Shown: piece by piece, positions 1 through 64,000 of the stretch
Numbering within the stretch: position 1 is the first letter of the stretch
Layout: the number at the start of each line of letters is the position of its first letter
Source of the DNA: Salinispira sp.
GTDB taxonomy: Bacteria > Spirochaetota > Spirochaetia > DSM-27196 > Salinispiraceae
Length of the DNA: 64,000 nt
Assembly (NCBI GenBank): GCA_965226555.1
Contig: CBDDDG010000014.1
Span: 32,001-96,000 of the forward strand
Direction of reading: 5' to 3'
Translations under genes and position numbers: made by a program
Notes under the pieces: generated by a model
Seen by the model: only the letters and a program-made list of their open reading frames with translations
The model's database searches: none
Told to the model about the DNA's origin: nothing

Positions 1-353
1 CCCTCAGAAAGGCTGCTGAAATTCTGCCACTTACTGTAGCGGATTGACCCCTCTTCGGTCTGAAAGCTGCCGCCAGGCAGATTATAGACGATGCGGTTTT
101 TCAGATTAATCCGCACCCGCCGTTTGCCGTCATTCAGCCATACAATATCCTTTCCCTCTATTGCCTCAAGCTCGCCAAAAAAGCGATAGCGCGCATGTGT
201 CGGATCGCCTTCGGCATATATGGGAAGATATCCGGCATCAATAATTAAACGGCGGAATGTGCGCCACCGGAGAAGCTCCACGAGCGCTCCTGCCCCGGGT
301 ATAATGAGGTAGCACAGGGCAGCGGTAATTATTCCTGCTATTATAAAGTTCAT
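1..353 (-). CDS. Hypothetical membrane protein, 5' part (runs off window start)
   Basis: Hand-translated open frame MNFIIAGIITAALCYLIIPGAGA...RFFGELEAIEG...SSLSE with a hydrophobic N-terminus; not in the ORF track because no stop is in the window. Confidence 0.65.
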   Translation of the reverse strand, partial: MNFIIAGIITAALCYLIIPGAGALVELLRWRTFRRLIIDAGYLPIYAEGDPTHARYRFFGELEAIEGKDIVWLNDGKRRVRINLKNRIVYNLPGGSFQTEEGSIRYSKWQNFSSLSE

Positions 354-416
354 GACGGAACGAAAACCCTCTACACGTATATGGTTGGCGAGATATTCAC
401 GAGTATTGTATATGTT

Positions 417-881
417 TCAGATCAGGAAATCAAGAAAAAGGGCGGTTTTGCTGTTATGAAGACCAAAGTTAAGCCCCTGATCTTCCACCAGCGGTTCAAG
501 GGTGTTCTCATCCTGATATTGCCGCGCATAATGAGCAGTAAGGCGGTCAATGGATTCAGTACTCATTGATGCAACATCAATCTTCTCTTCGCCCCTTCCT
601 TCGACAAGTTTGTTAATAAGAATATCAAGCATGCGCAGGCGGAGGGAAGAATAGGTAGATTTATGAGAAGAAATGGGAGTAACCGAAATATGCTTGTAGT
701 TATGATACACCGATGTATCATTGGCATATAATGAAACCTTGCCGCCGCCCGTCTGCGGGCGGAGCATCTGACTCAGCGAAACAGCATTGACGGATCGCAC
801 ATTGTGCTGGGTCGCATTCTCATACTGGGTTGTGTTCTCGTAATGGAGCGCATTCTCGTAATGGAGCGGATTAATTACCAT
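417..881 (-). CDS. Hypothetical protein
   Basis: 154-aa ORF co-oriented with neighbours; N-terminal 6-aa repeats (HYENAL/HYENTT/QYENAT); start uncertain. Confidence 0.6.
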   Translation of the reverse strand: MVINPLHYENALHYENTTQYENATQHNVRSVNAVSLSQMLRPQTGGGKVSLYANDTSVYHNYKHISVTPISSHKSTYSSLRLRMLDILINKLVEGRGEEKIDVASMSTESIDRLTAHYARQYQDENTLEPLVEDQGLNFGLHNSKTALFLDFLI

Positions 882-912
882 ACTCTATTTTCGGTAAGAT
901 GTTTGAAAAATA

Positions 913-1266
913 TTAGTTGCTGCGTTCCAGCTCGTTCTGATACTCAATTGTATACAGCGCGTAGGGTATGGCTTCTAGGCGCTCATGGGGAATGGGGGTG
1001 CCGGTTTTCAGACAAATGCCGTATGTACCGTTTTCTATGCGTAACAGAGCCGCTTCAATAAGGTTGAGACGCTTTTTATCCTGCGCCGACAGAAGTGAGA
1101 GTATTTTTTTATCGATATCTGAATTCGCGGCATCTGCCAAATCCATGGGTTCGGAACTTGAGGCTAATTCAAAAAAATCGGCATGTTCATGAGCAAGGTT
1201 CCGGATGATTTCCTGCCTCATCTGCACAAGTTTTTCTTTCATCTTTGTAATAAATGCTTTGTCCAC
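913..1266 (-). CDS. dksA: TraR/DksA family transcription regulator with degenerate zinc finger
   Basis: Coiled-coil tip DLADAA, then IEAALLRIENGTYGICLKTG..IPHERLEAIPYA; GTG start at 1266 after GGAG. Confidence 0.85.
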   Translation of the reverse strand: MDKAFITKMKEKLVQMRQEIIRNLAHEHADFFELASSSEPMDLADAANSDIDKKILSLLSAQDKKRLNLIEAALLRIENGTYGICLKTGTPIPHERLEAIPYALYTIEYQNELERSN

Positions 1267-1294
1267 TATATACTCCGTAAACACCGAGAAAATT

Positions 1295-1765
1295 TCACTG
1301 AGTAACGTTGGACTGAGTAATTGTGTGCAGATTGGTAGGCGGGAGCATCACTATGGGTAATCCGGCTCTTGCGGTTGTGGAACTAATAAGTTCCCGCAAA
1401 TACGGAAAAATGTGCGCAGGCGCATGTATTTTTGCAAAATCCGGTAATGAAACATTTTGGGGTTCTTCAGTATTCAGTATGTTTTTCTGATTAAATTGAA
1501 TATCCAAACTTTTTTCGTACAATTCATTTTTTCGTTCAAACTCAATATTTTTGAGGATCATATTGACATATGATAGTTCAAAAATTAATTTCAAGTAAGC
1601 GGCAGAAGAGTTATCGCTGTCAATTACATAATAATAATCATCTTCAAAATCGTTTGCGTAATCTTCTTCAGCTGAGAGGGAGAAAAACGAATAGGGGAAT
1701 TCCACCCGCAGCTCGCTGAGCGCAATTTTTGCCCATTCTTTAGCTTTGTTCATATTCAAGACCAC
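1295..1765 (-). CDS. SecB-like chaperone (C-terminal half recognisable, possibly chimeric)
   Basis: C-terminal HAPAHIFPYLRELISSTTARAGLPIVMLPPTN matches the SecB helix motif; N-terminal half not SecB-like. Confidence 0.55.
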   Translation of the reverse strand: MVLNMNKAKEWAKIALSELRVEFPYSFFSLSAEEDYANDFEDDYYYVIDSDNSSAAYLKLIFELSYVNMILKNIEFERKNELYEKSLDIQFNQKNILNTEEPQNVSLPDFAKIHAPAHIFPYLRELISSTTARAGLPIVMLPPTNLHTITQSNVTQ

Positions 1766-1961
1766 CTAACGCTTCTTTGAATGTGCTTAATGCCTTGAGG
1801 CTCTCATTCATAGTATATGGAGAAATACCACTTATTCAGAAAAAGGTCAACCACATCAGAACTTCCTGTGCGAATTCAACATTTGAAGTGCACATTCTTC
1901 TGCCGTTTGATATAATGTGACAAAGTTTCTTGTGAGAAAATTATTCAGGACAGGGGGGGCC

Positions 1962-3704
1962 ATGTCAGATACGGAAACGCGCAGGGGTTTTGAAAAAATT
2001 CAACTGAACAATAATAATCTTGTTTTTGCGGATATTATGTCCAACGGCAAAAAATATATTGTGCCCCGCTTTCAGCGCGATTATTCATGGAACGTGGAGC
2101 AGTGGGATGAGCTCTGGCGGGATATTGAAGACATGCGGAAAAATCGATCCCAGCATTTCATGGGCTACCTCGTTTTTCAGGAAAATATGGAAGCGGCCTT
2201 TCGAGTCTTTCATGTTATTGATGGGCAGCAGCGCCTGACGACATTATCCCTCATAATTGTGGCAGTGCTCAACCGACTGCGTGAGCTGGTCAACAATACT
2301 GTTGAGGCAGAAGATAACATTAGTCGAATCGACATGTATCAGAAATCCTATTTGGGTGTTACCGACCCCAGCACACCCCGCATAAAAGACCCAAAACTGC
2401 GCCTTAACCGGCATAATGACCAAACCTTCCGCATACTTGCCGAGCGGCTGGAGGCCTTATCGGAACAGAACATGATGGCAACGAATGTGCTTATTCACGA
2501 GACATTTGAATTTTTCCGAAAAAAACTGAAGCATTATCAGTCCGGCGCAGAGCTCGCCGCCATGGTGAACGATATTTCACAGGGGCTCCTTTTCACGACC
2601 ATAACCGTAACTGACGATCTGAGCGCCTACGCCATGTTTGAAACCCTGAATGCGCGGGGCGTGAGTCTTTCTACCCCCGATCTGCTGAAGAACTATCTGC
2701 TCTCAACCATGGTGAGCGCCGATAGTTATTCGGAAGATGAATTGGAAGATATTGAAGAACATTGGGCACATATCCTCAAGCAGCTTGGAGAGACCGAGTT
2801 CAACAATTTTCTACGGAGTTACCGAGGACTACGGGATAAACTGGTACCAAAAAAAGAGCTTTTCCGCACCTTGAAGAAAGATATTTCTTTGCCGCAGGAT
2901 GTGCAGCCCTACCTGTACGACTTACAGAAATATGCGCCGGTCTATGCCGCGCTGCAAAATCATCAGGATACTTTTTGGAACAGACAGGAGGGGAAGTACC
3001 GAGATGTCTGTCCGCATCTGGAACTATTGAAATTATTCAATGTCAAAACCCCCCTCACCATCCTCATGGCAGGCTACATGAAATTATCGGCGCCGGATTT
3101 TATAAAACTGGCGCGCTGCATTGCCGTGGTAACCATTCGGTATAATGTTATTCTCCATAATCATCCCAATGTACAGGAAGCAACCTACAACGGAATGGCA
3201 CATACGCTCATGAATAACACGGCTACAGTGAATGATCTCATAAAGATGCTGGAACCCGTCTATCCCGACAATAAAAACTTTGCCGAAAACTTTGCGGTAC
3301 TGGACATGCCCGGCCGCGCTGCCGGCAAGAGAATACGCTTTCTGCTGAGAAAAATAGAGGCGCAGCTCAGCGAAGGGCAGGAACCGCCTGAAACCCTGAC
3401 CGTGGAACATGTGCTCCCCTTCACCCCCAGCCCCCAGTGGCAGAAGTATTTCGGCATTGATAACTATGCGCAGGCAACTGCCCGTCTGGGCAACATGGCC
3501 CTCGTGAAGAATAGCGATCGCATGGGGCAGGAATCCTTTCAGGAGAAACGGAAAGTGCTGGAAGCAAGCGGATATAAGATCAACGCCCACATTGCCGAAT
3601 ATGCGGAATGGGATATGGATGCTCTGGCAAAACATCAGCAGTGGCTGGAGCGGAAAGCGCAGGTAGTGTGGAAAATATCTCAACTGGAAAAGGAGGCATT
3701 GTGA
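1962..3704 (+). CDS. DUF262-DUF1524 (GmrSD-like) modification-dependent restriction protein
   Basis: VPRFQRDYSW, IDGQQRLTT, FETLNARG (DUF262); TVEHVLP...LGNMAL (DUF1524 HNH); ATG 1962 after a G-rich RBS. Confidence 0.85.
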   Translation: MSDTETRRGFEKIQLNNNNLVFADIMSNGKKYIVPRFQRDYSWNVEQWDELWRDIEDMRKNRSQHFMGYLVFQENMEAAFRVFHVIDGQQRLTTLSLIIVAVLNRLRELVNNTVEAEDNISRIDMYQKSYLGVTDPSTPRIKDPKLRLNRHNDQTFRILAERLEALSEQNMMATNVLIHETFEFFRKKLKHYQSGAELAAMVNDISQGLLFTTITVTDDLSAYAMFETLNARGVSLSTPDLLKNYLLSTMVSADSYSEDELEDIEEHWAHILKQLGETEFNNFLRSYRGLRDKLVPKKELFRTLKKDISLPQDVQPYLYDLQKYAPVYAALQNHQDTFWNRQEGKYRDVCPHLELLKLFNVKTPLTILMAGYMKLSAPDFIKLARCIAVVTIRYNVILHNHPNVQEATYNGMAHTLMNNTATVNDLIKMLEPVYPDNKNFAENFAVLDMPGRAAGKRIRFLLRKIEAQLSEGQEPPETLTVEHVLPFTPSPQWQKYFGIDNYAQATARLGNMALVKNSDRMGQESFQEKRKVLEASGYKINAHIAEYAEWDMDALAKHQQWLERKAQVVWKISQLEKEAL

Positions 3705-4462
3705 ATATTCAGGACGTAGACGAATGGTTTCAGAATCTGCTTTCAATACCGGAGTTTACCAAAATAGATTCCAGCGCCAACGGAATTCAGGTTGGGCACA
3801 ATATATCAGCAATAAAAAAAATAGCATTCGCTGTTGATGCCTGTCGTGAAACCTTTATGCGCAGTGAAGACGCCGATGTACTTGTTGTTCATCACGGATT
3901 GTTCTGGGGACGGGAACAATGCCTGCGGGGCTATCACTATGAACGTATCCGCTTTCTCATGGAACATGGCATTGCTCTTTACGCAATACACCTCCCGCTG
4001 GATGCCCACAACACAGTAGGGAACAACTACGGAATGGCGCATTTCCTCGGAATGGAAGACCTGAGCCCCTTTGGGTTTTTTAAGGGTACGGCAATCGGCG
4101 TAAGCGGTATGCTGCCTGAAAAACGGGAGCTGTCTGACATTCAGCGGACACTCTTTGGGAGTTCTGTCTTGGGGACACTTCCCTTCGGCACAGATACAAT
4201 AGGCTCAGCCGCAATTGTATCCGGCGGGGGAACCTTCGCCGTTGATGAGGCAATAGAAAAAGGCATTGATCTTTTTATAACCGGAGACGCATCGCACAAC
4301 ATATATCACCGTTGCCTTGAAGCGCGAATTAATGTTATATTTGCAGGACACTATGCAAGCGAAATATGGGGAGTTAAACTGCTTATGGAACATTTTCTTC
4401 AGGGTCCGGGCGCGGAATGTGGAATTGGCGCTGAATTCATTGATCTTCCGACCGGATTGTAG
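3701..4462 (+). CDS. Nif3-like dinuclear metal centre hexameric protein
   Basis: NGIQVG, VHHGLFW, HLPLDAH..GNN, AGHYASE motifs; GTG start overlaps upstream TGA, RBS AAGGAGG. Confidence 0.9.
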   Translation: MNIQDVDEWFQNLLSIPEFTKIDSSANGIQVGHNISAIKKIAFAVDACRETFMRSEDADVLVVHHGLFWGREQCLRGYHYERIRFLMEHGIALYAIHLPLDAHNTVGNNYGMAHFLGMEDLSPFGFFKGTAIGVSGMLPEKRELSDIQRTLFGSSVLGTLPFGTDTIGSAAIVSGGGTFAVDEAIEKGIDLFITGDASHNIYHRCLEARINVIFAGHYASEIWGVKLLMEHFLQGPGAECGIGAEFIDLPTGL

Positions 4463-4471
4463 GGGCACATA

Positions 4472-5056
4472 ATGAAAAAATATCACTTTCGCCCCCTCAT
4501 TCTCACGTCTATAATTATCTTTTTTGATCAGCTTACAAAACTTATCATTATCCGAACAATTCCATTGAACAGCATCGGGGCCGCGTTCGCCGGAGATTTT
4601 TTCAGAATAATTCATGTCCGTAATCTCGGAGCTGCCTTCAGTTTGGGTGAGGGTTTGCCCCCCGTCCTGCGGATTGCCCTTGTGATCATCCTCCCTGTTG
4701 CTCTCATTATCGGTATTGTTGTATGTATTATTCGTTCAGATGATCTCACAACAGTGCAGCGCTGGCTTCTTGCGGGAATTGCCGGCGGCGGAATAGGCAA
4801 TGTGTTTTTCGACAGAATTTTCCGTCCCCTCGGGGTCGTGGATTTTCTGGATTTCAAGTTCTACGGATTGTTCGGATTTGATCGCTGGCCGACCTTTAAT
4901 GTTGCCGATAGCGCAACGGTTATCTGCGGCACCCTGTTAATGATTAATCTGATATTCGGCAAACAGCACAGCCATGAAAATAACAGCCCTAATGAAGAAA
5001 ACAGTGAAAAACCCGATGGAGGAACCAATGGAGGACACAGTGGAAGAGAACAATGA
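4472..5056 (+). CDS. lspA: Lipoprotein signal peptidase II
   Basis: DQLTK, NLGAAFS, GGIGN..DRI, VVDFLD, WPTFNVADS motifs. Confidence 0.95.
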   Translation: MKKYHFRPLILTSIIIFFDQLTKLIIIRTIPLNSIGAAFAGDFFRIIHVRNLGAAFSLGEGLPPVLRIALVIILPVALIIGIVVCIIRSDDLTTVQRWLLAGIAGGGIGNVFFDRIFRPLGVVDFLDFKFYGLFGFDRWPTFNVADSATVICGTLLMINLIFGKQHSHENNSPNEENSEKPDGGTNGGHSGREQ

Positions 5057-5381
5057 GCAGAAAAACACCCCGCAAAACACCCAGAACAATAGAACGATTA
5101 ACAAGAAACTCAATTCTGTTTTCTTCATTATTGGAGCAACGGTACTGAACCTAGTGATAATGATCGGCATTTTTATACTACTGACAATACTATACGGCCG
5201 CTTCCTCGCGCCTCATTTAGCGAATCAGACATCGGGACAGATTATTCTTGTGTTTATCTTTTTCATTTCGGTTATTGGCTCATATGTATTTTATCATCTT
5301 TTCATAAAATGGATTTCCAACAAGATAGACATGGAGAAGTATTTCGATCCTATTTTCAGACCGGGAAGGAAAAAGAGATAG
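5028..5381 (+). CDS. Small two-TM membrane protein downstream of lspA
   Basis: Two hydrophobic helices, ends DMEKYFDPIF; start ambiguous (5016/5028/5040). Confidence 0.7.
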   Translation: MEDTVEENNEQKNTPQNTQNNRTINKKLNSVFFIIGATVLNLVIMIGIFILLTILYGRFLAPHLANQTSGQIILVFIFFISVIGSYVFYHLFIKWISNKIDMEKYFDPIFRPGRKKR

Positions 5382-5408
5382 GACAGCTGTTGTTTGGCGG
5401 GAGCTGCC

Positions 5409-5457
5409 GTTTTGCCTTGGAAAATTGCGCTTGCGCAATTTCCAGTAGCAAAACTTT
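5409..5457. repeat. Palindromic element, long core
   Basis: GTTTTGC-CTTGGAAAATTGCGCTTGCGCAATTTCCAGTA-GCAAAAC; about 9 long-core copies in the window. Confidence 0.9.
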
Positions 5458-5541
5458 GTGAATGCAAAACTTTCTTTGGGATATTACTGTTTGATCAGCC
5501 CGGACGCATGGCGAACCGGATGCTTGGGCGAGCAGCGCCAA

Positions 5542-5841
5542 TTAATGCGATCCGTTCCGCACTGTCCGCATTTCCTCATCGCTCAGCCCGGTAACATCCT
5601 GAATGTCATGGGCTGAAAATCCTTTGGAAAACATACTGCGGGCGTTTTTTCTCCGCTCTTCAATATGCCCCTCAGCGCGGCCTGTTCGCAATCCTTTCAG
5701 AATGCCCTCAGCCCGGCCCTTTGTGATACCCTGCTCAAGACCTTCAACACGGCCTTTCAGAATACCTTTCTCCATTCCTTTCAGAATGCCTTTCTCCATA
5801 CCTTCCCTCACGAAGGCGTTGGTTATGTTATATGTCCGCAT
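5542..5841 (-). CDS. Putative internally initiated small Rpn protein (RpnS-like, 99 aa)
   Basis: AAGGAGAAAACAGT-ATG in frame; AGGAG RBS and ATG conserved in all family A copies. Confidence 0.7.
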   Translation of the reverse strand: MRTYNITNAFVREGMEKGILKGMEKGILKGRVEGLEQGITKGRAEGILKGLRTGRAEGHIEERRKNARSMFSKGFSAHDIQDVTGLSDEEMRTVRNGSH

Positions 5842-6591
5842 ACTGTTTTCTCCTTCAGGATATACTTCCCTGTCAATTTTCTCAAACTGCTCATACAGTC
5901 CCAAATCTTTTAGATAACCTAGCACACTCTCTGCCAGATCAGTAAAGTCTTGTGATGACAGACCGTTCAGGAGCTGCGCAATTTCTTTCAGCCCCTCAGC
6001 GTTCATTTCATTGTCTCGCATTATATACCACAACGCAGTCGATGTATATCGTTTTCCATCGAAACGCCATGCCAACTGTTTTTTGTCCATTCGCCTCAGA
6101 TCGCGCACAATGTACGACACTTTCACCTTGACATCTACCGTGCCTTCAGTCATGGATTCGGAAGCAGCATTTCCATGCGAACTGTAAAATGTGAGTGGGA
6201 GGTTCCATTCCTTTTTTCCATGGTAGAGCAGCAGTATATAGATAGCATCATTTTCATTGTACACATTGCTGTTTCTGAGGGCATACTGATAATTATCGAT
6301 TTGAGTGAGAGCATGTTTATTCAGGTAGCTTTTATGTTCAGTAATAAATAGAGCTTTTCGCTCGGGGTCTGACAAGAAGGGGGCGCTAACAACGAGATCG
6401 CAGTGAAGGTTCTTTTTTCCCGCAATGTAGCTGGGGTTTTCAATGCGGATTTTGTCCAGATCCAGCTTGGCAAGCGTTGTATCCTCACAGAACAGCCGCA
6501 GTAGGTCGGGAATCAGCCGGGGGGTTCTGTAGTAGGCGATCTTGAAGGCTATGTCGTGGATGTGGCCTGTGCTGTGGGATGATTTTTTCAT
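5542..6591 (-). CDS. Rpn/YhgA-like PD-(D/E)XK nuclease, family A, intact
   Basis: HDIAFK, HCDLVV, FITEHKS, LLLYHG; C-terminal EG/KG repeats and ARSMF..GLS tail. Confidence 0.9.
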   Translation of the reverse strand: MKKSSHSTGHIHDIAFKIAYYRTPRLIPDLLRLFCEDTTLAKLDLDKIRIENPSYIAGKKNLHCDLVVSAPFLSDPERKALFITEHKSYLNKHALTQIDNYQYALRNSNVYNENDAIYILLLYHGKKEWNLPLTFYSSHGNAASESMTEGTVDVKVKVSYIVRDLRRMDKKQLAWRFDGKRYTSTALWYIMRDNEMNAEGLKEIAQLLNGLSSQDFTDLAESVLGYLKDLGLYEQFEKIDREVYPEGENSMRTYNITNAFVREGMEKGILKGMEKGILKGRVEGLEQGITKGRAEGILKGLRTGRAEGHIEERRKNARSMFSKGFSAHDIQDVTGLSDEEMRTVRNGSH

Positions 6592-6680
6592 AAATATCTC
6601 CTGCTATATCTATAACGGGAGAACTGTCATTTTTGACTATGTTTTTTGAGAGAATTTGAAAGAATGTTGTGTTTCGCAAA
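6592..6680 (-). promoter_or_regulatory. Shared rpn 5' leader with GTCA-N4-TGAC palindrome
   Basis: Homologous to leaders at 14502-14595, 16690-16792, 32066-32170, 34929-35032, 52704-52823 and partial 43720-43757. Confidence 0.75.
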
Positions 6681-6965
6681 GGTGGATTGATATGAATTGC
6701 CTGGTAAGAGAGTATTCGGTGTTTCGGGAATTAAGGCAGGAGCAGCAGTTTCCGGCTGCGGGTGCGCAGAACAAAAACCTCTGCGAAAATGGGCAAAAAA
6801 GAAAAAGTGCTTGGCACAAACGAATTTTTTGATGATACTGGATCACAGTGGAGCTTAAAAAAACGCTATTTTAGCGATGCAGTGGGAAATACCCGTGTTT
6901 CCAGAGCTTCCCGTAACTTATCGTAACGCGGTTTTTACCGCATAACAATCTCAAGGAGGTAATTC

Positions 6966-7324
6966 ATGGGAACAGACAAGTCATTAAAGTGGTCATCAAG
7001 ACCATCTCCGGAACAGGTACGCAAATATCAAGAGAAATGGAATGAGCTTGATCATTATGTGTCGAATGAGAAATCCTTGGAAAAATTATTCACGGAGATA
7101 TATCCTGAAAATAATAATAGGGATGAAGTACTCATTAAAATTGGCGTGCTGAACTCCTTCCTAATGATGAGGATCACGTTCCAAAGCTCAGGAATTGTTA
7201 TTCGTTTGCAACAAAGTATTGTAGCCATCATTGTCCAGATGTCTATCCAATTTATGACGGCAATGTGGATGAAATACTCTATGCCGGAGTAGCGGAACAA
7301 TTAGCCGCTTCCGAAACAATATAA
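6966..7324 (+). pseudogene. Internally deleted/frameshifted conserved hypothetical gene
   Basis: RBS AAGGAGGT; N-terminal ...VLIKIGVLNSF switches frame near 7160 to RNCYSFATKYCSHHCPDVYPIYDGNV. Confidence 0.6.
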
Positions 7325-7459
7325 TCAAATACAAAGAAAGCATTCCTGACGGACGCATTGGCGAGCCGGATGCCCGGGCGCGCAACGCCGACCAGCCGTC
7401 ACTTGATCGAAAAAAGGCAGGCACGGATTTTTTTTCCGCGCATAAAAGAATATGCGCGG

Positions 7460-7510
7460 AAATTTTGCATTGGAAAATTGCGCTTGCACAATTTCCAGTA
7501 GCAAAAGGTT
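7460..7510. repeat. Palindromic element, long core
   Basis: ATTTTGCATTGGAAAATTGCGCTTGCACAATTTCCAGTAGCAAAA. Confidence 0.9.
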
Positions 7511-7524
7511 TTATTCTTGCAGGT

Positions 7525-9216
7525 TTATGGGGTATACCACGTTGGATAATTCGGTTGATCCCCACTATCGTCATTACTAGCCGGATTCGCATCCAAACCG
7601 GAATCCTTAAACATATCGGTTGTGGTTACCGAGTTATCCACCGCCCATCTCTCAAGATTTTGATTGAATTCGTCTGCCTTGTTGAACATCGCCGACATAT
7701 CCGTTACTGAACCGACATTCCAGCCAGAGATATCAATATTGAATACTTTTGCTCCAGCGAACATATAGGACATATTCGTTACCATACTGACATCCCAGCC
7801 GGAAATATCGCCATTGAATGCGTGTGCGTCAGTGAATATATAGGACATATTTATTACCGCGCTAACGTTCCAGTCGGATATATCGCCATTGAATGCCCTT
7901 GCTGAACGGAATATAGCTTCCATGTTCGTTACCGAACTGACATCCCAGCCAGAGATATCGCCATTGAATGCCGTTGCGGTAAAGAACATTTGTTTCATAT
8001 TTGTTACCCTGCCAGTATCCCATCGTGAAATATCGCCATTGAATGTGGTTCGATCACTGAACATATCGGACATATCCGTTACCGCAGTGGTAATAATGTA
8101 GTTGAGATTGGCAGTATTGCCCCAGATTCCGGAGTCATTGGTGTCGGTGATGTCTCCTATCGCCGCAGTTACCGCTGTTTTCAGTTGAGCGTTAGTAGCA
8201 GGGCTCACGGTAACAAAGAGATATTCGGCAAACCATACATCTCCATTTCCGTTTTCGCCATATACCAGATATGTTCCTGCTGTTGTACTTGCGCTAACCG
8301 TAACAATTCCGGTACCCGCATTAACAGTCGGAATGGTGACACTTGCGGGCGCAGTTGCGGGGGTAACCGTAATGGTTCCTGATATTTCATTGGCCGCAAG
8401 AGTGCCCGGTTCCACGGTGGTCAACTTAACGGTTGGATTCTCACGGGCAATTATGGCAGTATTGGCAGCCGAAAGGCTTAGCGATGCTGCCGTACCCCCA
8501 GGAGTCTGCTGCGCCGCAACAATTAACGGCGTTTCCGTTGCAATTTCCGACCATGTACCAGTGCCCTCGTTGTTCACGGCGCGCGCCTGTACTTCGTAGG
8601 AAGTGCCGTTTCTCAGGCCTCTAATGGTGTAGCTTGCGGCTGGCGCGGCGAGTACAATAATTTCCGACCAGTTGGTACCGCCGTCCGTGCTATGTCGCAG
8701 GTGGTATGCGGTAATTTCGCTGCCGCCGTTGTCGGCAGGCGCGCTCCATGCAACCAGTAAATGCCTGTTCCCCGGTTCAAGGGTTGGGGCAGCCATTGTA
8801 CCCGGCGCGGCAGGGGGCACAGTTGGCGCAATAGGGCGTGCCGTGGCAGATGCCGACCAGCCGCCAATGCCCTGCGCGTTGACGGCGCGTACCTGCACGG
8901 CATAATTCATGCCGTTTGTCAGCTCGGTAATGGTGTGGCTTGTGCCGGTAATACCGGATGTGATCTCTGTCCAGCTCTCGCTGTCGACTTGACGATAGCG
9001 CAGGTGATACTCAGTAATATCGTTTCCTAGGTTGTTGTCTCCCCAATTCCATGTGGCAGGATCGACCCACGATGCAGTAAGTTGGCCATTCCCCGCTTCG
9101 AGAGTTGGAGAATACATGGCAGGCGGCGTAGTCAGTATGGGACATCCCGCAAGCAATGTAATGGATATTGAGCAAAAAATGAAAAAGGTTATTCCTTTGT
9201 ACGACCTAATTCTCAT
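7525..9216 (-). CDS. Surface lipoprotein 1: 2x FN3 + 6x DUF285/BspA-like 25-aa repeats
   Basis: Signal ending LLAGC, RBS AGGAGGT; FN3 motifs (LTNGMNYAVQVRAVN..G.G.WS); WDVSSVTNM..MF..A..FNGDIS repeats. Confidence 0.9.
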   Translation of the reverse strand: MRIRSYKGITFFIFCSISITLLAGCPILTTPPAMYSPTLEAGNGQLTASWVDPATWNWGDNNLGNDITEYHLRYRQVDSESWTEITSGITGTSHTITELTNGMNYAVQVRAVNAQGIGGWSASATARPIAPTVPPAAPGTMAAPTLEPGNRHLLVAWSAPADNGGSEITAYHLRHSTDGGTNWSEIIVLAAPAASYTIRGLRNGTSYEVQARAVNNEGTGTWSEIATETPLIVAAQQTPGGTAASLSLSAANTAIIARENPTVKLTTVEPGTLAANEISGTITVTPATAPASVTIPTVNAGTGIVTVSASTTAGTYLVYGENGNGDVWFAEYLFVTVSPATNAQLKTAVTAAIGDITDTNDSGIWGNTANLNYIITTAVTDMSDMFSDRTTFNGDISRWDTGRVTNMKQMFFTATAFNGDISGWDVSSVTNMEAIFRSARAFNGDISDWNVSAVINMSYIFTDAHAFNGDISGWDVSMVTNMSYMFAGAKVFNIDISGWNVGSVTDMSAMFNKADEFNQNLERWAVDNSVTTTDMFKDSGLDANPASNDDSGDQPNYPTWYTP

Positions 9217-9353
9217 ATGTGTTACCTCCTAAGGTAAAAAGATGATGAACTGAAATTATAAATTAGTTGGATGCTGATAGTCAAGAGAAATTTGCGTCAA
9301 TTCCGCGGTGTGAACGCGGAATGTTCCGGCATCGGTTTCCGCGGGCATCAGGT

Positions 9354-9995
9354 TCAGCGGGACAGGCGCTCCACGGCGTCGCGAGCCTGCGAGAGGTTGC
9401 CGTTGAGTTCGAGAGCCCGCCTATAGGCCTCAAGAGCATAATTCGGATCGCCGGCCTGTTCACGGACAAAGCCGAGGCGTTCCCAGGCATCAGCGTTGCC
9501 GGGCTCAAAATACAGCGCTGTGGAAATTGCTATGTCGGCTGCATGATATTCCTCAAAGCGGATATGTATTTCACCCATGAGCAGGTATATCTGATCAATG
9601 AAGTTTCCACTCGGACGCACAGCTGCATAGTCCTGAAGATACTGGAGCGCCGAAAGGTTGTTTCCCAATTCATACTGGGCTTCAGACATAATTGCGAGGA
9701 TTCGGTGATCATATCGGGATACATCAAGCCCCCTCTGCGCAGAGTCCACGGCGCCGGCCCAATCTCCCAGAGCCAGAAATGCCCAGCCCTGAACCGCATA
9801 GGCATCCATATTTCCCGGAGTTCTCGCAAGCTCTCTTTCGGTTATGCGGATAGATTCCGAGTAGTTGCCTTCACGGAAGCTCTGAAGGGCATCTTCCCGT
9901 TCTCTGCTTTGCGCTCCCATTGCCGGAAGTATCAGCATCGAAAATATCAGCATGAATAAGAGAAAAATTGGTGTGTATCTGTTCATATTTTTCAT
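9354..9995 (-). CDS. Tetratricopeptide-repeat protein, exported
   Basis: Signal peptide; TPR-like helices (ADAWERLG..ALEAYRRALELN); ATGA overlap with upstream gene. Confidence 0.8.
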   Translation of the reverse strand: MKNMNRYTPIFLLFMLIFSMLILPAMGAQSREREDALQSFREGNYSESIRITERELARTPGNMDAYAVQGWAFLALGDWAGAVDSAQRGLDVSRYDHRILAIMSEAQYELGNNLSALQYLQDYAAVRPSGNFIDQIYLLMGEIHIRFEEYHAADIAISTALYFEPGNADAWERLGFVREQAGDPNYALEAYRRALELNGNLSQARDAVERLSR

Positions 9996-10360
9996 GTGTC
10001 GGTCTCGTTTTTTTTCTGCATGGCGCACTTCCCGTTCAGCCGGCTTCCGCTTTGAATAATGAGGTCGGGGGTGTGAATTTCCCCGTGTATACTGCCGTTT
10101 TTGAAGAGTTCAAGCCGCTTGCGCGCATGAATTTTCCCAAACACTGCTCCCCGAATACTCACCACGGGGGCTTCAATATCTGTTCGCAGCTCCGCCTTCT
10201 CACCAACATAGAGATTGCTGCCGCTGACAATTGAACCGCTTATTTTTCCCTTTACGAGAATGGGATCTGTCAGATTCATTACTCCTTCAAACTGAACATC
10301 GCCGGCAATGACAGTTTCAAGGCTCGCTTCATCAATGTTACGGATACGGATGTCCGACAT
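9992..10360 (-). CDS. Bactofilin / polymer-forming cytoskeletal protein
   Basis: ETVIAGDVQFEG...IRGAVFGKIHA...GSIHGEI..PDLIIQSGSRLNGKC. Confidence 0.9.
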   Translation of the reverse strand: MSDIRIRNIDEASLETVIAGDVQFEGVMNLTDPILVKGKISGSIVSGSNLYVGEKAELRTDIEAPVVSIRGAVFGKIHARKRLELFKNGSIHGEIHTPDLIIQSGSRLNGKCAMQKKNETDT

Positions 10361-10380
10361 AGTTCCTCCCCGGCATCATG

Positions 10381-11142
10381 TTAATCTATTGCCGTCATTT
10401 TGTCATCATCATATTCATTGGACAGATCATTGTCCAGAAGGCGGATGATATTATTGAACTGCTCCACCATTTGACGGCGGATTTCTGCCGTGTGGGGATT
10501 GTAGCGCTGGAGGTCGAGGAAGAGCTGCACGGGATCGTTACAGGTCTGCTCCATGACTTCGAGGATTTTCTGAAAGCCGAGGGTGGAGATGGATGAGGGA
10601 TGAATATTCAGGCTGGAAACGAGGCGCCCAATAAAATGGGTTACCCCCTGGGTGCGGGCTGCCTCACGATCATGCTCATCGGCGTTCATTACCAGTACTC
10701 GCAGGCCTGCCTCCGTGAATATGCTTTTCCAGCGCTCAAGGACTTTCTGCCCGACACGCCAAGGGGTAAGCACTATGGGGGAATTTTTCTGATCGGCTGA
10801 GTCGGGACCAAACATGGGATGTGTGCCGAGAATGGGCTGGGCAGCGGGCAGTATCTGCCCGAGCTGGGCGAGCGGCCAGGTTTTCACCGAGCAGGTATCG
10901 AGAACGAGGGTTTCGGGAGCAAGGAGGGGGGCTATGCGCGAAGCGACCTGCGGCAGTGACGATATTGATGTGCAGAGAAACAGGGCATGAGCACGGCAGA
11001 GTTCCTCCAGCGGCGCAAGGGTAACCAAGGGCGGAGCCTCCCGCGGGGTTCTGTTGGCGGCGCGGACATCGAAGCCCTGCGCTGCCAGAAATTCAGCCCA
11101 GAATCTGCCGAATCGTCCAAGACCATACACAGCAATTATCAT
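10381..11142 (-). CDS. tyrA: Prephenate/arogenate dehydrogenase
   Basis: Rossmann motif IAVYGLGRFG, DTCSVK, THPMFGPDS, EHD..AARTQGVTH; true start at 11142. Confidence 0.85.
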   Translation of the reverse strand: MIIAVYGLGRFGRFWAEFLAAQGFDVRAANRTPREAPPLVTLAPLEELCRAHALFLCTSISSLPQVASRIAPLLAPETLVLDTCSVKTWPLAQLGQILPAAQPILGTHPMFGPDSADQKNSPIVLTPWRVGQKVLERWKSIFTEAGLRVLVMNADEHDREAARTQGVTHFIGRLVSSLNIHPSSISTLGFQKILEVMEQTCNDPVQLFLDLQRYNPHTAEIRRQMVEQFNNIIRLLDNDLSNEYDDDKMTAID

Positions 11143-11228
11143 ATGTGCTATTATATCAACGTTTTGCAAAATGCAAAAGTTTCTATGGATGATAGGGTGC
11201 GGGCGCTGCGCAGGCGCGGGAGCTGTAT

Positions 11229-12305
11229 ATGAGTTTTGTTCAGAAAATGCGCAACAGGGCGCGGGCGCTGCAGCGGCATCTTGTGCTGCCGGAGGGCAGT
11301 GAAGAGCGGACGATGCGGGCTGCGGAACGCATTCTCGCGGAGGGTATTGCGGCGCGGGTGAGTCTTGTTGGGGAGCCGGAGCGGCTGCTGCGGCAGGCGG
11401 AGCAGATCGGTGTGAGGTTGTCGGGCATTGAGCTTGTTGATCCTGCCCGCGATGCCCGGAGGGAGCGCTACGCGGAGGAATACCACGCGCTTCGCAAACA
11501 CAAGGGGCTGAGCGGGGAGCAGGCCTTTGCCGACATGGCTCATGGTCTGCGTTGGGGCTGCATGATGCTCCGCATGGGCGATGCCGATGCGGTGGTCGCC
11601 GGTGCCGGGAATTCCACCGCCAATGTACTGCGGGCTGCATTCACCATTATAAAAACACGGCCCGGAATTGACGTAGTTTCATCATGTTTCGTCATGCTCC
11701 TGAAAGATAGAGCCCGGGGCAGCGATGGACGCATGATCTTCAGCGACTGCGCCATTATTCCAAGCCCGAGCACGGAGCAGCTCACGAGCATCGCGTCAGC
11801 GGCGGCAGAAAGCTGCCGGACATTTCTGGAAACCGAACCGGTAGTAGCAATGCTGAGTTTTTCTACCAAAGGCAGCGCCGAAACAGAAGAAAGCCAGCGG
11901 GTACGCCGCGCAACCGAACTGCTGCGCAAGCAGCACCCCGAACTCATTGTGGACGGAGAACTACAGCTCGATGCCGCCATTGTCCCTGCTGTTGGAGCGC
12001 AAAAGGCCCCGGGATCACCTGTGAACGGAGGGGCAAACACCCTTATTTTCCCCGATCTCCAGTCGGGAAACATCGGATATAAACTGGTTCAGCGTCTGGC
12101 AGGAGCTCAGGCCATTGGCCCCATTCTCCAGGGGCTCGCGAAACCAGTCAGCGATTTAAGCAGGGGCTGTTCAGTCGATGATATTATCAACACCGCCGCC
12201 TTTACCATTGTTCAGAGTGGACGGCAGCCCAATCAACAAAAAACAGAGCAGCAAAAGCCCAATCAACAAAAAATAGAACGACAGCAGAACGGAGCAGCAA
12301 CATGA
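11229..12305 (+). CDS. pta: Phosphate acetyltransferase
   Basis: VLPEG, SDCAI, MLSFSTKGS, DGELQLDAA, FPDLQSGNIGYK, DLSRGCS. Confidence 0.95.
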   Translation: MSFVQKMRNRARALQRHLVLPEGSEERTMRAAERILAEGIAARVSLVGEPERLLRQAEQIGVRLSGIELVDPARDARRERYAEEYHALRKHKGLSGEQAFADMAHGLRWGCMMLRMGDADAVVAGAGNSTANVLRAAFTIIKTRPGIDVVSSCFVMLLKDRARGSDGRMIFSDCAIIPSPSTEQLTSIASAAAESCRTFLETEPVVAMLSFSTKGSAETEESQRVRRATELLRKQHPELIVDGELQLDAAIVPAVGAQKAPGSPVNGGANTLIFPDLQSGNIGYKLVQRLAGAQAIGPILQGLAKPVSDLSRGCSVDDIINTAAFTIVQSGRQPNQQKTEQQKPNQQKIERQQNGAAT

Positions 12306-12322
12306 CAGACAGGAGCAGAAGC

Positions 12323-13075
12323 ATGAACATTACCCTCGTTGGCTACGGACGAATGGGGAAGGAAGTTGAGGCAGCCGCGCAGGAGCGCGGGCACAGCATT
12401 GTTTCCACGGTTGACCCGCGGGGAGGCACCTTCGCCGAACTGAGCCCCGCGGCGCTCAGGAACAGCAGCGGTATTATCGAATTTGCCCACCCTGAAGGCA
12501 TTTTGCCTCGAATATCGCTTGCCGACGAGTATCAGATACCCTATGTCATCGGCACCACCGGCTGGGATTCAGGCGGACAATTCAGTAAAGAGGTGAAAGC
12601 AATTGCCGACAAAAAGAATGCCGCCGTCCTGATCGGATCGAATTTCAGTGTTGGCGCAAACCTTTTCTTCAGAATTGCCGAAGCCGCAGCCGCCGCGATA
12701 AACGCCTTTCCCGACTATGACATTGCGGTGAGCGAATCGCATCATCGAAAAAAGAAGGACAGCCCATCGGGATCGGCACTCACAATTGCCGAAAAAATTA
12801 TCCGCGCCAACAAGCGCAAAAACCGCATCTGCGCCGAGCCCCTCCAGCGTGAAATTGCCGAAGATGAGCTTCATATCAGCTCCCTGCGGGCAGGCAGCAT
12901 TCCCGGCATTCACCGGGTAATTCTCGACAGCCCCGCCGACAGTATTGTTCTTGAACATAGCGCCCGCGGTCGTTCAGGTTTTGCTGCCGGTGCCGTTCTC
13001 GCCCTTGAATGGCTCCGAAAACAGGAGCGCAGCTTTTACACGGCCGATGATTTTTTCACCGCCATTTTGGAGTAG
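12323..13075 (+). CDS. dapB: 4-hydroxy-tetrahydrodipicolinate reductase
   Basis: GYGRMG, VIGTTG, SNFSVG, ESHHRKKKDSPSG, RSGFAAGA. Confidence 0.95.
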   Translation: MNITLVGYGRMGKEVEAAAQERGHSIVSTVDPRGGTFAELSPAALRNSSGIIEFAHPEGILPRISLADEYQIPYVIGTTGWDSGGQFSKEVKAIADKKNAAVLIGSNFSVGANLFFRIAEAAAAAINAFPDYDIAVSESHHRKKKDSPSGSALTIAEKIIRANKRKNRICAEPLQREIAEDELHISSLRAGSIPGIHRVILDSPADSIVLEHSARGRSGFAAGAVLALEWLRKQERSFYTADDFFTAILE

Positions 13076-13112
13076 GAAAACCACAGCAGCGACAACGCGC
13101 GCAAGTGAGGGC

Positions 13113-13149
13113 AAAGTTTTGCTACTGAAATTTTATTTAGGCAAAACTT
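13113..13149. repeat. Palindromic element, shortened core
   Basis: AAGTTTTGC-TACTGAAATTTTATTTAG-GCAAAACTT. Confidence 0.75.
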
Positions 13150-13195
13150 CAAAAAGTGATCCCGCCGCATGGGCGCGCAGGCCGAGCAACGTCAA

Positions 13196-13504
13196 TTAAT
13201 GCGATCCGTTCCGCAATGTCCGCATTTCCTCATCGCTCAGCCCTGTAATTCTCTGAACAGCCTCGGTCGACAACCCTTCCAAAAACATACTGCGGGCCGT
13301 TTCTCGAATGCCTTCTTCACGACCTGTCTGCAATCCTTCCTGCCGACCTGTCTGCAGTCCTTCCTGCCGACCTGTCTGCAGTCCTTCCTGCCGACCTGTC
13401 TGCAATCCTGTCTGAAGTCCTTCTTCACGACCTGTTCGCAGTCCTTCCTGCCGACCCATTTCCGCAATGCGCGCTTTGAATGTTTCCGCATTCATTCTGA
13501 ACAT
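13196..13504 (-). CDS. Putative internally initiated small Rpn protein (102 aa)
   Basis: TAAGGAGGT-AGCGAAA-ATG, a perfect SD in frame; conserved in all three family B copies. Confidence 0.75.
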   Translation of the reverse strand: MFRMNAETFKARIAEMGRQEGLRTGREEGLQTGLQTGRQEGLQTGRQEGLQTGRQEGLQTGREEGIRETARSMFLEGLSTEAVQRITGLSDEEMRTLRNGSH

Positions 13505-14272
13505 TTTCGCTACCTCCTTACCTCTCGGTTCTTTTGTTCTTTCTAATCTGTTCATTAACGTATCTAAATCTATAACAATTCCGAACATCGAATCTACCAC
13601 GCCGACAAATTCCTCTATCAGCTCCAGCGATTCCTCATTCAGCATTCCTGCTATCGCCTTTTCTACTATTTGAATGTCCCAATCCGTATTCAGCAGATTT
13701 TTCGAGTACAGATCAAGGTACATAACAGCCGCAAACATTCTTCCTCGCTGCTGCAGCTGCTTCGCAGAATAATCGTTCTCACTTATCAGATCGTAGGGAA
13801 AGGGAGCAAGATACTGCGGGAATTTCCGCTTCCGTTGCTTTCTAACATTCCCGGGCACCTTCCATTTTCTCGTACCATTATAGAACACAATGGGAAGAAA
13901 TACCAATTCACAGTCATCGGGAATTGCGCCGGAGCGGTGAATGTTCCGGTAGAGAAGATTTGTGTACTCCGACATGCGGAGGGGCATGTCGTTGTCCACT
14001 CCAGACTGATGCTCAAGGAGCACATAGATAACAACATCTCCCGTGTGATCCCGAGTTCTGATTTTGCAGATAATGTCGGCCATTCGTGTTTTTGCATGGT
14101 CGATGAAAAAGGTACCGTTTTCGATGGTTATGTCCTCGGTTCGCAATTTTTTCGTCCATGCGCCTCCGACAAAGCGTTGCAGAAATTGGAGCATTATTGC
14201 GGGTTGGAACAGCAGGGAGCGGTATCCTTGGTCGTAGGGAACGGGGGCGGGTTTTTCTTTGAAATCGATCAT
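13196..14272 (-). CDS. Rpn/YhgA-like PD-(D/E)XK nuclease, family B, intact (358 aa)
   Basis: RBS AGGAGG; YDQGYR, RMADII, LLEHQS, MPLRMSEY, LPIVFYNG; GRQEGLQT 24-bp repeats. Confidence 0.9.
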   Translation of the reverse strand: MIDFKEKPAPVPYDQGYRSLLFQPAIMLQFLQRFVGGAWTKKLRTEDITIENGTFFIDHAKTRMADIICKIRTRDHTGDVVIYVLLEHQSGVDNDMPLRMSEYTNLLYRNIHRSGAIPDDCELVFLPIVFYNGTRKWKVPGNVRKQRKRKFPQYLAPFPYDLISENDYSAKQLQQRGRMFAAVMYLDLYSKNLLNTDWDIQIVEKAIAGMLNEESLELIEEFVGVVDSMFGIVIDLDTLMNRLERTKEPRGKEVAKMFRMNAETFKARIAEMGRQEGLRTGREEGLQTGLQTGRQEGLQTGRQEGLQTGRQEGLQTGREEGIRETARSMFLEGLSTEAVQRITGLSDEEMRTLRNGSH

Positions 14273-14286
14273 ACAATCCTCCTGAA

Positions 14287-14439
14287 CGAAAGTTTTGCTA
14301 CTGGAAATTGTGCTTGCACAATTTTCCAATGCAAAAATTTCTATAAAATAGAAGAATGCTAAGCACATACAAAGCATTCCGAATCTGAAACTTTTGCTAC
14401 TGGAAATTGTGCAAGCACAATTTTCCAAGGCAAAAGTTT
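14287..14439. mobile_element. 153-bp double-palindrome insertion in the rpnB leader
   Basis: Absent from the paralogous leader at 52861-52898; two long palindromes plus spacer, flanked by CTGAA direct repeats (14282-86, 14440-44). Confidence 0.8.
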
Positions 14440-14667
14440 CTGAAGGTTTTTCTGAACGTTTCTTTCTGAATAGGGGAGTTCCCATGGCGACATGGTCCCA
14501 TGGTGAATTCTCCCCCTCTATATCTGTGACGGGTAAACTGTCATTTTTGACTGTGTTTTTTGAAAAAATTTGAAAAAAGTTCACCTTTTGCAAAACATTA
14601 CTATTGCACAGGTTTTGTGGACATGATACTATGCAACAATCTTATAATTTATCGTGAGGAGGAAATC

Positions 14668-16284
14668 ATGAATGTCAAATTATATACGGGAACCCGGTTT
14701 CTACTCTGCGCGATGTGCATAGCATTAATTGCTGCATGTCCGATGCCGGAACCCGAGCCAATGCCGGAACCCGAGCCAACTGTGCCGGGTACAATAGGTG
14801 CCCCAGACCTTAAAGCGGGGAATGGGCAACTAACGGTTAACTGGACTGCTCCGAACAACGGCGGCAGCGAAATTACCACATACCACCTTCACCATAGCGC
14901 GGACGGCGGTACCACATGGTCGGAAATTATTGCACTTGCCGCGCCAGCCGCAAGCTACACCATTCCCGAACTGACAAACGCCGCTGAGTACCATGTACAG
15001 GCGCGCGCCGTCAATGCAGTCGGCGCTGGGTCATGGTCGGAATCTGCCGTTGCAACTCTCCCTGCCGCTGCAACTCCCCCCGCCGCCGTTCCTGACGCGC
15101 CGGCTGCCCCAACCCTTTATGCGGGCACTGGGCGGATCGTTGCGAGATGGTCTGAACCGGACGATAACGGCAGCGAAATTACCGGGTATGAGCTGATATA
15201 TCGCGAAGTCGGCGTAACCGCATGGACGGCTGCTTCCGGCATCACCGGCACAGATTACACCATTACGGGACTGACAAACGGTGCTCTCTACCACGTGCAT
15301 GCGCGCGCCATCAACGCGGAGGGCGCTGGACCCTGGTCTGCCCCCGCGCTGGGATCGCCGATCTCATTTCCTCCGACACAGACTCCTTCGGGTACGGAAA
15401 ATTCTATAAGCCTTTTGGCTGCCGATAATGCCATTAATACTGCCAGTATTGCCAATGAGAACCTGAACCTCAGCGTTTCTTTGATTACGGGCACTTACAC
15501 GGTCAATGACTCAGGAAACATTACGATAAGCACCGTAACTCCGCCCGGAACGGTCACCATTCCGACAGTTGATCCGAGTACCGGACTTGTTACGGTTACC
15601 GCAGGTACAACGGCAGGAACATATGTGGTATATGGCGAAATAGAAAGCGGAGACATACTCTTTGCCGAATATCTCTATGTTACTGAGAGTCCAACAACTA
15701 ACGCTGAACTGAAAACAGCGGTAACTACGGGGATATCAACTTGGGGACCAACTGCCGATTTCAACTACATTATTACCACGGCAGTAACGGATATGTCATC
15801 TGTTTTTATTGCCAACGCCACATTCAATGGTGATATTTCCGGTTGGGATACTACAGCGGTAACGGATATGTCCAATATGTTCTATTTAGCAAGAGCATTC
15901 AATGGCGATATTTCCGGTTGGGATGTCAGTTTGGTAACGGATATGTCCGCTATGTTCAATACCGCAAGTGTCTTCAATGGCGATATCTCAAACTGGGATG
16001 TCAGTAAGGTAACGAATATGACCGCTATGTTCATTAGCGCAAGTGTCTTCAATGGCGATATCTCACTCTGGAATGTCAGAGCGGTAACGAATATGCAAAA
16101 TATGTTCAAAGATGCAAGTGCATTCAATCAGGATCTTGAAGAGTGGGGGGAGCATCTGACGCTTAATGACAGTAGCAAATACACCGGAACCACAACAGAT
16201 ATGTTTAAGGATTCCGGTTTGGATGCGAATCCGGATAGTAATGACGATAGTGGGGATCAACCGAATTATCCATCATGGTATTAG
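14668..16284 (+). CDS. Surface lipoprotein 2: 2x FN3 + 5x DUF285/BspA-like repeats
   Basis: RBS GAGGAGG, signal ending LIAAC, PE linker; putative promoter TTGCAC-17-TACTAT upstream, echoed at lipoprotein 4. Confidence 0.9.
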   Translation: MNVKLYTGTRFLLCAMCIALIAACPMPEPEPMPEPEPTVPGTIGAPDLKAGNGQLTVNWTAPNNGGSEITTYHLHHSADGGTTWSEIIALAAPAASYTIPELTNAAEYHVQARAVNAVGAGSWSESAVATLPAAATPPAAVPDAPAAPTLYAGTGRIVARWSEPDDNGSEITGYELIYREVGVTAWTAASGITGTDYTITGLTNGALYHVHARAINAEGAGPWSAPALGSPISFPPTQTPSGTENSISLLAADNAINTASIANENLNLSVSLITGTYTVNDSGNITISTVTPPGTVTIPTVDPSTGLVTVTAGTTAGTYVVYGEIESGDILFAEYLYVTESPTTNAELKTAVTTGISTWGPTADFNYIITTAVTDMSSVFIANATFNGDISGWDTTAVTDMSNMFYLARAFNGDISGWDVSLVTDMSAMFNTASVFNGDISNWDVSKVTNMTAMFISASVFNGDISLWNVRAVTNMQNMFKDASAFNQDLEEWGEHLTLNDSSKYTGTTTDMFKDSGLDANPDSNDDSGDQPNYPSWY

Positions 16285-16545
16285 TTTCATAGCCCATAGC
16301 CCGCAGTGAACAGCCCTGCGCTCCAACTCCGGCTGGTCGGCGCGGGGGCTGCTCGCTCATGTCGCCCGGCTCGCCCATGCGGCTGTTGCTGAGACTGGGC
16401 TGGTCGGCGTTGCGCGGCTGCTCGCCATGAGGTGGGATTAGGCTAATATCCCGAAAAAATCGAAAATTCTGCAAAATTTTCTCATTACATCATCCACCGT
16501 GCGCGCATACCCTGTTTATGTGGTATGGGCAACAATCATATAGGA

Positions 16546-16687
16546 ATGGTACACGACAAAAGTTGGAAATATGCCTTCGAAAATCCTCAGATATTCCGGG
16601 ACTTCATCCATTCATACTTCAACAAAGACCTCGCGCGGAGCATTGTTCCCGGGAGCATAGAGCGTATCGACACAGAGCATACCAGCC
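16546..16687 (+). pseudogene. N-terminal stub of a third Rpn family (C)
   Basis: MVHDKSWKYAFENPQIFRDFI...SIERIDTEH resembles the Rpn N-terminal HD..K..F motif; cut off by the rpn leader. Confidence 0.7.
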
Positions 16688-16792
16688 ACCATTCCCGACT
16701 CTCTGAAAAAAATTCACAAATTTTGCAAAATTCTTTCAAAATACATAGTCAAGAATGACTTTTCTCCCGTTATAGATATAGGAGGAAAAAAT

Positions 16793-17884
16793 ATGAAAAA
16801 ATCATCCCAGAGCACAGGCCATATCCACGACATAGCCTTCAAGATCGCCTACTACAGAACCCCCCGGCTGATTCCCGACCTGCTGCGGCTGTTCTGTGAG
16901 GATACGACTCTTGCCAAGCTGGATCTGGGCAAAATCCGCATTGAAAACCCCAGCTACATTGCAGGAAAAAAGAACCTTCTCTGCGATCTCGTTGTCAGCG
17001 CCCCCTTCCTGTCAGACCCAGAGCGGAAGGCCCTGTTCATTACTGAAAATTTTGCTCCGCAAAATTTTCAAATAAGGATTCTCTCATCTATACTCTTGAT
17101 TCTCTCACGGTATAGAAAGTTTTGCCTTGGAAAATTGTGCAAGCACAATTTCCAGTAGCAAAACTTTTGTATTGAGCATAAAAGCTACCTGCATAAACAT
17201 GCTCTCACTCAGATTGATAATTATCAGCATGCCCTCAGAAACAGCAATGTGTATAATGAAAATGATGCTATCTATATACTTCTGCTCTACCATGGAAAAA
17301 AGGAATGGAACCTCCCACTCACATTTTACAGTTCACATGGAAATCCAACCTCTGAATCCATGACTGAAGGCACGGTAGATGTCAGGGCGAGAGTGTCGTA
17401 CATTGTGCGCGATCTGAGGCGAATGGACAAAAAGCAGTTGGCATGGCGTTCCGATGAAAAACGATATACATCGACTGCGTTGTGGTATATAATGCGAGAC
17501 AATAAAATGGATGCTGAGGGGCTGAAAGAGATTGCGCAGCTCCTGAACGGTCTGTCTTCACAAGACTTTACTGATCTGGCAGAGAGTGTGCTAGGCTATC
17601 TGAAAGATCTGGGACTGTATGAGCAGTTTGAGAAAATTGACAGGGAACTGTTCCCTGGAGGAGAAAACAGTATGCGGACATATAATATTACCAACGCCTT
17701 CGTAAGGGAAGGCATTGCGAAAGGAATTGAGCAGGGGCAAGCTCAGCTCCGGAGTGAGTATGTACTCAATATGCTTAAGGATGGTCTGTCTATGGACCTT
17801 ATTCATAAGATTACCAAGCTCAGCAAGGATGAAATTAGAGCATTTACGAAAAACGAAAATGGCAGGGAAAACGGTAGAGCGTAG
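16793..17884 (+). pseudogene. Rpn family A interrupted by an in-frame 129-bp insertion with one TAG
   Basis: ORFs 16793-17158 and 17249-17884 share a frame; internal small ORF 17672-17884 with GGAGGAG RBS is intact. Confidence 0.9.
17043..17169. mobile_element. 127-bp MITE-like element with TA duplication
   Basis: Absent from paralogues (empty site TTCATTATTGA in the 30968 copy); TA at 17041-42 and 17170-71; second copy at 44098-44224. Confidence 0.9.
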
Positions 17885-17998
17885 CGCAGATCTTTGCGCG
17901 CCTGCTCGCCCATGCGTTTGTTGCTGTGGCGCGACGCTGCGCGGCTACTTGCAGCTGAAACTTTTTTCTCGTATTATCAATGAGCTCGGGAGGATTCC

Positions 17999-19315
17999 TT
18001 GAACAGGCAGTATGATTTTTCTATTCAGAATCTCGGGAAGCCCGAATATCAATCTCCCATAATACTTTCCCGGGTCTATGGCGACACCATAGCAAATTAT
18101 GTAACAGACGATGAACGTATTCTCTCCGATATTCAGATATGCAACGGGAAGCAGTTTCCGCAGCGGGAAGACGCGCAGAGTCTGGAAAAAGCAGGCCCGA
18201 GAGAGCGCATATATTTTTCTCCCTCTGAAGTGCGGGCGGGAATTGTTACCTGCGGCGGATTGTGCCCGGGGCTGAACGATGTTATCCGCTCGGTGGTGCA
18301 TACGCTCTGGCACAGCTATGGGGCGCGAAAAATTTTAGGTATTAAATTCGGGTATAATGGTTTTCTCGGAGCAGTCAGGTCCCCTGTAATTGCCTTAGAT
18401 CCCGATGCGGTTAAAGATATTCACCGTATAGGAGGAAGTATACTGGGTACTTCCCGGGGAGGGGGTGAGCAACGGGAGAAAATTCTCAATGCCGTTGAGA
18501 AGCTTGGTTTGAACATGCTCTTTACCATTGGCGGCGATGGTACTCAGAAAGGCGCGCTGGGTATTGCAGAAGAGGCTGCCCGCCGCGGTAAGAAAATTGC
18601 GGTTATTGGAATTCCGAAAACAATTGATAATGATCTGAGTTTTGTCGAAAAAAGCTTTGGTTTTGAAACGGCAGTTGTACGGGCAACCGAAGTCGTTCTT
18701 TCAGCTCATCAGGAGGCTCATTCGGCTATTCACGGAATTGGCCTTGTGAAGCTCATGGGGAGGGAAAGCGGGTTCATTGCCGCTCACACAGCTATTTCAA
18801 GCCAGGATGTGAACTATGCGCTTATTCCTGAGGTTCCCTTCCGCCTTGAGGGATCGGGCGGATTGTTTGAGCATCTCACGGAGCGGCTGGACAAGCGGAA
18901 TCATGCTGTTATTATCGTTGCGGAGGGAGCCGGTCAGAATCTTCTTCACGATGAAAATGCGAGCGATGCCTCAGGCAATCGGAAGCTGGGAGATATCGGA
19001 ATCTATATAAAGGAACTCATTACAAAGTACTTCAAAGATATGGACTATGAAGTTAATCTTAAATATATTGATCCAAGTTATATAATTCGCAGTTCCAGCG
19101 CCATTCCCACCGATGGGCTGTACTGTTCCCGTCTGGGCACAAATGCGGTTCATGCGGCTATGACAGGAAAAACAGCTATGCTTGTAAGCTTCTGGAACAG
19201 CCGCTTTGTCCATGTTCCCATGAAGCTTTCCTGTTCCATGCGGAATTATGTTAACCCTGAAAGTTCTCTCTGGCGTGATGTTCTGGATGCTACCGGCATG
19301 CCTCTGACATGGTAG
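17999..19315 (+). CDS. pfkA: 6-phosphofructokinase (long form, probably ATP-dependent)
   Basis: TCGGLCPGLN, GGSILGTSRG, IGGDGT, PKTIDND, KLMGRESGFIA. Confidence 0.9.
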   Translation: MNRQYDFSIQNLGKPEYQSPIILSRVYGDTIANYVTDDERILSDIQICNGKQFPQREDAQSLEKAGPRERIYFSPSEVRAGIVTCGGLCPGLNDVIRSVVHTLWHSYGARKILGIKFGYNGFLGAVRSPVIALDPDAVKDIHRIGGSILGTSRGGGEQREKILNAVEKLGLNMLFTIGGDGTQKGALGIAEEAARRGKKIAVIGIPKTIDNDLSFVEKSFGFETAVVRATEVVLSAHQEAHSAIHGIGLVKLMGRESGFIAAHTAISSQDVNYALIPEVPFRLEGSGGLFEHLTERLDKRNHAVIIVAEGAGQNLLHDENASDASGNRKLGDIGIYIKELITKYFKDMDYEVNLKYIDPSYIIRSSSAIPTDGLYCSRLGTNAVHAAMTGKTAMLVSFWNSRFVHVPMKLSCSMRNYVNPESSLWRDVLDATGMPLTW

Positions 19316-19320
19316 CCGGT

Positions 19321-20391
19321 TTACGCTCGTTTTTTGGCAAACTCCCGCATGTATTCAGCAAGCGCCTGGGCTCCCTCAACAGGCATCGCATTGTACATGG
19401 ATGCCCTCATCCCTCCCACTGAGCGATGCCCCTTAAGACCGATCAAATTCCTTTCGGCGGCGCCTGAGAAAAACTCCGGCTCATGGGCGGTATTACGCAG
19501 GGTAAACACCACATTCATTGTACTGCGAAACAGAGGGTCAACAGGGCAGCGGTAAAATCCGTCAGAGTTGCTCATAACCGAATAGATCATATCGGCCTTC
19601 TCATTATTCATTTTTTCCATGGCAGCAAGTCCTCCTGAACGCTCAATCCATGCAAGAACGAGGCTCATAACCCATATGGAGAAGACCGGCGGAGTATTAT
19701 ACAGGCTTTTCGCCTTGGCATGCGTGCGGTAATTCAGATAAGCGCCAAGGGAACTCGGGCATCGTTCAAGCAGATCTTTACGAATAATGACTATTGTTAC
19801 CCCCGCAGGCCCCAGATTCTTCTGCGCCCCCGCATAGATAATACCAAACTGCTCAACATCCATGGGGCGGGAAAGAATATCCGATGACATATCGGCAGCG
19901 AGGGGGGCGGAGCACCGGGGAAATGTCTTCCATTGCACACCATTGATCGTCTCATTGCTGGTAATGTGAAGATAATCGCTTTCCGATTCTATGCTTTCAG
20001 AAGCCGGCAGGCTCCGCTGCTCCGGGTCCTTCCATATTACCCGGGCCGTACCGTATTGCTGCGCATCGGCAATTGCCTTCTGCGCCCAGGCTCCGCTGTC
20101 AACGTAGTCGGCTATTCCCGAAACCGTCATAAAATTCATGGGAAGCATGGAAAATTGAAGAGTTGCTCCCCCGCCGAGGAAGAGAACCTCATACGATTCA
20201 GTGATCTTCAGCAAATTCCGTATTCGGGAAATGGCTTTTTGATGAACTTCTTGGTATTCATCGCTTCGATGACTTGTTTCAATGAGAGACAGGCCGAGAT
20301 TTCTGTAATTGTATATGCTGCTCTGTACTTCCTGTAAAACCTCAGCCGGCAGGGTTGCCGGTCCGGAATAAAAATTACATACTCTTTTCAT
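19321..20391 (-). CDS. serC: Phosphoserine aminotransferase
   Basis: NFYSGPA, SHRS, NETINGV, DMSSD, YAGAQKNLGPAG, NTPP, GHRSVGGMRASMYNA. Confidence 0.95.
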   Translation of the reverse strand: MKRVCNFYSGPATLPAEVLQEVQSSIYNYRNLGLSLIETSHRSDEYQEVHQKAISRIRNLLKITESYEVLFLGGGATLQFSMLPMNFMTVSGIADYVDSGAWAQKAIADAQQYGTARVIWKDPEQRSLPASESIESESDYLHITSNETINGVQWKTFPRCSAPLAADMSSDILSRPMDVEQFGIIYAGAQKNLGPAGVTIVIIRKDLLERCPSSLGAYLNYRTHAKAKSLYNTPPVFSIWVMSLVLAWIERSGGLAAMEKMNNEKADMIYSVMSNSDGFYRCPVDPLFRSTMNVVFTLRNTAHEPEFFSGAAERNLIGLKGHRSVGGMRASMYNAMPVEGAQALAEYMREFAKKRA

Positions 20392-20761
20392 CATGGACTC
20401 CAATACGATTTTTGTGTTTCTGCTTTCATGATACTATTTCTCCTGTCCGGTATCAATGTATCCGGCAGTACTGTCTGCCCGGCAGTAACATCATTCTGAA
20501 TGACCCAGTTTTTGTTAATTTTACAGGAATATGTGTTATTATGATACACATACCATGAAGAATACAACAGTATATTGGAGTATACTTTATGTGTTTTCAT
20601 AAAGATATATGTTGTAAAGATATAAAATGTATGAATTTTTTTGGATTTTCTGTATCTTGGTACATTTTTTGCTGTATATTGACTATATGGAATGCTTTTT
20701 CTGTGCTGAGCATTCTCGCATTTTGTAGAAAGTCTGGTATAGAGCTTAAGCAGGAGCATTC

Positions 20762-21634
20762 ATGAGTAAAATGACAGAAAAAACTATGGAAAAAGCATTA
20801 TCCAGAGACGATGATATACTTGCCATGTATCTCCGTGAAATAAGCAAAATTCCTCTTTTGAAGGTTGAAGAGGAAGGGGATCTGATAAGGCGAGCCAAAG
20901 AAGGCGATAATACCACAAAGGAAAAAATTCTTCGCTCCAATTTACGTTTTGTGGTTAATGTGGCAAAAAAATATCGAAACAGAGGCCTGCCCTTTGTTGA
21001 TCTCATAAGCGAAGGTAATGTCGGGCTTATTCATGCCTTTGAACGCTTCGATATAAACCGCGGTTTCCGCTTCATATCGTATGCGGTATGGTGGATACGT
21101 CAGGCAATTCTCAAGGCAGTGTATGAAAAGAGCAAAATGATTCGCCTGCCAATGAACCGCTTCAATGAGCTCATACACATTGAGAAAGCGCGCAATACCC
21201 TTGAAGATTCGCACAGTGAAATGGATGAAATACAAAAAATTGCAGCAAGTCTCAATATGGATGCTACCCATGTCAGTGAACTTATCTCCATTGGCCGAGA
21301 CCATGTATCTTCAGATACTCCGGTGTACCATGAAACAGATAATGCTGTTATCAGCGATTTTTTCGAAGATACCGCCAACACTCTCCCTGAAGAATTTGCC
21401 ATCACTAATTCTCTCAAAAAAGATATTGACAAATTTCTCACTATTCTTGATGAGAGAGAATCGGAAATTATCAGGCTCCGCTTTGGATTAGGCGGTATTA
21501 CCCCCCTCAGTCTTAAGGAAATTGGAAGACGCTTTGGTCTCACCAAGGAACGAATTCGACAAATTGAGCAAAAAGCGATCAAACGTCTTCAACACCCCAT
21601 GCGGAATGGCCACCTTGTTGCATATATGTTTTGA
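20762..21634 (+). CDS. Sigma70-family (RpoD/RpoS-like) sigma factor lacking region 1.1
   Basis: YLREI, SNLRFVVNVAKKY, GFRFISYAVWWIRQAI, LTKERIRQIE. Confidence 0.9.
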   Translation: MSKMTEKTMEKALSRDDDILAMYLREISKIPLLKVEEEGDLIRRAKEGDNTTKEKILRSNLRFVVNVAKKYRNRGLPFVDLISEGNVGLIHAFERFDINRGFRFISYAVWWIRQAILKAVYEKSKMIRLPMNRFNELIHIEKARNTLEDSHSEMDEIQKIAASLNMDATHVSELISIGRDHVSSDTPVYHETDNAVISDFFEDTANTLPEEFAITNSLKKDIDKFLTILDERESEIIRLRFGLGGITPLSLKEIGRRFGLTKERIRQIEQKAIKRLQHPMRNGHLVAYMF

Positions 21635-21780
21635 AGCGCCATGTGCAGTGCAGAGGAAAACTTTGTTTTATTCAGATCCAAGTGATCAAAAGTAAAATAC
21701 CTGATACTATGATAATTACCTATTGATGTGTGAATACAGAAAAGCACAATAATTCGGATATGGTATATGTCCGAAGCAGA

Positions 21781-21864
21781 GCCGGTGTGGCGGAACTGGT
21801 AGACGCAGCAGACTCAAAATCTGCCGCCAGCAATGGTGTGGGAGTTCGAGTCTCCCCACCGGTA
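21781..21864 (+). tRNA. tRNA-Leu(CAA), CCA not encoded
   Basis: Acceptor GCCGGTG/CACCGGT, anticodon arm GCAGA-CTCAAAA-TCTGC, long variable arm, GTTCGAG T-loop. Confidence 0.95.
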
Positions 21865-21876
21865 AGGAGCATAACA

Positions 21877-23340
21877 TTGAAGACTAACGCAGCGCAGAAC
21901 CTGCTTACAAACCCGATCCCCCCGTTGGTGCGATCAATTGCAATACCGGCAAGTATTGGAACAGTGTTCACAACACTTTATAACTTTGTCGATACCTACT
22001 GGGCAGGGCAGCTTTCCACCGATTCGCTGGCTGCCCTCACTCCGAACTTCACGATCTTCCTGCTCGCGCTGACAGTCGGAGTCGGCTTTTCATCGGGCGC
22101 GACTGCCCTCATTTCAAACTACATCGGCGCAGGCGATGAACGAAATTCCCGGTATATCTTTGCCCAGATTATCGGATATGCGCTGTGCGCTCAGGTTGTT
22201 TTGAGTGTTGTGCTGCTCCTGCTCCTGCGCCCCTTGTTTCTGTTTATGGGAACCGATCCCTCCGTTCTTCCCCGGGCAATGGCATATGGTACTGTTATTG
22301 TCTCGGGAGCGGTTGCAATGACCCTTAACCAGGTTTTTAACTCCGCGCTCGCGGCACGGGGGCTTTCAAAGCCCTTCAGGAATTCGCTCATACTTGGGTT
22401 TTTTCTTAACTTCGGTCTGGATCCCCTTCTTCTCTTTGGTGTGAACATTGGCGGCAGGGTAATTATTCCGGCTCTCGAAGAACGCGGCATTGCGCTTGCA
22501 ACCGTAATTATTCAGGCACTCACCGCTTCATACCTTTTGTATCATGCGATAAAGGCCGGCGCTCTCACGGGAACAAAGTTCAAAGATTTTATACCGAATG
22601 TTAAGCCCTTGAAGGAAATTGCTTCTCAGGTTATTCCTGCGATGTTCGACTTTCTTGTCCTTGCGATCGGTACTCTGGTTATCAATTATTTCATTGGCGG
22701 CTACGGTAAGGAAGTTGTCGCCGCCTATGGTACCGCAGTCCGCATTGAGCAGTTCGCGCTCATTCCCAATTTTGGTCTTATGATCGCTCTGGGCGCCATT
22801 GTGGGGCAGAATAACGGCGCCGGAAACATTGAGCGGGTGAGGAAGACCTTCGGGGTAACTCTCCGCTATGGTCTGTACATTATGCTTGTGCTCCTTCCTC
22901 CCATTCTCATTTTCGGCCGTCAGCTTATAGGTCTCATTTCCGACAATGTCGAGGTTATCCGCATTGGCTATAATTATCTGCTCGTTCAGGGGATCACTTT
23001 TTACAGTTACATTGTTTTGTTCCAGGCGAACTCCATGCTTCGGGGCATTAAGAAACCTCTCATGATTATGTGGATGAGTCTGTATCGGCAGGTTCTTGCT
23101 CCCTTTGTCGTTTTCGCCTTTCTTGCTACTGGTCTTGGTTTACGGGAAACCGGCGTATGGTGGGGTATAGTCATTGTGAATTGGTCGGCTGCTTTCATAA
23201 CTCTCTGGTGGCTTATGCGGCAGCTCAAAAATCGTAGTCTGATAATAGAGATGGATGCCAAAGAAAAGTCCAAAGAGGATGCGGAAGCTGCAATGAATGA
23301 CGGGCAGATACAGGATCAGGATCGGAGTGATAAAGAATAG
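21877..23340 (+). CDS. MATE family efflux transporter
   Basis: TTG start after AAGGAG; LYNFVDTYWAGQL, GIALATVI, VAAYG, VGQNNGAG; many TM segments. Confidence 0.9.
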   Translation: MKTNAAQNLLTNPIPPLVRSIAIPASIGTVFTTLYNFVDTYWAGQLSTDSLAALTPNFTIFLLALTVGVGFSSGATALISNYIGAGDERNSRYIFAQIIGYALCAQVVLSVVLLLLLRPLFLFMGTDPSVLPRAMAYGTVIVSGAVAMTLNQVFNSALAARGLSKPFRNSLILGFFLNFGLDPLLLFGVNIGGRVIIPALEERGIALATVIIQALTASYLLYHAIKAGALTGTKFKDFIPNVKPLKEIASQVIPAMFDFLVLAIGTLVINYFIGGYGKEVVAAYGTAVRIEQFALIPNFGLMIALGAIVGQNNGAGNIERVRKTFGVTLRYGLYIMLVLLPPILIFGRQLIGLISDNVEVIRIGYNYLLVQGITFYSYIVLFQANSMLRGIKKPLMIMWMSLYRQVLAPFVVFAFLATGLGLRETGVWWGIVIVNWSAAFITLWWLMRQLKNRSLIIEMDAKEKSKEDAEAAMNDGQIQDQDRSDKE

Positions 23341-24713
23341 GGTAAGCGGATATGGAGATGGCGATTATGGCGATTTTCTTCGCCGATTGTACAGGGTTGC
23401 CGTAGAGCGCGTTAACCCCTACGGAATGATCATAAACAGGATCACTATCCGCAACGGAACCCTCACCATTCAAAATTCGCCCATCACCATCCGCCTTTCC
23501 GACTACCGTCACATACTGATTATCGGAGCAGGAAAGGCCGGCGCTCCCATGGCGCAGGCGCTGGAAGAACTGCTTAAAGAATACCCGATAAGCGGGCTTG
23601 TTGCCGTTAAATACGGGCACACAGCGCCAACAAATACCATAGACCTTATTGAAGCGGGACATCCTCTTCCCGATGAGAACAGCAGGAGGGCTGCCGATGA
23701 AGTTGCGGAACTTCTTGGCAGGGCCGACAGTGATACGCTGGTGTTCAATCTCATTTCCGGCGGCGGTTCAGCCCTCCTCAGTTGTCCTGTCTCAGAGATT
23801 CCCTCTGCTGATATTCAGGATATGAACACGGTACTTTTGGACTGCGGCGCCGAAATTCACGAAATTAATACTCTGCGCAAACATGTGAGCGGCATTAAGG
23901 GCGGCCGTCTGGCAGAAATGGCCTATCCCTGCCGTTTAATAAATATCATTCTTTCCGATGTTATTGGAGATGATCTGGAAGTCATTGCATCCGGTCCTGC
24001 GGTGCCGGATCCGAGTACCTTTACGAATGTTCAGAACATAGTCGATACATACCAGATCAGGAAAAAATTGCCGCAGTCAATTATCAATTACTTTGATAAG
24101 GGTCTCCACGATCCATCTCTGGAAACACCGAAGGCCGATAACCCCTGCTTTCAGCGGGTACAGACAGTTCTCCTCGGAAACAACCGCTCAGCTCTGGAGG
24201 CAGCAGCAGCCTACGCCGAAAGCGAAGCCGAAAGATGGGGAGTGGACGATCCCGAAAAAGCGGGATTGAGAACCATTATCCTCACTTCCCGTATGAGCGG
24301 TGAAGCGCGGGAAATTGCCAAACTATTTTCCGCCATAGCGCTTGATCCTCCGGGGAAAAACCTGCTCGTTCTTGCTGGCGGTGAAACAACAGTACGCATG
24401 CGGGGTAAAGGCAGAGGCGGCAGGAATCAGGAACTGGCGCTCTCCTATCTGGATACCATACTCCGCAGCGGTCTGTTGCCCGCCGCCTGCTTTCTTGCCG
24501 CCGGCTCAGACGGCAACGATGGCCCAACCGATGCCGCAGGCGCTGTTATTTGCCCAACAGACATCAGCCGCCTTGCTGCAAGCGGACCCTCTCCCGCAGC
24601 ATGGCTTGCCGATAACAACTCATACGAGTACCTTTCCAAGAACGGAATTATCTACAAACCCGGGCCGACAAACACCAACGTCTGCGATTTCTGCTTTCTC
24701 TACATTCATCCCT

Positions 24714-24715
<2 letters not shown>
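23297..24715 (+). CDS. Glycerate 2-kinase (DUF4147/MOFRL family)
   Basis: GAGKA, EAGHPLPD, LISGGGSAL, IKGGRL, IASGP, GGETTV, GGRNQE, DGNDGPTDAAG, TNTNV; start may be 23327. Confidence 0.9.
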
Positions 24716-26173
<1,458 letters not shown>

Positions 26174-26382
26174 TTACATAAAGCAAAGGTTTCGTCAAGG
26201 TTTATATGTGGATATTGTGGGAAATTTGGCGGGATTTTGATATTTGATCGACGGCGCGTGGGCGAGCGACTTGATCGGGTATCAAAAAAAGCCCCGATCC
26301 GTTCCGGCATGGTCATGCAAGAAGCAGGGCGGGGCATAATGTTGCCACAGCGTGAGGCAACAATAGTCAAAAAGCTGGTTGA

Positions 26383-26760
26383 CTACTGCCGGGTAAGAGT
26401 AAAATCAGCAATCCTACTATCAGCAAACATCAAAGTATTGTCACTAATGGTATACTCAAACTTTTGATCCTCAAGTTCTGCAAGTACTGACGGGTCTTCT
26501 AATCCTTCACAATTGCTTAACGTAATTGAGTCCCCGTTATCCTCGTAATCACAAGTAAGTTGCAAACCAGCAGGGGCTTCGAAGAAGACAATAGCGGGAA
26601 ATTTTATTTTAGTAACGGTGAATGTTACAGTATAAGGAACTCCCTCATATTCTTCTATCCACGTCCCCACTAAGGGAGATGGTTCATCCATGTCCATCGG
26701 ACATCCTACTAATATAGTTATCGCGACAACAACTATAAATAATGACATTAACTTTTTCAT
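26383..26760 (-). CDS. Small lipoprotein, hypothetical
   Basis: RBS AGGAGGT, signal ending ILVGC, LVGTW motif; AT-rich. Confidence 0.75.
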   Translation of the reverse strand: MKKLMSLFIVVVAITILVGCPMDMDEPSPLVGTWIEEYEGVPYTVTFTVTKIKFPAIVFFEAPAGLQLTCDYEDNGDSITLSNCEGLEDPSVLAELEDQKFEYTISDNTLMFADSRIADFTLTRQ

Positions 26761-27241
26761 AAAGTTAACCTCCTAAAAATATTGGTATAGAAATTCCTCA
26801 AGGGAATCTCTAGAAATTCAATATTCGGTAGTGTGAAATACTGGAGTTTCTGGAAATTCCCGGTGGTGTTAAAGCAGTCTGGTTCATAGGGGGATGTGTC
26901 GGAGCTGTTGCGGCGGGACAGTTTAAACCCGGTAATTAGGAGAGTGATCGGGGATAATGTGAGAAAAATATTTTTTATTTTAGAAGGGGGTTTTTTTTTG
27001 GGGGGGGGGTGGTAGAATGTTTTTGGGATGTATGCTATACTCAGGGTTACGGCTTGGTTTCGCTGTAGCTATTTTGTATGCAGGCATAGTAAACTATCTT
27101 CCTTTTTTGAAAGGCTATCTGAAAAAATTGACCGTGTCAATACCCGCGACAAATGTTTATATCCCAGACATTGCCAATGGTATATTGACAAAATAATCGA
27201 ATCATCATACTATTTGCGCATATACGATTAAGGATAATAAA

Positions 27242-28471
27242 ATGTACAGAAAAAATATAAGTATTGTTTTTTTGGGACTGGTACTGTGTACCGCGCTGTC
27301 AGCAGCCGGGAACAGTGATTCGGAAAACACATCCATTTTTTCCATGGATTTCGAGCAGATAGAAGAACAGGCGCAGGGGAGTGATGTCCGCTTCTATATG
27401 TGGGGCGGGTCCCCGCAGATAAACACCTGGGTCGATTCTGTTATCGGCGGGTATCTGATGGATCAATATGATATTACGCTGGAACGGGTTCCAATGGACG
27501 CGAGCGTTTTTGTGAATCGTTTGCTCAGCGAAAAAGATGCCGGCCGTAAAGAGGGCATTATGGACATTCTCTGGATTAACGGAGAAAATTTCAAGAATGC
27601 CCGTGAGGGTGACATTCTCTTTGGTCCCTTCACCCAGCTCCTGCCAAATTTCGCGGACTATGTTGATGCGGCAACGACAATCTCCGATGCCGGGTATCCG
27701 GTTGATGGCTATGAAGCTCCCTATGGGAGAGCGCAGTTCGTTGTGGAATATGATTCTGCCCGCATTGCCGACCCGCCGACGACCTTTGCCGACCTTACAG
27801 AATGGGTCATGGCGCATCCGGGACGTTTTACCTATCCGCAGCCGCCGGATTTTACCGGTTCGGCTTTTATCCGTCAGGTCTTTTACGTGCTCAGCGGCGG
27901 ATATGAGCAGTATCTTGGCGATTTCGACCGGGAACTTTTCGACCGCAATGCGCCTGCTCTCTGGGATTATCTCAACAATCTGGCGCCCTATCTCTGGAGA
28001 AGCGGAGAAAGCTATCCGGCAGACCTTGCCGCCCTTGACGGACTTTTTGAGCGTGGAGAAGTATCGTTTAATATGACATTTACGCAAACTGGCGCAGCAA
28101 GTAAGATACGTCAGGGACGGTACCCGGAATCGGTACGTACCTTTGTCTTTGAAGGAGCCAGCCTTGCCAATACGCACTATCTGGCCATTCCCTTTAACGC
28201 CCCAAACACGGCGGCGGCTCTGGTAGCAATTAACAGTATTCTCTCACCGGAGATACAGCTCTCAAAGAATGATCCGCAAAAGTGGGGCGATTTTACTGTG
28301 CTTGATGTAGGGAAGCTGCCTGAGAGCGACCAGCAGCGCTTTGCAGTTCTTGATCTTGGCGATGCGACCCTCCCGCTCAATGTTCTGAGTGAAAATGCTG
28401 TTCCTGAAATTGATTCACAGTATTTAGAAGCTTTGGAGCAGGGTTGGGCGGAGTATGTCCTTCGGAATTAG
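27242..28471 (+). CDS. ABC transporter substrate-binding protein (YnjB-like)
   Basis: FYMWGGS, DILWINGENF, HPGRFTYPQPPDFTGSAF, NTHYLAIPFNA. Confidence 0.85.
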   Translation: MYRKNISIVFLGLVLCTALSAAGNSDSENTSIFSMDFEQIEEQAQGSDVRFYMWGGSPQINTWVDSVIGGYLMDQYDITLERVPMDASVFVNRLLSEKDAGRKEGIMDILWINGENFKNAREGDILFGPFTQLLPNFADYVDAATTISDAGYPVDGYEAPYGRAQFVVEYDSARIADPPTTFADLTEWVMAHPGRFTYPQPPDFTGSAFIRQVFYVLSGGYEQYLGDFDRELFDRNAPALWDYLNNLAPYLWRSGESYPADLAALDGLFERGEVSFNMTFTQTGAASKIRQGRYPESVRTFVFEGASLANTHYLAIPFNAPNTAAALVAINSILSPEIQLSKNDPQKWGDFTVLDVGKLPESDQQRFAVLDLGDATLPLNVLSENAVPEIDSQYLEALEQGWAEYVLRN

Positions 28472-29312
28472 ATCGCTGCCGCTGAGATCGCAGGGAATTA
28501 GATCGCATCCATCTCTTTTCGGGCTTCTCCCGGGCTGCATGCTTGCGGGGCTGGCAGTATCGGCGGGCGCATGGTATTCGTTGAAAAATATCGGGGCGCC
28601 TCCAGATGCGTATGTCTTCGGATCTCTTTTTTTCAGCCTGAACATTGCCTTCCTTTCCACCTTCTTTTCGCTTATCCTCGGAACAGGTCTGGCGCTCTGG
28701 TTGTGGAATCAGAATTCATGGCTTCCCTCGCAACTTTATACCATTCCCCTCATTCTTCCCCACATTGTTGCCGCCTTCTTTGTTGTCATTTTCTTTTCAC
28801 AGAGCGGAATTTTGTCGTCACTGCTGTATCATCTGAGAATTATTACGGATTTGCAGGATTTTCCTGTTCTGGTATTTGATAATGGAGGAACAGGCATTAT
28901 TCTTGCCTACGTATATAAGGAAACGGCATTTGTGAGCCTTCTTGTGCTTGCCTCGCTGAGAAAAATTCCTGCTGCCCTCATTCAGACTTCTTTTATGCTT
29001 GGGGCATCACGAATGCGGACAGCGCGAAAAGTTATTCTTCCGCACATTTCCCCAACACTCTGGATTGTGGGAATTATCATTTTTCTGTACAGTTTCGGCG
29101 CCTACGACATTCCCTACCTCATCGGTTCAGGCAGCAGGCCAATGGTCTCCATAGAGGCCTATCGCCTATTCTTTGAGGGCAGCATTGCGCAGCGTCCAAT
29201 GGCTCACACGCTTTTGTTTATTGTGTGGGTCATTTCGCTTGCCTTTCTTATTGTTTTCATTCTCATACGAACATTGTTCAGCAGACGATCAGATCAGGAA
29301 CACTCTCTGTGA
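28455..29312 (+). CDS. ABC transporter permease
   Basis: Multiple TM segments, EAA-like loop MLGASRMRTARKVILP. Confidence 0.85.
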   Translation: MSFGIRSLPLRSQGIRSHPSLFGLLPGCMLAGLAVSAGAWYSLKNIGAPPDAYVFGSLFFSLNIAFLSTFFSLILGTGLALWLWNQNSWLPSQLYTIPLILPHIVAAFFVVIFFSQSGILSSLLYHLRIITDLQDFPVLVFDNGGTGIILAYVYKETAFVSLLVLASLRKIPAALIQTSFMLGASRMRTARKVILPHISPTLWIVGIIIFLYSFGAYDIPYLIGSGSRPMVSIEAYRLFFEGSIAQRPMAHTLLFIVWVISLAFLIVFILIRTLFSRRSDQEHSL

Positions 29313-30163
29313 AGTCGGATCGGGCTGAGAAGGCAGCGTGGGCTGAGAAGGAGGCGTGGGCTGGCAGTATGCAATTTTCGCGGCTCCTATTCATTGTTTT
29401 TTTTCTCCTGCCCATACTGTACCTTATTGTCCGTTCCGTTGGAGGAATTTGGTCATATCCTGCATTACTCCCGCAGTCGTGGAATTTCAGAGCAGTTCGG
29501 TATCTTATTGAGAATGTCAGCCCCATTCTGAAGAGCCTGCGCTCGTCCCTTTTTTACAGCCTTGCTACGGTTGTCATTACCCTTCTTTTCAGTATCGCCC
29601 CTGCTAAGGTGCTGGCCCGCAGGAATTTTCCCGGCAAAATTGTTATTGAATCGTTGCTTCTTGCTCCGCTCCTTGTTCCGGGCATTGTTTTTTCGCTTGG
29701 ACTCTATCCTCTCCTCCTGCGTATTGGTCTCATAGATAATGCCGCGGGGGTGATATTCATTCTTTCATTGCCGGCCTTTCCCTACATGCTGCGCGCGCTC
29801 ACGGCTGGTTTTGAATCGTATGGGCCGGGTCTGGAAACGACCGCTTTCATGTTGGGGGCGGGTATGTTCAGAAGGGCGCGTACGGTTCATGTGCCGCAGC
29901 TCCTGCCTGCCATTGTTTCAGGAGGGATGGTCGTGTTTCTGACGGCTTTTACCGAGTACTTTCTTGTGTTTCTCATTGGCGGGGGAGCGGTTTCTTCATT
30001 TTCAGGATACCTGCTGCCGCTGATCCGCTCATCAGATTGGGGCATAGGGTCAATTCTGAGTATTACCTTTCTCATTATCCCAATTGGAATGTATTCGGTA
30101 TTGGACAGAAGTATCAGTTTATATTATACTAAGCGAAATATTAAAAATGGAGAATTAACATGA
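29309..30163 (+). CDS. ABC transporter permease
   Basis: GTGA overlap; ETTAFMLGAG EAA-like loop. Confidence 0.85.
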   Translation: MKSDRAEKAAWAEKEAWAGSMQFSRLLFIVFFLLPILYLIVRSVGGIWSYPALLPQSWNFRAVRYLIENVSPILKSLRSSLFYSLATVVITLLFSIAPAKVLARRNFPGKIVIESLLLAPLLVPGIVFSLGLYPLLLRIGLIDNAAGVIFILSLPAFPYMLRALTAGFESYGPGLETTAFMLGAGMFRRARTVHVPQLLPAIVSGGMVVFLTAFTEYFLVFLIGGGAVSSFSGYLLPLIRSSDWGIGSILSITFLIIPIGMYSVLDRSISLYYTKRNIKNGELT

Positions 30164-30885
30164 AAAAGCGCATTATAACGCTTGTAGTAATTGCCGCTGT
30201 TATCGGCGGTTTGTATTTTCTGGCAGATAGTCTCGGCTGGCTCGATCAGTTTAATCCTGATGCAGTGTATGCGGCGAGAGATGAGCTCAAGGATGTGGTC
30301 GATGAATACCTTCTATTGACGGCGGTGATCTTTGTGCTGGTGTATTTTGTATCGGTTGCGCTGAGCGTTCCCGGAGCGTGGCTGCTCACCCTCACAGGGG
30401 GCTTTCTCTTCGGGCCAATTGCCAGCACGCTTCTGGTTAATCTTGGCGCGAGCAGCGGGGCGGTTGTCATTTTTCTTGCGGCCCGATATTTCGTGGGGAG
30501 CAAGGTACAGGAGAAGTATGGCGACAAGCTTGAGAAGTTCAACAGGGAGATAGAGGTGAACGGCAGCAGTTATCTGCTGACACTCCGTTTCATTCCCCTG
30601 TTCCCCTTTTTTCTCATAAACCTGTTTTCAGGTTTTACAACGGTACGGCTCCGCACCTTTATATGGACAACGGTTTTCGGCATTATGCCGGGAAGTTTTG
30701 TGTATTCCTATCTTGGCTACGTGGGCACCACCATTGAGCCCGGGCAGTCGCTGTTTTCACCGCAAATTATTCTGGCGCTCGTGTTGCTGGCGGGTTTCAG
30801 CCTCATTCCTGTGGTATACCGGAAGATCAAAGCCGGAAAAACCGGAGAAAAAAACGGGGGCGATGGCGGCGAAGCGAACGCATAA
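30160..30885 (+). CDS. TVP38/TMEM64 (DedA superfamily) membrane protein
   Basis: SVPGA..LTLTGGFLFG, LRFIPLFPFFLIN, GIMPGS. Confidence 0.9.
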   Translation: MKKRIITLVVIAAVIGGLYFLADSLGWLDQFNPDAVYAARDELKDVVDEYLLLTAVIFVLVYFVSVALSVPGAWLLTLTGGFLFGPIASTLLVNLGASSGAVVIFLAARYFVGSKVQEKYGDKLEKFNREIEVNGSSYLLTLRFIPLFPFFLINLFSGFTTVRLRTFIWTTVFGIMPGSFVYSYLGYVGTTIEPGQSLFSPQIILALVLLAGFSLIPVVYRKIKAGKTGEKNGGDGGEANA

Positions 30886-30967
30886 TGCTCCGCGAATTTC
30901 GCAAAATAACGGGAATGCTCAGCACAGAGACAGCATGCCAAATTTGAAATTTTTGGACTGCCCCTAA

Positions 30968-32065
30968 TTAATGCGATCCGTTCCGCAATGTCCGCATTTC
31001 CTCATCGCTCAGCCCGGTAATCCTCTGAACAGCCTCTGTCGACAATCCTTCCAAAAACATACTGCGAGCGTTTTTTCTCCGCTCCTCAATATGACCCTCC
31101 GCGCGACCTGCCTGAAGTCCTTCCTGTCGGCCCTTTGTGATACCCTGCTCAAGACCCTCAACCCGGCCTTTCAGAATACCTTTCTCCATTCCTTTCAGAA
31201 TACCTTTCTCAATGCCCTCAGCCCGGCCCTTTGTGATACCCTGCTCAAGACCCTCAATCCGGCCCTTCGCAATACCTTCCCTGACGAAGGCATTGGTTAT
31301 GTTATATGTCCGCATACTGTTTTCTCCTACTGAATATAGTTCCCTGTCAATTTTCTCAAACTGTCCATACAGTCCCAAGTCCTTCAGATAGCCTAGCACA
31401 CTCTCTGCCAGATCAGTAAAGTCTTGTGAAGACAGACCGTTCAGGAGCTGCGCAATTTCTTTCAGCCCCTCAGCGTCCATCTCATTGTCTCTCATAATAT
31501 ACCACAATGCAGTCGATGTATATCGTTTTCCATCGAAACGCCATGCCAACTGATCCTTTGTCATTCTCCTCAGATCGCACACAATGTACGACACTCTCGC
31601 CCTGACATCTACCGTGCCTTCAGTCATGGATTCGGAAGCAGCATTTCCATGTGAACTGTAAAATGTGAGTGGGAGGTTCCAGTCATTTTTTCCATGGTAG
31701 AGCAGCAGTATATAGATAGCATCCTTTTCATTGTACACATTGCTGTTTCTGAGGGCATGCTGATAGTCATCAATCTGTGTGAGAGCATGTTTATGCTGGT
31801 AGCTTTTATGTTCAATAATGAATAGAGCCTTCCGGTCGGGGTCTGACAGGAAGGGGGCGCTGACAACGAGATCGCAGTGAAGGTTCTTTTTTCCCGCAAT
31901 GTAGCTGGGATTTTCAATGCGAATTTTGTCCATGTCCAGCTTGGCAAGCGTCGTATCCTCACAGAACAGCCGCAGCAGGTCGGGAATCATACGGGGGGTT
32001 CTGTAGTAGGCGATCTTGAAGGCTATGTCGTGGATGTGTCCTGTGCTGTGGGATGATTTTTTCAT
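30968..32065 (-). CDS. Rpn family A, intact; internal small ORF 30968-31315
   Basis: Near-identical to 5542-6591; TAGGAGAAAACAGT-ATG internal start. Confidence 0.9.
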   Translation of the reverse strand: MKKSSHSTGHIHDIAFKIAYYRTPRMIPDLLRLFCEDTTLAKLDMDKIRIENPSYIAGKKNLHCDLVVSAPFLSDPDRKALFIIEHKSYQHKHALTQIDDYQHALRNSNVYNEKDAIYILLLYHGKNDWNLPLTFYSSHGNAASESMTEGTVDVRARVSYIVCDLRRMTKDQLAWRFDGKRYTSTALWYIMRDNEMDAEGLKEIAQLLNGLSSQDFTDLAESVLGYLKDLGLYGQFEKIDRELYSVGENSMRTYNITNAFVREGIAKGRIEGLEQGITKGRAEGIEKGILKGMEKGILKGRVEGLEQGITKGRQEGLQAGRAEGHIEERRKNARSMFLEGLSTEAVQRITGLSDEEMRTLRNGSH

Positions 32066-32376
32066 ATTCTTCCTCTTATATCTATAACGGGTAAAAAGTC
32101 ATTCTTGACTATGTTTTTTGAAAGAATTTGAAAGAATTTTGCAAAATGTGTGAATTTTTTCGGGTTGGAATGGATTTTCGGGGCTACGGGAGGGGATGGC
32201 TCGGGAACTGTTCCCGTTACGGTAAGAAGATACAGTGATCCCGAAAAATCGACCCTGTAATTTTCCATGAAAATTCATGTAGATAGTTGATATTCCTGAT
32301 ACTTTGTAGTAGTCTTTAAGGAAGGTTTCAACGCGTATTCGCACTGAAACATATTTTTAGAAAAAGGAGTATTAAA

Positions 32377-34556
32377 ATGATGTTTAATCTTTTTAATCCA
32401 CTACGAAAGTTATGGGGGGGGGGACGTCCTCTGTATTGATTATAATGAGCGTGGTTCTCGTTGCCGTGCTTGCCGGATGTCCGGGGCCAGATCCTGTTCC
32501 GGGAGGTGATCCTGATCCTGTCACTGTTCCTGCCGCGCCGGCTGCTCCCACCCTCAATGTGGGGAACGCCGCACTGACTGTTACATGGGCAGCGCCCGAT
32601 AACGGCGGCAGCGAAATTACCGAGTACCATGTGCAGCACAAAGAAAGTACCGCAGACTGGCCAGCGGACGGCACAACCAATACCGCCACTATCGGCGGTA
32701 CTGTAACAAGCCACACCATTACCGAACTCAACAACACGACCAGTTACGATGTGCGGGTACGCGCGGTCAATGCGCAGGGCGCGGGGAACTGGTCGACATC
32801 TGCCGCTGCAACACCCAGCGCATCCCATCCTCCAGCGCCGAATATGCCCACCCTTGTTGCGGGGAAAGGGAAGCTAACTGTTACCTGGGAAATGCCGACT
32901 ATTGCCGCCGGTGCCAGCGCCATTACCACGTACCATGTGCAGCACAAACTAAGCACCGCAGACTGGCCAACGGACGACTCAACGGACACCGCCACTATTA
33001 ATGACGGCACTGCTGCACGCCACATCATTTCCGGGCTGATAGGCGGCAGTTCGTACGATGTACGGGTGCGCGCAGAAAATGAGGATACATTGCTTGGCGC
33101 ATGGTCGCAGCCTGCCACTGCAACCCCTCTCTCAACTTCCACTGTTCCTGCCGCGCCGACAGCTCCCACCCTCGAAGCAGGGAACGCTTCGCTTACGGTT
33201 ACATGGACAGCGCCCGATGACGGCGGCAGTGCCATTACCGGGTATTACCTTCGCCATAGCGCGGACGGCGGAACCTCATGGACGGAAATGAGCTCCGGTA
33301 TTACCGGCACAAGCCACACCATTACTGGGCTGACAAACGGCGCCAGCTACCACGTACAGGTACGCGCCGCTAACGCTGTGGGCGATGGCGGCTGGTCTGA
33401 ATCCGCAACGGCAACTCCGGCAATAATAATTTCATCGACACAGACTCCCGCGGGTACGGCAGCGACGGTAAACCTTTCGGCTGCCGCTAATGCCATTATT
33501 GCGGCTCAGAGCCCAACTGTTGCTTTGACCACGGTTGAACCGGGCACTCTCTCGGTTAGTGGATCAGGAGACATTACGGTAACTGCCGCAACTACGCCCG
33601 ATGGGGTTACCATTCCGACAGTTGATTCGGGTACCGGAGTTGTTTCGGTTACCGCGACGACAACGGCAGGAACATATCTGGTATATGGCACTGAATCTGG
33701 AGGTACAGACATACTGTTTGCCGAATTTTTCTTTGTTACCGTGAGTCCTGCTGATAACGCTGCACTAGACACAGCGGTAAATGCGGGGATATCAAACTGG
33801 GGCAATACTGCCGATCTCAACTACATTGTTACCACGGCAGTAACGAATATGTCCGAGGTGTTTCTTTCCAATAGCACATTCAATGGCGATATTTCCGGCT
33901 GGGATGTCAGTTCGGTAACGAATATGACCCAGATGTTCGCTGGAGCAAGCGTATTCAATGGTGATATCTCGGACTGGGATGTCAGTTCGGTAACGAATAT
34001 GACCCAGACCTTCGCTTTGGCGAGCGCATTCAATGGCGATATTTCGAAATGGGATACTACAGCGGTAACAGTTATGTATGGGATGTTCAATCAAGCAAGC
34101 ACATTCAATGGCGATATCTCGGGCTGGGATACTACAGCGGTAACGAATATGAGCGATATGTTCCAGCAAGCAAGCGTATTTAATCAGAATATCTCAAGCT
34201 GGGATGTCAGTAAGGTAACGATTATGAACCAGATGTTCTATCTCGCAAATAACTTTAATGGCAATATTTCGGGCTGGGATGTCAGTAAGGTAACGAATGT
34301 GGGCAGTATGTTCAATTCAGCAAGCGCATTCAATCAGAATATCTCAAGCTGGGATGTTAGTTCGGTAACGAATATGAATACTATGTTCGCTGGAGCAAGC
34401 GTATTCAATCAAGATCTTGAAAACTGGGCATGGAATAACTCGGTTAACCCTGCGGTTTACTGGAACAATGCTAACTGGAACAATGGCACATATACCGGAG
34501 GCAAAACAAATATGTTTGTGAATTCCGGCGTAACAACAACGCCGTCATGGTATTAG
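32377..34556 (+). CDS. Surface lipoprotein 3: 3x FN3 + 8x DUF285/BspA-like repeats, frameshifted at G10 in the signal peptide
   Basis: RBS AAGGAG and ATG 32377 are out of frame with the main ORF across G10 (32414-32423); lipobox VLAGC. Confidence 0.85.
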
Positions 34557-34606
34557 GAGCAGTTTCATAGCCCGCAGGGGCTATTGAAACGTTGCAATTC
34601 AACTCC

Positions 34607-34648
34607 GGCAGGCATGGGCGCCGACCAGCCCCCGTGCCTGCCTTTTTT
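34607..34648 (+). terminator. Intrinsic terminator after lipoprotein 3
   Basis: GGCAGGCATGGG...CCCGTGCCTGCC-TTTTTT; preceded by hairpin 34562-34590; the same 3' arm follows lipoprotein 1 (about 7409-7428). Confidence 0.75.
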
Positions 34649-34781
34649 CGATTGCTCTCCCATGCGTCCGGGCTGATCAAATAGTAATATCTCAAAATAA
34701 TAGAAACTTTTTGAAAAAATTTCTCATATTCACCGTTCATATTTTACCCGTCTATATGGTATGAGAAAAGATTATATCAAT

Positions 34782-34925
34782 ATGGTACACGACAAAAGTT
34801 GGAAATATGTTTTCGGGAGTGCTCAGATATTCCGGGACTTCATATACTCCTACTTCAACAAAGGCCTCGCGCGGAGCATTGTTCCCGGGAGAGCATCGAG
34901 CGTATCAACACAGAGCATACCAGCC
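34782..34925 (+). pseudogene. Rpn family C N-terminal stub, second copy
   Basis: MVHDKSWKYVFGSAQIFRDFI...; truncated at the same point as 16546-16687. Confidence 0.7.
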
Positions 34926-35032
34926 CCCCATTCCCGACTCCCCGAAAAAAAATCACACTATTTCTTCAAATTCTTTCCCAAAACATAGTTAAAAATGACT
35001 TTTCTCCCGTTATAGATGTAAGAGGAATGTTT

Positions 35033-36071
35033 ATGAAAAAATCATCCCAGAGCACAGGCCACATCCACGACATAGCCTTCAAGATCGCCTACTACAAGAA
35101 CCCCCCGGCTGATTCCCGACCTGCTGCGGCTGTTCTGTGAAGATACAACGCTTACCAAGCTGGATCTGGACAAAATCCGCATTGAAACCCCCAGCTACAT
35201 TGCAGGAAAAAAGAACCTTCACTGCGATCTCGTTGTCAGTGCCCCCTTCCTGTCAGACCCCGACCGGAAATCTATTTTTATTATTGAGCATAAAAGCTAC
35301 CTGAATAAACATGCTCTCACTCAAATCGATAACTATCAGTATGTCATCAGAAACAGCAATGTGTACAATGAAAGGGATGCTATCTATATACTGCTGCTCT
35401 ACCATGGAAAAAAGGAATGGAACCTCCAGCGCGAATTTTATAGTTCGCATGGAAATGCTGCTTCCGAATCCCTTACCGAAGGCACGGTGGATGTCAGGGT
35501 GAAAGTGTCGTACATTGTGCGCGATCTTTGTAGAATGAAAAAGGAGCAGTTGGCATGGCGTTCCGATGGAAAACGATATACATCGACTGCATTGTGGTAT
35601 ATAATGCGAGATAATAAAATGGATGCTGAGGGGCTGAAAGAAATTGCGCAGCTCCTGAACGGTTTGTCATCACAAGACTTTACTGATCTGGCAGAGAGTG
35701 TGCTAGGTTACCTGAAGGACTTGGGACTGTATGGACAGTTTGAGAAAATTGACAGGGAACTATATTCAGTAGGAGAAAACAGTATGCGGACATATAACAT
35801 AACCAATGCCTTCGTCAGGGAAGGTATTGCGAAGGGCCGGATTGAGGGTCTTGAGCAGGGTATCACAAAGGGCCGGGCTGAGGGCATTGAGAAAGGTATT
35901 CTGAAAGGAATGGAGAAAGGTATTCTGAAAGGTCGCTCGGAGGGGCATATTGAGGAGCGGAGAAAAAACGCTCGCAGTATGTTTTTGGAAGGATTGTCGA
36001 CAGAGGCTGTTCAGAGGATTACCGGGCTGAGCGATGAGGAAATGCGGACATTGCGGAACGGATCGCATTAA
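35033..36071 (+). pseudogene. Rpn family A with +1 frameshift near 35097; internal small ORF 35784-36071 intact
   Basis: TACAAGAACC versus TACAGAACC in paralogues; total length 1039 = 3n+1. Confidence 0.85.
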
Positions 36072-36105
36072 TTGACGTTGCTCGGCCTGCTCGCCCATGC
36101 GTCTG

Positions 36106-36234
36106 TCAGGAATGATCGATACAAAGTAGTACTGGAAAATGATAATCAATATGGAAAATCGTTAATGAGCTGCGCGCAAAAATTTTATCGCTTATTTCTT
36201 CAAGACGCTTCAAGCGTTCTTCAAAACTTTTCAT
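36106..36234 (-). pseudogene. xseB: Possible truncated exonuclease VII small subunit
   Basis: AAGGA RBS then MKSFEERLKRLEEISDKI (XseB-like N-terminus); similarity lost after about 18 codons. Confidence 0.5.
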
Positions 36235-36344
36235 TGCTGATCCTTGTGTTTCATGCGTTCCGCTGTTGAGATCGTCCGATATTCACCCATTCTCTTGCAC
36301 GTGATCATCCGGTTGACGAAATTCTGTGTGATATTACATGGAGT

Positions 36345-37337
36345 TCAGGGTTTTCTCTGACACAAAAGGGAGCTGAGGGCTTCCTTTTCAGCGAGTAGTT
36401 CATTGAGGGTAGTGTTTAATTTCTGCTGCGCGAAGGTGTTGTGCTCAATTCCTTGGACAATGTGCCAGTTTGTGCCGTTGCTCCGCAGGGGAAAACCGAA
36501 CATGAGCCCCTCGGGAATGCCGTAGCTACCATCGGATGAAACGGCTGCGGAGAAGAACTCGCCTTCGGGGGTTGGGCGGGTGAGGTTTTTTACTGTGTCA
36601 ATGACGGCGTTTGCCGCGGATGCTGCCGATGAGGCGCCGCGGGCCTCAATTATGGCAGTGCCCCGTTTCTGAACGGTGCTGAGGAAGTCTCCTTTGAGCC
36701 ATTGTTCGTTGCCAATAACTTCGCTGGCAGGTCTGCCCGTGATGGCGGCATGGTAAAAATCGGGGTACATGGTCGGCGAGTGGTTTCCCCAAATTGCCAG
36801 ATTTTTCACTTCACGTACCTGAACATCTGCCTTCGCTGCGAGCTGTGTTAGCGCGCGGTTCTGGTCGAGCATGGTCATTGCGAAGAAATTTTCCTGCGGC
36901 ATTGACGGGGCTGCGGCCTTCGCGGCGAATGCGTTGCTGTTGCAGGGGTTCCCGACAACGAGCACCTTGCAGCCCGCTCCCGCGTACTCGGCAATTGCCC
37001 GGCCCTGCTTCACGAAGATTCCCCCGTTTCCTTTGAGCAGATCGGCGCGCTCCATGCCCTTTTTACGAGGAACCGAGCCGACAAGGAGCGCCCAGTCGGC
37101 ATTGTTGAAGGCGGCTGCCGCGCTGGAAGTTGCGGTCGCCGACCGGAGAAGCGGAAATGCGCAGTCCTCCAGTTCCATAATAACACCCCGAAGGGCAGGA
37201 AGCGCCTGTTCAAGCTCAAGAAGCTGAAGATGCACTTCGGTGTCCTGCCCGAACATCTGCCCTGAAGCAATTCTGAAAAGAAGGGCGTATCCAATCTGCC
37301 CCGCCGCGCCGGTAACTGCTACCCGCATATCTTTCAT
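36345..37337 (-). CDS. mdh: Malate dehydrogenase
   Basis: [42 protein letters not shown]. Confidence 0.97.
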
Positions 37338-37560
37338 ATCCATACCTCCATCGGCATAATCTGTCTGAAACATCTGCATAGAGCAAAACGCTCTACATCT
37401 CCAGAATTATATCCTACATTCCAATCCATATCCATAGCCATCATGATATTCCGTGGGATATTCCGCCATCAATTTTACCGCATCAATTTTATACCATCAA
37501 TAGTACAAAAATCGTGGGCACATCGGCTGAATATCTGTTACACTGTGAGCAGGCGGAAAT

Positions 37561-39315
37561 ATGAACAGAGCAATACGGAGAGCGCTCCTGAGTGTCAGCG
37601 ATAAAACACACATTACCGTCCTTGCGTCTTTTCTCGCAGAGCGGGATGTTGAAATTATCGCTACGGGCGGCACCGCAGGGCTCATTGCGGAGCAGGGGCT
37701 GGCGGTTACTCCCGTGGAAGAAATTACCGGCAATCCCGAGGCCTTCGGCGGGAGAATGAAGACCATCAGTTTTCAGATTGAAAGTTCCATACTTTTCCGC
37801 CGTGATCGTCAGTGCGATGTTGATGATGCCGAAAAACTCGGCCTGCGCGCCATTGATCTTGTGGTATGCAATCTCTATCCATTTGAAAAAATTGCCGGCG
37901 GAAATCCTGCCCCCGATTGTGATACGCTTGTTGAGAACATTGATATTGGCGGGCCGACGATGATCCGCGCCGCAGCAAAAAATTACCGCTTTGTAACGGT
38001 ACTCACTGACCCTGCGCAATATGAGCAGTTCATGAAACTCACCGGCAGCGGCACGCTCAATGAAGACATCCGCTTCAATTTTGCCCTTCAGGCTCTGCGC
38101 CTGACCGCCCGCTATGATCAGTTTATTTTCAACACCCTTGCAGCCCGCGCCCGCAATGACGCGCCCCCGCTGCCATTCCCGCTGGCATTTCATGAACTGA
38201 AGAAACTCCGCTATGGGGAAAATCCGCATCAGCGGGCATGGATGGCGCCCTGGGATAATTCGCATTCCCCCATCCGCCTTGCCCGTGCCGAGGTACTTCA
38301 GGGAAAGGAGCTGTCGTATAACAATATGACCGATGCCGACAGCGCATGGAAATGCACTAGCGAACTTCATTATCATTTTCCAGAGCACTTCGCGGTAACG
38401 ATTGTAAAGCACGGGAACCCCTGCGGCGCGGCAGTTGGAAGGAATGCGTTGTCGGTCCTTGAAAAGGCATGGGACTGCGATCCTGTGAGCAGTTTTGGAA
38501 GCATTATCAGCTTTAGTTGGGAAATTGGCAGAGCCGAGGCAGACTGGCTTGCCGAGCGTTTTGTTGAGGTGATTGTTGCGCCAGCATGTTCTCCGGAAGC
38601 GCTGGAGATTTTTGCCCGAAAGAAAAATCTGCGTCTTTTACTCTGTGAAAACAGATCAGCGGACAGCGCCGAGAAGGTTATACGGAGCATGAGCGGTGCC
38701 CTGCTCATCCAGGATGAGGATGAGCCGAGAGATTATGAGTTCAAAAGTGTAACTACGCGTCGGTTTCCGAAGGAGCTGCGCCGGCTTTGCCTCTTCGGCA
38801 TGGTTGTTAACAAGTATCTCAGGAGTAACAGCATCGTGCTGGTGGACAAAATTGCGCCGGTCGACAAAATTGCGCAGGGAAGCACAGCGGCGGCGGAAGG
38901 CATGAATGCCCGGGGAGATGAAGATGCCGGAGGAGATGAGCAGGTCAGGGGAGATGAAGCTGATTTCATGGTCATTGCCGGTGCCGGAATGGGGCAGCCG
39001 AATCGTCTGGATTCCCTGAAGCTCCTTGCAGCCGAACGCGCCGGACTCAGGCAGCGGGCATCAGCAGAACCATCCGCATCAGCAGAACCGATCCCATCAT
39101 CTCCATCGCCCGACAGGAATTCCGGCAGAAGCTCCATGGTACTCATAAGCGATGCATTTTTTCCCTTTCGTGATAGTATAGATATGGCGCATTCCTTTGG
39201 TATACAATGTATCGTTCAGCCCGGGGGAAGCATACGGGATAAAGAAGTTATCAATGCCTGCAACGAGCACAGCATCGCCATGTGTTTCACCTCCGTTCGC
39301 CACTTTCGCCATTAA
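37561..39315 (+). CDS. purH: Bifunctional AICAR transformylase / IMP cyclohydrolase
   Basis: RALLSVSDK, ENIDIGGPTMIRAAAKN, LRYGENPHQ, KHGNPCG, SDAFFPF, QPGGSIRD, RHFRH. Confidence 0.97.
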   Translation: MNRAIRRALLSVSDKTHITVLASFLAERDVEIIATGGTAGLIAEQGLAVTPVEEITGNPEAFGGRMKTISFQIESSILFRRDRQCDVDDAEKLGLRAIDLVVCNLYPFEKIAGGNPAPDCDTLVENIDIGGPTMIRAAAKNYRFVTVLTDPAQYEQFMKLTGSGTLNEDIRFNFALQALRLTARYDQFIFNTLAARARNDAPPLPFPLAFHELKKLRYGENPHQRAWMAPWDNSHSPIRLARAEVLQGKELSYNNMTDADSAWKCTSELHYHFPEHFAVTIVKHGNPCGAAVGRNALSVLEKAWDCDPVSSFGSIISFSWEIGRAEADWLAERFVEVIVAPACSPEALEIFARKKNLRLLLCENRSADSAEKVIRSMSGALLIQDEDEPRDYEFKSVTTRRFPKELRRLCLFGMVVNKYLRSNSIVLVDKIAPVDKIAQGSTAAAEGMNARGDEDAGGDEQVRGDEADFMVIAGAGMGQPNRLDSLKLLAAERAGLRQRASAEPSASAEPIPSSPSPDRNSGRSSMVLISDAFFPFRDSIDMAHSFGIQCIVQPGGSIRDKEVINACNEHSIAMCFTSVRHFRH

Positions 39316-39318
39316 CCC

Positions 39319-40317
39319 ATGTCTCCGCGCACCGGACTATTCCAACGAGCACGGCGGGCGCTGCTGCCCCGACCACGGTCGCTCCTCGTGAACATCATCA
39401 GCATCTTCCTGCGGCGCCTCATCCGCCTCATACTAACTGTGTTCATTGCCGGTACCGCATTGTTTTTACTGCTTCGGATAATACCCGGCGATCCGGCGCA
39501 GATTATTGTCGGTATGGATCGGGCAGTGGATGAGGCGCAGCTCGCAGACATTCGCGGCCGGCTGGGGCTTAATGAACCCCTCATAAAGCAGTATGGAAAC
39601 TGGCTTTTTGCGGCAATCCGTCTCGATTTTGGCACTTCATGGCAAAAAGCGCTTCCTGTTGGTCAACTTCTGGTCGAACGCTTGAGAATCACCCTGCTCC
39701 TGGCACTTGTTTCCATGGGTATCGCAGTTCTCATTGCGTTGCCTGCGGGCGTTGTGAGCGCTGTTCGGCAGGATGATCGTATCGATCATGTCATAATGGG
39801 AACATCTCACATTGTACTTGCCATTCCCGGATTCTGGCTCGGCATTATGCTTCTGCTTATGTTTTCCGTTGTAATCCCGATATTCCCCCTTTACGGATCA
39901 TTAAGTCTCCGGCATTTTATTCTTCCCGCCATTACCCTAGGTTTCGGCAGCGCAGCCTTCCTGAGCCGCCTAGTGCGGACTGCCATTCTCCGTGAGTTGG
40001 ACAGGGACTATGTTTTCTTCTTCACGCAGCTCGGCCTGCCCCGATCACGGGTCATTTGGCGCCATGTGCTTCCCAATGCACTTATTCCCATTGCCATTCC
40101 GGCAGGCATTCAATTCGGCTATCTGCTCGGAGGCGCAATTATCATTGAACAGATTTTTAGTATGGGCGGAACAGGCAGGCTTATTCTGCATGCCATTCAG
40201 ACACGGGATTTTCCCCTCATTCAGGGAACTGTTATTTTTCTTGCGGCGATTTTCTCGCTGGTCAATTTTGCTGCCGACATCTTTGTAACCCTCGCTGATC
40301 CTGAGAAGAGAATATGA
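39319..40317 (+). CDS. Peptide/nickel ABC permease (DppB/OppB-like)
   Basis: IPGDPA, LGLNEPL..QY, IPGFWLG, RHVLPNALIP, RDFPLIQG. Confidence 0.9.
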   Translation: MSPRTGLFQRARRALLPRPRSLLVNIISIFLRRLIRLILTVFIAGTALFLLLRIIPGDPAQIIVGMDRAVDEAQLADIRGRLGLNEPLIKQYGNWLFAAIRLDFGTSWQKALPVGQLLVERLRITLLLALVSMGIAVLIALPAGVVSAVRQDDRIDHVIMGTSHIVLAIPGFWLGIMLLLMFSVVIPIFPLYGSLSLRHFILPAITLGFGSAAFLSRLVRTAILRELDRDYVFFFTQLGLPRSRVIWRHVLPNALIPIAIPAGIQFGYLLGGAIIIEQIFSMGGTGRLILHAIQTRDFPLIQGTVIFLAAIFSLVNFAADIFVTLADPEKRI

Positions 40318-41360
40318 ACAAAATCAATTTCACAAACATACGGATCACCCATATCACGGCAGGCGGCGTTGTGGAAATTCTTCACAACATTGATATTGCG
40401 CTCTTTCCCGGGAAAGTACTTGCTGTGCTCGGTGAAAGCGGGGCGGGGAAGAGCTTTCTTGCGCGATCCTTATGCGCCCTCGCCGGGCGGAATGACTTCA
40501 TTCCTTCGGGCTTTTTTCTCAATGGACAGGTTACCCGCACAGATATATTTCCGGCAATGATCTTTCAGAATGTAAAGACCTGTCTCAATCCCTCCCTACG
40601 CGTCGGCTCGCATCTGAAAGAAATTCTCCGTTACCGCCAGCCGCCGCCAGCCTTTGCATCTCCAGAAAACCTCCTTGAACTTGTGAACCTTCCCCCGGGA
40701 AGGAGCTTTCAGCAGCAGTATCCTCATGAGCTTTCAGGCGGCATGCAGCAGCGGCTTGCCGTAGCCTGCGCGATAGCGGCTGATGCCGACATTCTCATTG
40801 CCGATGAAGCCCTCACCGCGCTGGACAGGGAAACAGCCCGTAATGTTTTGTCGGTGTTCGGCACTATTGCCCGGGAACTGCATAAGGCTGTCGTGTTGAT
40901 TACACATAACCTGCGAATTCTGCAGGAATGCGCGGATCGGGTTGCGGTTATGTACAGCGGATATCTGATGGAGGAGGGGAGAGCGGATATATTTCTGAAG
41001 GAACCCCGGCATCCCTATAGCCGCGCCCTCATGGAAAGCCGCCCGTCCGGGCAGCAAAAAGGACGGTTGCTCAATGAAATTGAGGGTGACATTTCTCCCG
41101 CAGGGCAGTCATTCGCCGGCTGTCCCTTCGCCCCCCGCTGCCAATATCAGCAAGAAGACTGCCGTACCCGCCTTCCCCCCATGCGTTTCAATGTCGATGC
41201 AGCCGCGAGCGCGAGCGCTGATACTGATGTTGACGCAGCCGCTGATACAGCCGCCAAGGCTGACGCGGGTTCCCGCTACCGCTGCTTTCACCCCCTTCCT
41301 GCTGCCCGCCTTCATCCGCTTTCCGTTTCCGGGGATCGGATCGGGGTCGGTCGTGAGTGA
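40314..41360 (+). CDS. Peptide ABC ATP-binding protein (DppD/OppD-like)
   Basis: GESGAGKS, YPHELSGGMQQR, IADE, PRHPYS, GCPFAPRC. Confidence 0.9.
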   Translation: MNKINFTNIRITHITAGGVVEILHNIDIALFPGKVLAVLGESGAGKSFLARSLCALAGRNDFIPSGFFLNGQVTRTDIFPAMIFQNVKTCLNPSLRVGSHLKEILRYRQPPPAFASPENLLELVNLPPGRSFQQQYPHELSGGMQQRLAVACAIAADADILIADEALTALDRETARNVLSVFGTIARELHKAVVLITHNLRILQECADRVAVMYSGYLMEEGRADIFLKEPRHPYSRALMESRPSGQQKGRLLNEIEGDISPAGQSFAGCPFAPRCQYQQEDCRTRLPPMRFNVDAAASASADTDVDAAADTAAKADAGSRYRCFHPLPAARLHPLSVSGDRIGVGRE

Positions 41361-41361
41361 A

Positions 41362-42108
41362 ATGATGGATGGGAAGATAAGTCGGGTTCCCGTGCTCTGT
41401 CTGGAAAAGGTGTATAAGTCCTATTCAAGTTCCGGATTCGGCGGAATTGCTTCACAGTCCGTAGAGGTACTCAATAATTTTTCTCTCAACCTGTATCAGG
41501 GAGAAACGCTGGTTCTTCTGGGGAAATCCGGCCTCGGGAAGAGTACTGTTGCGCGTTGTATTCTCCGCTTGGAGGATATTCAGGCGGGGAAAATTGTCTC
41601 TGCCTGGGGAATGATTGTAAACAAAGGAGAATCCGGAAGGGGCTGGGCAAAAAAATGGGCAGCTCAGGAAACAATGCCCCCGCAGGAATTGTACCGGCGC
41701 GTGCAGCTGGTTCCCCAATCCACGGGGAACAGCCTGAATCCATTCATGACGCTTGAGCAGAACATTACCCGTGTTATGAGCCAGAACCCGGGTACGCGGA
41801 GTCTGGAGGAGGGGCTTGCGCTCAGCGGCTTGGACACTTCCCTGCTCGGACGCCGCCCGGTACAGCTCAGCGGGGGGCAGCGGCAGCGTTTTCTGCTGCT
41901 CAGGGCGCTGATCATGAACCCCCGAATTATTATTTTCGATGAACCCGTGTCCAGCCTCGATTCTTCTATTCAGGCCCGAATTCTCAATACCCTGCGCCGC
42001 CTGAAAGAGGAGCAGAATCTGTCATATCTTTTTATTACCCACAACACCGATGTCGCAGAATACATCGGCGACCGCATCATCAATATGGAAACACTGTATC
42101 AGGATTGA
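41362..42108 (+). CDS. Peptide ABC ATP-binding protein (DppF/OppF-like)
   Basis: GKSGLGKST, LSGGQRQR, FDEPVSSLDSSIQA. Confidence 0.88.
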   Translation: MMDGKISRVPVLCLEKVYKSYSSSGFGGIASQSVEVLNNFSLNLYQGETLVLLGKSGLGKSTVARCILRLEDIQAGKIVSAWGMIVNKGESGRGWAKKWAAQETMPPQELYRRVQLVPQSTGNSLNPFMTLEQNITRVMSQNPGTRSLEEGLALSGLDTSLLGRRPVQLSGGQRQRFLLLRALIMNPRIIIFDEPVSSLDSSIQARILNTLRRLKEEQNLSYLFITHNTDVAEYIGDRIINMETLYQD

Positions 42109-42158
42109 TTGCCCACTCAGTGGAATGTTTTTTGCTCCTGATGTATGCTGAAACATCT

Positions 42159-43070
42159 ATGAATGTACAATACGATTTTTTGGAGAATAGCGTTTTTCCG
42201 TTACTTGTTATGGAAAAATCTGAATATGCGGGGAATCAATGTGTATTTCGTAATGGTACTGCCGGGGTATGGCTGTATCAATCGAATTGTCTGGAATTTA
42301 TGGACGCATTACTGAAGAAATATCCCGAGGGTGTGTTTAGCATGATTTTTGCTGATCCCCCGTATTTTTTATCGAACGGCGGAATAAGTTGCCATGCGGG
42401 TAAAATGGTTAAGGTGGATAAGGGCGATTGGGATAAATCGCAGGGTCCTGTACTGAATCATGAATTTAATGTAAGTTGGCTATCGCTATGTCAAAAATTG
42501 CTTAAGGAGAATGGGACAATGTGGGTATCGGGCACCTCTCATGTGATTCATTCAGTGGGTTATGCCATGCAGCAATTAGGAATGAAGTTGCTCAACGATA
42601 TAACATGGGAAAAACCCAATCCTCCCCCGAATCTTTCCTGCAGATACTTTACCCATTCCACCGAAACCATTATCTGGGCAGCAAAAAATGAGAAGACGAA
42701 ACATATTTTCCATTATCAGAAAATGCGGAAGGAAAATGGCGGTAAGCAGATGAAAACGGTTTGGAACATACGACCTCCCGCGAAGAGTGAAAAGGAATTC
42801 GGGAAGCACCCTACACAAAAACCGCTGTTGTTGTTGGAGAGAATAATTGAAGCAAGCACAGATGAAGGAGACCTCATTTTTGATCCTTTCGCAGGCAGCA
42901 GTACAACGGGTGTTGCTGCTATCCGCCGCAACAGAAAATTTGTCGGCTGTGAACTGGAGCATGAGTTTATTGCTATTTCGAAAGAACGATTACATGCCGG
43001 TCTGAAGAGCTCCGATCTGGAACGCTCCAGTCTGAAAAGCGTGCCGAAAAAGATGGTTTCTGAAAGATGA
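42159..43070 (+). CDS. Beta-class amino-DNA methyltransferase (DpnA-like)
   Basis: IFADPPYFLSNGG precedes KHPTQKP and DPFAGSSTTG; start approximate. Confidence 0.9.
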   Translation: MNVQYDFLENSVFPLLVMEKSEYAGNQCVFRNGTAGVWLYQSNCLEFMDALLKKYPEGVFSMIFADPPYFLSNGGISCHAGKMVKVDKGDWDKSQGPVLNHEFNVSWLSLCQKLLKENGTMWVSGTSHVIHSVGYAMQQLGMKLLNDITWEKPNPPPNLSCRYFTHSTETIIWAAKNEKTKHIFHYQKMRKENGGKQMKTVWNIRPPAKSEKEFGKHPTQKPLLLLERIIEASTDEGDLIFDPFAGSSTTGVAAIRRNRKFVGCELEHEFIAISKERLHAGLKSSDLERSSLKSVPKKMVSER

Positions 43071-43603
43071 AGGAAGGCGGGCAGGGCGGCGGAAGAACCA
43101 TTACGGGTTTACAGTTTGAAAACAAGGTCGATGTTCGTACCTTACTCGAAGGTATACCCAATTATCAAGTTGATTCACGCGCTGATAATGCGGGCAGCGA
43201 TATTTATTATTCCGGTAAACTCGTGGCAAGGTGTTTTAAGAAACACGATTTTTACCAATTCTTGAGTGAAAAAAGAATCGATTGGAAAAATTATCTCTCG
43301 AAAAAATTATTACCGGACGATGCTCTGCTTGTAATTGTTCGTGAGACATTGTTTATTATTGAGGTCAAATACCAACAGGTTGCCGGTTCTGTTGATGAAA
43401 AATTGCAAACCTGTGATTTTAAGCGTAAGCAATATGTCAAATTAGTTTCCTCGCTGGGGTTAAAAGTTGAATATGTCTATGTACTAAGCGAATGGTTCAA
43501 AAAGCCGGAATATAAGGATGTTTTGGATTACATTCATAGCGTAAACTGTCATTATAAATTTAATGAACTACCCTTGGCATGGCTTGGCTTGCCGACACAG
43601 TAG
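43067..43603 (+). CDS. Putative type II restriction endonuclease, PD-(D/E)XK fold
   Basis: LLPDDAL...IIEVKYQ..GSVDEK; ATGA-coupled to the methyltransferase. Confidence 0.8.
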   Translation: MKEGGQGGGRTITGLQFENKVDVRTLLEGIPNYQVDSRADNAGSDIYYSGKLVARCFKKHDFYQFLSEKRIDWKNYLSKKLLPDDALLVIVRETLFIIEVKYQQVAGSVDEKLQTCDFKRKQYVKLVSSLGLKVEYVYVLSEWFKKPEYKDVLDYIHSVNCHYKFNELPLAWLGLPTQ

Positions 43604-43778
43604 CTCGCTGCATAGGTTTTCCTCCCTCAATGATCATCCTGTCTACGGGACGATGTATTACTTTACTTTCCCTGATAAAGGTATCAATAATCTCAAATAG
43701 ACGGTGTAATAACCACATCCCATTCCCGACCCGAAAAAAATTCACACATTTTGCAAAACTTTCGTTCAGGAGGATTGT

Positions 43779-44625
43779 ATGATCGATTTCAAAGAAAAAC
43801 CCGCCCCCGTTCCCTACGACCAAGGATACCGATCCCTGCTGTTCCAACCCGCAATAATGCTCCAATTTCTGCAACGCTTTGTCGGAGGCACATGGACAAA
43901 GACATGCCCCTCCGCATGTCGGAGTACACAAATCTGCTCTACCGGAACATTCACCGCACCGGCGAAATTCCCGATGACTGCGAGGTGGTATTTCTTCCCA
44001 TTGTGTTCTATAATGGAACGCGAAAATGGAAGGTGCCCGGGAACGTCAGAGAGCAGAACACGCGGGAATTCCCGCAGTATCTTGCCCCTTTTCCTTAACA
44101 AACTTTTGCCTTGGAAAATTGTGCAAGCACAATTTCCAGTAGCAAAACTTTCTATATCTTGAGAGAATCAAATATATAGATGGGAGAATCCTTATTGGAA
44201 AATTTTGCGGAGCAAAATTTTCGGTATGATCTTATTAGCGAGAGCGATTATTCTGCGGAGCAGCTGCAGCAGCGGGGAAGAATGTTTGCGGCTGTTATGT
44301 ACCTTGATCTGTACTCGAAAAATCTGCTGAATACGGATTGGGACATTCAGAAAGAACAAAAGAACCGAGAGGTAAGGAGGTAGCAAAAATGTTCAGAATG
44401 AATGCGGAAACATTCAAAGCGCGCATTGCGGAAATGGGTCGGCAGGAAGGACTTCAGACAGGATTGCAAACAGGTCGACAGGAAGGATTGCAGACAGGTC
44501 GTGAAGAAGGCATTCGAGAAACGGCTCGCAGTATGTTTTCCAAAGGATTTTCAGCCCATGACATTCAGGATGTTACCGGGCTGAGCGATGAGGAAATGCG
44601 GACAGTGCGGAACGGATCGCATTAA
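43779..44625 (+). pseudogene. Rpn family B with two deletions and an insertion; small ORF 44389-44625 intact
   Basis: Versus the 52895 copy: 160-bp deletion at TGGAC microhomology (43893-97), deletion at AGAA (44349-52), and a 127-bp element. Confidence 0.9.
44098..44224. mobile_element. 127-bp MITE-like element with TA duplication, second copy
   Basis: TA at 44096-97 and 44225-26; empty site CCTTACGAT in the paralogue; reverse orientation of 17043-17169 with the core flipped. Confidence 0.9.
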
Positions 44626-44662
44626 GTTGGAACCGCTCGGCCTGCGCGCAGAGCGGATAATA

Positions 44663-44848
44663 TCAATCCTGCACATGGGGGTTTTTACTGAAAACAGGAC
44701 AGTGATGCCCGGTTGTCCGCTGTACCACTCTGGATGGTAATTCCCGCGATTTAATATTGAATTGCTTACAGCCGTTTGGGAACGACTTATCCCATGTTAC
44801 ATAAAAGAAGGCGCACTTCCGGCAATTTGGAAACTTTCCCTGCTGCAT
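44663..44848 (-). CDS. Small Cys-rich putative metal-binding protein
   Basis: NCRKCAFFYVTWD..FPNGC..F.IKS..LPS..V...TG..CP.F. Confidence 0.7.
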   Translation of the reverse strand: MQQGKFPNCRKCAFFYVTWDKSFPNGCKQFNIKSRELPSRVVQRTTGHHCPVFSKNPHVQD

Positions 44849-44929
44849 AGGCGATATTGTATAAAAAGTTTTGTATTTTGTGTACATTTTAGGCGTTTTG
44901 ACTTATGATGAGAATAAGGAGAATTGAAT

Positions 44930-45691
44930 ATGCACTTTTATTTATCACTTTTTCCAACTCAGGCACTTATTGCCAGTCAGCTTGACCCTCGCCATTTTGG
45001 AACATATATGGCCATAGGCAAAAAAAATGGTTCTTTTGAAAGAATTATCTTCATTGAGATAGAAGGATTCTTCGGAAATGACTTTGACTGGAACTATGCG
45101 GAGGAACACTGCATTGCGCACGATAATGGAAGCCCGAAGAACTCAGTCTGGCTATCGGTTTACCGCACGCTGGAATACACTCCCCTGAGCGCCATGAAAT
45201 CCATGTTTCTGGTTACCAAGGATGGGAGAACCATGGAAATAGTACCTGCAGAATATACGCCCCCTACCGATACAAACTACTATGTGTATAATGAACTATC
45301 TCCAATAGACCCCCTCGTGGTCAGCCGACTGGAACCCCATGAGTTTGCTTCATATATGACAAACCCCATGGTTAAGGTCTCAGTGCCGAAGGTCGTGTTC
45401 GCCGATCTCAAAACCATCAATTTTGATGATCTGGATGCAACAGGAAACATCGGAGCAACATATGACCATAATCTGGAACATTTCAGAGACTGCATAAACG
45501 CCATTCTGGATAATCCTCAAAAAATGAACAAGAATGTAGAAAGAAGTCACAGCAGCGATTTTTCATACAATATAATTAATAGAGGTATATATATCGGTGA
45601 GGGCAGGAACATTGTATATTATCCCATGCCCCGGGTAGATACCCTGCGGCAGAAGCATTATGATTGGGCGCGATCGGCCATGATTCTCTAA
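44930..45691 (+). CDS. Hypothetical protein
   Basis: About 253-aa ORF with AAGGAG RBS, upstream of hflX. Confidence 0.8.
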   Translation: MHFYLSLFPTQALIASQLDPRHFGTYMAIGKKNGSFERIIFIEIEGFFGNDFDWNYAEEHCIAHDNGSPKNSVWLSVYRTLEYTPLSAMKSMFLVTKDGRTMEIVPAEYTPPTDTNYYVYNELSPIDPLVVSRLEPHEFASYMTNPMVKVSVPKVVFADLKTINFDDLDATGNIGATYDHNLEHFRDCINAILDNPQKMNKNVERSHSSDFSYNIINRGIYIGEGRNIVYYPMPRVDTLRQKHYDWARSAMIL

Positions 45692-45715
45692 GTATACATC
45701 GCTAACGAGGCAACA

Positions 45716-47044
45716 ATGATCGAATATGAAAAAAGTCCGGAAGAACAAGCACTTCTTGTATGCATCCGCATCCGGGAAAATAGCGATCATGAAGTGCAAA
45801 GCCATGTGGAAGAACTTGAAGGATTGTGCGCAACGCTCGGCTTTGTATGTTGTGAAGAAAAAATTGTCATACCCTTGAGAAATGTGAACCCCGGCTATTT
45901 TATTGGGAAGGGCTGGGCCGAAGAAATTGCAGCTCAGGCTGAATTCCTCGAAGCCGATTATATTGTCTTCGACGATAACCTCAGTCCGCGTCAGCAACGG
46001 AACCTGGAAAAACTCTGCGCATGTCCGGTTATTGACCGGCATCAGATTATTGTCGAAATATTTGCCCAACGCGCCCAAACCCGGGAAGCAAAACTCCAGA
46101 TTGAACTCGCGCAGCTTATTTACAGCCTGCTGAGATTACGCAGAATGTGGACCCACCTTTCCCGGCAACAAGGCGGAGCCAAGGGTACCCGGGGAGAGGG
46201 CGAAACGCAGCTCGAAAGCGATCGGAGAATTGTTGAAGCCCGCATTTCCCGGCTCAAAGCTGAACTAAAACAGCTGCGGAACCAGCGAAGCACCCTGAGA
46301 AAACAACGGGAAAGCATCCCCATTCCCACCGCTGCCATTGTCGGTTATACAAATGCGGGAAAATCCAGCCTTCACCGGGCGCTCACATCGTCGCAGGTCT
46401 TTGTGGAAGACAAACTTTTTGCCACACTGGATCCAACAACCCGCGGGCTCAAGCTGCCATCGGGTCAGAAAATTCTCATAAGCGATACCGTCGGTTTTAT
46501 CCGCAAACTTCCCCACGACCTCATTGATGCCTTCAGGTCCACTCTGGAGGAAACAGTCCTTTCCAAATTTCTCCTTCACCTTGTGGATGCGAGTTCCCCC
46601 GATTTTCATCAGCACATTACCACAACCCACTCCGTTCTCAGGGATATCGGGGCGGTCGGGAGAAATGAAATACTGATCTTTAATAAATGTGATCGGCTAT
46701 CACCCGATGCGCTGAAACACATACGCGGAGATTATCCGCAGGCTGTGTATGTATCGGTAAAAAATACATTCGGCATCAATAATCTTTTAGAGCGCCTTGA
46801 GTTGGAGCTTCGGCGGGAACTTCAGAGAGTACAAATTACTCTTCCCCATGCCTACGGTAACATTATTGCGATTGCCCACCGCGAGGGGCAGGTTATTTCC
46901 ACCGACTACCGAGATAACAATGTGGTTCTTCAGGCCTATCTTCCGAACAGAATACTCAATTCTATTCATAAAAAATATAGCGGGGCGCTGGTTGAAATTC
47001 TTTCCGAAACTTTTGCAGAGCAAAATTTTCTTTCTGAGACATAA
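45716..47044 (+). CDS. hflX: GTPase HflX
   Basis: GEGETQLESDRR, VGYTNAGKS, DKLFATLDPTTR, SDTVGFI, NKCD. Confidence 0.97.
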   Translation: MIEYEKSPEEQALLVCIRIRENSDHEVQSHVEELEGLCATLGFVCCEEKIVIPLRNVNPGYFIGKGWAEEIAAQAEFLEADYIVFDDNLSPRQQRNLEKLCACPVIDRHQIIVEIFAQRAQTREAKLQIELAQLIYSLLRLRRMWTHLSRQQGGAKGTRGEGETQLESDRRIVEARISRLKAELKQLRNQRSTLRKQRESIPIPTAAIVGYTNAGKSSLHRALTSSQVFVEDKLFATLDPTTRGLKLPSGQKILISDTVGFIRKLPHDLIDAFRSTLEETVLSKFLLHLVDASSPDFHQHITTTHSVLRDIGAVGRNEILIFNKCDRLSPDALKHIRGDYPQAVYVSVKNTFGINNLLERLELELRRELQRVQITLPHAYGNIIAIAHREGQVISTDYRDNNVVLQAYLPNRILNSIHKKYSGALVEILSETFAEQNFLSET

Positions 47045-47111
47045 GCAGCGCATGGGAACGGCGCCCCTCATATGGGAATGCGAATGCGAATGGCTGAAGT
47101 GAATACCGTTC

Positions 47112-48638
47112 TTATATGGATGTGTTGAGAAGTTTCACAAAATAATGCATGCGCTTATATTCTGCAAGCATACGGGACTTAAGCGGAAATTCTGCCGTCT
47201 GAATTAACTCAGTCCAGTTCGTAATATAGTTTTTTGTGTGTTTTTGACAATCTTCTATAAAATATCTGAATGCCCGCCCGAAGATCACGGAACCCTTTGT
47301 TGTTGCCTGAATTATGGATAGGGCATTCGCATCTATTTTTTCCATTAATATTTGAAGGGCATGATGACTTGATATATCGTTAAGCACAATCCTGCCAAGC
47401 ATATCTTTAAAATTACGTCCGATATCACTGTCTTCATGTAATGAATTGTCGAATTTTTCCAGCCGATCTGAAATTTCGCTGAGTTGAAAATAGGGATCAG
47501 AAAGCTGCTGCGACATTGATCTGATAGTCCATTTTCCGCGAATGAGTATGAAATTTACTAATTCCTGAAGATCCTTATGGTAATAATGAGTAAAAAAGGC
47601 ATGTATGTAATTGAGAATCTGCGTATAGTGAAATTTACCGATCAATGTATTCACTCGTCCATTGGTCTGGCTATTATAATTATGGAGCTCTTCGGCAGGA
47701 ATGCCGTTAAAGATTTCCATGCATAATGTCTTTATTTCACTCATTTTTCTTTCACGGCGCATGTTCTCAATGCTCTGCTTGGCACGCTGTTTAATTGTAC
47801 TCAGATGTTTTTCTGCCATCCGGGTCTTGTATGTACGGAGAGACGGTGTCCAGTCAGGATTGCGATCCAGATATTGAATAATTATGGGTATGATGTTTGC
47901 ATTGGCAACCTTCCTGACCATAGCCATGAGTTGTTTCCATGCAGGCCGGTTAATTATTTCCATTCCCTTGTACGCGGATAAAACATCAAACACTTTCGTC
48001 CAGTCCGCATCAAAATCCAATATCAACAGAACTTCCAGAAAATCTTTGAGTTCGGTATTCACATAATTCCCGGAGATCGTTTTGAACAGGGGAGTATAGC
48101 TGCGGGGATTATTCAGTAACTGAAAATCAAACTTCTTCAGCAGAAAATAATAATCGAAGGCTATAAAATTTATAAACATGAGAATTTGCGAATAGGTATG
48201 ATCAATTAATTGTATTGTTTTTTTATCGAAAGAATGCATTGCCTCATAGAGTTTACTTTCAATTTCTTCAACAGAATCTTTCTGATCTATGTTTTTTTCG
48301 GCAGGATCATTTTTGGCGGTATCATTACTGCTAAACAATGCCAGTATTTTGGCATGTTCGGTATCCATGAATGATTCAATACAAATTGTCTTCAAAGCTG
48401 TGCTGCTTTTGGCGTTGGGCAAAAGACCAGCGGTCGTCATGGTTACTTTATAAATATCGAAAAAGAACTTTGCAAGCCCGGGAAGAGCAAGGTTTCCCTG
48501 AACGCGATAGAATTTGTATCGGGAGCGGTTAATTTCCCGCTCAAGAAGTTTAATAGCCCGCCTCTTTTTTCTGTCAGCACTTGATAAATTAACGATATCC
48601 ATGAACCAAGTAAAGATATTCCCGATTTTTTTCGCCAT
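47112..48638 (-). CDS. Spirochaete conserved protein (DUF5312-like)
   Basis: 508-aa helical ORF with FDYYFLLKKFD; family call from memory. Confidence 0.6.
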   Translation of the reverse strand: MAKKIGNIFTWFMDIVNLSSADRKKRRAIKLLEREINRSRYKFYRVQGNLALPGLAKFFFDIYKVTMTTAGLLPNAKSSTALKTICIESFMDTEHAKILALFSSNDTAKNDPAEKNIDQKDSVEEIESKLYEAMHSFDKKTIQLIDHTYSQILMFINFIAFDYYFLLKKFDFQLLNNPRSYTPLFKTISGNYVNTELKDFLEVLLILDFDADWTKVFDVLSAYKGMEIINRPAWKQLMAMVRKVANANIIPIIIQYLDRNPDWTPSLRTYKTRMAEKHLSTIKQRAKQSIENMRRERKMSEIKTLCMEIFNGIPAEELHNYNSQTNGRVNTLIGKFHYTQILNYIHAFFTHYYHKDLQELVNFILIRGKWTIRSMSQQLSDPYFQLSEISDRLEKFDNSLHEDSDIGRNFKDMLGRIVLNDISSHHALQILMEKIDANALSIIQATTKGSVIFGRAFRYFIEDCQKHTKNYITNWTELIQTAEFPLKSRMLAEYKRMHYFVKLLNTSI

Positions 48639-48791
48639 ACTATTATAATAGGATAAAACAATGTGTTTGTCAATGCCCCATGTGTCTGTTGCTGAGGATG
48701 GGGTGCTAAGGATGGGGTCAGATCACAGTAATATCCCCCATGTCCGTCGTCTCATCATTTGATATGTGTTCCTGAATGTAGTATACTCATT

Positions 48792-48847
48792 GAAACTTTT
48801 GCTGCTGGAAATTGCGCACGCACAATTTTCCAATGCAAAAGTTTCTA
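48792..48847. repeat. Palindromic element, long core, upstream of lipoprotein 4
   Basis: GAAACTTTTGCTGCTGGAAATTGCGCACGCACAATTTTCCAATGCAAAAGTTTC. Confidence 0.9.
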
Positions 48848-48914
48848 CCATTGCATAGGGTATTTGAAAATGATACTATGCAAGAATCTTAAACCCTATA
48901 GTAAGGAGTTAACT

Positions 48915-50402
48915 ATGAATGTTAATTTTATGCGGATGAGGAACCTTTTTCTATTCTGCGCAATGTTTATCATATTGATTGCTGCATGTCCGATGCCGGA
49001 ACCGACCCCTGAACCCGAGCCAACCGTGCCGGGTACCATGGCTGCGCCAACCCTTAAAGCGGGGGATGAGCGACTCATTGCTACATGGACTGCGCCGAAC
49101 AATGGCGGCAGCGAAATTACCGCGTATGAGCTGCAATATCGCACAGGCAGCGGAGCATGGACAGAAATTACCGAAGGCATCGGCACAAACACAAGCCACA
49201 CCATTACCGGACTGACAAAGACCGCTGAGTACGACGTACAGGTGCGCGCCGTCAATGAAATCGGCGCTGGCGACTGGTCGGAATCTGCCGCTGAAACTCC
49301 CCCTGCTACTGTTCCTGACGCGCCGGATGCCCCAACCCTTTATGCGGGCACTGGGCGGCTTGTTGCTCTATGGACTGCGCCGGAAGATGACGGCGGCAGC
49401 CCCGTTACCGGGTACGAATTGCAGTATCGCACAGGCGGCGGAGCATGGACGGAAATTGCTCCGGCACCGGGCACGCACGACCACAGCATTGACGGCCTGA
49501 CAAACGACGCTCTCTACGAAGTACGGGCGCGCGCCATCAATGCAGTCGGCGATAGCGGCTGGTCTATGCTCGCAACGAAAACACCAACAGATTCTGCGAT
49601 ACGGACTTCTGCGGGTACGGCAGTAAATGTAAACCTTTCGGCTGCTCTTAATGAAATTATTGCCAGTGAGAAACCAGCCCTTTATGTGACGACGGGCACT
49701 CACACGGTTAATGAAATGGGAGACATTGAGGTAACCTACGTAGCTACGCCCGCAGGGATCACCCCGCCGACTTATGAGCCGCTTACCGGTACTACGATTA
49801 CGGTTACCGCAGGTACAACAGCAGGAACATATCTGGTATACGGCATTAAAACAGAAACCGATGACATACTCTTTGCCGAATATCTCTATGTTACCGTGAG
49901 TCCAACAACTAACGCTGAACTGAAAACAGCGGTAACTACGGGGATATCAACATGGGGCAATACTGCCGACCTCAACTACATTATTACCGCGGCAATAACG
50001 GATATGAGCGGTCTGTTTGGTATCGCAAACACATTCAATGGCGATATCTCACTCTGGAATGTCAGTAAGGTAACAAATATGCAGGAAATGTTCACTTTTG
50101 CAAGCGAATTCAATGGCAATATCTCCGGCTGGGATGTCAGTAGGGTAGAGAATATGAAAAAAATATTCCGTGTAGCGAGCAAATTCAATAACGATATCTC
50201 CGGCTGGAATGTCAGCTCGGTAACGAATATGAGCGAAATGTTCGAACAAGCAAGAGCATTCAATCAAGATCTTGAGGAGTGGAAGGAACATTGGTCGCTT
50301 GCTGCCGGGACGCTCAATTCCGCTGGCAAATATACCGGAAACAAAAACAATATGTTTGGGAATTCCGGCGTAACAGGTGATTTGATTCCCTCATGGTATT
50401 AG
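48915..50402 (+). CDS. Surface lipoprotein 4: 2x FN3 + 4x DUF285/BspA-like repeats
   Basis: RBS TAAGGAG, signal ending LIAAC. Confidence 0.9.
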   Translation: MNVNFMRMRNLFLFCAMFIILIAACPMPEPTPEPEPTVPGTMAAPTLKAGDERLIATWTAPNNGGSEITAYELQYRTGSGAWTEITEGIGTNTSHTITGLTKTAEYDVQVRAVNEIGAGDWSESAAETPPATVPDAPDAPTLYAGTGRLVALWTAPEDDGGSPVTGYELQYRTGGGAWTEIAPAPGTHDHSIDGLTNDALYEVRARAINAVGDSGWSMLATKTPTDSAIRTSAGTAVNVNLSAALNEIIASEKPALYVTTGTHTVNEMGDIEVTYVATPAGITPPTYEPLTGTTITVTAGTTAGTYLVYGIKTETDDILFAEYLYVTVSPTTNAELKTAVTTGISTWGNTADLNYIITAAITDMSGLFGIANTFNGDISLWNVSKVTNMQEMFTFASEFNGNISGWDVSRVENMKKIFRVASKFNNDISGWNVSSVTNMSEMFEQARAFNQDLEEWKEHWSLAAGTLNSAGKYTGNKNNMFGNSGVTGDLIPSWY

Positions 50403-50464
50403 GAGTTTCATAGCCCGCAGCGGCCAGCCCTGCCCCCTACCTCAGGTGCAGAACAGGAGCGAAA

Positions 50465-50635
50465 CAAACTGTTTTTTATGATGAAAATGCTATTGTATTT
50501 GATGACCCCGAGCATTCTCATTCAGAAGACAGATTCATCATCGTTGGTTTTTGTACTCAGGGAAAACTACTTCTTGCATGTTTCTGTGAGAGAAGTGAGG
50601 ATATCATCAGAATAATTTCTACCAATCGCTTATGA
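50465..50635 (+). pseudogene. BrnT-family toxin internal fragment
   Basis: QTVFYDENAIVFDDPEHSHSEDRFIIVG...DIIRIIS; no start, N-terminus missing, no antitoxin. Confidence 0.75.
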
Positions 50636-50754
50636 GCCTCTATTTACGATCTTGCGCGATATCCAGAAAAAAATCCCTCATAAAAAGAATAAAAAGGCAC
50701 TATGGGAAACCATACAAATCAGAATTTCGACATCCGTAACGCTGTCGGTCATAA

Positions 50755-52478
50755 GAGCCTGTCGGACTTTACCCGGGTTGATAGTGGTATTGCGTTTGAT
50801 TGGAGAATCTGATATAGTTTTTTCATGCAACGATTTAAGTCATGTAGTCAAGATCAACAATTCCTGATGCCTCTTGATATGAGAGATTGGGTTCCCGAAG
50901 ATCATCTGGTCAATTTTATTAACGAAGCGGTAAGCACCATAGACAGTACCGTTTTTCATATCAATAGGCGGGGAAGCGGGAGCGAGCAATATCATCCGAA
51001 AATGATGCTTGCCTTGCTGATATATAGCTACACGGAAGGACGATTTAGCAGTCGCCGGATAGAACGGTCAACGTACGAGAATATCTGTGCGCTCTATCTG
51101 ACCGGCAACACGCATCCCGATCACGATACTATTTGTCGCTTTCGCCGAAAAAATACAGAAGCGATACACAAAGCGTTTATCCGTATTCTGCTGCTTGCCA
51201 AAGAGATAGGCATTCTGAAGGTCGGGACGGTCAGTATAGATGGGACACACATTAAAGCCAATGCGAGTAAATTCGAAAATGTGAGCTATGATCGGGCTGA
51301 GGAGCTGGAGAAACGGCTTGATGAGGACATTCAGAAATTGTTAGTGGAGGCAGAAGCGGCCGATACCGCAGACGATGAGGATGCGAACAGATTACCACAG
51401 GAGATTGCCCGAAGGCAGAAACTCCGCGAAAAGATGATCCATGCGCGAGCTGAAGTGGAAAGACGCGCGCGTGTCCGCGAGGAAAGAGAACAGGAGAAAG
51501 CGGAGAAAAAAGATGGAGCAAATGATACGGAAGATGTTTCCCCCGGCGGGGGAGCGAAGACAGACGCTCAGAGCGAAGGGCCTCCTGATCGGGCGATCCC
51601 GCCTGCGGACGGACAGAAAACACTTTTTGCCGATGATGATCCTGAAGACATTTCAGCGAAGGCACAGGAGATTCTGCCGAAGGGCGAGCAGGCATGCAAC
51701 AACACTGATCCTGACAGCCGTATTATGACAAAGGGATCGGGAACACAGCAGGCCTATAATGCTCAGGCGGTAGTCGATGCCGATGGCACGCAATTAATTG
51801 TCGGGACGCGTGTTTCCCAGTGTTCATCTGACCGGAATGAACTGGTAAACGATTGTCTCTCTGTTCCCCCAGATGTCGGGAAGCCCGAGCGAGCGCTTGC
51901 TGACGCGGGCTTTGTCAATGGCGATGAAGTGAAAACAGTAGAGGAAGAAATGGGGATAGATGTTCTGGTGTCTGTTCGGGCTGAAGAGACACATAATCCG
52001 CGAGAATACGACTATCGACCGGAAGAGAAAAATGCCAACACCACGCCTCCAAAAGAATCCAAGCCATGGATAAAAGATATGAACGCCAAATTTCAGAAGT
52101 CCGAGAACCGAAAACTCTATGCCCGCAGGAAGCAGACGGTGGAACCGGTATTCGGGATTATTAAGCAGTGCATGGGATTTCGACAATTTCTCCACAGAGG
52201 CCTTGCACATGTTACGAGTGAATGGGAACTTGTCGCGTTGGCTTATAATTGCAAGAGACTTCATCGACTGAAAATGACCTATGGATAATAGAAAAACTCC
52301 CCCCGTTGCGCCCGCGCATAGTTCCAACTGGCATCATCGAAGCGCGAATGGGTTCACGATGCCACCCCGCGCCTGAAGAAAACAACGCGATAACTGACGG
52401 CAATACTCATTCCCACCATCATTCCCACATCCATCGACTCACATCAAACAACATTATTTAGTTATGTACGACAGGCTC
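50755..52478 (+). mobile_element. IS1182-family insertion sequence, 1724 bp
   Basis: Terminal IRs GAGCCTGTCGGACTTTAC / GAGCCTGTCGTACATAAC; ATAA duplication (50751-54, 52479-82); empty site at 54541-54555. Confidence 0.95.
50825..52288 (+). CDS. IS1182-family DDE transposase
   Basis: YHPKMMLALLIY..SSRRIE, PDHDTICRFR, IDGTHIKANAS, TDPDSR, ADAG, RKQTVEPVFGIIK. Confidence 0.95.
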   Translation: MQRFKSCSQDQQFLMPLDMRDWVPEDHLVNFINEAVSTIDSTVFHINRRGSGSEQYHPKMMLALLIYSYTEGRFSSRRIERSTYENICALYLTGNTHPDHDTICRFRRKNTEAIHKAFIRILLLAKEIGILKVGTVSIDGTHIKANASKFENVSYDRAEELEKRLDEDIQKLLVEAEAADTADDEDANRLPQEIARRQKLREKMIHARAEVERRARVREEREQEKAEKKDGANDTEDVSPGGGAKTDAQSEGPPDRAIPPADGQKTLFADDDPEDISAKAQEILPKGEQACNNTDPDSRIMTKGSGTQQAYNAQAVVDADGTQLIVGTRVSQCSSDRNELVNDCLSVPPDVGKPERALADAGFVNGDEVKTVEEEMGIDVLVSVRAEETHNPREYDYRPEEKNANTTPPKESKPWIKDMNAKFQKSENRKLYARRKQTVEPVFGIIKQCMGFRQFLHRGLAHVTSEWELVALAYNCKRLHRLKMTYG

Positions 52479-52894
52479 ATAATGCGCCCAATGCAAAAGT
52501 TTTGTAATATCTCAAAATAATAAAAATAATTACAAAAATTTCTCATATTCACCGGTCATATTTTACCCGTCTATATAGTATGGAAAAGATTATATCGGTA
52601 TGGCACCACGCTGACCCACGCAGCTCAATTTTCGGGCTATCGCTTACGCCAGTCAGTCGGATATCGCCATAGACGCGCACCCCTTCCCGTCCACTAACCC
52701 GCATTCCCGAGCCATCCCCTCCCGTAGCCCCAAAAAAAATCACATATTTTGCAAAATTCTTTCCACATACATAGTCAAAAATGACTTTTTACCCGTCACA
52801 GATTATAGAGGAGAGAATTCACCATGGGACCATGTCGCCATGGGAGCTCCCCTATTCAGAAAGAAACGTTCAAAAAAACCTTCAGGAGGATTGT

Positions 52895-54008
52895 ATGATC
52901 GATTTCAAAGAAAAACCCGCCCCCGTTCCCTACGACCAAGGCTACCGCTCTCTGCTGTTCCAACCCGCAATAATGCTCCAATTTCTTCAACGCTTTGTCG
53001 GAGGCGCATGGACGAAAAAACTGCGAATCGAGGACATAACCATTGAAAACGGTACCTTTTTCATCGACCATGCGAAAACACGAATGGCCGACATTGTCTG
53101 CAAAATCAGAAGTCGGGATCATACGGGAGATGTTGCTATCTATGTGCTCCTTGAGCATCAGTCCGGCGTGGACAAAGACATGCCCCTCCGCATGTCGGAG
53201 TACACAAACCTTCTCTATCGGAACATTCACCGCTCCGGCACAATTCCCGATGACTGTGAATTGGTATTTCTTCCCATTGTGTTCTATAATGGCACGAGAA
53301 AATGGAAGGTGCCCGGGAATGTCAGAGAGCAGAACACGCGGGAATTCCCGCAGTATCTTGCTCCTTTTCCTTACGATCTTATTAACGAGAGCGATTATTC
53401 TGCGGAGCAGTTGCAGCAGCGGGGAAGAATGTTTGCGGCTGTTATGTACCTTGATCTGTACTCGAAAAATCTGCTGAATACGGATTGGGACATTCAGAAG
53501 GTGGAGAAAGCGATAGCAGAAATGCTGAATGAGGAATCGCTGGAGCTGATAAAGGAATTTATCGGCGTGGTAGATTCGATGTTCGGAATTGTTATAGACT
53601 TTGACACGCTAATGAACCAGTTAGAAAGAACAAAAGAACCGAGAGGTAAGGAGGTAGCGAAAATGTTCAGAATGAATGCGGAAACATTCAGAGCTCACAT
53701 TGCGGAGATGGGTCGGCAGGAAGGACTTCAGACAGGATTGCAAACAGGTCGACAGGAAGGTCGTGAAGAAGGATTGCAGGAAGGACTTCAGACAGGACTT
53801 CAGACAGGTCGGCAGGAAGGACTGCGGACAGGTCGGCAGGAAGGACTTCAGAAGGGGCTACAGGCAGGTCGCGCGGAGGGGCATATTGAGGAGCGGAGCA
53901 AAAAACGCCCGCAGTATGTTTTCCAAAGGATTTTCAGCCCATGACATTCAGGATGTTACCGGGCTGAGCGATGAGGAAATGCGCACATTGCGGAACGGGT
54001 CGCATTAA
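52895..54008 (+). pseudogene. Rpn family B, nuclease domain intact, +1 frameshift near 53899 in the tail
   Basis: GAGCGGAGCAAAAAAC versus GAGCGGAGAAAAAAC; internal SD and ATG at 53663. Confidence 0.85.
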
Positions 54009-54115
54009 GTTGGAACCGCTCGGCCTGCGCGCATAGCGGATAATAAAAAGGTTTTATGGTAAGATAACTAGGGATGAAATTCGAGCATTTCAGAAAAACG
54101 GACAAGGATAATAGT

Positions 54116-54560
54116 GCTGGCAAATATACCGGAATCAAAGGAGATATGTTTTTGAGTTCCGGCGTAACAGGTGATCTGATTCCCTCATGGTATTAGGAGT
54201 TTCATAGCCCGTAGGGGCCAGCCCTGCCCCCTACCTCAGGTGCAGAACAGGAGCGAAACAAACTGTTTTTTATGATGAAAATGCTATTGTATTTGATGAC
54301 CCCGAGCATTCTCATTCAGAAGACAGATTCATCATCGTTGGTTTTTGTACTCAGGGAAAACTACTTCTTGCATGTTTCTGTGAGAGAAGTGAGGATATCA
54401 TCAGAATAATTTCTACCAATCGCTTATGAGCCTCTATTTACGATCTTGCGCGATATCCAGAAAAAAATCCCTTATAAAAAGAATAAAAAGGCACTATGGG
54501 AAACCATACAAATCGGAATTTCGACATCCGTAACGCTGTCGGTCATAATGCGCCCAAGGC
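54116..54560 (+). repeat. Direct duplicate of 50322-50754 plus 52483-52498 (lipoprotein tail, 3' region, BrnT fragment 54259-54429)
   Basis: Near-identical over about 430 bp; lacks the IS. Confidence 0.95.
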
Positions 54561-54655
54561 AAAACTTTAGTTCAGGCAAAACTTTATCAATGCAAAAGTT
54601 TCCAATATAATGAGGAATAAATATCCGCGGGTTAATAGTGAGGTTTGATGTTTTC

Positions 54656-55342
54656 ATGAATAGAGTAATTTTCCGCCGCATAACAGCGCTCCCCCCTACG
54701 CCAACGCGTGCGCCAGCGCCCCCCCGAGCGCCAGCCCTTGCGCTTGTGCTTGTATGCAGTATTGCATTGTATTCCTGTCTTGCTCATCGCGCAAAACTTG
54801 AAGTACATACTGACGGCAGCGGCTTCATTATGCTGGAATATGATATTAACGATGATTTTCTCACCTTTGCCCAGTACGATGACATTGAAAGTCAGATAAG
54901 CCTTCCGGTAAATAAGCATGAATTCCGCCGTATTGCCGCGCTTACACCAGGGCTGGAGCTCATAAAATATGCATCGAAAAAAAACGAGAATATAACACAG
55001 ATATCAGCGACATTGAAATTCAATACTCCCGAAGTACTGCGTTCTCTTTACGGGGAAAAATATCAGTTCAGCGCGCGCCCTTGGCGGCTGACAATTCCCC
55101 TTGTGGAGGGGCTTGCGGATATGGAGGCGCAACGCATACAGGCTCTTAGCGAACTCAGTCCGGAGATCAGCCTGAGCTTTTCATTTTCCTTCAGCAATGC
55201 CGAAACGAAGTATGAATTTATCGGAACAGAGCCGCCTACAATTGATCGGACCCATGAAAACGGATTGGAACTTAATTTCTCATACTCGCTGCAGGATCTG
55301 TCTGGGTTTGACGGTCCGGTCTTCATTGTATTCCATATCTAG
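54656..55342 (+). CDS. Putative lipoprotein, hypothetical
   Basis: Hydrophobic stretch ending LYSC; DGSG motif. Confidence 0.7.
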   Translation: MNRVIFRRITALPPTPTRAPAPPRAPALALVLVCSIALYSCLAHRAKLEVHTDGSGFIMLEYDINDDFLTFAQYDDIESQISLPVNKHEFRRIAALTPGLELIKYASKKNENITQISATLKFNTPEVLRSLYGEKYQFSARPWRLTIPLVEGLADMEAQRIQALSELSPEISLSFSFSFSNAETKYEFIGTEPPTIDRTHENGLELNFSYSLQDLSGFDGPVFIVFHI

Positions 55343-55360
55343 CAGGGAGCGAGTGGACGT

Positions 55361-55759
55361 ATGGCGCATCCAAAAATAAAAAAATTTCAGAAAGGCCTGC
55401 ATGCGATGTTCGATGAGATAGATGATTATCTCGAAGACCGATACGGCAAACTCCTTATGCTGCATCCCAACCGGCCGCCCCGGGGAAGCACGGCCAGTAA
55501 GGCGCAGGATGGCCTCTTCGATATCGGCGCTCAGTTCAGCGCGGGCTACAACAGCACATTCGGACGCGGATATTCCATCGATCTGAAAATTGTAAGCCTT
55601 GAAAAAATCAGTGAAGACCTCTACCGGAAAATAATAGATGATCTCATTATCCGTATAAATGAGAAACTCAAAACCTATTTTCCCGAACGTACATTATGGG
55701 TGGAGGAAGATATCAGGAGTCTGAAAATTGTCGGTAATCTCTCTCTCGGAGATGTCTGA
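55361..55759 (+). CDS. Conserved hypothetical protein
   Basis: 132-aa ORF, DDYLEDRYG..LHPNRPPRG..DGLF. Confidence 0.75.
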   Translation: MAHPKIKKFQKGLHAMFDEIDDYLEDRYGKLLMLHPNRPPRGSTASKAQDGLFDIGAQFSAGYNSTFGRGYSIDLKIVSLEKISEDLYRKIIDDLIIRINEKLKTYFPERTLWVEEDIRSLKIVGNLSLGDV

Positions 55760-55804
55760 CTATCCGTCCCCCTGACTGCCGCCTCGCTGGCACCACCGCA
55801 GCCC

Positions 55805-56935
55805 CTACCCAAGCTCTGTTTCAGGACCGCGAATTTTTTCCTGAATACCTATCTGTTTTTGCAGATCATCCGAAGTTTCACGGAGCTGTTGAAGCTGATC
55901 CTCAAGAGATGCTATTTGCCTGCGGATTGATTGTTCTTTCTGATAAATGCGTGTCTGCTTTTCTTTCAGGGTATGTATCTGCTGCGCCGCCTCAATTTTC
56001 TGAATGAGTTTCTCCAATGCGGCATTTTCTTCCAATATGGTTTTAATTCTGGTGAATGAGGCGCCGCATTGTTCAGGCGGGGCGGTTTTGAACTGCCGGA
56101 ACAGAATTTCTCCATTTTTTCTCAGTTTCATGCCCACTTCATTATCGCATTCAGAAATATGACGGCGCAGTTTTCTCGGGTACTGACCAGGATTCTGATC
56201 ACCCATAATTTCCCGGTACTTAGCCTGTATCTTTTGTAGTTCCTTGCGGTATTTTATAATTATCCGCTGAATTTCTGCTATTTTTTCGTTGTGCTTGTAT
56301 ATGGGAGAAAGAATTTCTTCTATTTTTTCATCCTCCCGAAATTCCGGGGTCTCGCTGACATCCTGTCCAATCTTCCTGAACATGTTAATAGTTTTCTGAT
56401 CCAGTTTTTTGTGCTTTCCCCGTAACATACGTTGACGCAGTATCTTCCTGAGTCCCCTTTTACCCGGGGAGGATATATCCATAGTACCTTCAAGGCGATG
56501 CTTCTCCTTGAATAGTTCGCCGAGGCGGGGGAGGAGGGCATTGTAATGAATGTATTGCTGAGGAATGCGGGAATATATATCGAATATCTGCGATCCGGCC
56601 TCTTCAAATAGTTTGGGCAAAGCAGATTCAAGCTGCTGTTGTTCGTTTTCCCGAAGATCAATGCTGTTTCCGAGTTCCTGCTGGTGCTTTTTGAACTGCT
56701 CTATATCCCTGACGATACGCAGAAAAGTATTCTTTTCTTTGAGAAGTTCATCGACGCGGTTCGTATTTTCATCATACTGTGAATTGTCGACTGTAGTGAG
56801 TTCCGAAGTGAGTTCCGAATGCTTCCTGCCTTTTTCAGCAATGTTCTGGTATTCCTGCTCAATGACCGAAAGATTACTTTCTATGGTATGTCGATGCTTT
56901 TTGATGATCTGATCATAATTCATATATACACTCAA
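55805..56935 (-). CDS. Coiled-coil hypothetical protein
   Basis: 376-aa E/K/Q-rich ORF coupled to the upstream ATPase. Confidence 0.7.
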   Translation of the reverse strand: MSVYMNYDQIIKKHRHTIESNLSVIEQEYQNIAEKGRKHSELTSELTTVDNSQYDENTNRVDELLKEKNTFLRIVRDIEQFKKHQQELGNSIDLRENEQQQLESALPKLFEEAGSQIFDIYSRIPQQYIHYNALLPRLGELFKEKHRLEGTMDISSPGKRGLRKILRQRMLRGKHKKLDQKTINMFRKIGQDVSETPEFREDEKIEEILSPIYKHNEKIAEIQRIIIKYRKELQKIQAKYREIMGDQNPGQYPRKLRRHISECDNEVGMKLRKNGEILFRQFKTAPPEQCGASFTRIKTILEENAALEKLIQKIEAAQQIHTLKEKQTRIYQKEQSIRRQIASLEDQLQQLRETSDDLQKQIGIQEKIRGPETELG

Positions 56936-57663
56936 TATTTGAGGACTTTTTCGAGAAACTGCTGTACCGATTTTTTTCTGGCATGCTCGAATACTCCCTC
57001 CGGCGGGCTGGACTCGGAAATTTCTCCATCGACCATGAACACAATATGATCGGCAACATGCCGGGCAAAGCCCATTGCATGAGTAACCATAATCAATTCC
57101 ATTCCTTCTTCACAGAGTTCTTCAACAAGATCAAGAACCTCAGCAGTGAATTCAGGATCTAGGGCGCTTGTCGGTTCATCGAGCATGAGTATTTCAGGTT
57201 CAATTGCTACTGCCCTGCTTATGGCAATACGCTGCTTCTGCCCCCCCGAGAGTTGTGAAGGTTTCTTATGCGAATGTTCCTCAAGCTGAAAGCGCTTGAG
57301 AAGAGTTATTGCCCGGTCTTCGGCTTCTTCAGTGGTGAAATTATGAACCTTTGTCAGGGGCAGGGTAATGTTTTGTAATGCGGTCAAATGAGGAAAGAGA
57401 TTATATGCCTGAAAAACCATTCCAATTGCGCTGCGGTATGTGCGCAGATACTCTTCCCTGTATTGTATTTCATGCTGATTAATTTTGATGGTTCCGTGTG
57501 TGGGGATCTCAAGACCCGCAAGAATGCGGAGAAGGGTGGTCTTTCCTCCTCCTGAGGGGCCGATAATAACGAGGCTGTGAATATCCTTCAGATCAAGGTG
57601 GATATTGCTTAGCACCTGATGATCGCCGTATGTTTTTGTTAGGTTGTGCAAATGCAGTTCCAT
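56932..57663 (-). CDS. Polar amino-acid ABC ATP-binding protein (GlnQ-like)
   Basis: GPSGGGKTT, MVFQAYNLFPHLT, LSGGQKQR, DEPTSALDPE. Confidence 0.93.
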   Translation of the reverse strand: MELHLHNLTKTYGDHQVLSNIHLDLKDIHSLVIIGPSGGGKTTLLRILAGLEIPTHGTIKINQHEIQYREEYLRTYRSAIGMVFQAYNLFPHLTALQNITLPLTKVHNFTTEEAEDRAITLLKRFQLEEHSHKKPSQLSGGQKQRIAISRAVAIEPEILMLDEPTSALDPEFTAEVLDLVEELCEEGMELIMVTHAMGFARHVADHIVFMVDGEISESSPPEGVFEHARKKSVQQFLEKVLKY

Positions 57664-57750
57664 GCCGCATCCTCCATTACCGCGAAGTATTATCAGAAAG
57701 CATATCAGTAAAATGCCTGCGCGCCAACCGCTCCATTGGCAACATCAATT

Positions 57751-59151
57751 TCATTGTTCTATTATATTAGAAGTATTGCGCTGTTGACAATACTTTCCAT
57801 AGAGGTTTCGCGCCTGTTCAAGGAGAAGAGGTTTTGTGTTGATATTCGGATGTTCCAGCGTTACTGCGAGCAATTGTGTGAGAATTGTTTTCATTGCGCT
57901 GCTCCGCGGAATGCCGGCTAAGGTATGAAGATCGTTTCCGTTCACTGCCAGATCGCTAATGCTCAGCGCGGTTTCATTGGCAAGCATGCGCTGTACCTGC
58001 GCTTTTACATTGTTGAGCCAGTCAGGGAAGGTTGTCAGATATGCCCCCTCTAAGCGGATTCGGTCGTCTGCCAGATCCCTGCCGACAGCGCTTATGAAGC
58101 GCCGAATGTCCGCAGCGGACATGTCGGGACGCGGGGAGGGCGCCTGAATGAGCCGGTACACCCGCTGTATCTGGGCGCGGGAGTAGCGGAGCCTTCGGCA
58201 AATGTCCCGTGCCAGCTCAGCCGATTCATGCCCGCCCGCTGCGCTCCCCGTGCCGCCCGCTGCGCTCCCCGTGCCGCCCGCTGCGTTCCCCGTGCCGCCC
58301 GCTGCGTTCCCCGCGCGCCGATGCTCTCCCGCCGGCGCAATTTTATGAAGGAGGGCAGCAAGCCGGAGTTCAAGATTCTGCGGACTGCAATCGCAGCTTG
58401 CAAGCAGGTGCGCAAAAAGCGATTTTCCACTGTCATGCCGCATAATTTTCCGTGTTCTCTCGAGCTGGGGAATAATGAACGGAAGAATTCCCTTATCTGC
58501 TGCGATGAGCAGATTCCGGCTGGGGCATGAAGAACAGAGTATTTTATTGAATTCGTTGCGAATACGTTCTATTGACACCCGTTCAAGATTTTTCCTGCAT
58601 ATATGCATGGCTTCAAGGGTATCTTTATGAATAGTGAAATTAAGTACGGCAGCAAAACGAAGTCCGCGGATAATCCTCAGCCCGTCCTCATGAAATCGCT
58701 CCACCGGATTCCCGACCGTTCTCACAATTTTACGGTGAACATCGCATCTTCCCTCGTGCGGATCGAGCAGCCGCTCCGAGCGCGGCCCCCAGGCCATAGC
58801 ATTAATGGTAAAATCACGCCGCCTGAGATCATCAAAAATACTCACCCCATATTCAACACTGTCGGGATGCCGAGAATTACCGTATGTGCCGTCTATTCTG
58901 AATGTTGTTATTTCATAGGTATTTTTTCTGAATCGTATCGTAACCGTTCCATGCCGTATTCCGGTGGGAATAACATAACGAAAGAGTGAGATAATATCAT
59001 CCGGCCGCGCGTCAGTAGCAAGATCCCAGTCGATGGGAGGCTTTCCAAGAATCATATTTCTTACTGCTCCGCCGACAATGTACAGGCAGAAACCAGCTTC
59101 ATGAAGTGTTTTGTCTATTATATATATGTCTCTCGGAATGTGATCCTTCAT
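57751..59151 (-). CDS. cca: CCA tRNA nucleotidyltransferase / poly(A) polymerase family
   Basis: VGGAVR..DWDLAT, EITTFR, RRDFTINA, EDGLRIIR. Confidence 0.9.
   Translation of the reverse strand: MKDHIPRDIYIIDKTLHEAGFCLYIVGGAVRNMILGKPPIDWDLATDARPDDIISLFRYVIPTGIRHGTVTIRFRKNTYEITTFRIDGTYGNSRHPDSVEYGVSIFDDLRRRDFTINAMAWGPRSERLLDPHEGRCDVHRKIVRTVGNPVERFHEDGLRIIRGLRFAAVLNFTIHKDTLEAMHICRKNLERVSIERIRNEFNKILCSSCPSRNLLIAADKGILPFIIPQLERTRKIMRHDSGKSLFAHLLASCDCSPQNLELRLAALLHKIAPAGEHRRAGNAAGGTGNAAGGTGSAAGGTGSAAGGHESAELARDICRRLRYSRAQIQRVYRLIQAPSPRPDMSAADIRRFISAVGRDLADDRIRLEGAYLTTFPDWLNNVKAQVQRMLANETALSISDLAVNGNDLHTLAGIPRSSAMKTILTQLLAVTLEHPNINTKPLLLEQARNLYGKYCQQRNTSNIIEQ
58231..58313. repeat. 21-bp tandem repeat x4, in frame within cca
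   Basis: GCCCGCTGCG(C/T)TCCCCGTGCC units encoding G(N/S)AAGGT. Confidence 0.9.
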
Positions 59152-59165
59152 ACTGTCAATATACT

Positions 59166-59199
59166 AAAAAAAGCTGGTTCCATACAGAATGAAACCAGC
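59166..59199 (-). terminator. Intrinsic terminator after flaB
   Basis: GCTGGTTTCA..TGGAACCAGC-TTTTTTT on the minus strand. Confidence 0.8.
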
Positions 59200-59252
59200 C
59201 TCTGAGTGCCTCAAGCGTCCGCTGCATATGATCTTTGAGCGCCGCTATATAA

Positions 59253-60125
59253 TTACTGAAGGAGCTGAAGAATACTCTGATTTTTCTGATTCGCCTGAGC
59301 AAGCATGGCAAGGCTGCTCTGTGAAAGAATCTGATTCTTCACAAACTCAACAGTTTCCATGGCCATGTCCACATCGCGAATGCGGCTTTCAGCCGACTGC
59401 AAATTTTCTGCCCCAATAGTAATTCCCTTACGCGCAAGTTCAAGACGTGTTTGGTAGGCTCCAAGATCTGCCCGCTGCTTGCTTACCATTTCCATAGCAG
59501 TATCCACGGCTCCAATGACAACATTGGAAAGTTCAGGGGTCGATACGCTTATAAAACTCGCTGAATGGGGAAACCCAGACTTACTCTGAAGCCCAAGCGA
59601 CTGAGCAGTCATGGTACCAATAAATATCCGTTCCCGTTGGTCCATGTTTGCGCCGATATGAAACCACATACTTGCTGTTACTGCGTTCACTCCCGTTTCC
59701 CGGGCAAAACGTCCGGTAAGTAAGTTCATACCGTTAAACTGAGCATGACTTGAAACCCTATTAATTTCGTCAACAAGCTGACTTATTTCAACTTGAATAT
59801 ATGTTCTGTCTTCATTGGTATAGATACCATTTGAAGATTGAATAGCCAGTTCGCGAATTCTGTGAAGAATTTCCTGTGTTTCAGAGAGGTATCCCTCTGT
59901 AGTCTGAATAAGCGAAATACCGTCAGCAGCATTGCGGTCTGCCTGATTAAGGCCGCGGATCTGACTGCGCATTTTTTCCGAAACGGCAAGTCCAGAGGCG
60001 TCATCGCCTGCGCGGTTAATACGAAGTCCAGAAGACAATTTTTCAATATTTCTGTCCAAATCAATATTATTGAACTTGTTCTGGCGGTTGGCAAACATTG
60101 CAATCAGGTTGTGATTAATAATCAT
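59253..60125 (-). CDS. flaB: Periplasmic flagellar filament core protein
   Basis: [58 protein letters not shown]. Confidence 0.97.
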
Positions 60126-60161
60126 ACAATCCTCCATGATTGTTCCTCTTGCGAGGAGGTG

Positions 60162-60179
60162 TCCGACATCCTTGTCGGA
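60162..60179 (-). promoter_or_regulatory. CsrA-type hairpin in the flaB leader
   Basis: TCCGAC-AAGGAT-GTCGGA contains ACAAGGATGT with GGA in the loop. Confidence 0.7.
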
Positions 60180-60256
60180 GATTAGGAATGCTTTTATATC
60201 CTTAGCATTCTCCCATTTGTAGAAGGTTTTGCATTTTGCAAAACATTCTATGTTGA

Positions 60257-60283
60257 TATTCGGAGAAAAAATAGTGTACTTTA
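60257..60283 (-). promoter_or_regulatory. Sigma28-like promoter of flaB
   Basis: TAAA-N15-TCCGAATA. Confidence 0.6.
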
Positions 60284-60302
60284 GGAGAAACTTTTGCATT
60301 GA

Positions 60303-60356
60303 TAAAGTTTTGCCTTGGAAAATTGTGCAAGCACAATTTTCAGTAGCAAAACTTTG
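60303..60356. repeat. Palindromic element, long core
   Basis: AAAGTTTTGCCTTGGAAAATTGTGCAAGCACAATTTTCAGTAGCAAAACTTT, with an extra half-site at 60287-60300. Confidence 0.9.
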
Positions 60357-60392
60357 TTATAGATATAGGTACAGTAGCAGGGAAGGATAATA

Positions 60393-62102
60393 ATGCCGAA
60401 AACTACGCATGATTTAGCAAAGACTCTCTCCGAGCAGGAACGGCTCCAACTCCTTAAAAAACTAACAGATAATCTTGCCCTTTCTGAAACACATGAGAAT
60501 GTGCCAGTTCAGACAAAGCCCTCATTAACAAAAAGGCAGCAGGATATCCATTCAGGCATGGAGGGTATGAACCTTTGGGAAAAAATTAAACTTCTTCTGC
60601 GGACAGTATTTTCTTCAAAGGTTGAAGAAGACGTTTTCATAGATATGCAGCTGAAAAAAATCTACCGGCACATTCAGGATCAGGATATTGAATGTGTTCG
60701 CGGAACCTTACTCACGACCGATTTTGTGCGCCTGTACGTACGATTTTACAAGATCCTTAAACCCTTTCTGAGTTTGTATGCCCAATTGTGGCAGGAGTCG
60801 GCACTTCTGATCAATATGGTTAATTTTATCCTTGAAAAAAAAATTCCTCAGACAAAGCAGACCCTCTCCGACTTTACCCCCATAGAAGAATTGCAGAAAT
60901 ATTTTACGAAACACGAAAATAAACAGGTAATGAAGACCCGTGTTGTCGAAAAAATTAACCATTACTTTGCGCGCATTCCCACGGAAATATTTCAGGAAAT
61001 TGGAGAGAGTATTCTTACACTCTATCATTATAAAAATCTGGCATTGTTCAACTTTACGAGATTCATAACCGCGTTTAAAGGAGAATCTCCCGAAGGGAAT
61101 GTTGTCTTTTTGCAGGTTGATCTGAATTATATTCTTAACGAGCTTGAGGAACTATACTTTGCGCTCAATAATGTACAGGAAATTCGATTGAGCGGAACAA
61201 TTCATAAAGAAATTTTCGATTATATAACACTCATTCAGGAAGATATGGTACAGACAGGAGAAATTGAGCATAGCCCCCAACATATACTCAGAGAAGTGGG
61301 AGAAGCAGTTAAAGATTTTCTGGACAGATCGCAGATTCTTAACATTATTAAAATTGCAAAAAATGACCCCTATTATGAAATTGCCTCATTTCACTGTACT
61401 CTGGATATCAGAAATTTCTACAATACCTCACTGCAGCTGAAAATTATGGATGAACTTGAAGCGAGCTTCGTTCAGATCAGAAGGAATTTTATCGCCAATC
61501 AAAAAGATAAAATATTCAGGGAACCGATGAACAATTTTGAAAATTACCGCCGCGGCCTCAGCGACAGTAATACGAAAATGCAGAGTTTTCATTACGTAAA
61601 CAGTCTCCAGTTTCTCTATCATTTTCTGAAGTACCGTTTTGAAAAAGATTTTATCTTTACCCTGAAAATAATATCCCGTTTTCTCATGACCCACGATCGT
61701 GAGAGACATTCAGATTTTGCTGTGAGTGTTTCCGTCCTTGAAAATCTTGCGGATAAGATCAGATATTTTGATCAGAACCTTGCTCCGCTTGCCGATGAGG
61801 GCAAAAAATTTCACATGCTGCGGGCACAGGCAAGAGATGATGCCTCCCGTGTGGAATTTTTTAATGAGTACATACAGCAAAAAAATGCTGAGGTTACTGA
61901 ATATCTCAACCAGGGAGATGTTCTGTTTACTACCCTGAACCATCATCTCAGCCGTTTACGGGGAATAGATTCTTCAGATATATATAATACCCTGTCGCTG
62001 GAAATAGAAAATAACCGGAAGATGATCAACAGAATGCTGGAAGAAATTAAAATTATGCAGAAAATATTATTTTATGAACGGCAGCTTGAAGATGAAAGGT
62101 AA
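60393..62102 (+). CDS. Spirochaete conserved protein (DUF5312-like)
   Basis: 569-aa helical ORF starting LSEQERLQLLKKL; family call from memory. Confidence 0.6.
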   Translation: MPKTTHDLAKTLSEQERLQLLKKLTDNLALSETHENVPVQTKPSLTKRQQDIHSGMEGMNLWEKIKLLLRTVFSSKVEEDVFIDMQLKKIYRHIQDQDIECVRGTLLTTDFVRLYVRFYKILKPFLSLYAQLWQESALLINMVNFILEKKIPQTKQTLSDFTPIEELQKYFTKHENKQVMKTRVVEKINHYFARIPTEIFQEIGESILTLYHYKNLALFNFTRFITAFKGESPEGNVVFLQVDLNYILNELEELYFALNNVQEIRLSGTIHKEIFDYITLIQEDMVQTGEIEHSPQHILREVGEAVKDFLDRSQILNIIKIAKNDPYYEIASFHCTLDIRNFYNTSLQLKIMDELEASFVQIRRNFIANQKDKIFREPMNNFENYRRGLSDSNTKMQSFHYVNSLQFLYHFLKYRFEKDFIFTLKIISRFLMTHDRERHSDFAVSVSVLENLADKIRYFDQNLAPLADEGKKFHMLRAQARDDASRVEFFNEYIQQKNAEVTEYLNQGDVLFTTLNHHLSRLRGIDSSDIYNTLSLEIENNRKMINRMLEEIKIMQKILFYERQLEDER

Positions 62103-62152
62103 TGTGCCGTTCTCAAAACCCGAAACCCCTGCTGAGCGGTACGCACAAAATT

Positions 62153-62986
62153 TTATTGGTTTTTCTCCAGAGGTTCTGTTAATGCGTTCCGGATCAGCGC
62201 AGAAACATCGAGAACATCGTTTCCGGTTTCTGTTGCCGCCTTCAGATATTCCAGCAGACCCGGATAGGAGTTAAGAATATCTGCAATTTCTTTCAAACTT
62301 TCCACCTTACTCTGGGTGCGGATACTGCTTTCTACTTCGAGTACAGCATAGTATTCTTCCTTCGCTGTCCGGTACAGCTCAAGATCCGGCAGGGTAAACC
62401 TCGTCAGGTTCAGGGAAAGAATTTCTATGTGTTGAGGTATGCCCTCACGGATGATCCTGTCCAGCTCCGACTGAAAAACGGTAATGACGGAAGTATCATC
62501 ATTTTCAGCCTGAATGCGGTTAATAATGTCCGGTATATGCTGGTTCATCAATAATTGAATATCGGGAGCGAGGCTTTCAAGATATTCCTCGTGGGTATCG
62601 GGACGAAGGCCCTCGTTTTCAGCAAGTTCAGGGAGTTTTTCAGGAACAATATGGTACTCAATCTCACCCTCAACAGCATAGGTAAAATCTGGTGAGGAAG
62701 GAATGTAGTTTCTGTAGGTTTCTCCGCTCGGGAGGGTTTCGGAAAATACTATGCCGATGGTTTTGCGGATGTCTGAAAAATGATACCGCTGCTGGACAGT
62801 CGGAAAAACTGCCTCCCATTGCCAGACAAACTCGCCGGAGCGAATTACTTCACGTTGCCAGCCGCTGGTTTTCGTATGGATAACAACGATATCCCCGGGC
62901 TTAACGTATAATTGGGTCCAGCCGAGAAAAAAGATAATTCCGCCAGCTATGAGGAGTAAAATTATTGATACAATAAAACCTTTCAT
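62153..62986 (-). CDS. Membrane-anchored SPFH-like hypothetical protein
   Basis: N-terminal TM, GWTQL.V.PG...KTSG...GEFVWQWE. Confidence 0.65.
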   Translation of the reverse strand: MKGFIVSIILLLIAGGIIFFLGWTQLYVKPGDIVVIHTKTSGWQREVIRSGEFVWQWEAVFPTVQQRYHFSDIRKTIGIVFSETLPSGETYRNYIPSSPDFTYAVEGEIEYHIVPEKLPELAENEGLRPDTHEEYLESLAPDIQLLMNQHIPDIINRIQAENDDTSVITVFQSELDRIIREGIPQHIEILSLNLTRFTLPDLELYRTAKEEYYAVLEVESSIRTQSKVESLKEIADILNSYPGLLEYLKAATETGNDVLDVSALIRNALTEPLEKNQ

Positions 62987-63039
62987 TTCTTACATTAAAG
63001 CACATATATGGTATTATATGCAATGAAAACAATACGAGA

Positions 63040-63093
63040 AGCTTTTGCATTGGAAAATTGTGCAAGCACAATTTCCATGAGCAAAACTTTGTA
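63040..63093. repeat. Palindromic element, long core
   Basis: TTTTGCATTGGAAAATTGTGCAAGCACAATTTCCATGAGCAAAACTTT. Confidence 0.9.
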
Positions 63094-63120
63094 GGTGTGA
63101 ATAAAATTATTCAAAGAGTC

Positions 63121-63456
63121 ATGAATCACTTTCTTATGCGCGCTCTTCATTTTCTTGAGAAAATGAGCTTCTATTTTTTCTGCGCCTCCCTTGCTATTTT
63201 CCTCCTCTATGTTCTGGGAAATTTTCAGATCTTTCTGGAAGACACCCAACTATTACTCCTTTCAATGGTTCAGATAATGAGTATTGTTGGTATCGATATT
63301 ATTGTGTATTACATACTCTTTCTTTTTTATTGGAGCTATACAAGAAAAAAAATACTCGTTAGGCATTTCCTGTATGGTTTTTGCATTCTTCTGGGAGATA
63401 TTTTCCTGGCAGTCATATCCTTACTCGTTCAGGAATTCACACAGGGGATCGCATGA
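63121..63456 (+). CDS. Small membrane protein
   Basis: Three hydrophobic segments, GNFQIFLED; coupled to aroH. Confidence 0.7.
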   Translation: MNHFLMRALHFLEKMSFYFFCASLAIFLLYVLGNFQIFLEDTQLLLLSMVQIMSIVGIDIIVYYILFLFYWSYTRKKILVRHFLYGFCILLGDIFLAVISLLVQEFTQGIA

Positions 63457-63848
63457 AAAAATATGAGCAGGCGCTTCGTGTGTGGAGTGTGCGGGGAGCG
63501 GTAAATCTCGATGCGGCCGATAAGCGGCAGATGATATCCCGCATTACGGAACTGCTGTCAGAAATCATCGGCAGAAACGGCATTGAGAATAGCGCCATCA
63601 TCAATATCCAGTTTACTCAGACCGAAGACATAGACTTTTGCAATGCGGCATATGCGGCGCGTGCGGGCGGAATGAGAGACATCGCCTCCGCCGTCCCGCT
63701 CTTTTGCAGCCTCGAACCCACATATCCACAGAGCCTGAGCCTGACAATCCGCATTATGCTCAGTTATTACCACAGTCATGATCACTGTCCTGAACCGGTA
63801 TACCTATACGAAACAAAAAACATGCGCAAGGATCTCCTGAATGACTGA
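63453..63848 (+). CDS. aroH: AroH-type chorismate mutase
   Basis: VRGA, FTQTEDI, VPLFCSLEP, IRIML, PVYL....MRKDL. Confidence 0.85.
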   Translation: MKKYEQALRVWSVRGAVNLDAADKRQMISRITELLSEIIGRNGIENSAIINIQFTQTEDIDFCNAAYAARAGGMRDIASAVPLFCSLEPTYPQSLSLTIRIMLSYYHSHDHCPEPVYLYETKNMRKDLLND

Positions 63849-64000
63849 GCCTGTCGGCGATCCAATTAAAACCGAGTACCAAATTCGTATGCTCGCGCAG
63901 GCTGCGGAAATTTTGTTTGAACTGTTTTCTGAAATTGAAGCACTTATCAGGCCGGGCTGCACCGGCATTGAGGTACAGGATCATGCCCTCCAATACTTCA
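63841..64000 (+). CDS. Possible methionine aminopeptidase, 5' part
   Basis: MTEPVGDPIKTEYQIRML...LIRPGCTGIEV resembles the M24 N-terminus; truncated by the window end. Confidence 0.55.
   Translation, partial: MTEPVGDPIKTEYQIRMLAQAAEILFELFSEIEALIRPGCTGIEVQDHALQYF

Follow-up and report, generated by a model that had tools for sequence, protein, structure and literature searches.

Dispersed chromosomal islands pairing rpn genes with FN3-PARCEL lipoprotein genes in an uncultured Salinispira sp.

The 64-kb stretch of DNA analysed here (the window) contains four islands in which a gene for a surface lipoprotein lies beside rpn genes, and the question that this locus raises is why the two families occur together and whether the Rpn nucleases propel the association or travel with it. 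The reading that we favour, with a probability of roughly 0.58, is that the islands hold a lipoprotein gene and rpn descended from a single unit, ordered lipoprotein, terminator and rpn, which was multiplied and reshuffled by ordinary recombination, with rpn as a selfish RpnL/RpnS passenger. The preliminary description of this DNA had recognized four FN3 + DUF285 genes, all of which were recovered (7525–9216 on the minus strand; 14560–16284, 32412–34556 and 48759–50402 on the plus strand), as were its seven rpn copies, six of them inside the four islands. Its island bounds agree with the repeat-covered spans (5409–9237, 13156–17929, 30959–36192, and 48714–54571), the first of which has a gap at 6917–7330. 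Three of the seven rpn copies are intact (those at 5542, 13196, and 30968). The features of the window are as follows:

5410–5453, no strand: IS5-derived palindromic miniature element (MITE), left end of island 1
5542–6591, minus: rpn class A, intact, internal RpnS frame 5542–5841 (99 aa); PF04754, 39.6 bits
7525–9216, minus: lipoprotein with two FN3 and PARCEL/DUF285, island 1
13196–14272, minus: rpn class B, intact, divergent from the lipoprotein, RpnS 13196–13504 (102 aa); PF04754, 64.7 bits
14560–16284, plus: lipoprotein with two FN3 and PARCEL, island 2, start likely near 14668
16285–16792, plus: common linker of island 2, with GC-rich repeats, class-C promoter region, 5' stub (16444–16681), and leader
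16793–17884, plus: rpn class A, interrupted by a MITE of ~129 bp (about 17043–17171) just upstream of the EHKS motif
17672–17884, plus: RpnS of the preceding gene, open, tail of class-C type
30968–32065, minus: rpn class A, intact, divergent, RpnS 30968–31315 (115 aa)
32377–34556, plus: lipoprotein with three FN3 and PARCEL, island 3, open reading frame from 32412
34557–35033, plus: common linker of island 3, with two hairpins, class-C promoter and stub (34684–34919), and leader
35034–36071, plus: rpn class A whose nuclease part has a small frameshift, RpnS 35784–36071 open
43779–44625, plus: lone rpn class B with two deletions, also carrying a MITE (about 44098–44226), RpnS 44389–44625 open
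48759–50402, plus: lipoprotein with two FN3 and PARCEL, island 4, start likely near 48915
50322–50754, plus: 433-bp direct repeat, copy 1 (lipoprotein 3' end and flank)
50755–52478, plus: IS1182-family element; NF033551, 319.6 bits
52493–52671, plus: class-C promoter region and internal class-C fragment
52895–54008, plus: rpn class B, nuclease part open, RpnS tail frameshifted (one of three such copies in 106)
54116–54548, plus: 433-bp direct repeat, copy 2 (97% identity to copy 1)

The divergent upstream rpn described for two islands belongs to islands 2 and 3. The rpnC stub, which corresponds to the beginning (5') of a complete class-C rpn gene, had been claimed for three islands; it is clear in islands 2 and 3. 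In island 4, the class-C material is limited to the promoter region and the internal fragment behind IS1182, and no class-C stub was found in island 1. The two copies of the 433-bp repeat in island 4 flank IS1182 together with rpn. In island 3, a G10 tract (32414–32423) leaves the upstream start of the lipoprotein out of frame with its body, and the second linker hairpin is followed by a U-run and is terminator-like (z −6.7); a simple terminator scan did not list this hairpin. Since an operon has no terminator between its genes, the hairpin and U-run behind the island 3 lipoprotein argue against a lipoprotein-rpn operon.

All four window lipoproteins have a lipobox and match PF03382 (121–376 bits), and the two tested against TIGR02167 scored 89 and 97 bits. 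Their domains suggest a possible role as adhesins. The lipoproteins are mosaics: the nearest paralog shifts along each of the four genes, with a median best-paralog identity of 84%.

Pairing of the two families across the genome

The genome-wide mapping and co-location analysis proposed in the preliminary description yielded 158 rpn loci and 98 FN3-PARCEL(DUF285) lipoprotein genes in this uncultured spirochaete, together with 137 repeat islands that total 599 kb, approximately one-fifth of the genome. The rpn genes are mostly dispersed, 82 of 110 clusters holding a single copy. Both families are present in 60 of the 137 islands, against 32 expected with 300 insertion slots (p 8e-13) or 48 with 200 slots (p 8e-4), so that co-location exceeds chance. 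The claim that all full lipoproteins are rpn-linked stands within the window but not genome-wide, where 53 of 98 lipoprotein genes have an rpn within 1.5 kb.

The arrangement of the paired genes is far from random (p 4e-20): in 48 of 58 pairs rpn lies downstream on the same strand, in eight it lies upstream on the opposite strand, and the other two arrangements occur once each. The linker between paired genes consists of a terminator, a class-C rpn remnant, and the leader. Repeat sequence continues up to rpn in 48 of the 51 PARCEL genes followed by one, and the linker ends after 0–466 bp in 41 of the 54 without a downstream rpn. This fixed downstream same-strand order and the common linker make it likely, as far as the sequences tell, that the pair descends from one lipoprotein-rpn unit; they also mean that shared hotspots do not explain the pairing, in keeping with the earlier notion of a dispersed network beyond chance hotspots. 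None of 50 long matches at ≥97% identity is a recent whole duplicate of the lipoprotein + rpn unit, so that the linker is the sole basis for reading co-duplication. Of four Mantel tests, one yielded a weak signal.

The lipoprotein bodies are open in 95 of 98 genes, with or without rpn, and intact rpn copies are not enriched behind lipoproteins (20/46 vs 42/88 elsewhere), so that a toxin-antitoxin lock, if there is one, gives the lipoproteins no visible protection. Stabilization of the lipoproteins by rpn through addiction is possible.

Rpn as a candidate toxin-antitoxin module

Four rpn copies of the window match PF04754 with 39.6–67.5 bits (cut-off 21), and the TIGR01784 scores of four copies (22.9–51.5 bits) all lie under the cut-off of 52.1. 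Intact copies carry LEHQS (30/30) in class B, IEHKS (4/4) in class E, and EHKS (19/28) in class A, where one further copy has ERKS and eight lack a pattern match; we take these residues to be the PD-(D/E)XK-type motif (D..ExK/ExQ). A PDB sequence search returned only a repeat artefact, and the nuclease part modelled from a single sequence had too poor a fold for a fold search. For the RpnS region, a single-sequence model predicts a helix (249–331) and two short helices, with a pLDDT of about 80 there and 48 overall, in keeping with the three-helix RpnS whose long first helix carries the variable repeats.

The toxin-antitoxin character ascribed to rpn in the preliminary description is consistent with several properties of the family. 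An internal RBS and ATG for RpnS are predicted at 50 of 51 class B and 66 of 72 class A loci. Class B RpnS lengths range from 66 to 142 aa in 4-aa steps (4-residue repeats), and almost all RpnS sequences are distinct (49/49 in B, 62/65 in A). Of 46 copies whose nuclease part is broken, 44 retain an open RpnS. The lesions are insertions or deletions in 43 of these 46 copies, not homopolymer slips, and cluster at about a dozen sites, several of them common to 3–16 copies and occurring in all combinations. Intact nuclease parts have pN/pS values of 0.22 (A) and 0.17 (B), indicative of purifying selection. Three of 106 copies have a broken RpnS vs about 11 expected per target; the p value of 0.005 assumes independence, which does not hold, and a stricter test confined to the 46 broken copies put it at 0.13. 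Raw counts overstate the asymmetry, since lesions are common to several copies and RpnS offers fewer MITE targets than the nuclease part (class A, 19 vs 68; class B, 6 vs 63). Class-C 5' DNA precedes 85 of 134 class A, B, or E loci, class-C RpnS also sits behind rpn of other classes, and seven of nine stand-alone class-C RpnS genes are open. According to PMC10400941, E. coli Rpn follow an RpnL/RpnS toxin-antitoxin model and are not transposases. By likeness of sequence, Rpn in this genome is likely a toxic nuclease neutralized by RpnS.

Recombination and competing explanations

Islands lie at synteny breaks. In a synteny comparison with a distant relative (G004) covering 2.78 of 3.78 Mb, 33 of 43 island junctions are broken, against 34 of 133 island-free wide gaps; a first pass over 1.58 Mb, since superseded, had an island facing 33 of 134 break ends with a background of 116/1092. 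Both dapB and its ancestral neighbour face an rpn tail. The junctions may, however, have been loose before islands landed in them. Four-gamete incompatibility in rpnB grows with distance (from 0.45 to 0.70, p 0.001), and rpnA has no such trend (0.49 vs 0.54, p 0.49). Together with the mosaic lipoproteins and the lesion combinations, the 33/43 breaks support homology-based reshuffling of rpn and the chromosome as well as of the lipoproteins, for which it had been suggested earlier. The genome contains recA, mutS, and mutL. Among 15 of 130 joints examined for island 2 in related strains, no empty site was found, a result of no weight given the short contigs.

These observations suggest a scenario in which the founder unit would have been lipoprotein-rpnC; via the shared leader and tail, classes A, B, and E would later have taken the place of its rpnC body, with RecA probably carrying out conversion and crossovers between dispersed copies. 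If, as in E. coli, the nuclease were toxic and RpnS neutralized it with repeat-count specificity, then loss of an intact copy or of its RpnS would be costly and copies would accumulate, and the lipoproteins would be maintained by separate selection for surface diversity. As a guess, new sites might first be seeded by illegitimate insertion of variable-length pieces, IS ends sometimes helping. A bolder version, which we consider rather doubtful, is a chromosome-wide ratchet in which 60–70 intact Rpn toxins, none neutralized except by an RpnS bearing its own repeat 'barcode', would lock >100 islands against deletion, while low-level cutting in trans would feed the ectopic recombination behind island seeding, shuffling of a 100-gene surface repertoire, and gene-order scrambling, so that a selfish family would have been domesticated as the scaffold of surface variation.

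The same ancestry and recombination could also have left the intact nucleases as a diversified anti-phage arsenal, their link to lipoproteins being merely historical. In PMC10400941, RpnP2 shields E. coli from T-even phages and repeat variation is read as phage-driven; the purifying selection on intact nuclease parts fits this idea, as do a type II methylase gene adjoining the lone rpn at 43779 and a GmrSD-like gene 1.7 kb from island 1. Nevertheless, about 60–70 intact near-copies of few classes would bring little extra diversity in defence, many copies now carry inactivated alleles that have spread, and neighbouring genes appear to be lipoproteins far more often than defence genes, which leaves this reading unlikely. 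We consider still less probable the one in which Rpn drives the network like a transposase or homing enzyme, its cuts starting template switching or gene conversion that seeds islands and shuffles lipoproteins. In E. coli, Rpn nucleases stimulate recombination that does not depend on RecA, and they leave 3'-OH primers (PMC5350276); the expansion of both families is confined to this lineage, rpn-linked lipoproteins have more partners sharing exact 60-bp tracts (median 4 vs 1, p 0.003), new-site seeding is otherwise without explanation, and action in trans is compatible with the end, tract, and breakpoint tests. However, tract sharing does not differ between lipoproteins beside an intact rpn and those beside a broken one (3 vs 4, p 0.93), and the shared tracts are located in the 5' FN3 part of the lipoproteins, away from rpn. 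Moreover, rpn shows no fixed ends (3' and 5' shared lengths are widely spread), the ends of the 137 islands, approximate as they are, show no target duplication (shared word 5.28 vs 5.21 nt when shuffled), and synteny is broken at 12 of 13 lipoprotein-only islands and 21 of 30 rpn-containing ones. The earlier idea that Rpn drives spread and reshuffling is thus not supported.

The islands might instead move as composite transposons with IS5-derived MITE ends. The palindromic element is, judging from its sequence, an IS5-family MITE because it shares its ends and duplication length with a resident IS5 (NF033581, 225.8 bits; 5-bp duplications): exact 5-bp duplications bound 15 of the 32 long elements and 12 of the 72 short ones, with <1 in shuffled data and no other length. 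An origin from TA/IS630 or IS200/IS605 was rejected, as the assembly (93.5% complete) has no DDE_3 or Y1 transposase. Islands contain 189 of the 375 elements in the genome, and a MITE-type end occurs at 37 of 274 island ends vs 44 of 1351 ordinary gene flanks; however, the islands with an outward end at both left and right number just two of 137, and neither shows a clear duplication; composite transposition appears very improbable. Least credible of all is that independent families accumulated in common insertion hotspots or that the islands are repeat misassemblies. GYD-repeat lipoproteins do lie near rpn (12/43), as do IS families (1/13 to 5/10), but in these GYD controls orientation is mixed (6/3/3), in contrast with the fixed orientation and continuous linker of the PARCEL pairs. 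In the assembly, 6.67% of markers are duplicated and some housekeeping stretches are duplicated at 97–99%, so family counts may be somewhat inflated. Against misassembly, contigs of run X1 extend across both borders of island 2 from the unique DNA outside it (9250–13190 and 17856–20729) with no differences, the depth of rpn and lipoprotein genes far exceeds that of their flanks, likewise in runs from two other studies, and split calls affect 10 of 721 orthologous frames.

Distribution and known systems

Elsewhere, rpn was absent from the 78 best-scoring PARCEL loci inspected (432 kb; from the best 80 of 601, many with short flanks), and a linker search in 98 genomes of the order gave one 28-bp match and nothing else. 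Close rpnA relatives were not found in a genome-contig collection, which gave one distant match, nor was rpnB in metagenome contigs; in another genome (G014), 7.6 kb separates an rpn from a PARCEL gene. Our literature search found no paper naming both 'Rpn' and 'DUF285' and none on lipoprotein-rpn pairing, and a term search of the latrunculid sponge spirochaete paper (PMC12478362) found no mention of Rpn, fibronectin, transposase, or lipoprotein.

PMC10400941 leaves open how rpn spreads without a transposase role and whether the RpnL/RpnS rule extends beyond E. coli. This genome is a natural experiment on both points, with about 160 rpn copies, >100 RpnS barcodes, and nuclease-killing lesions that spread while RpnS stays open, and its copies form a ready panel for repeat-count specificity. 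One-fifth of this bacterial chromosome appears to form a network whose recombination diversifies surface proteins and whose islands mark most of the rearrangements where they sit.

The lipoprotein-rpn system is a version of known kinds at record scale, as judged against two supplementary files of PMC10400941. As in the E. coli and C. difficile RpnL/RpnS described in PMC10400941 and PMC5350276, a nuclease domain is joined to a variable tail with internal RBS and start, 4-residue repeats vary, stand-alone RpnS genes and tandem arrays occur, and ends are variable, without inverted repeats or target duplications. By contrast, there are 158 loci in 3 Mb here, against 26 in the largest case given in PMC10400941; they are mostly dispersed and in fixed order with a surface lipoprotein family, their classes have tails in common, and stand-alone RpnS derives from class C, whose body was probably replaced, rather than from the gene in front. 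The PARCEL/DUF285 proteins of the Mycoplasma mycoides cluster and M. agalactiae (PMC2996958) are likewise 25-residue repeat lipoproteins with intragenomic shuffling, empty sites in relatives, poly-G tracts, and a link to mobile DNA, whereas here FN3 stands in front, about 100 genes are singly dispersed, the partner is rpn, and the vehicle is not an integrative element (Tra/ICE).

Two further systems offer partial parallels. Chromosomal integron arrays are stabilized by toxin-antitoxin cassettes and resemble the islands in having addiction modules among variable genes, but the islands are dispersed and exchange by homology, with no defined cassette ends. The spirochaete vls and tprK systems produce antigenic variation by gene conversion and share with this genome mosaic surface lipoproteins made by segmental conversion; those systems have a single expression site with silent cassettes, whereas here the majority of genes are complete frames, each encoding its own signal peptide.

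Scale and reality of the islands

The four FN3 and DUF285 (PARCEL, PF03382) surface lipoprotein genes and the seven copies of rpn, the YhgA-like nuclease family (PF04754), are present in the window at the positions first assigned to them; of the rpn copies, three are intact, another three are broken in the nuclease part but open in the C-terminal frame, and the last carries a tail frameshift. In islands 2 (13113-17945) and 3 (30966-36110), the rpnC stub of the preliminary description indeed consists of the 5′ portion of a complete class-C rpn gene, whereas island 4 (48670-54601) has only the promoter and an inner fragment, and island 1 (5409-9230) has none. In island 1, lipoprotein and rpn are separated by a fragment of an unrelated gene (6966-7292), which lies on the opposite strand and has no Pfam or PADLOC match. 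Also near rpn copies are a GmrSD-like nuclease (1917-3704) and a type II methylase next to a PD-(D/E)XK gene (42105-43603).

The window corresponds to positions 32001-96000 of contig C14. In the 2.98-Mb genome (26 contigs; 93.5% complete, 6.67% duplicated markers), 26% of the sequence has at least two other copies. It contains 158 rpn loci of at least 250 bp (72 class A, 51 B, 17 D, 11 E, 6 C/G, and 1 F) grouped into 110 clusters, of which 82 are single. FN3+DUF285 genes number 98, and a further 39 loci are partial or have only one domain. Together, the two families form 137 islands totaling 599 kb, 60 with both families, 43 with lipoproteins only, and 34 with rpn only. Thirty related genomes have at most 6 PF04754 and 14 PF03382 matches (matches, not copy numbers), the top rpn count quoted in PMC10400941 is 26, and the named close rpn homologues outside this genome are labelled Salinispira sp. 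only. Other expanded families are GYD-repeat lipoproteins (43 loci), ankyrin proteins, and at least seven IS families; a 1466-bp element occurs in about nine copies at 99%.

The flanking DNA is present, whole or in part, in sequencing runs of three studies, the partial occurrences being in runs labelled cave and sponge metagenome, which were compared over island 2. Contigs of run X1 enter this island from unique DNA at both of its ends with zero differences. Read depth over its rpn and lipoprotein is many-fold that of the flanks in runs X1, X4, and X5, and X6 also shows an increase; this depth does not equate to copy number, but the repeats are real. Elsewhere, housekeeping stretches duplicated at 97-99% (contig positions C1:1-4583 and C12:172383-177034; C13:8637-13103 and C16:36180-40691) suggest that the assembly mixes strains or contains overlapping contigs. 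The rpn and lipoprotein islands are real, lineage-specific, of extreme scale, and made from known parts.

The linker and the exchange of partners

An rpn lies within 1.5 kb of 53 of the 98 lipoproteins and, in 48 of 58 pairs, downstream on the same strand (p = 4e-20). The genome-wide co-location test proposed in the preliminary description gave an island overlap above chance at all slot numbers from 2000 to 200. As controls, GYD-repeat lipoproteins were near rpn in 12/43 cases, in mixed orientation, and IS families in 1/13 up to 5/10. Almost all PARCEL genes with a downstream rpn (48/51) are joined to it by unbroken repeat sequence via one linker, containing hairpins, GC-rich repeats, a class-C promoter, the stub, and a leader; in 41 of 54 PARCEL genes without rpn, this linker ends after 0-466 bp. 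The link is ancestral and not a shared hotspot. Since a linker hairpin with a U-run has a folding z of -6.7, lipoprotein and rpn are likely transcribed separately. Class-C 5′ DNA precedes 85 of 134 A, B, and E loci, and stand-alone class-C RpnS (the internally started antitoxin) occurs at nine places, seven open and seven directly 3′ of an A, B, or E copy. In the simplest reading, the founder would have been a lipoprotein followed by rpnC, whose body was later swapped for other classes via the common leader and tail. The pairing was found neither in the 78 metagenomic PARCEL loci checked nor by a linker search of 98 genomes of the order; a literature search returned no paper with both Rpn and DUF285.

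The islands recombine, in line with the homology-based reshuffling proposed earlier. Lesions at rpnA codons about 85, 101, 194, and 245, as well as a 160-bp deletion and two sites of a palindromic miniature element (MITE) in rpnB, occur singly or combined over different contigs. Four-gamete incompatibility grows with distance in rpnB (p = 0.001) and is high throughout rpnA, with no distance trend. The closest paralog changes along all four window lipoproteins (median best-paralog identity 84%). None of 50 long matches at ≥97% is a recent whole copy of the lipoprotein and rpn unit, and the similarities of the two genes hardly covary: they exchange partners. Against the relative G004 (2.78 of 3.78 Mb compared, 931 orthologues), synteny breaks at 33/43 island junctions versus 34/133 wide gaps without island, simple insertion between neighbours accounting for 10 junctions. 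The gene that comes after dapB in 5/5 relatives lies here on contig C22 behind another rpnB, and pfk and the gene at 44924, near neighbours in G004, each face an rpn tail. The genome has recA, mutS, and mutL.

At four sites (C10:308623, C14:144607, C14:146734, and C14:203832), rpn 3′ ends enter PARCEL repeat coding sequence directly, fusions that we attribute to recombination within repeats. A 433-bp direct repeat of a lipoprotein 3′ end (window 50322-50754 and 54116-54548) flanks IS1182 and rpnB and could be the trace of a tandem duplication or integrated circle. A G10 tract (window 32414-32423) leaves the upstream start of the island 3 lipoprotein out of frame; this tract is 3 to 19 long among 14 related starts, 8 of them out of frame, a pattern indicative of phase variation.

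Putative antitoxin frames and palindromic elements

In PMC10400941, the antitoxin starts inside rpn and rescue is set by the count of 4-residue repeats. Here, an RBS with an in-frame internal ATG occurs in 50/51 B and 66/72 A loci, class B RpnS ranges from 66 to 142 aa in 4-aa steps, and RpnS sequences are distinct in 49/49 B and 62/65 A cases. Intact genes number 28 A, 30 B, 4 E, and about 9 D, with pN/pS in their nuclease parts of 0.22 (A) and 0.17 (B), from pairs that are not independent. Among the 106 A and B copies having both starts, the nuclease part is broken in 46, of which 44 keep RpnS open; RpnS is broken in 3 overall, one further flagged copy being a pattern miss. Insertions or deletions are present in 43 of the 46 copies with a broken nuclease part, so these lesions are not read errors; split calls among 721 orthologous frames number only 10. 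The lesions cluster on about a dozen common sites, and AT-rich targets are fewer in RpnS than in the nuclease part. About 21 RpnS breaks are expected per base and about 11 per target, against 3 observed (p = 0.005 assuming independence; 0.13 in a stricter test). In 21 copies, a MITE lies a few codons upstream of the RpnS start and spares its RBS. RpnS kept open while the nuclease part decays is suggestive genetic evidence, not proof, and these rpn genes probably are toxin-antitoxin genes.

Palindromic elements in the window and genome
17043-17171: MITE
44098-44226: MITE
375 sites genome-wide: 54-bp and 126-bp palindromes, IS5-type ends, 5-bp duplications

The palindrome ends correspond to a resident 1340-bp IS5, which makes 5-bp duplications. 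Outside islands, exact 5-bp duplications flank 15/32 long and 12/72 short elements (<1 expected), many short ones being parts of long ones, with no duplication-length peak other than 5 bp. IS5-type ends, found at 37/274 island ends versus 44/1351 ordinary flanks, played at most a minor part in island seeding. IS5 right ends immediately 5′ of several lipoprotein genes (C18:18459, C23:24722, C26:19813, and C10:557219) may provide promoters for them.

Rpn as a proposed driver, and known systems

A recombination-promoting activity of Rpn is described in Kingston 2017 (PMC5350276), and the preliminary description proposed that Rpn drives, stabilises, or gives homology for a dispersed network of adhesin cassettes. 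A mobilising Rpn finds neither fixed ends nor end duplications here: IS ends lie on both sides of only 2/137 islands, island ends have no more common sequence than shuffled pairs, and flanks shared around rpn stop at widely scattered lengths; PMC10400941 likewise describes rpn without transposase hallmarks. A local role in reshuffling might explain why rpn-linked lipoproteins have more exact-tract partners (median 4 vs 1, p = 0.003), but tract sharing is equal next to intact (n = 17) and broken (n = 21) rpn, the tracts lie in the lipoprotein 5′ part, distant from rpn, and synteny also breaks in 12/13 lipoprotein-only islands. Nor does Rpn appear to guard the lipoproteins, as intact rpn is no commoner behind them (20/46) than elsewhere (42/88) and their bodies are open in 95/98 cases, with or without rpn. 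A new Rpn-driven cassette system is thus not borne out by these tests; Rpn may yet act in trans.

Further systems for comparison are integron toxin-antitoxin cassettes and vls/tprK. With their internal RBS and start and their 4-residue length steps, the rpn genes studied here resemble the RpnL/RpnS (full-length toxin and antitoxin) pairs of PMC10400941, and mycoplasma PARCEL genes are known to be shuffled and carried on mobile islands (PMC2996958). The component parts are known; what is new is Rpn toxin-antitoxin biology tied to a recombining surface-protein family.
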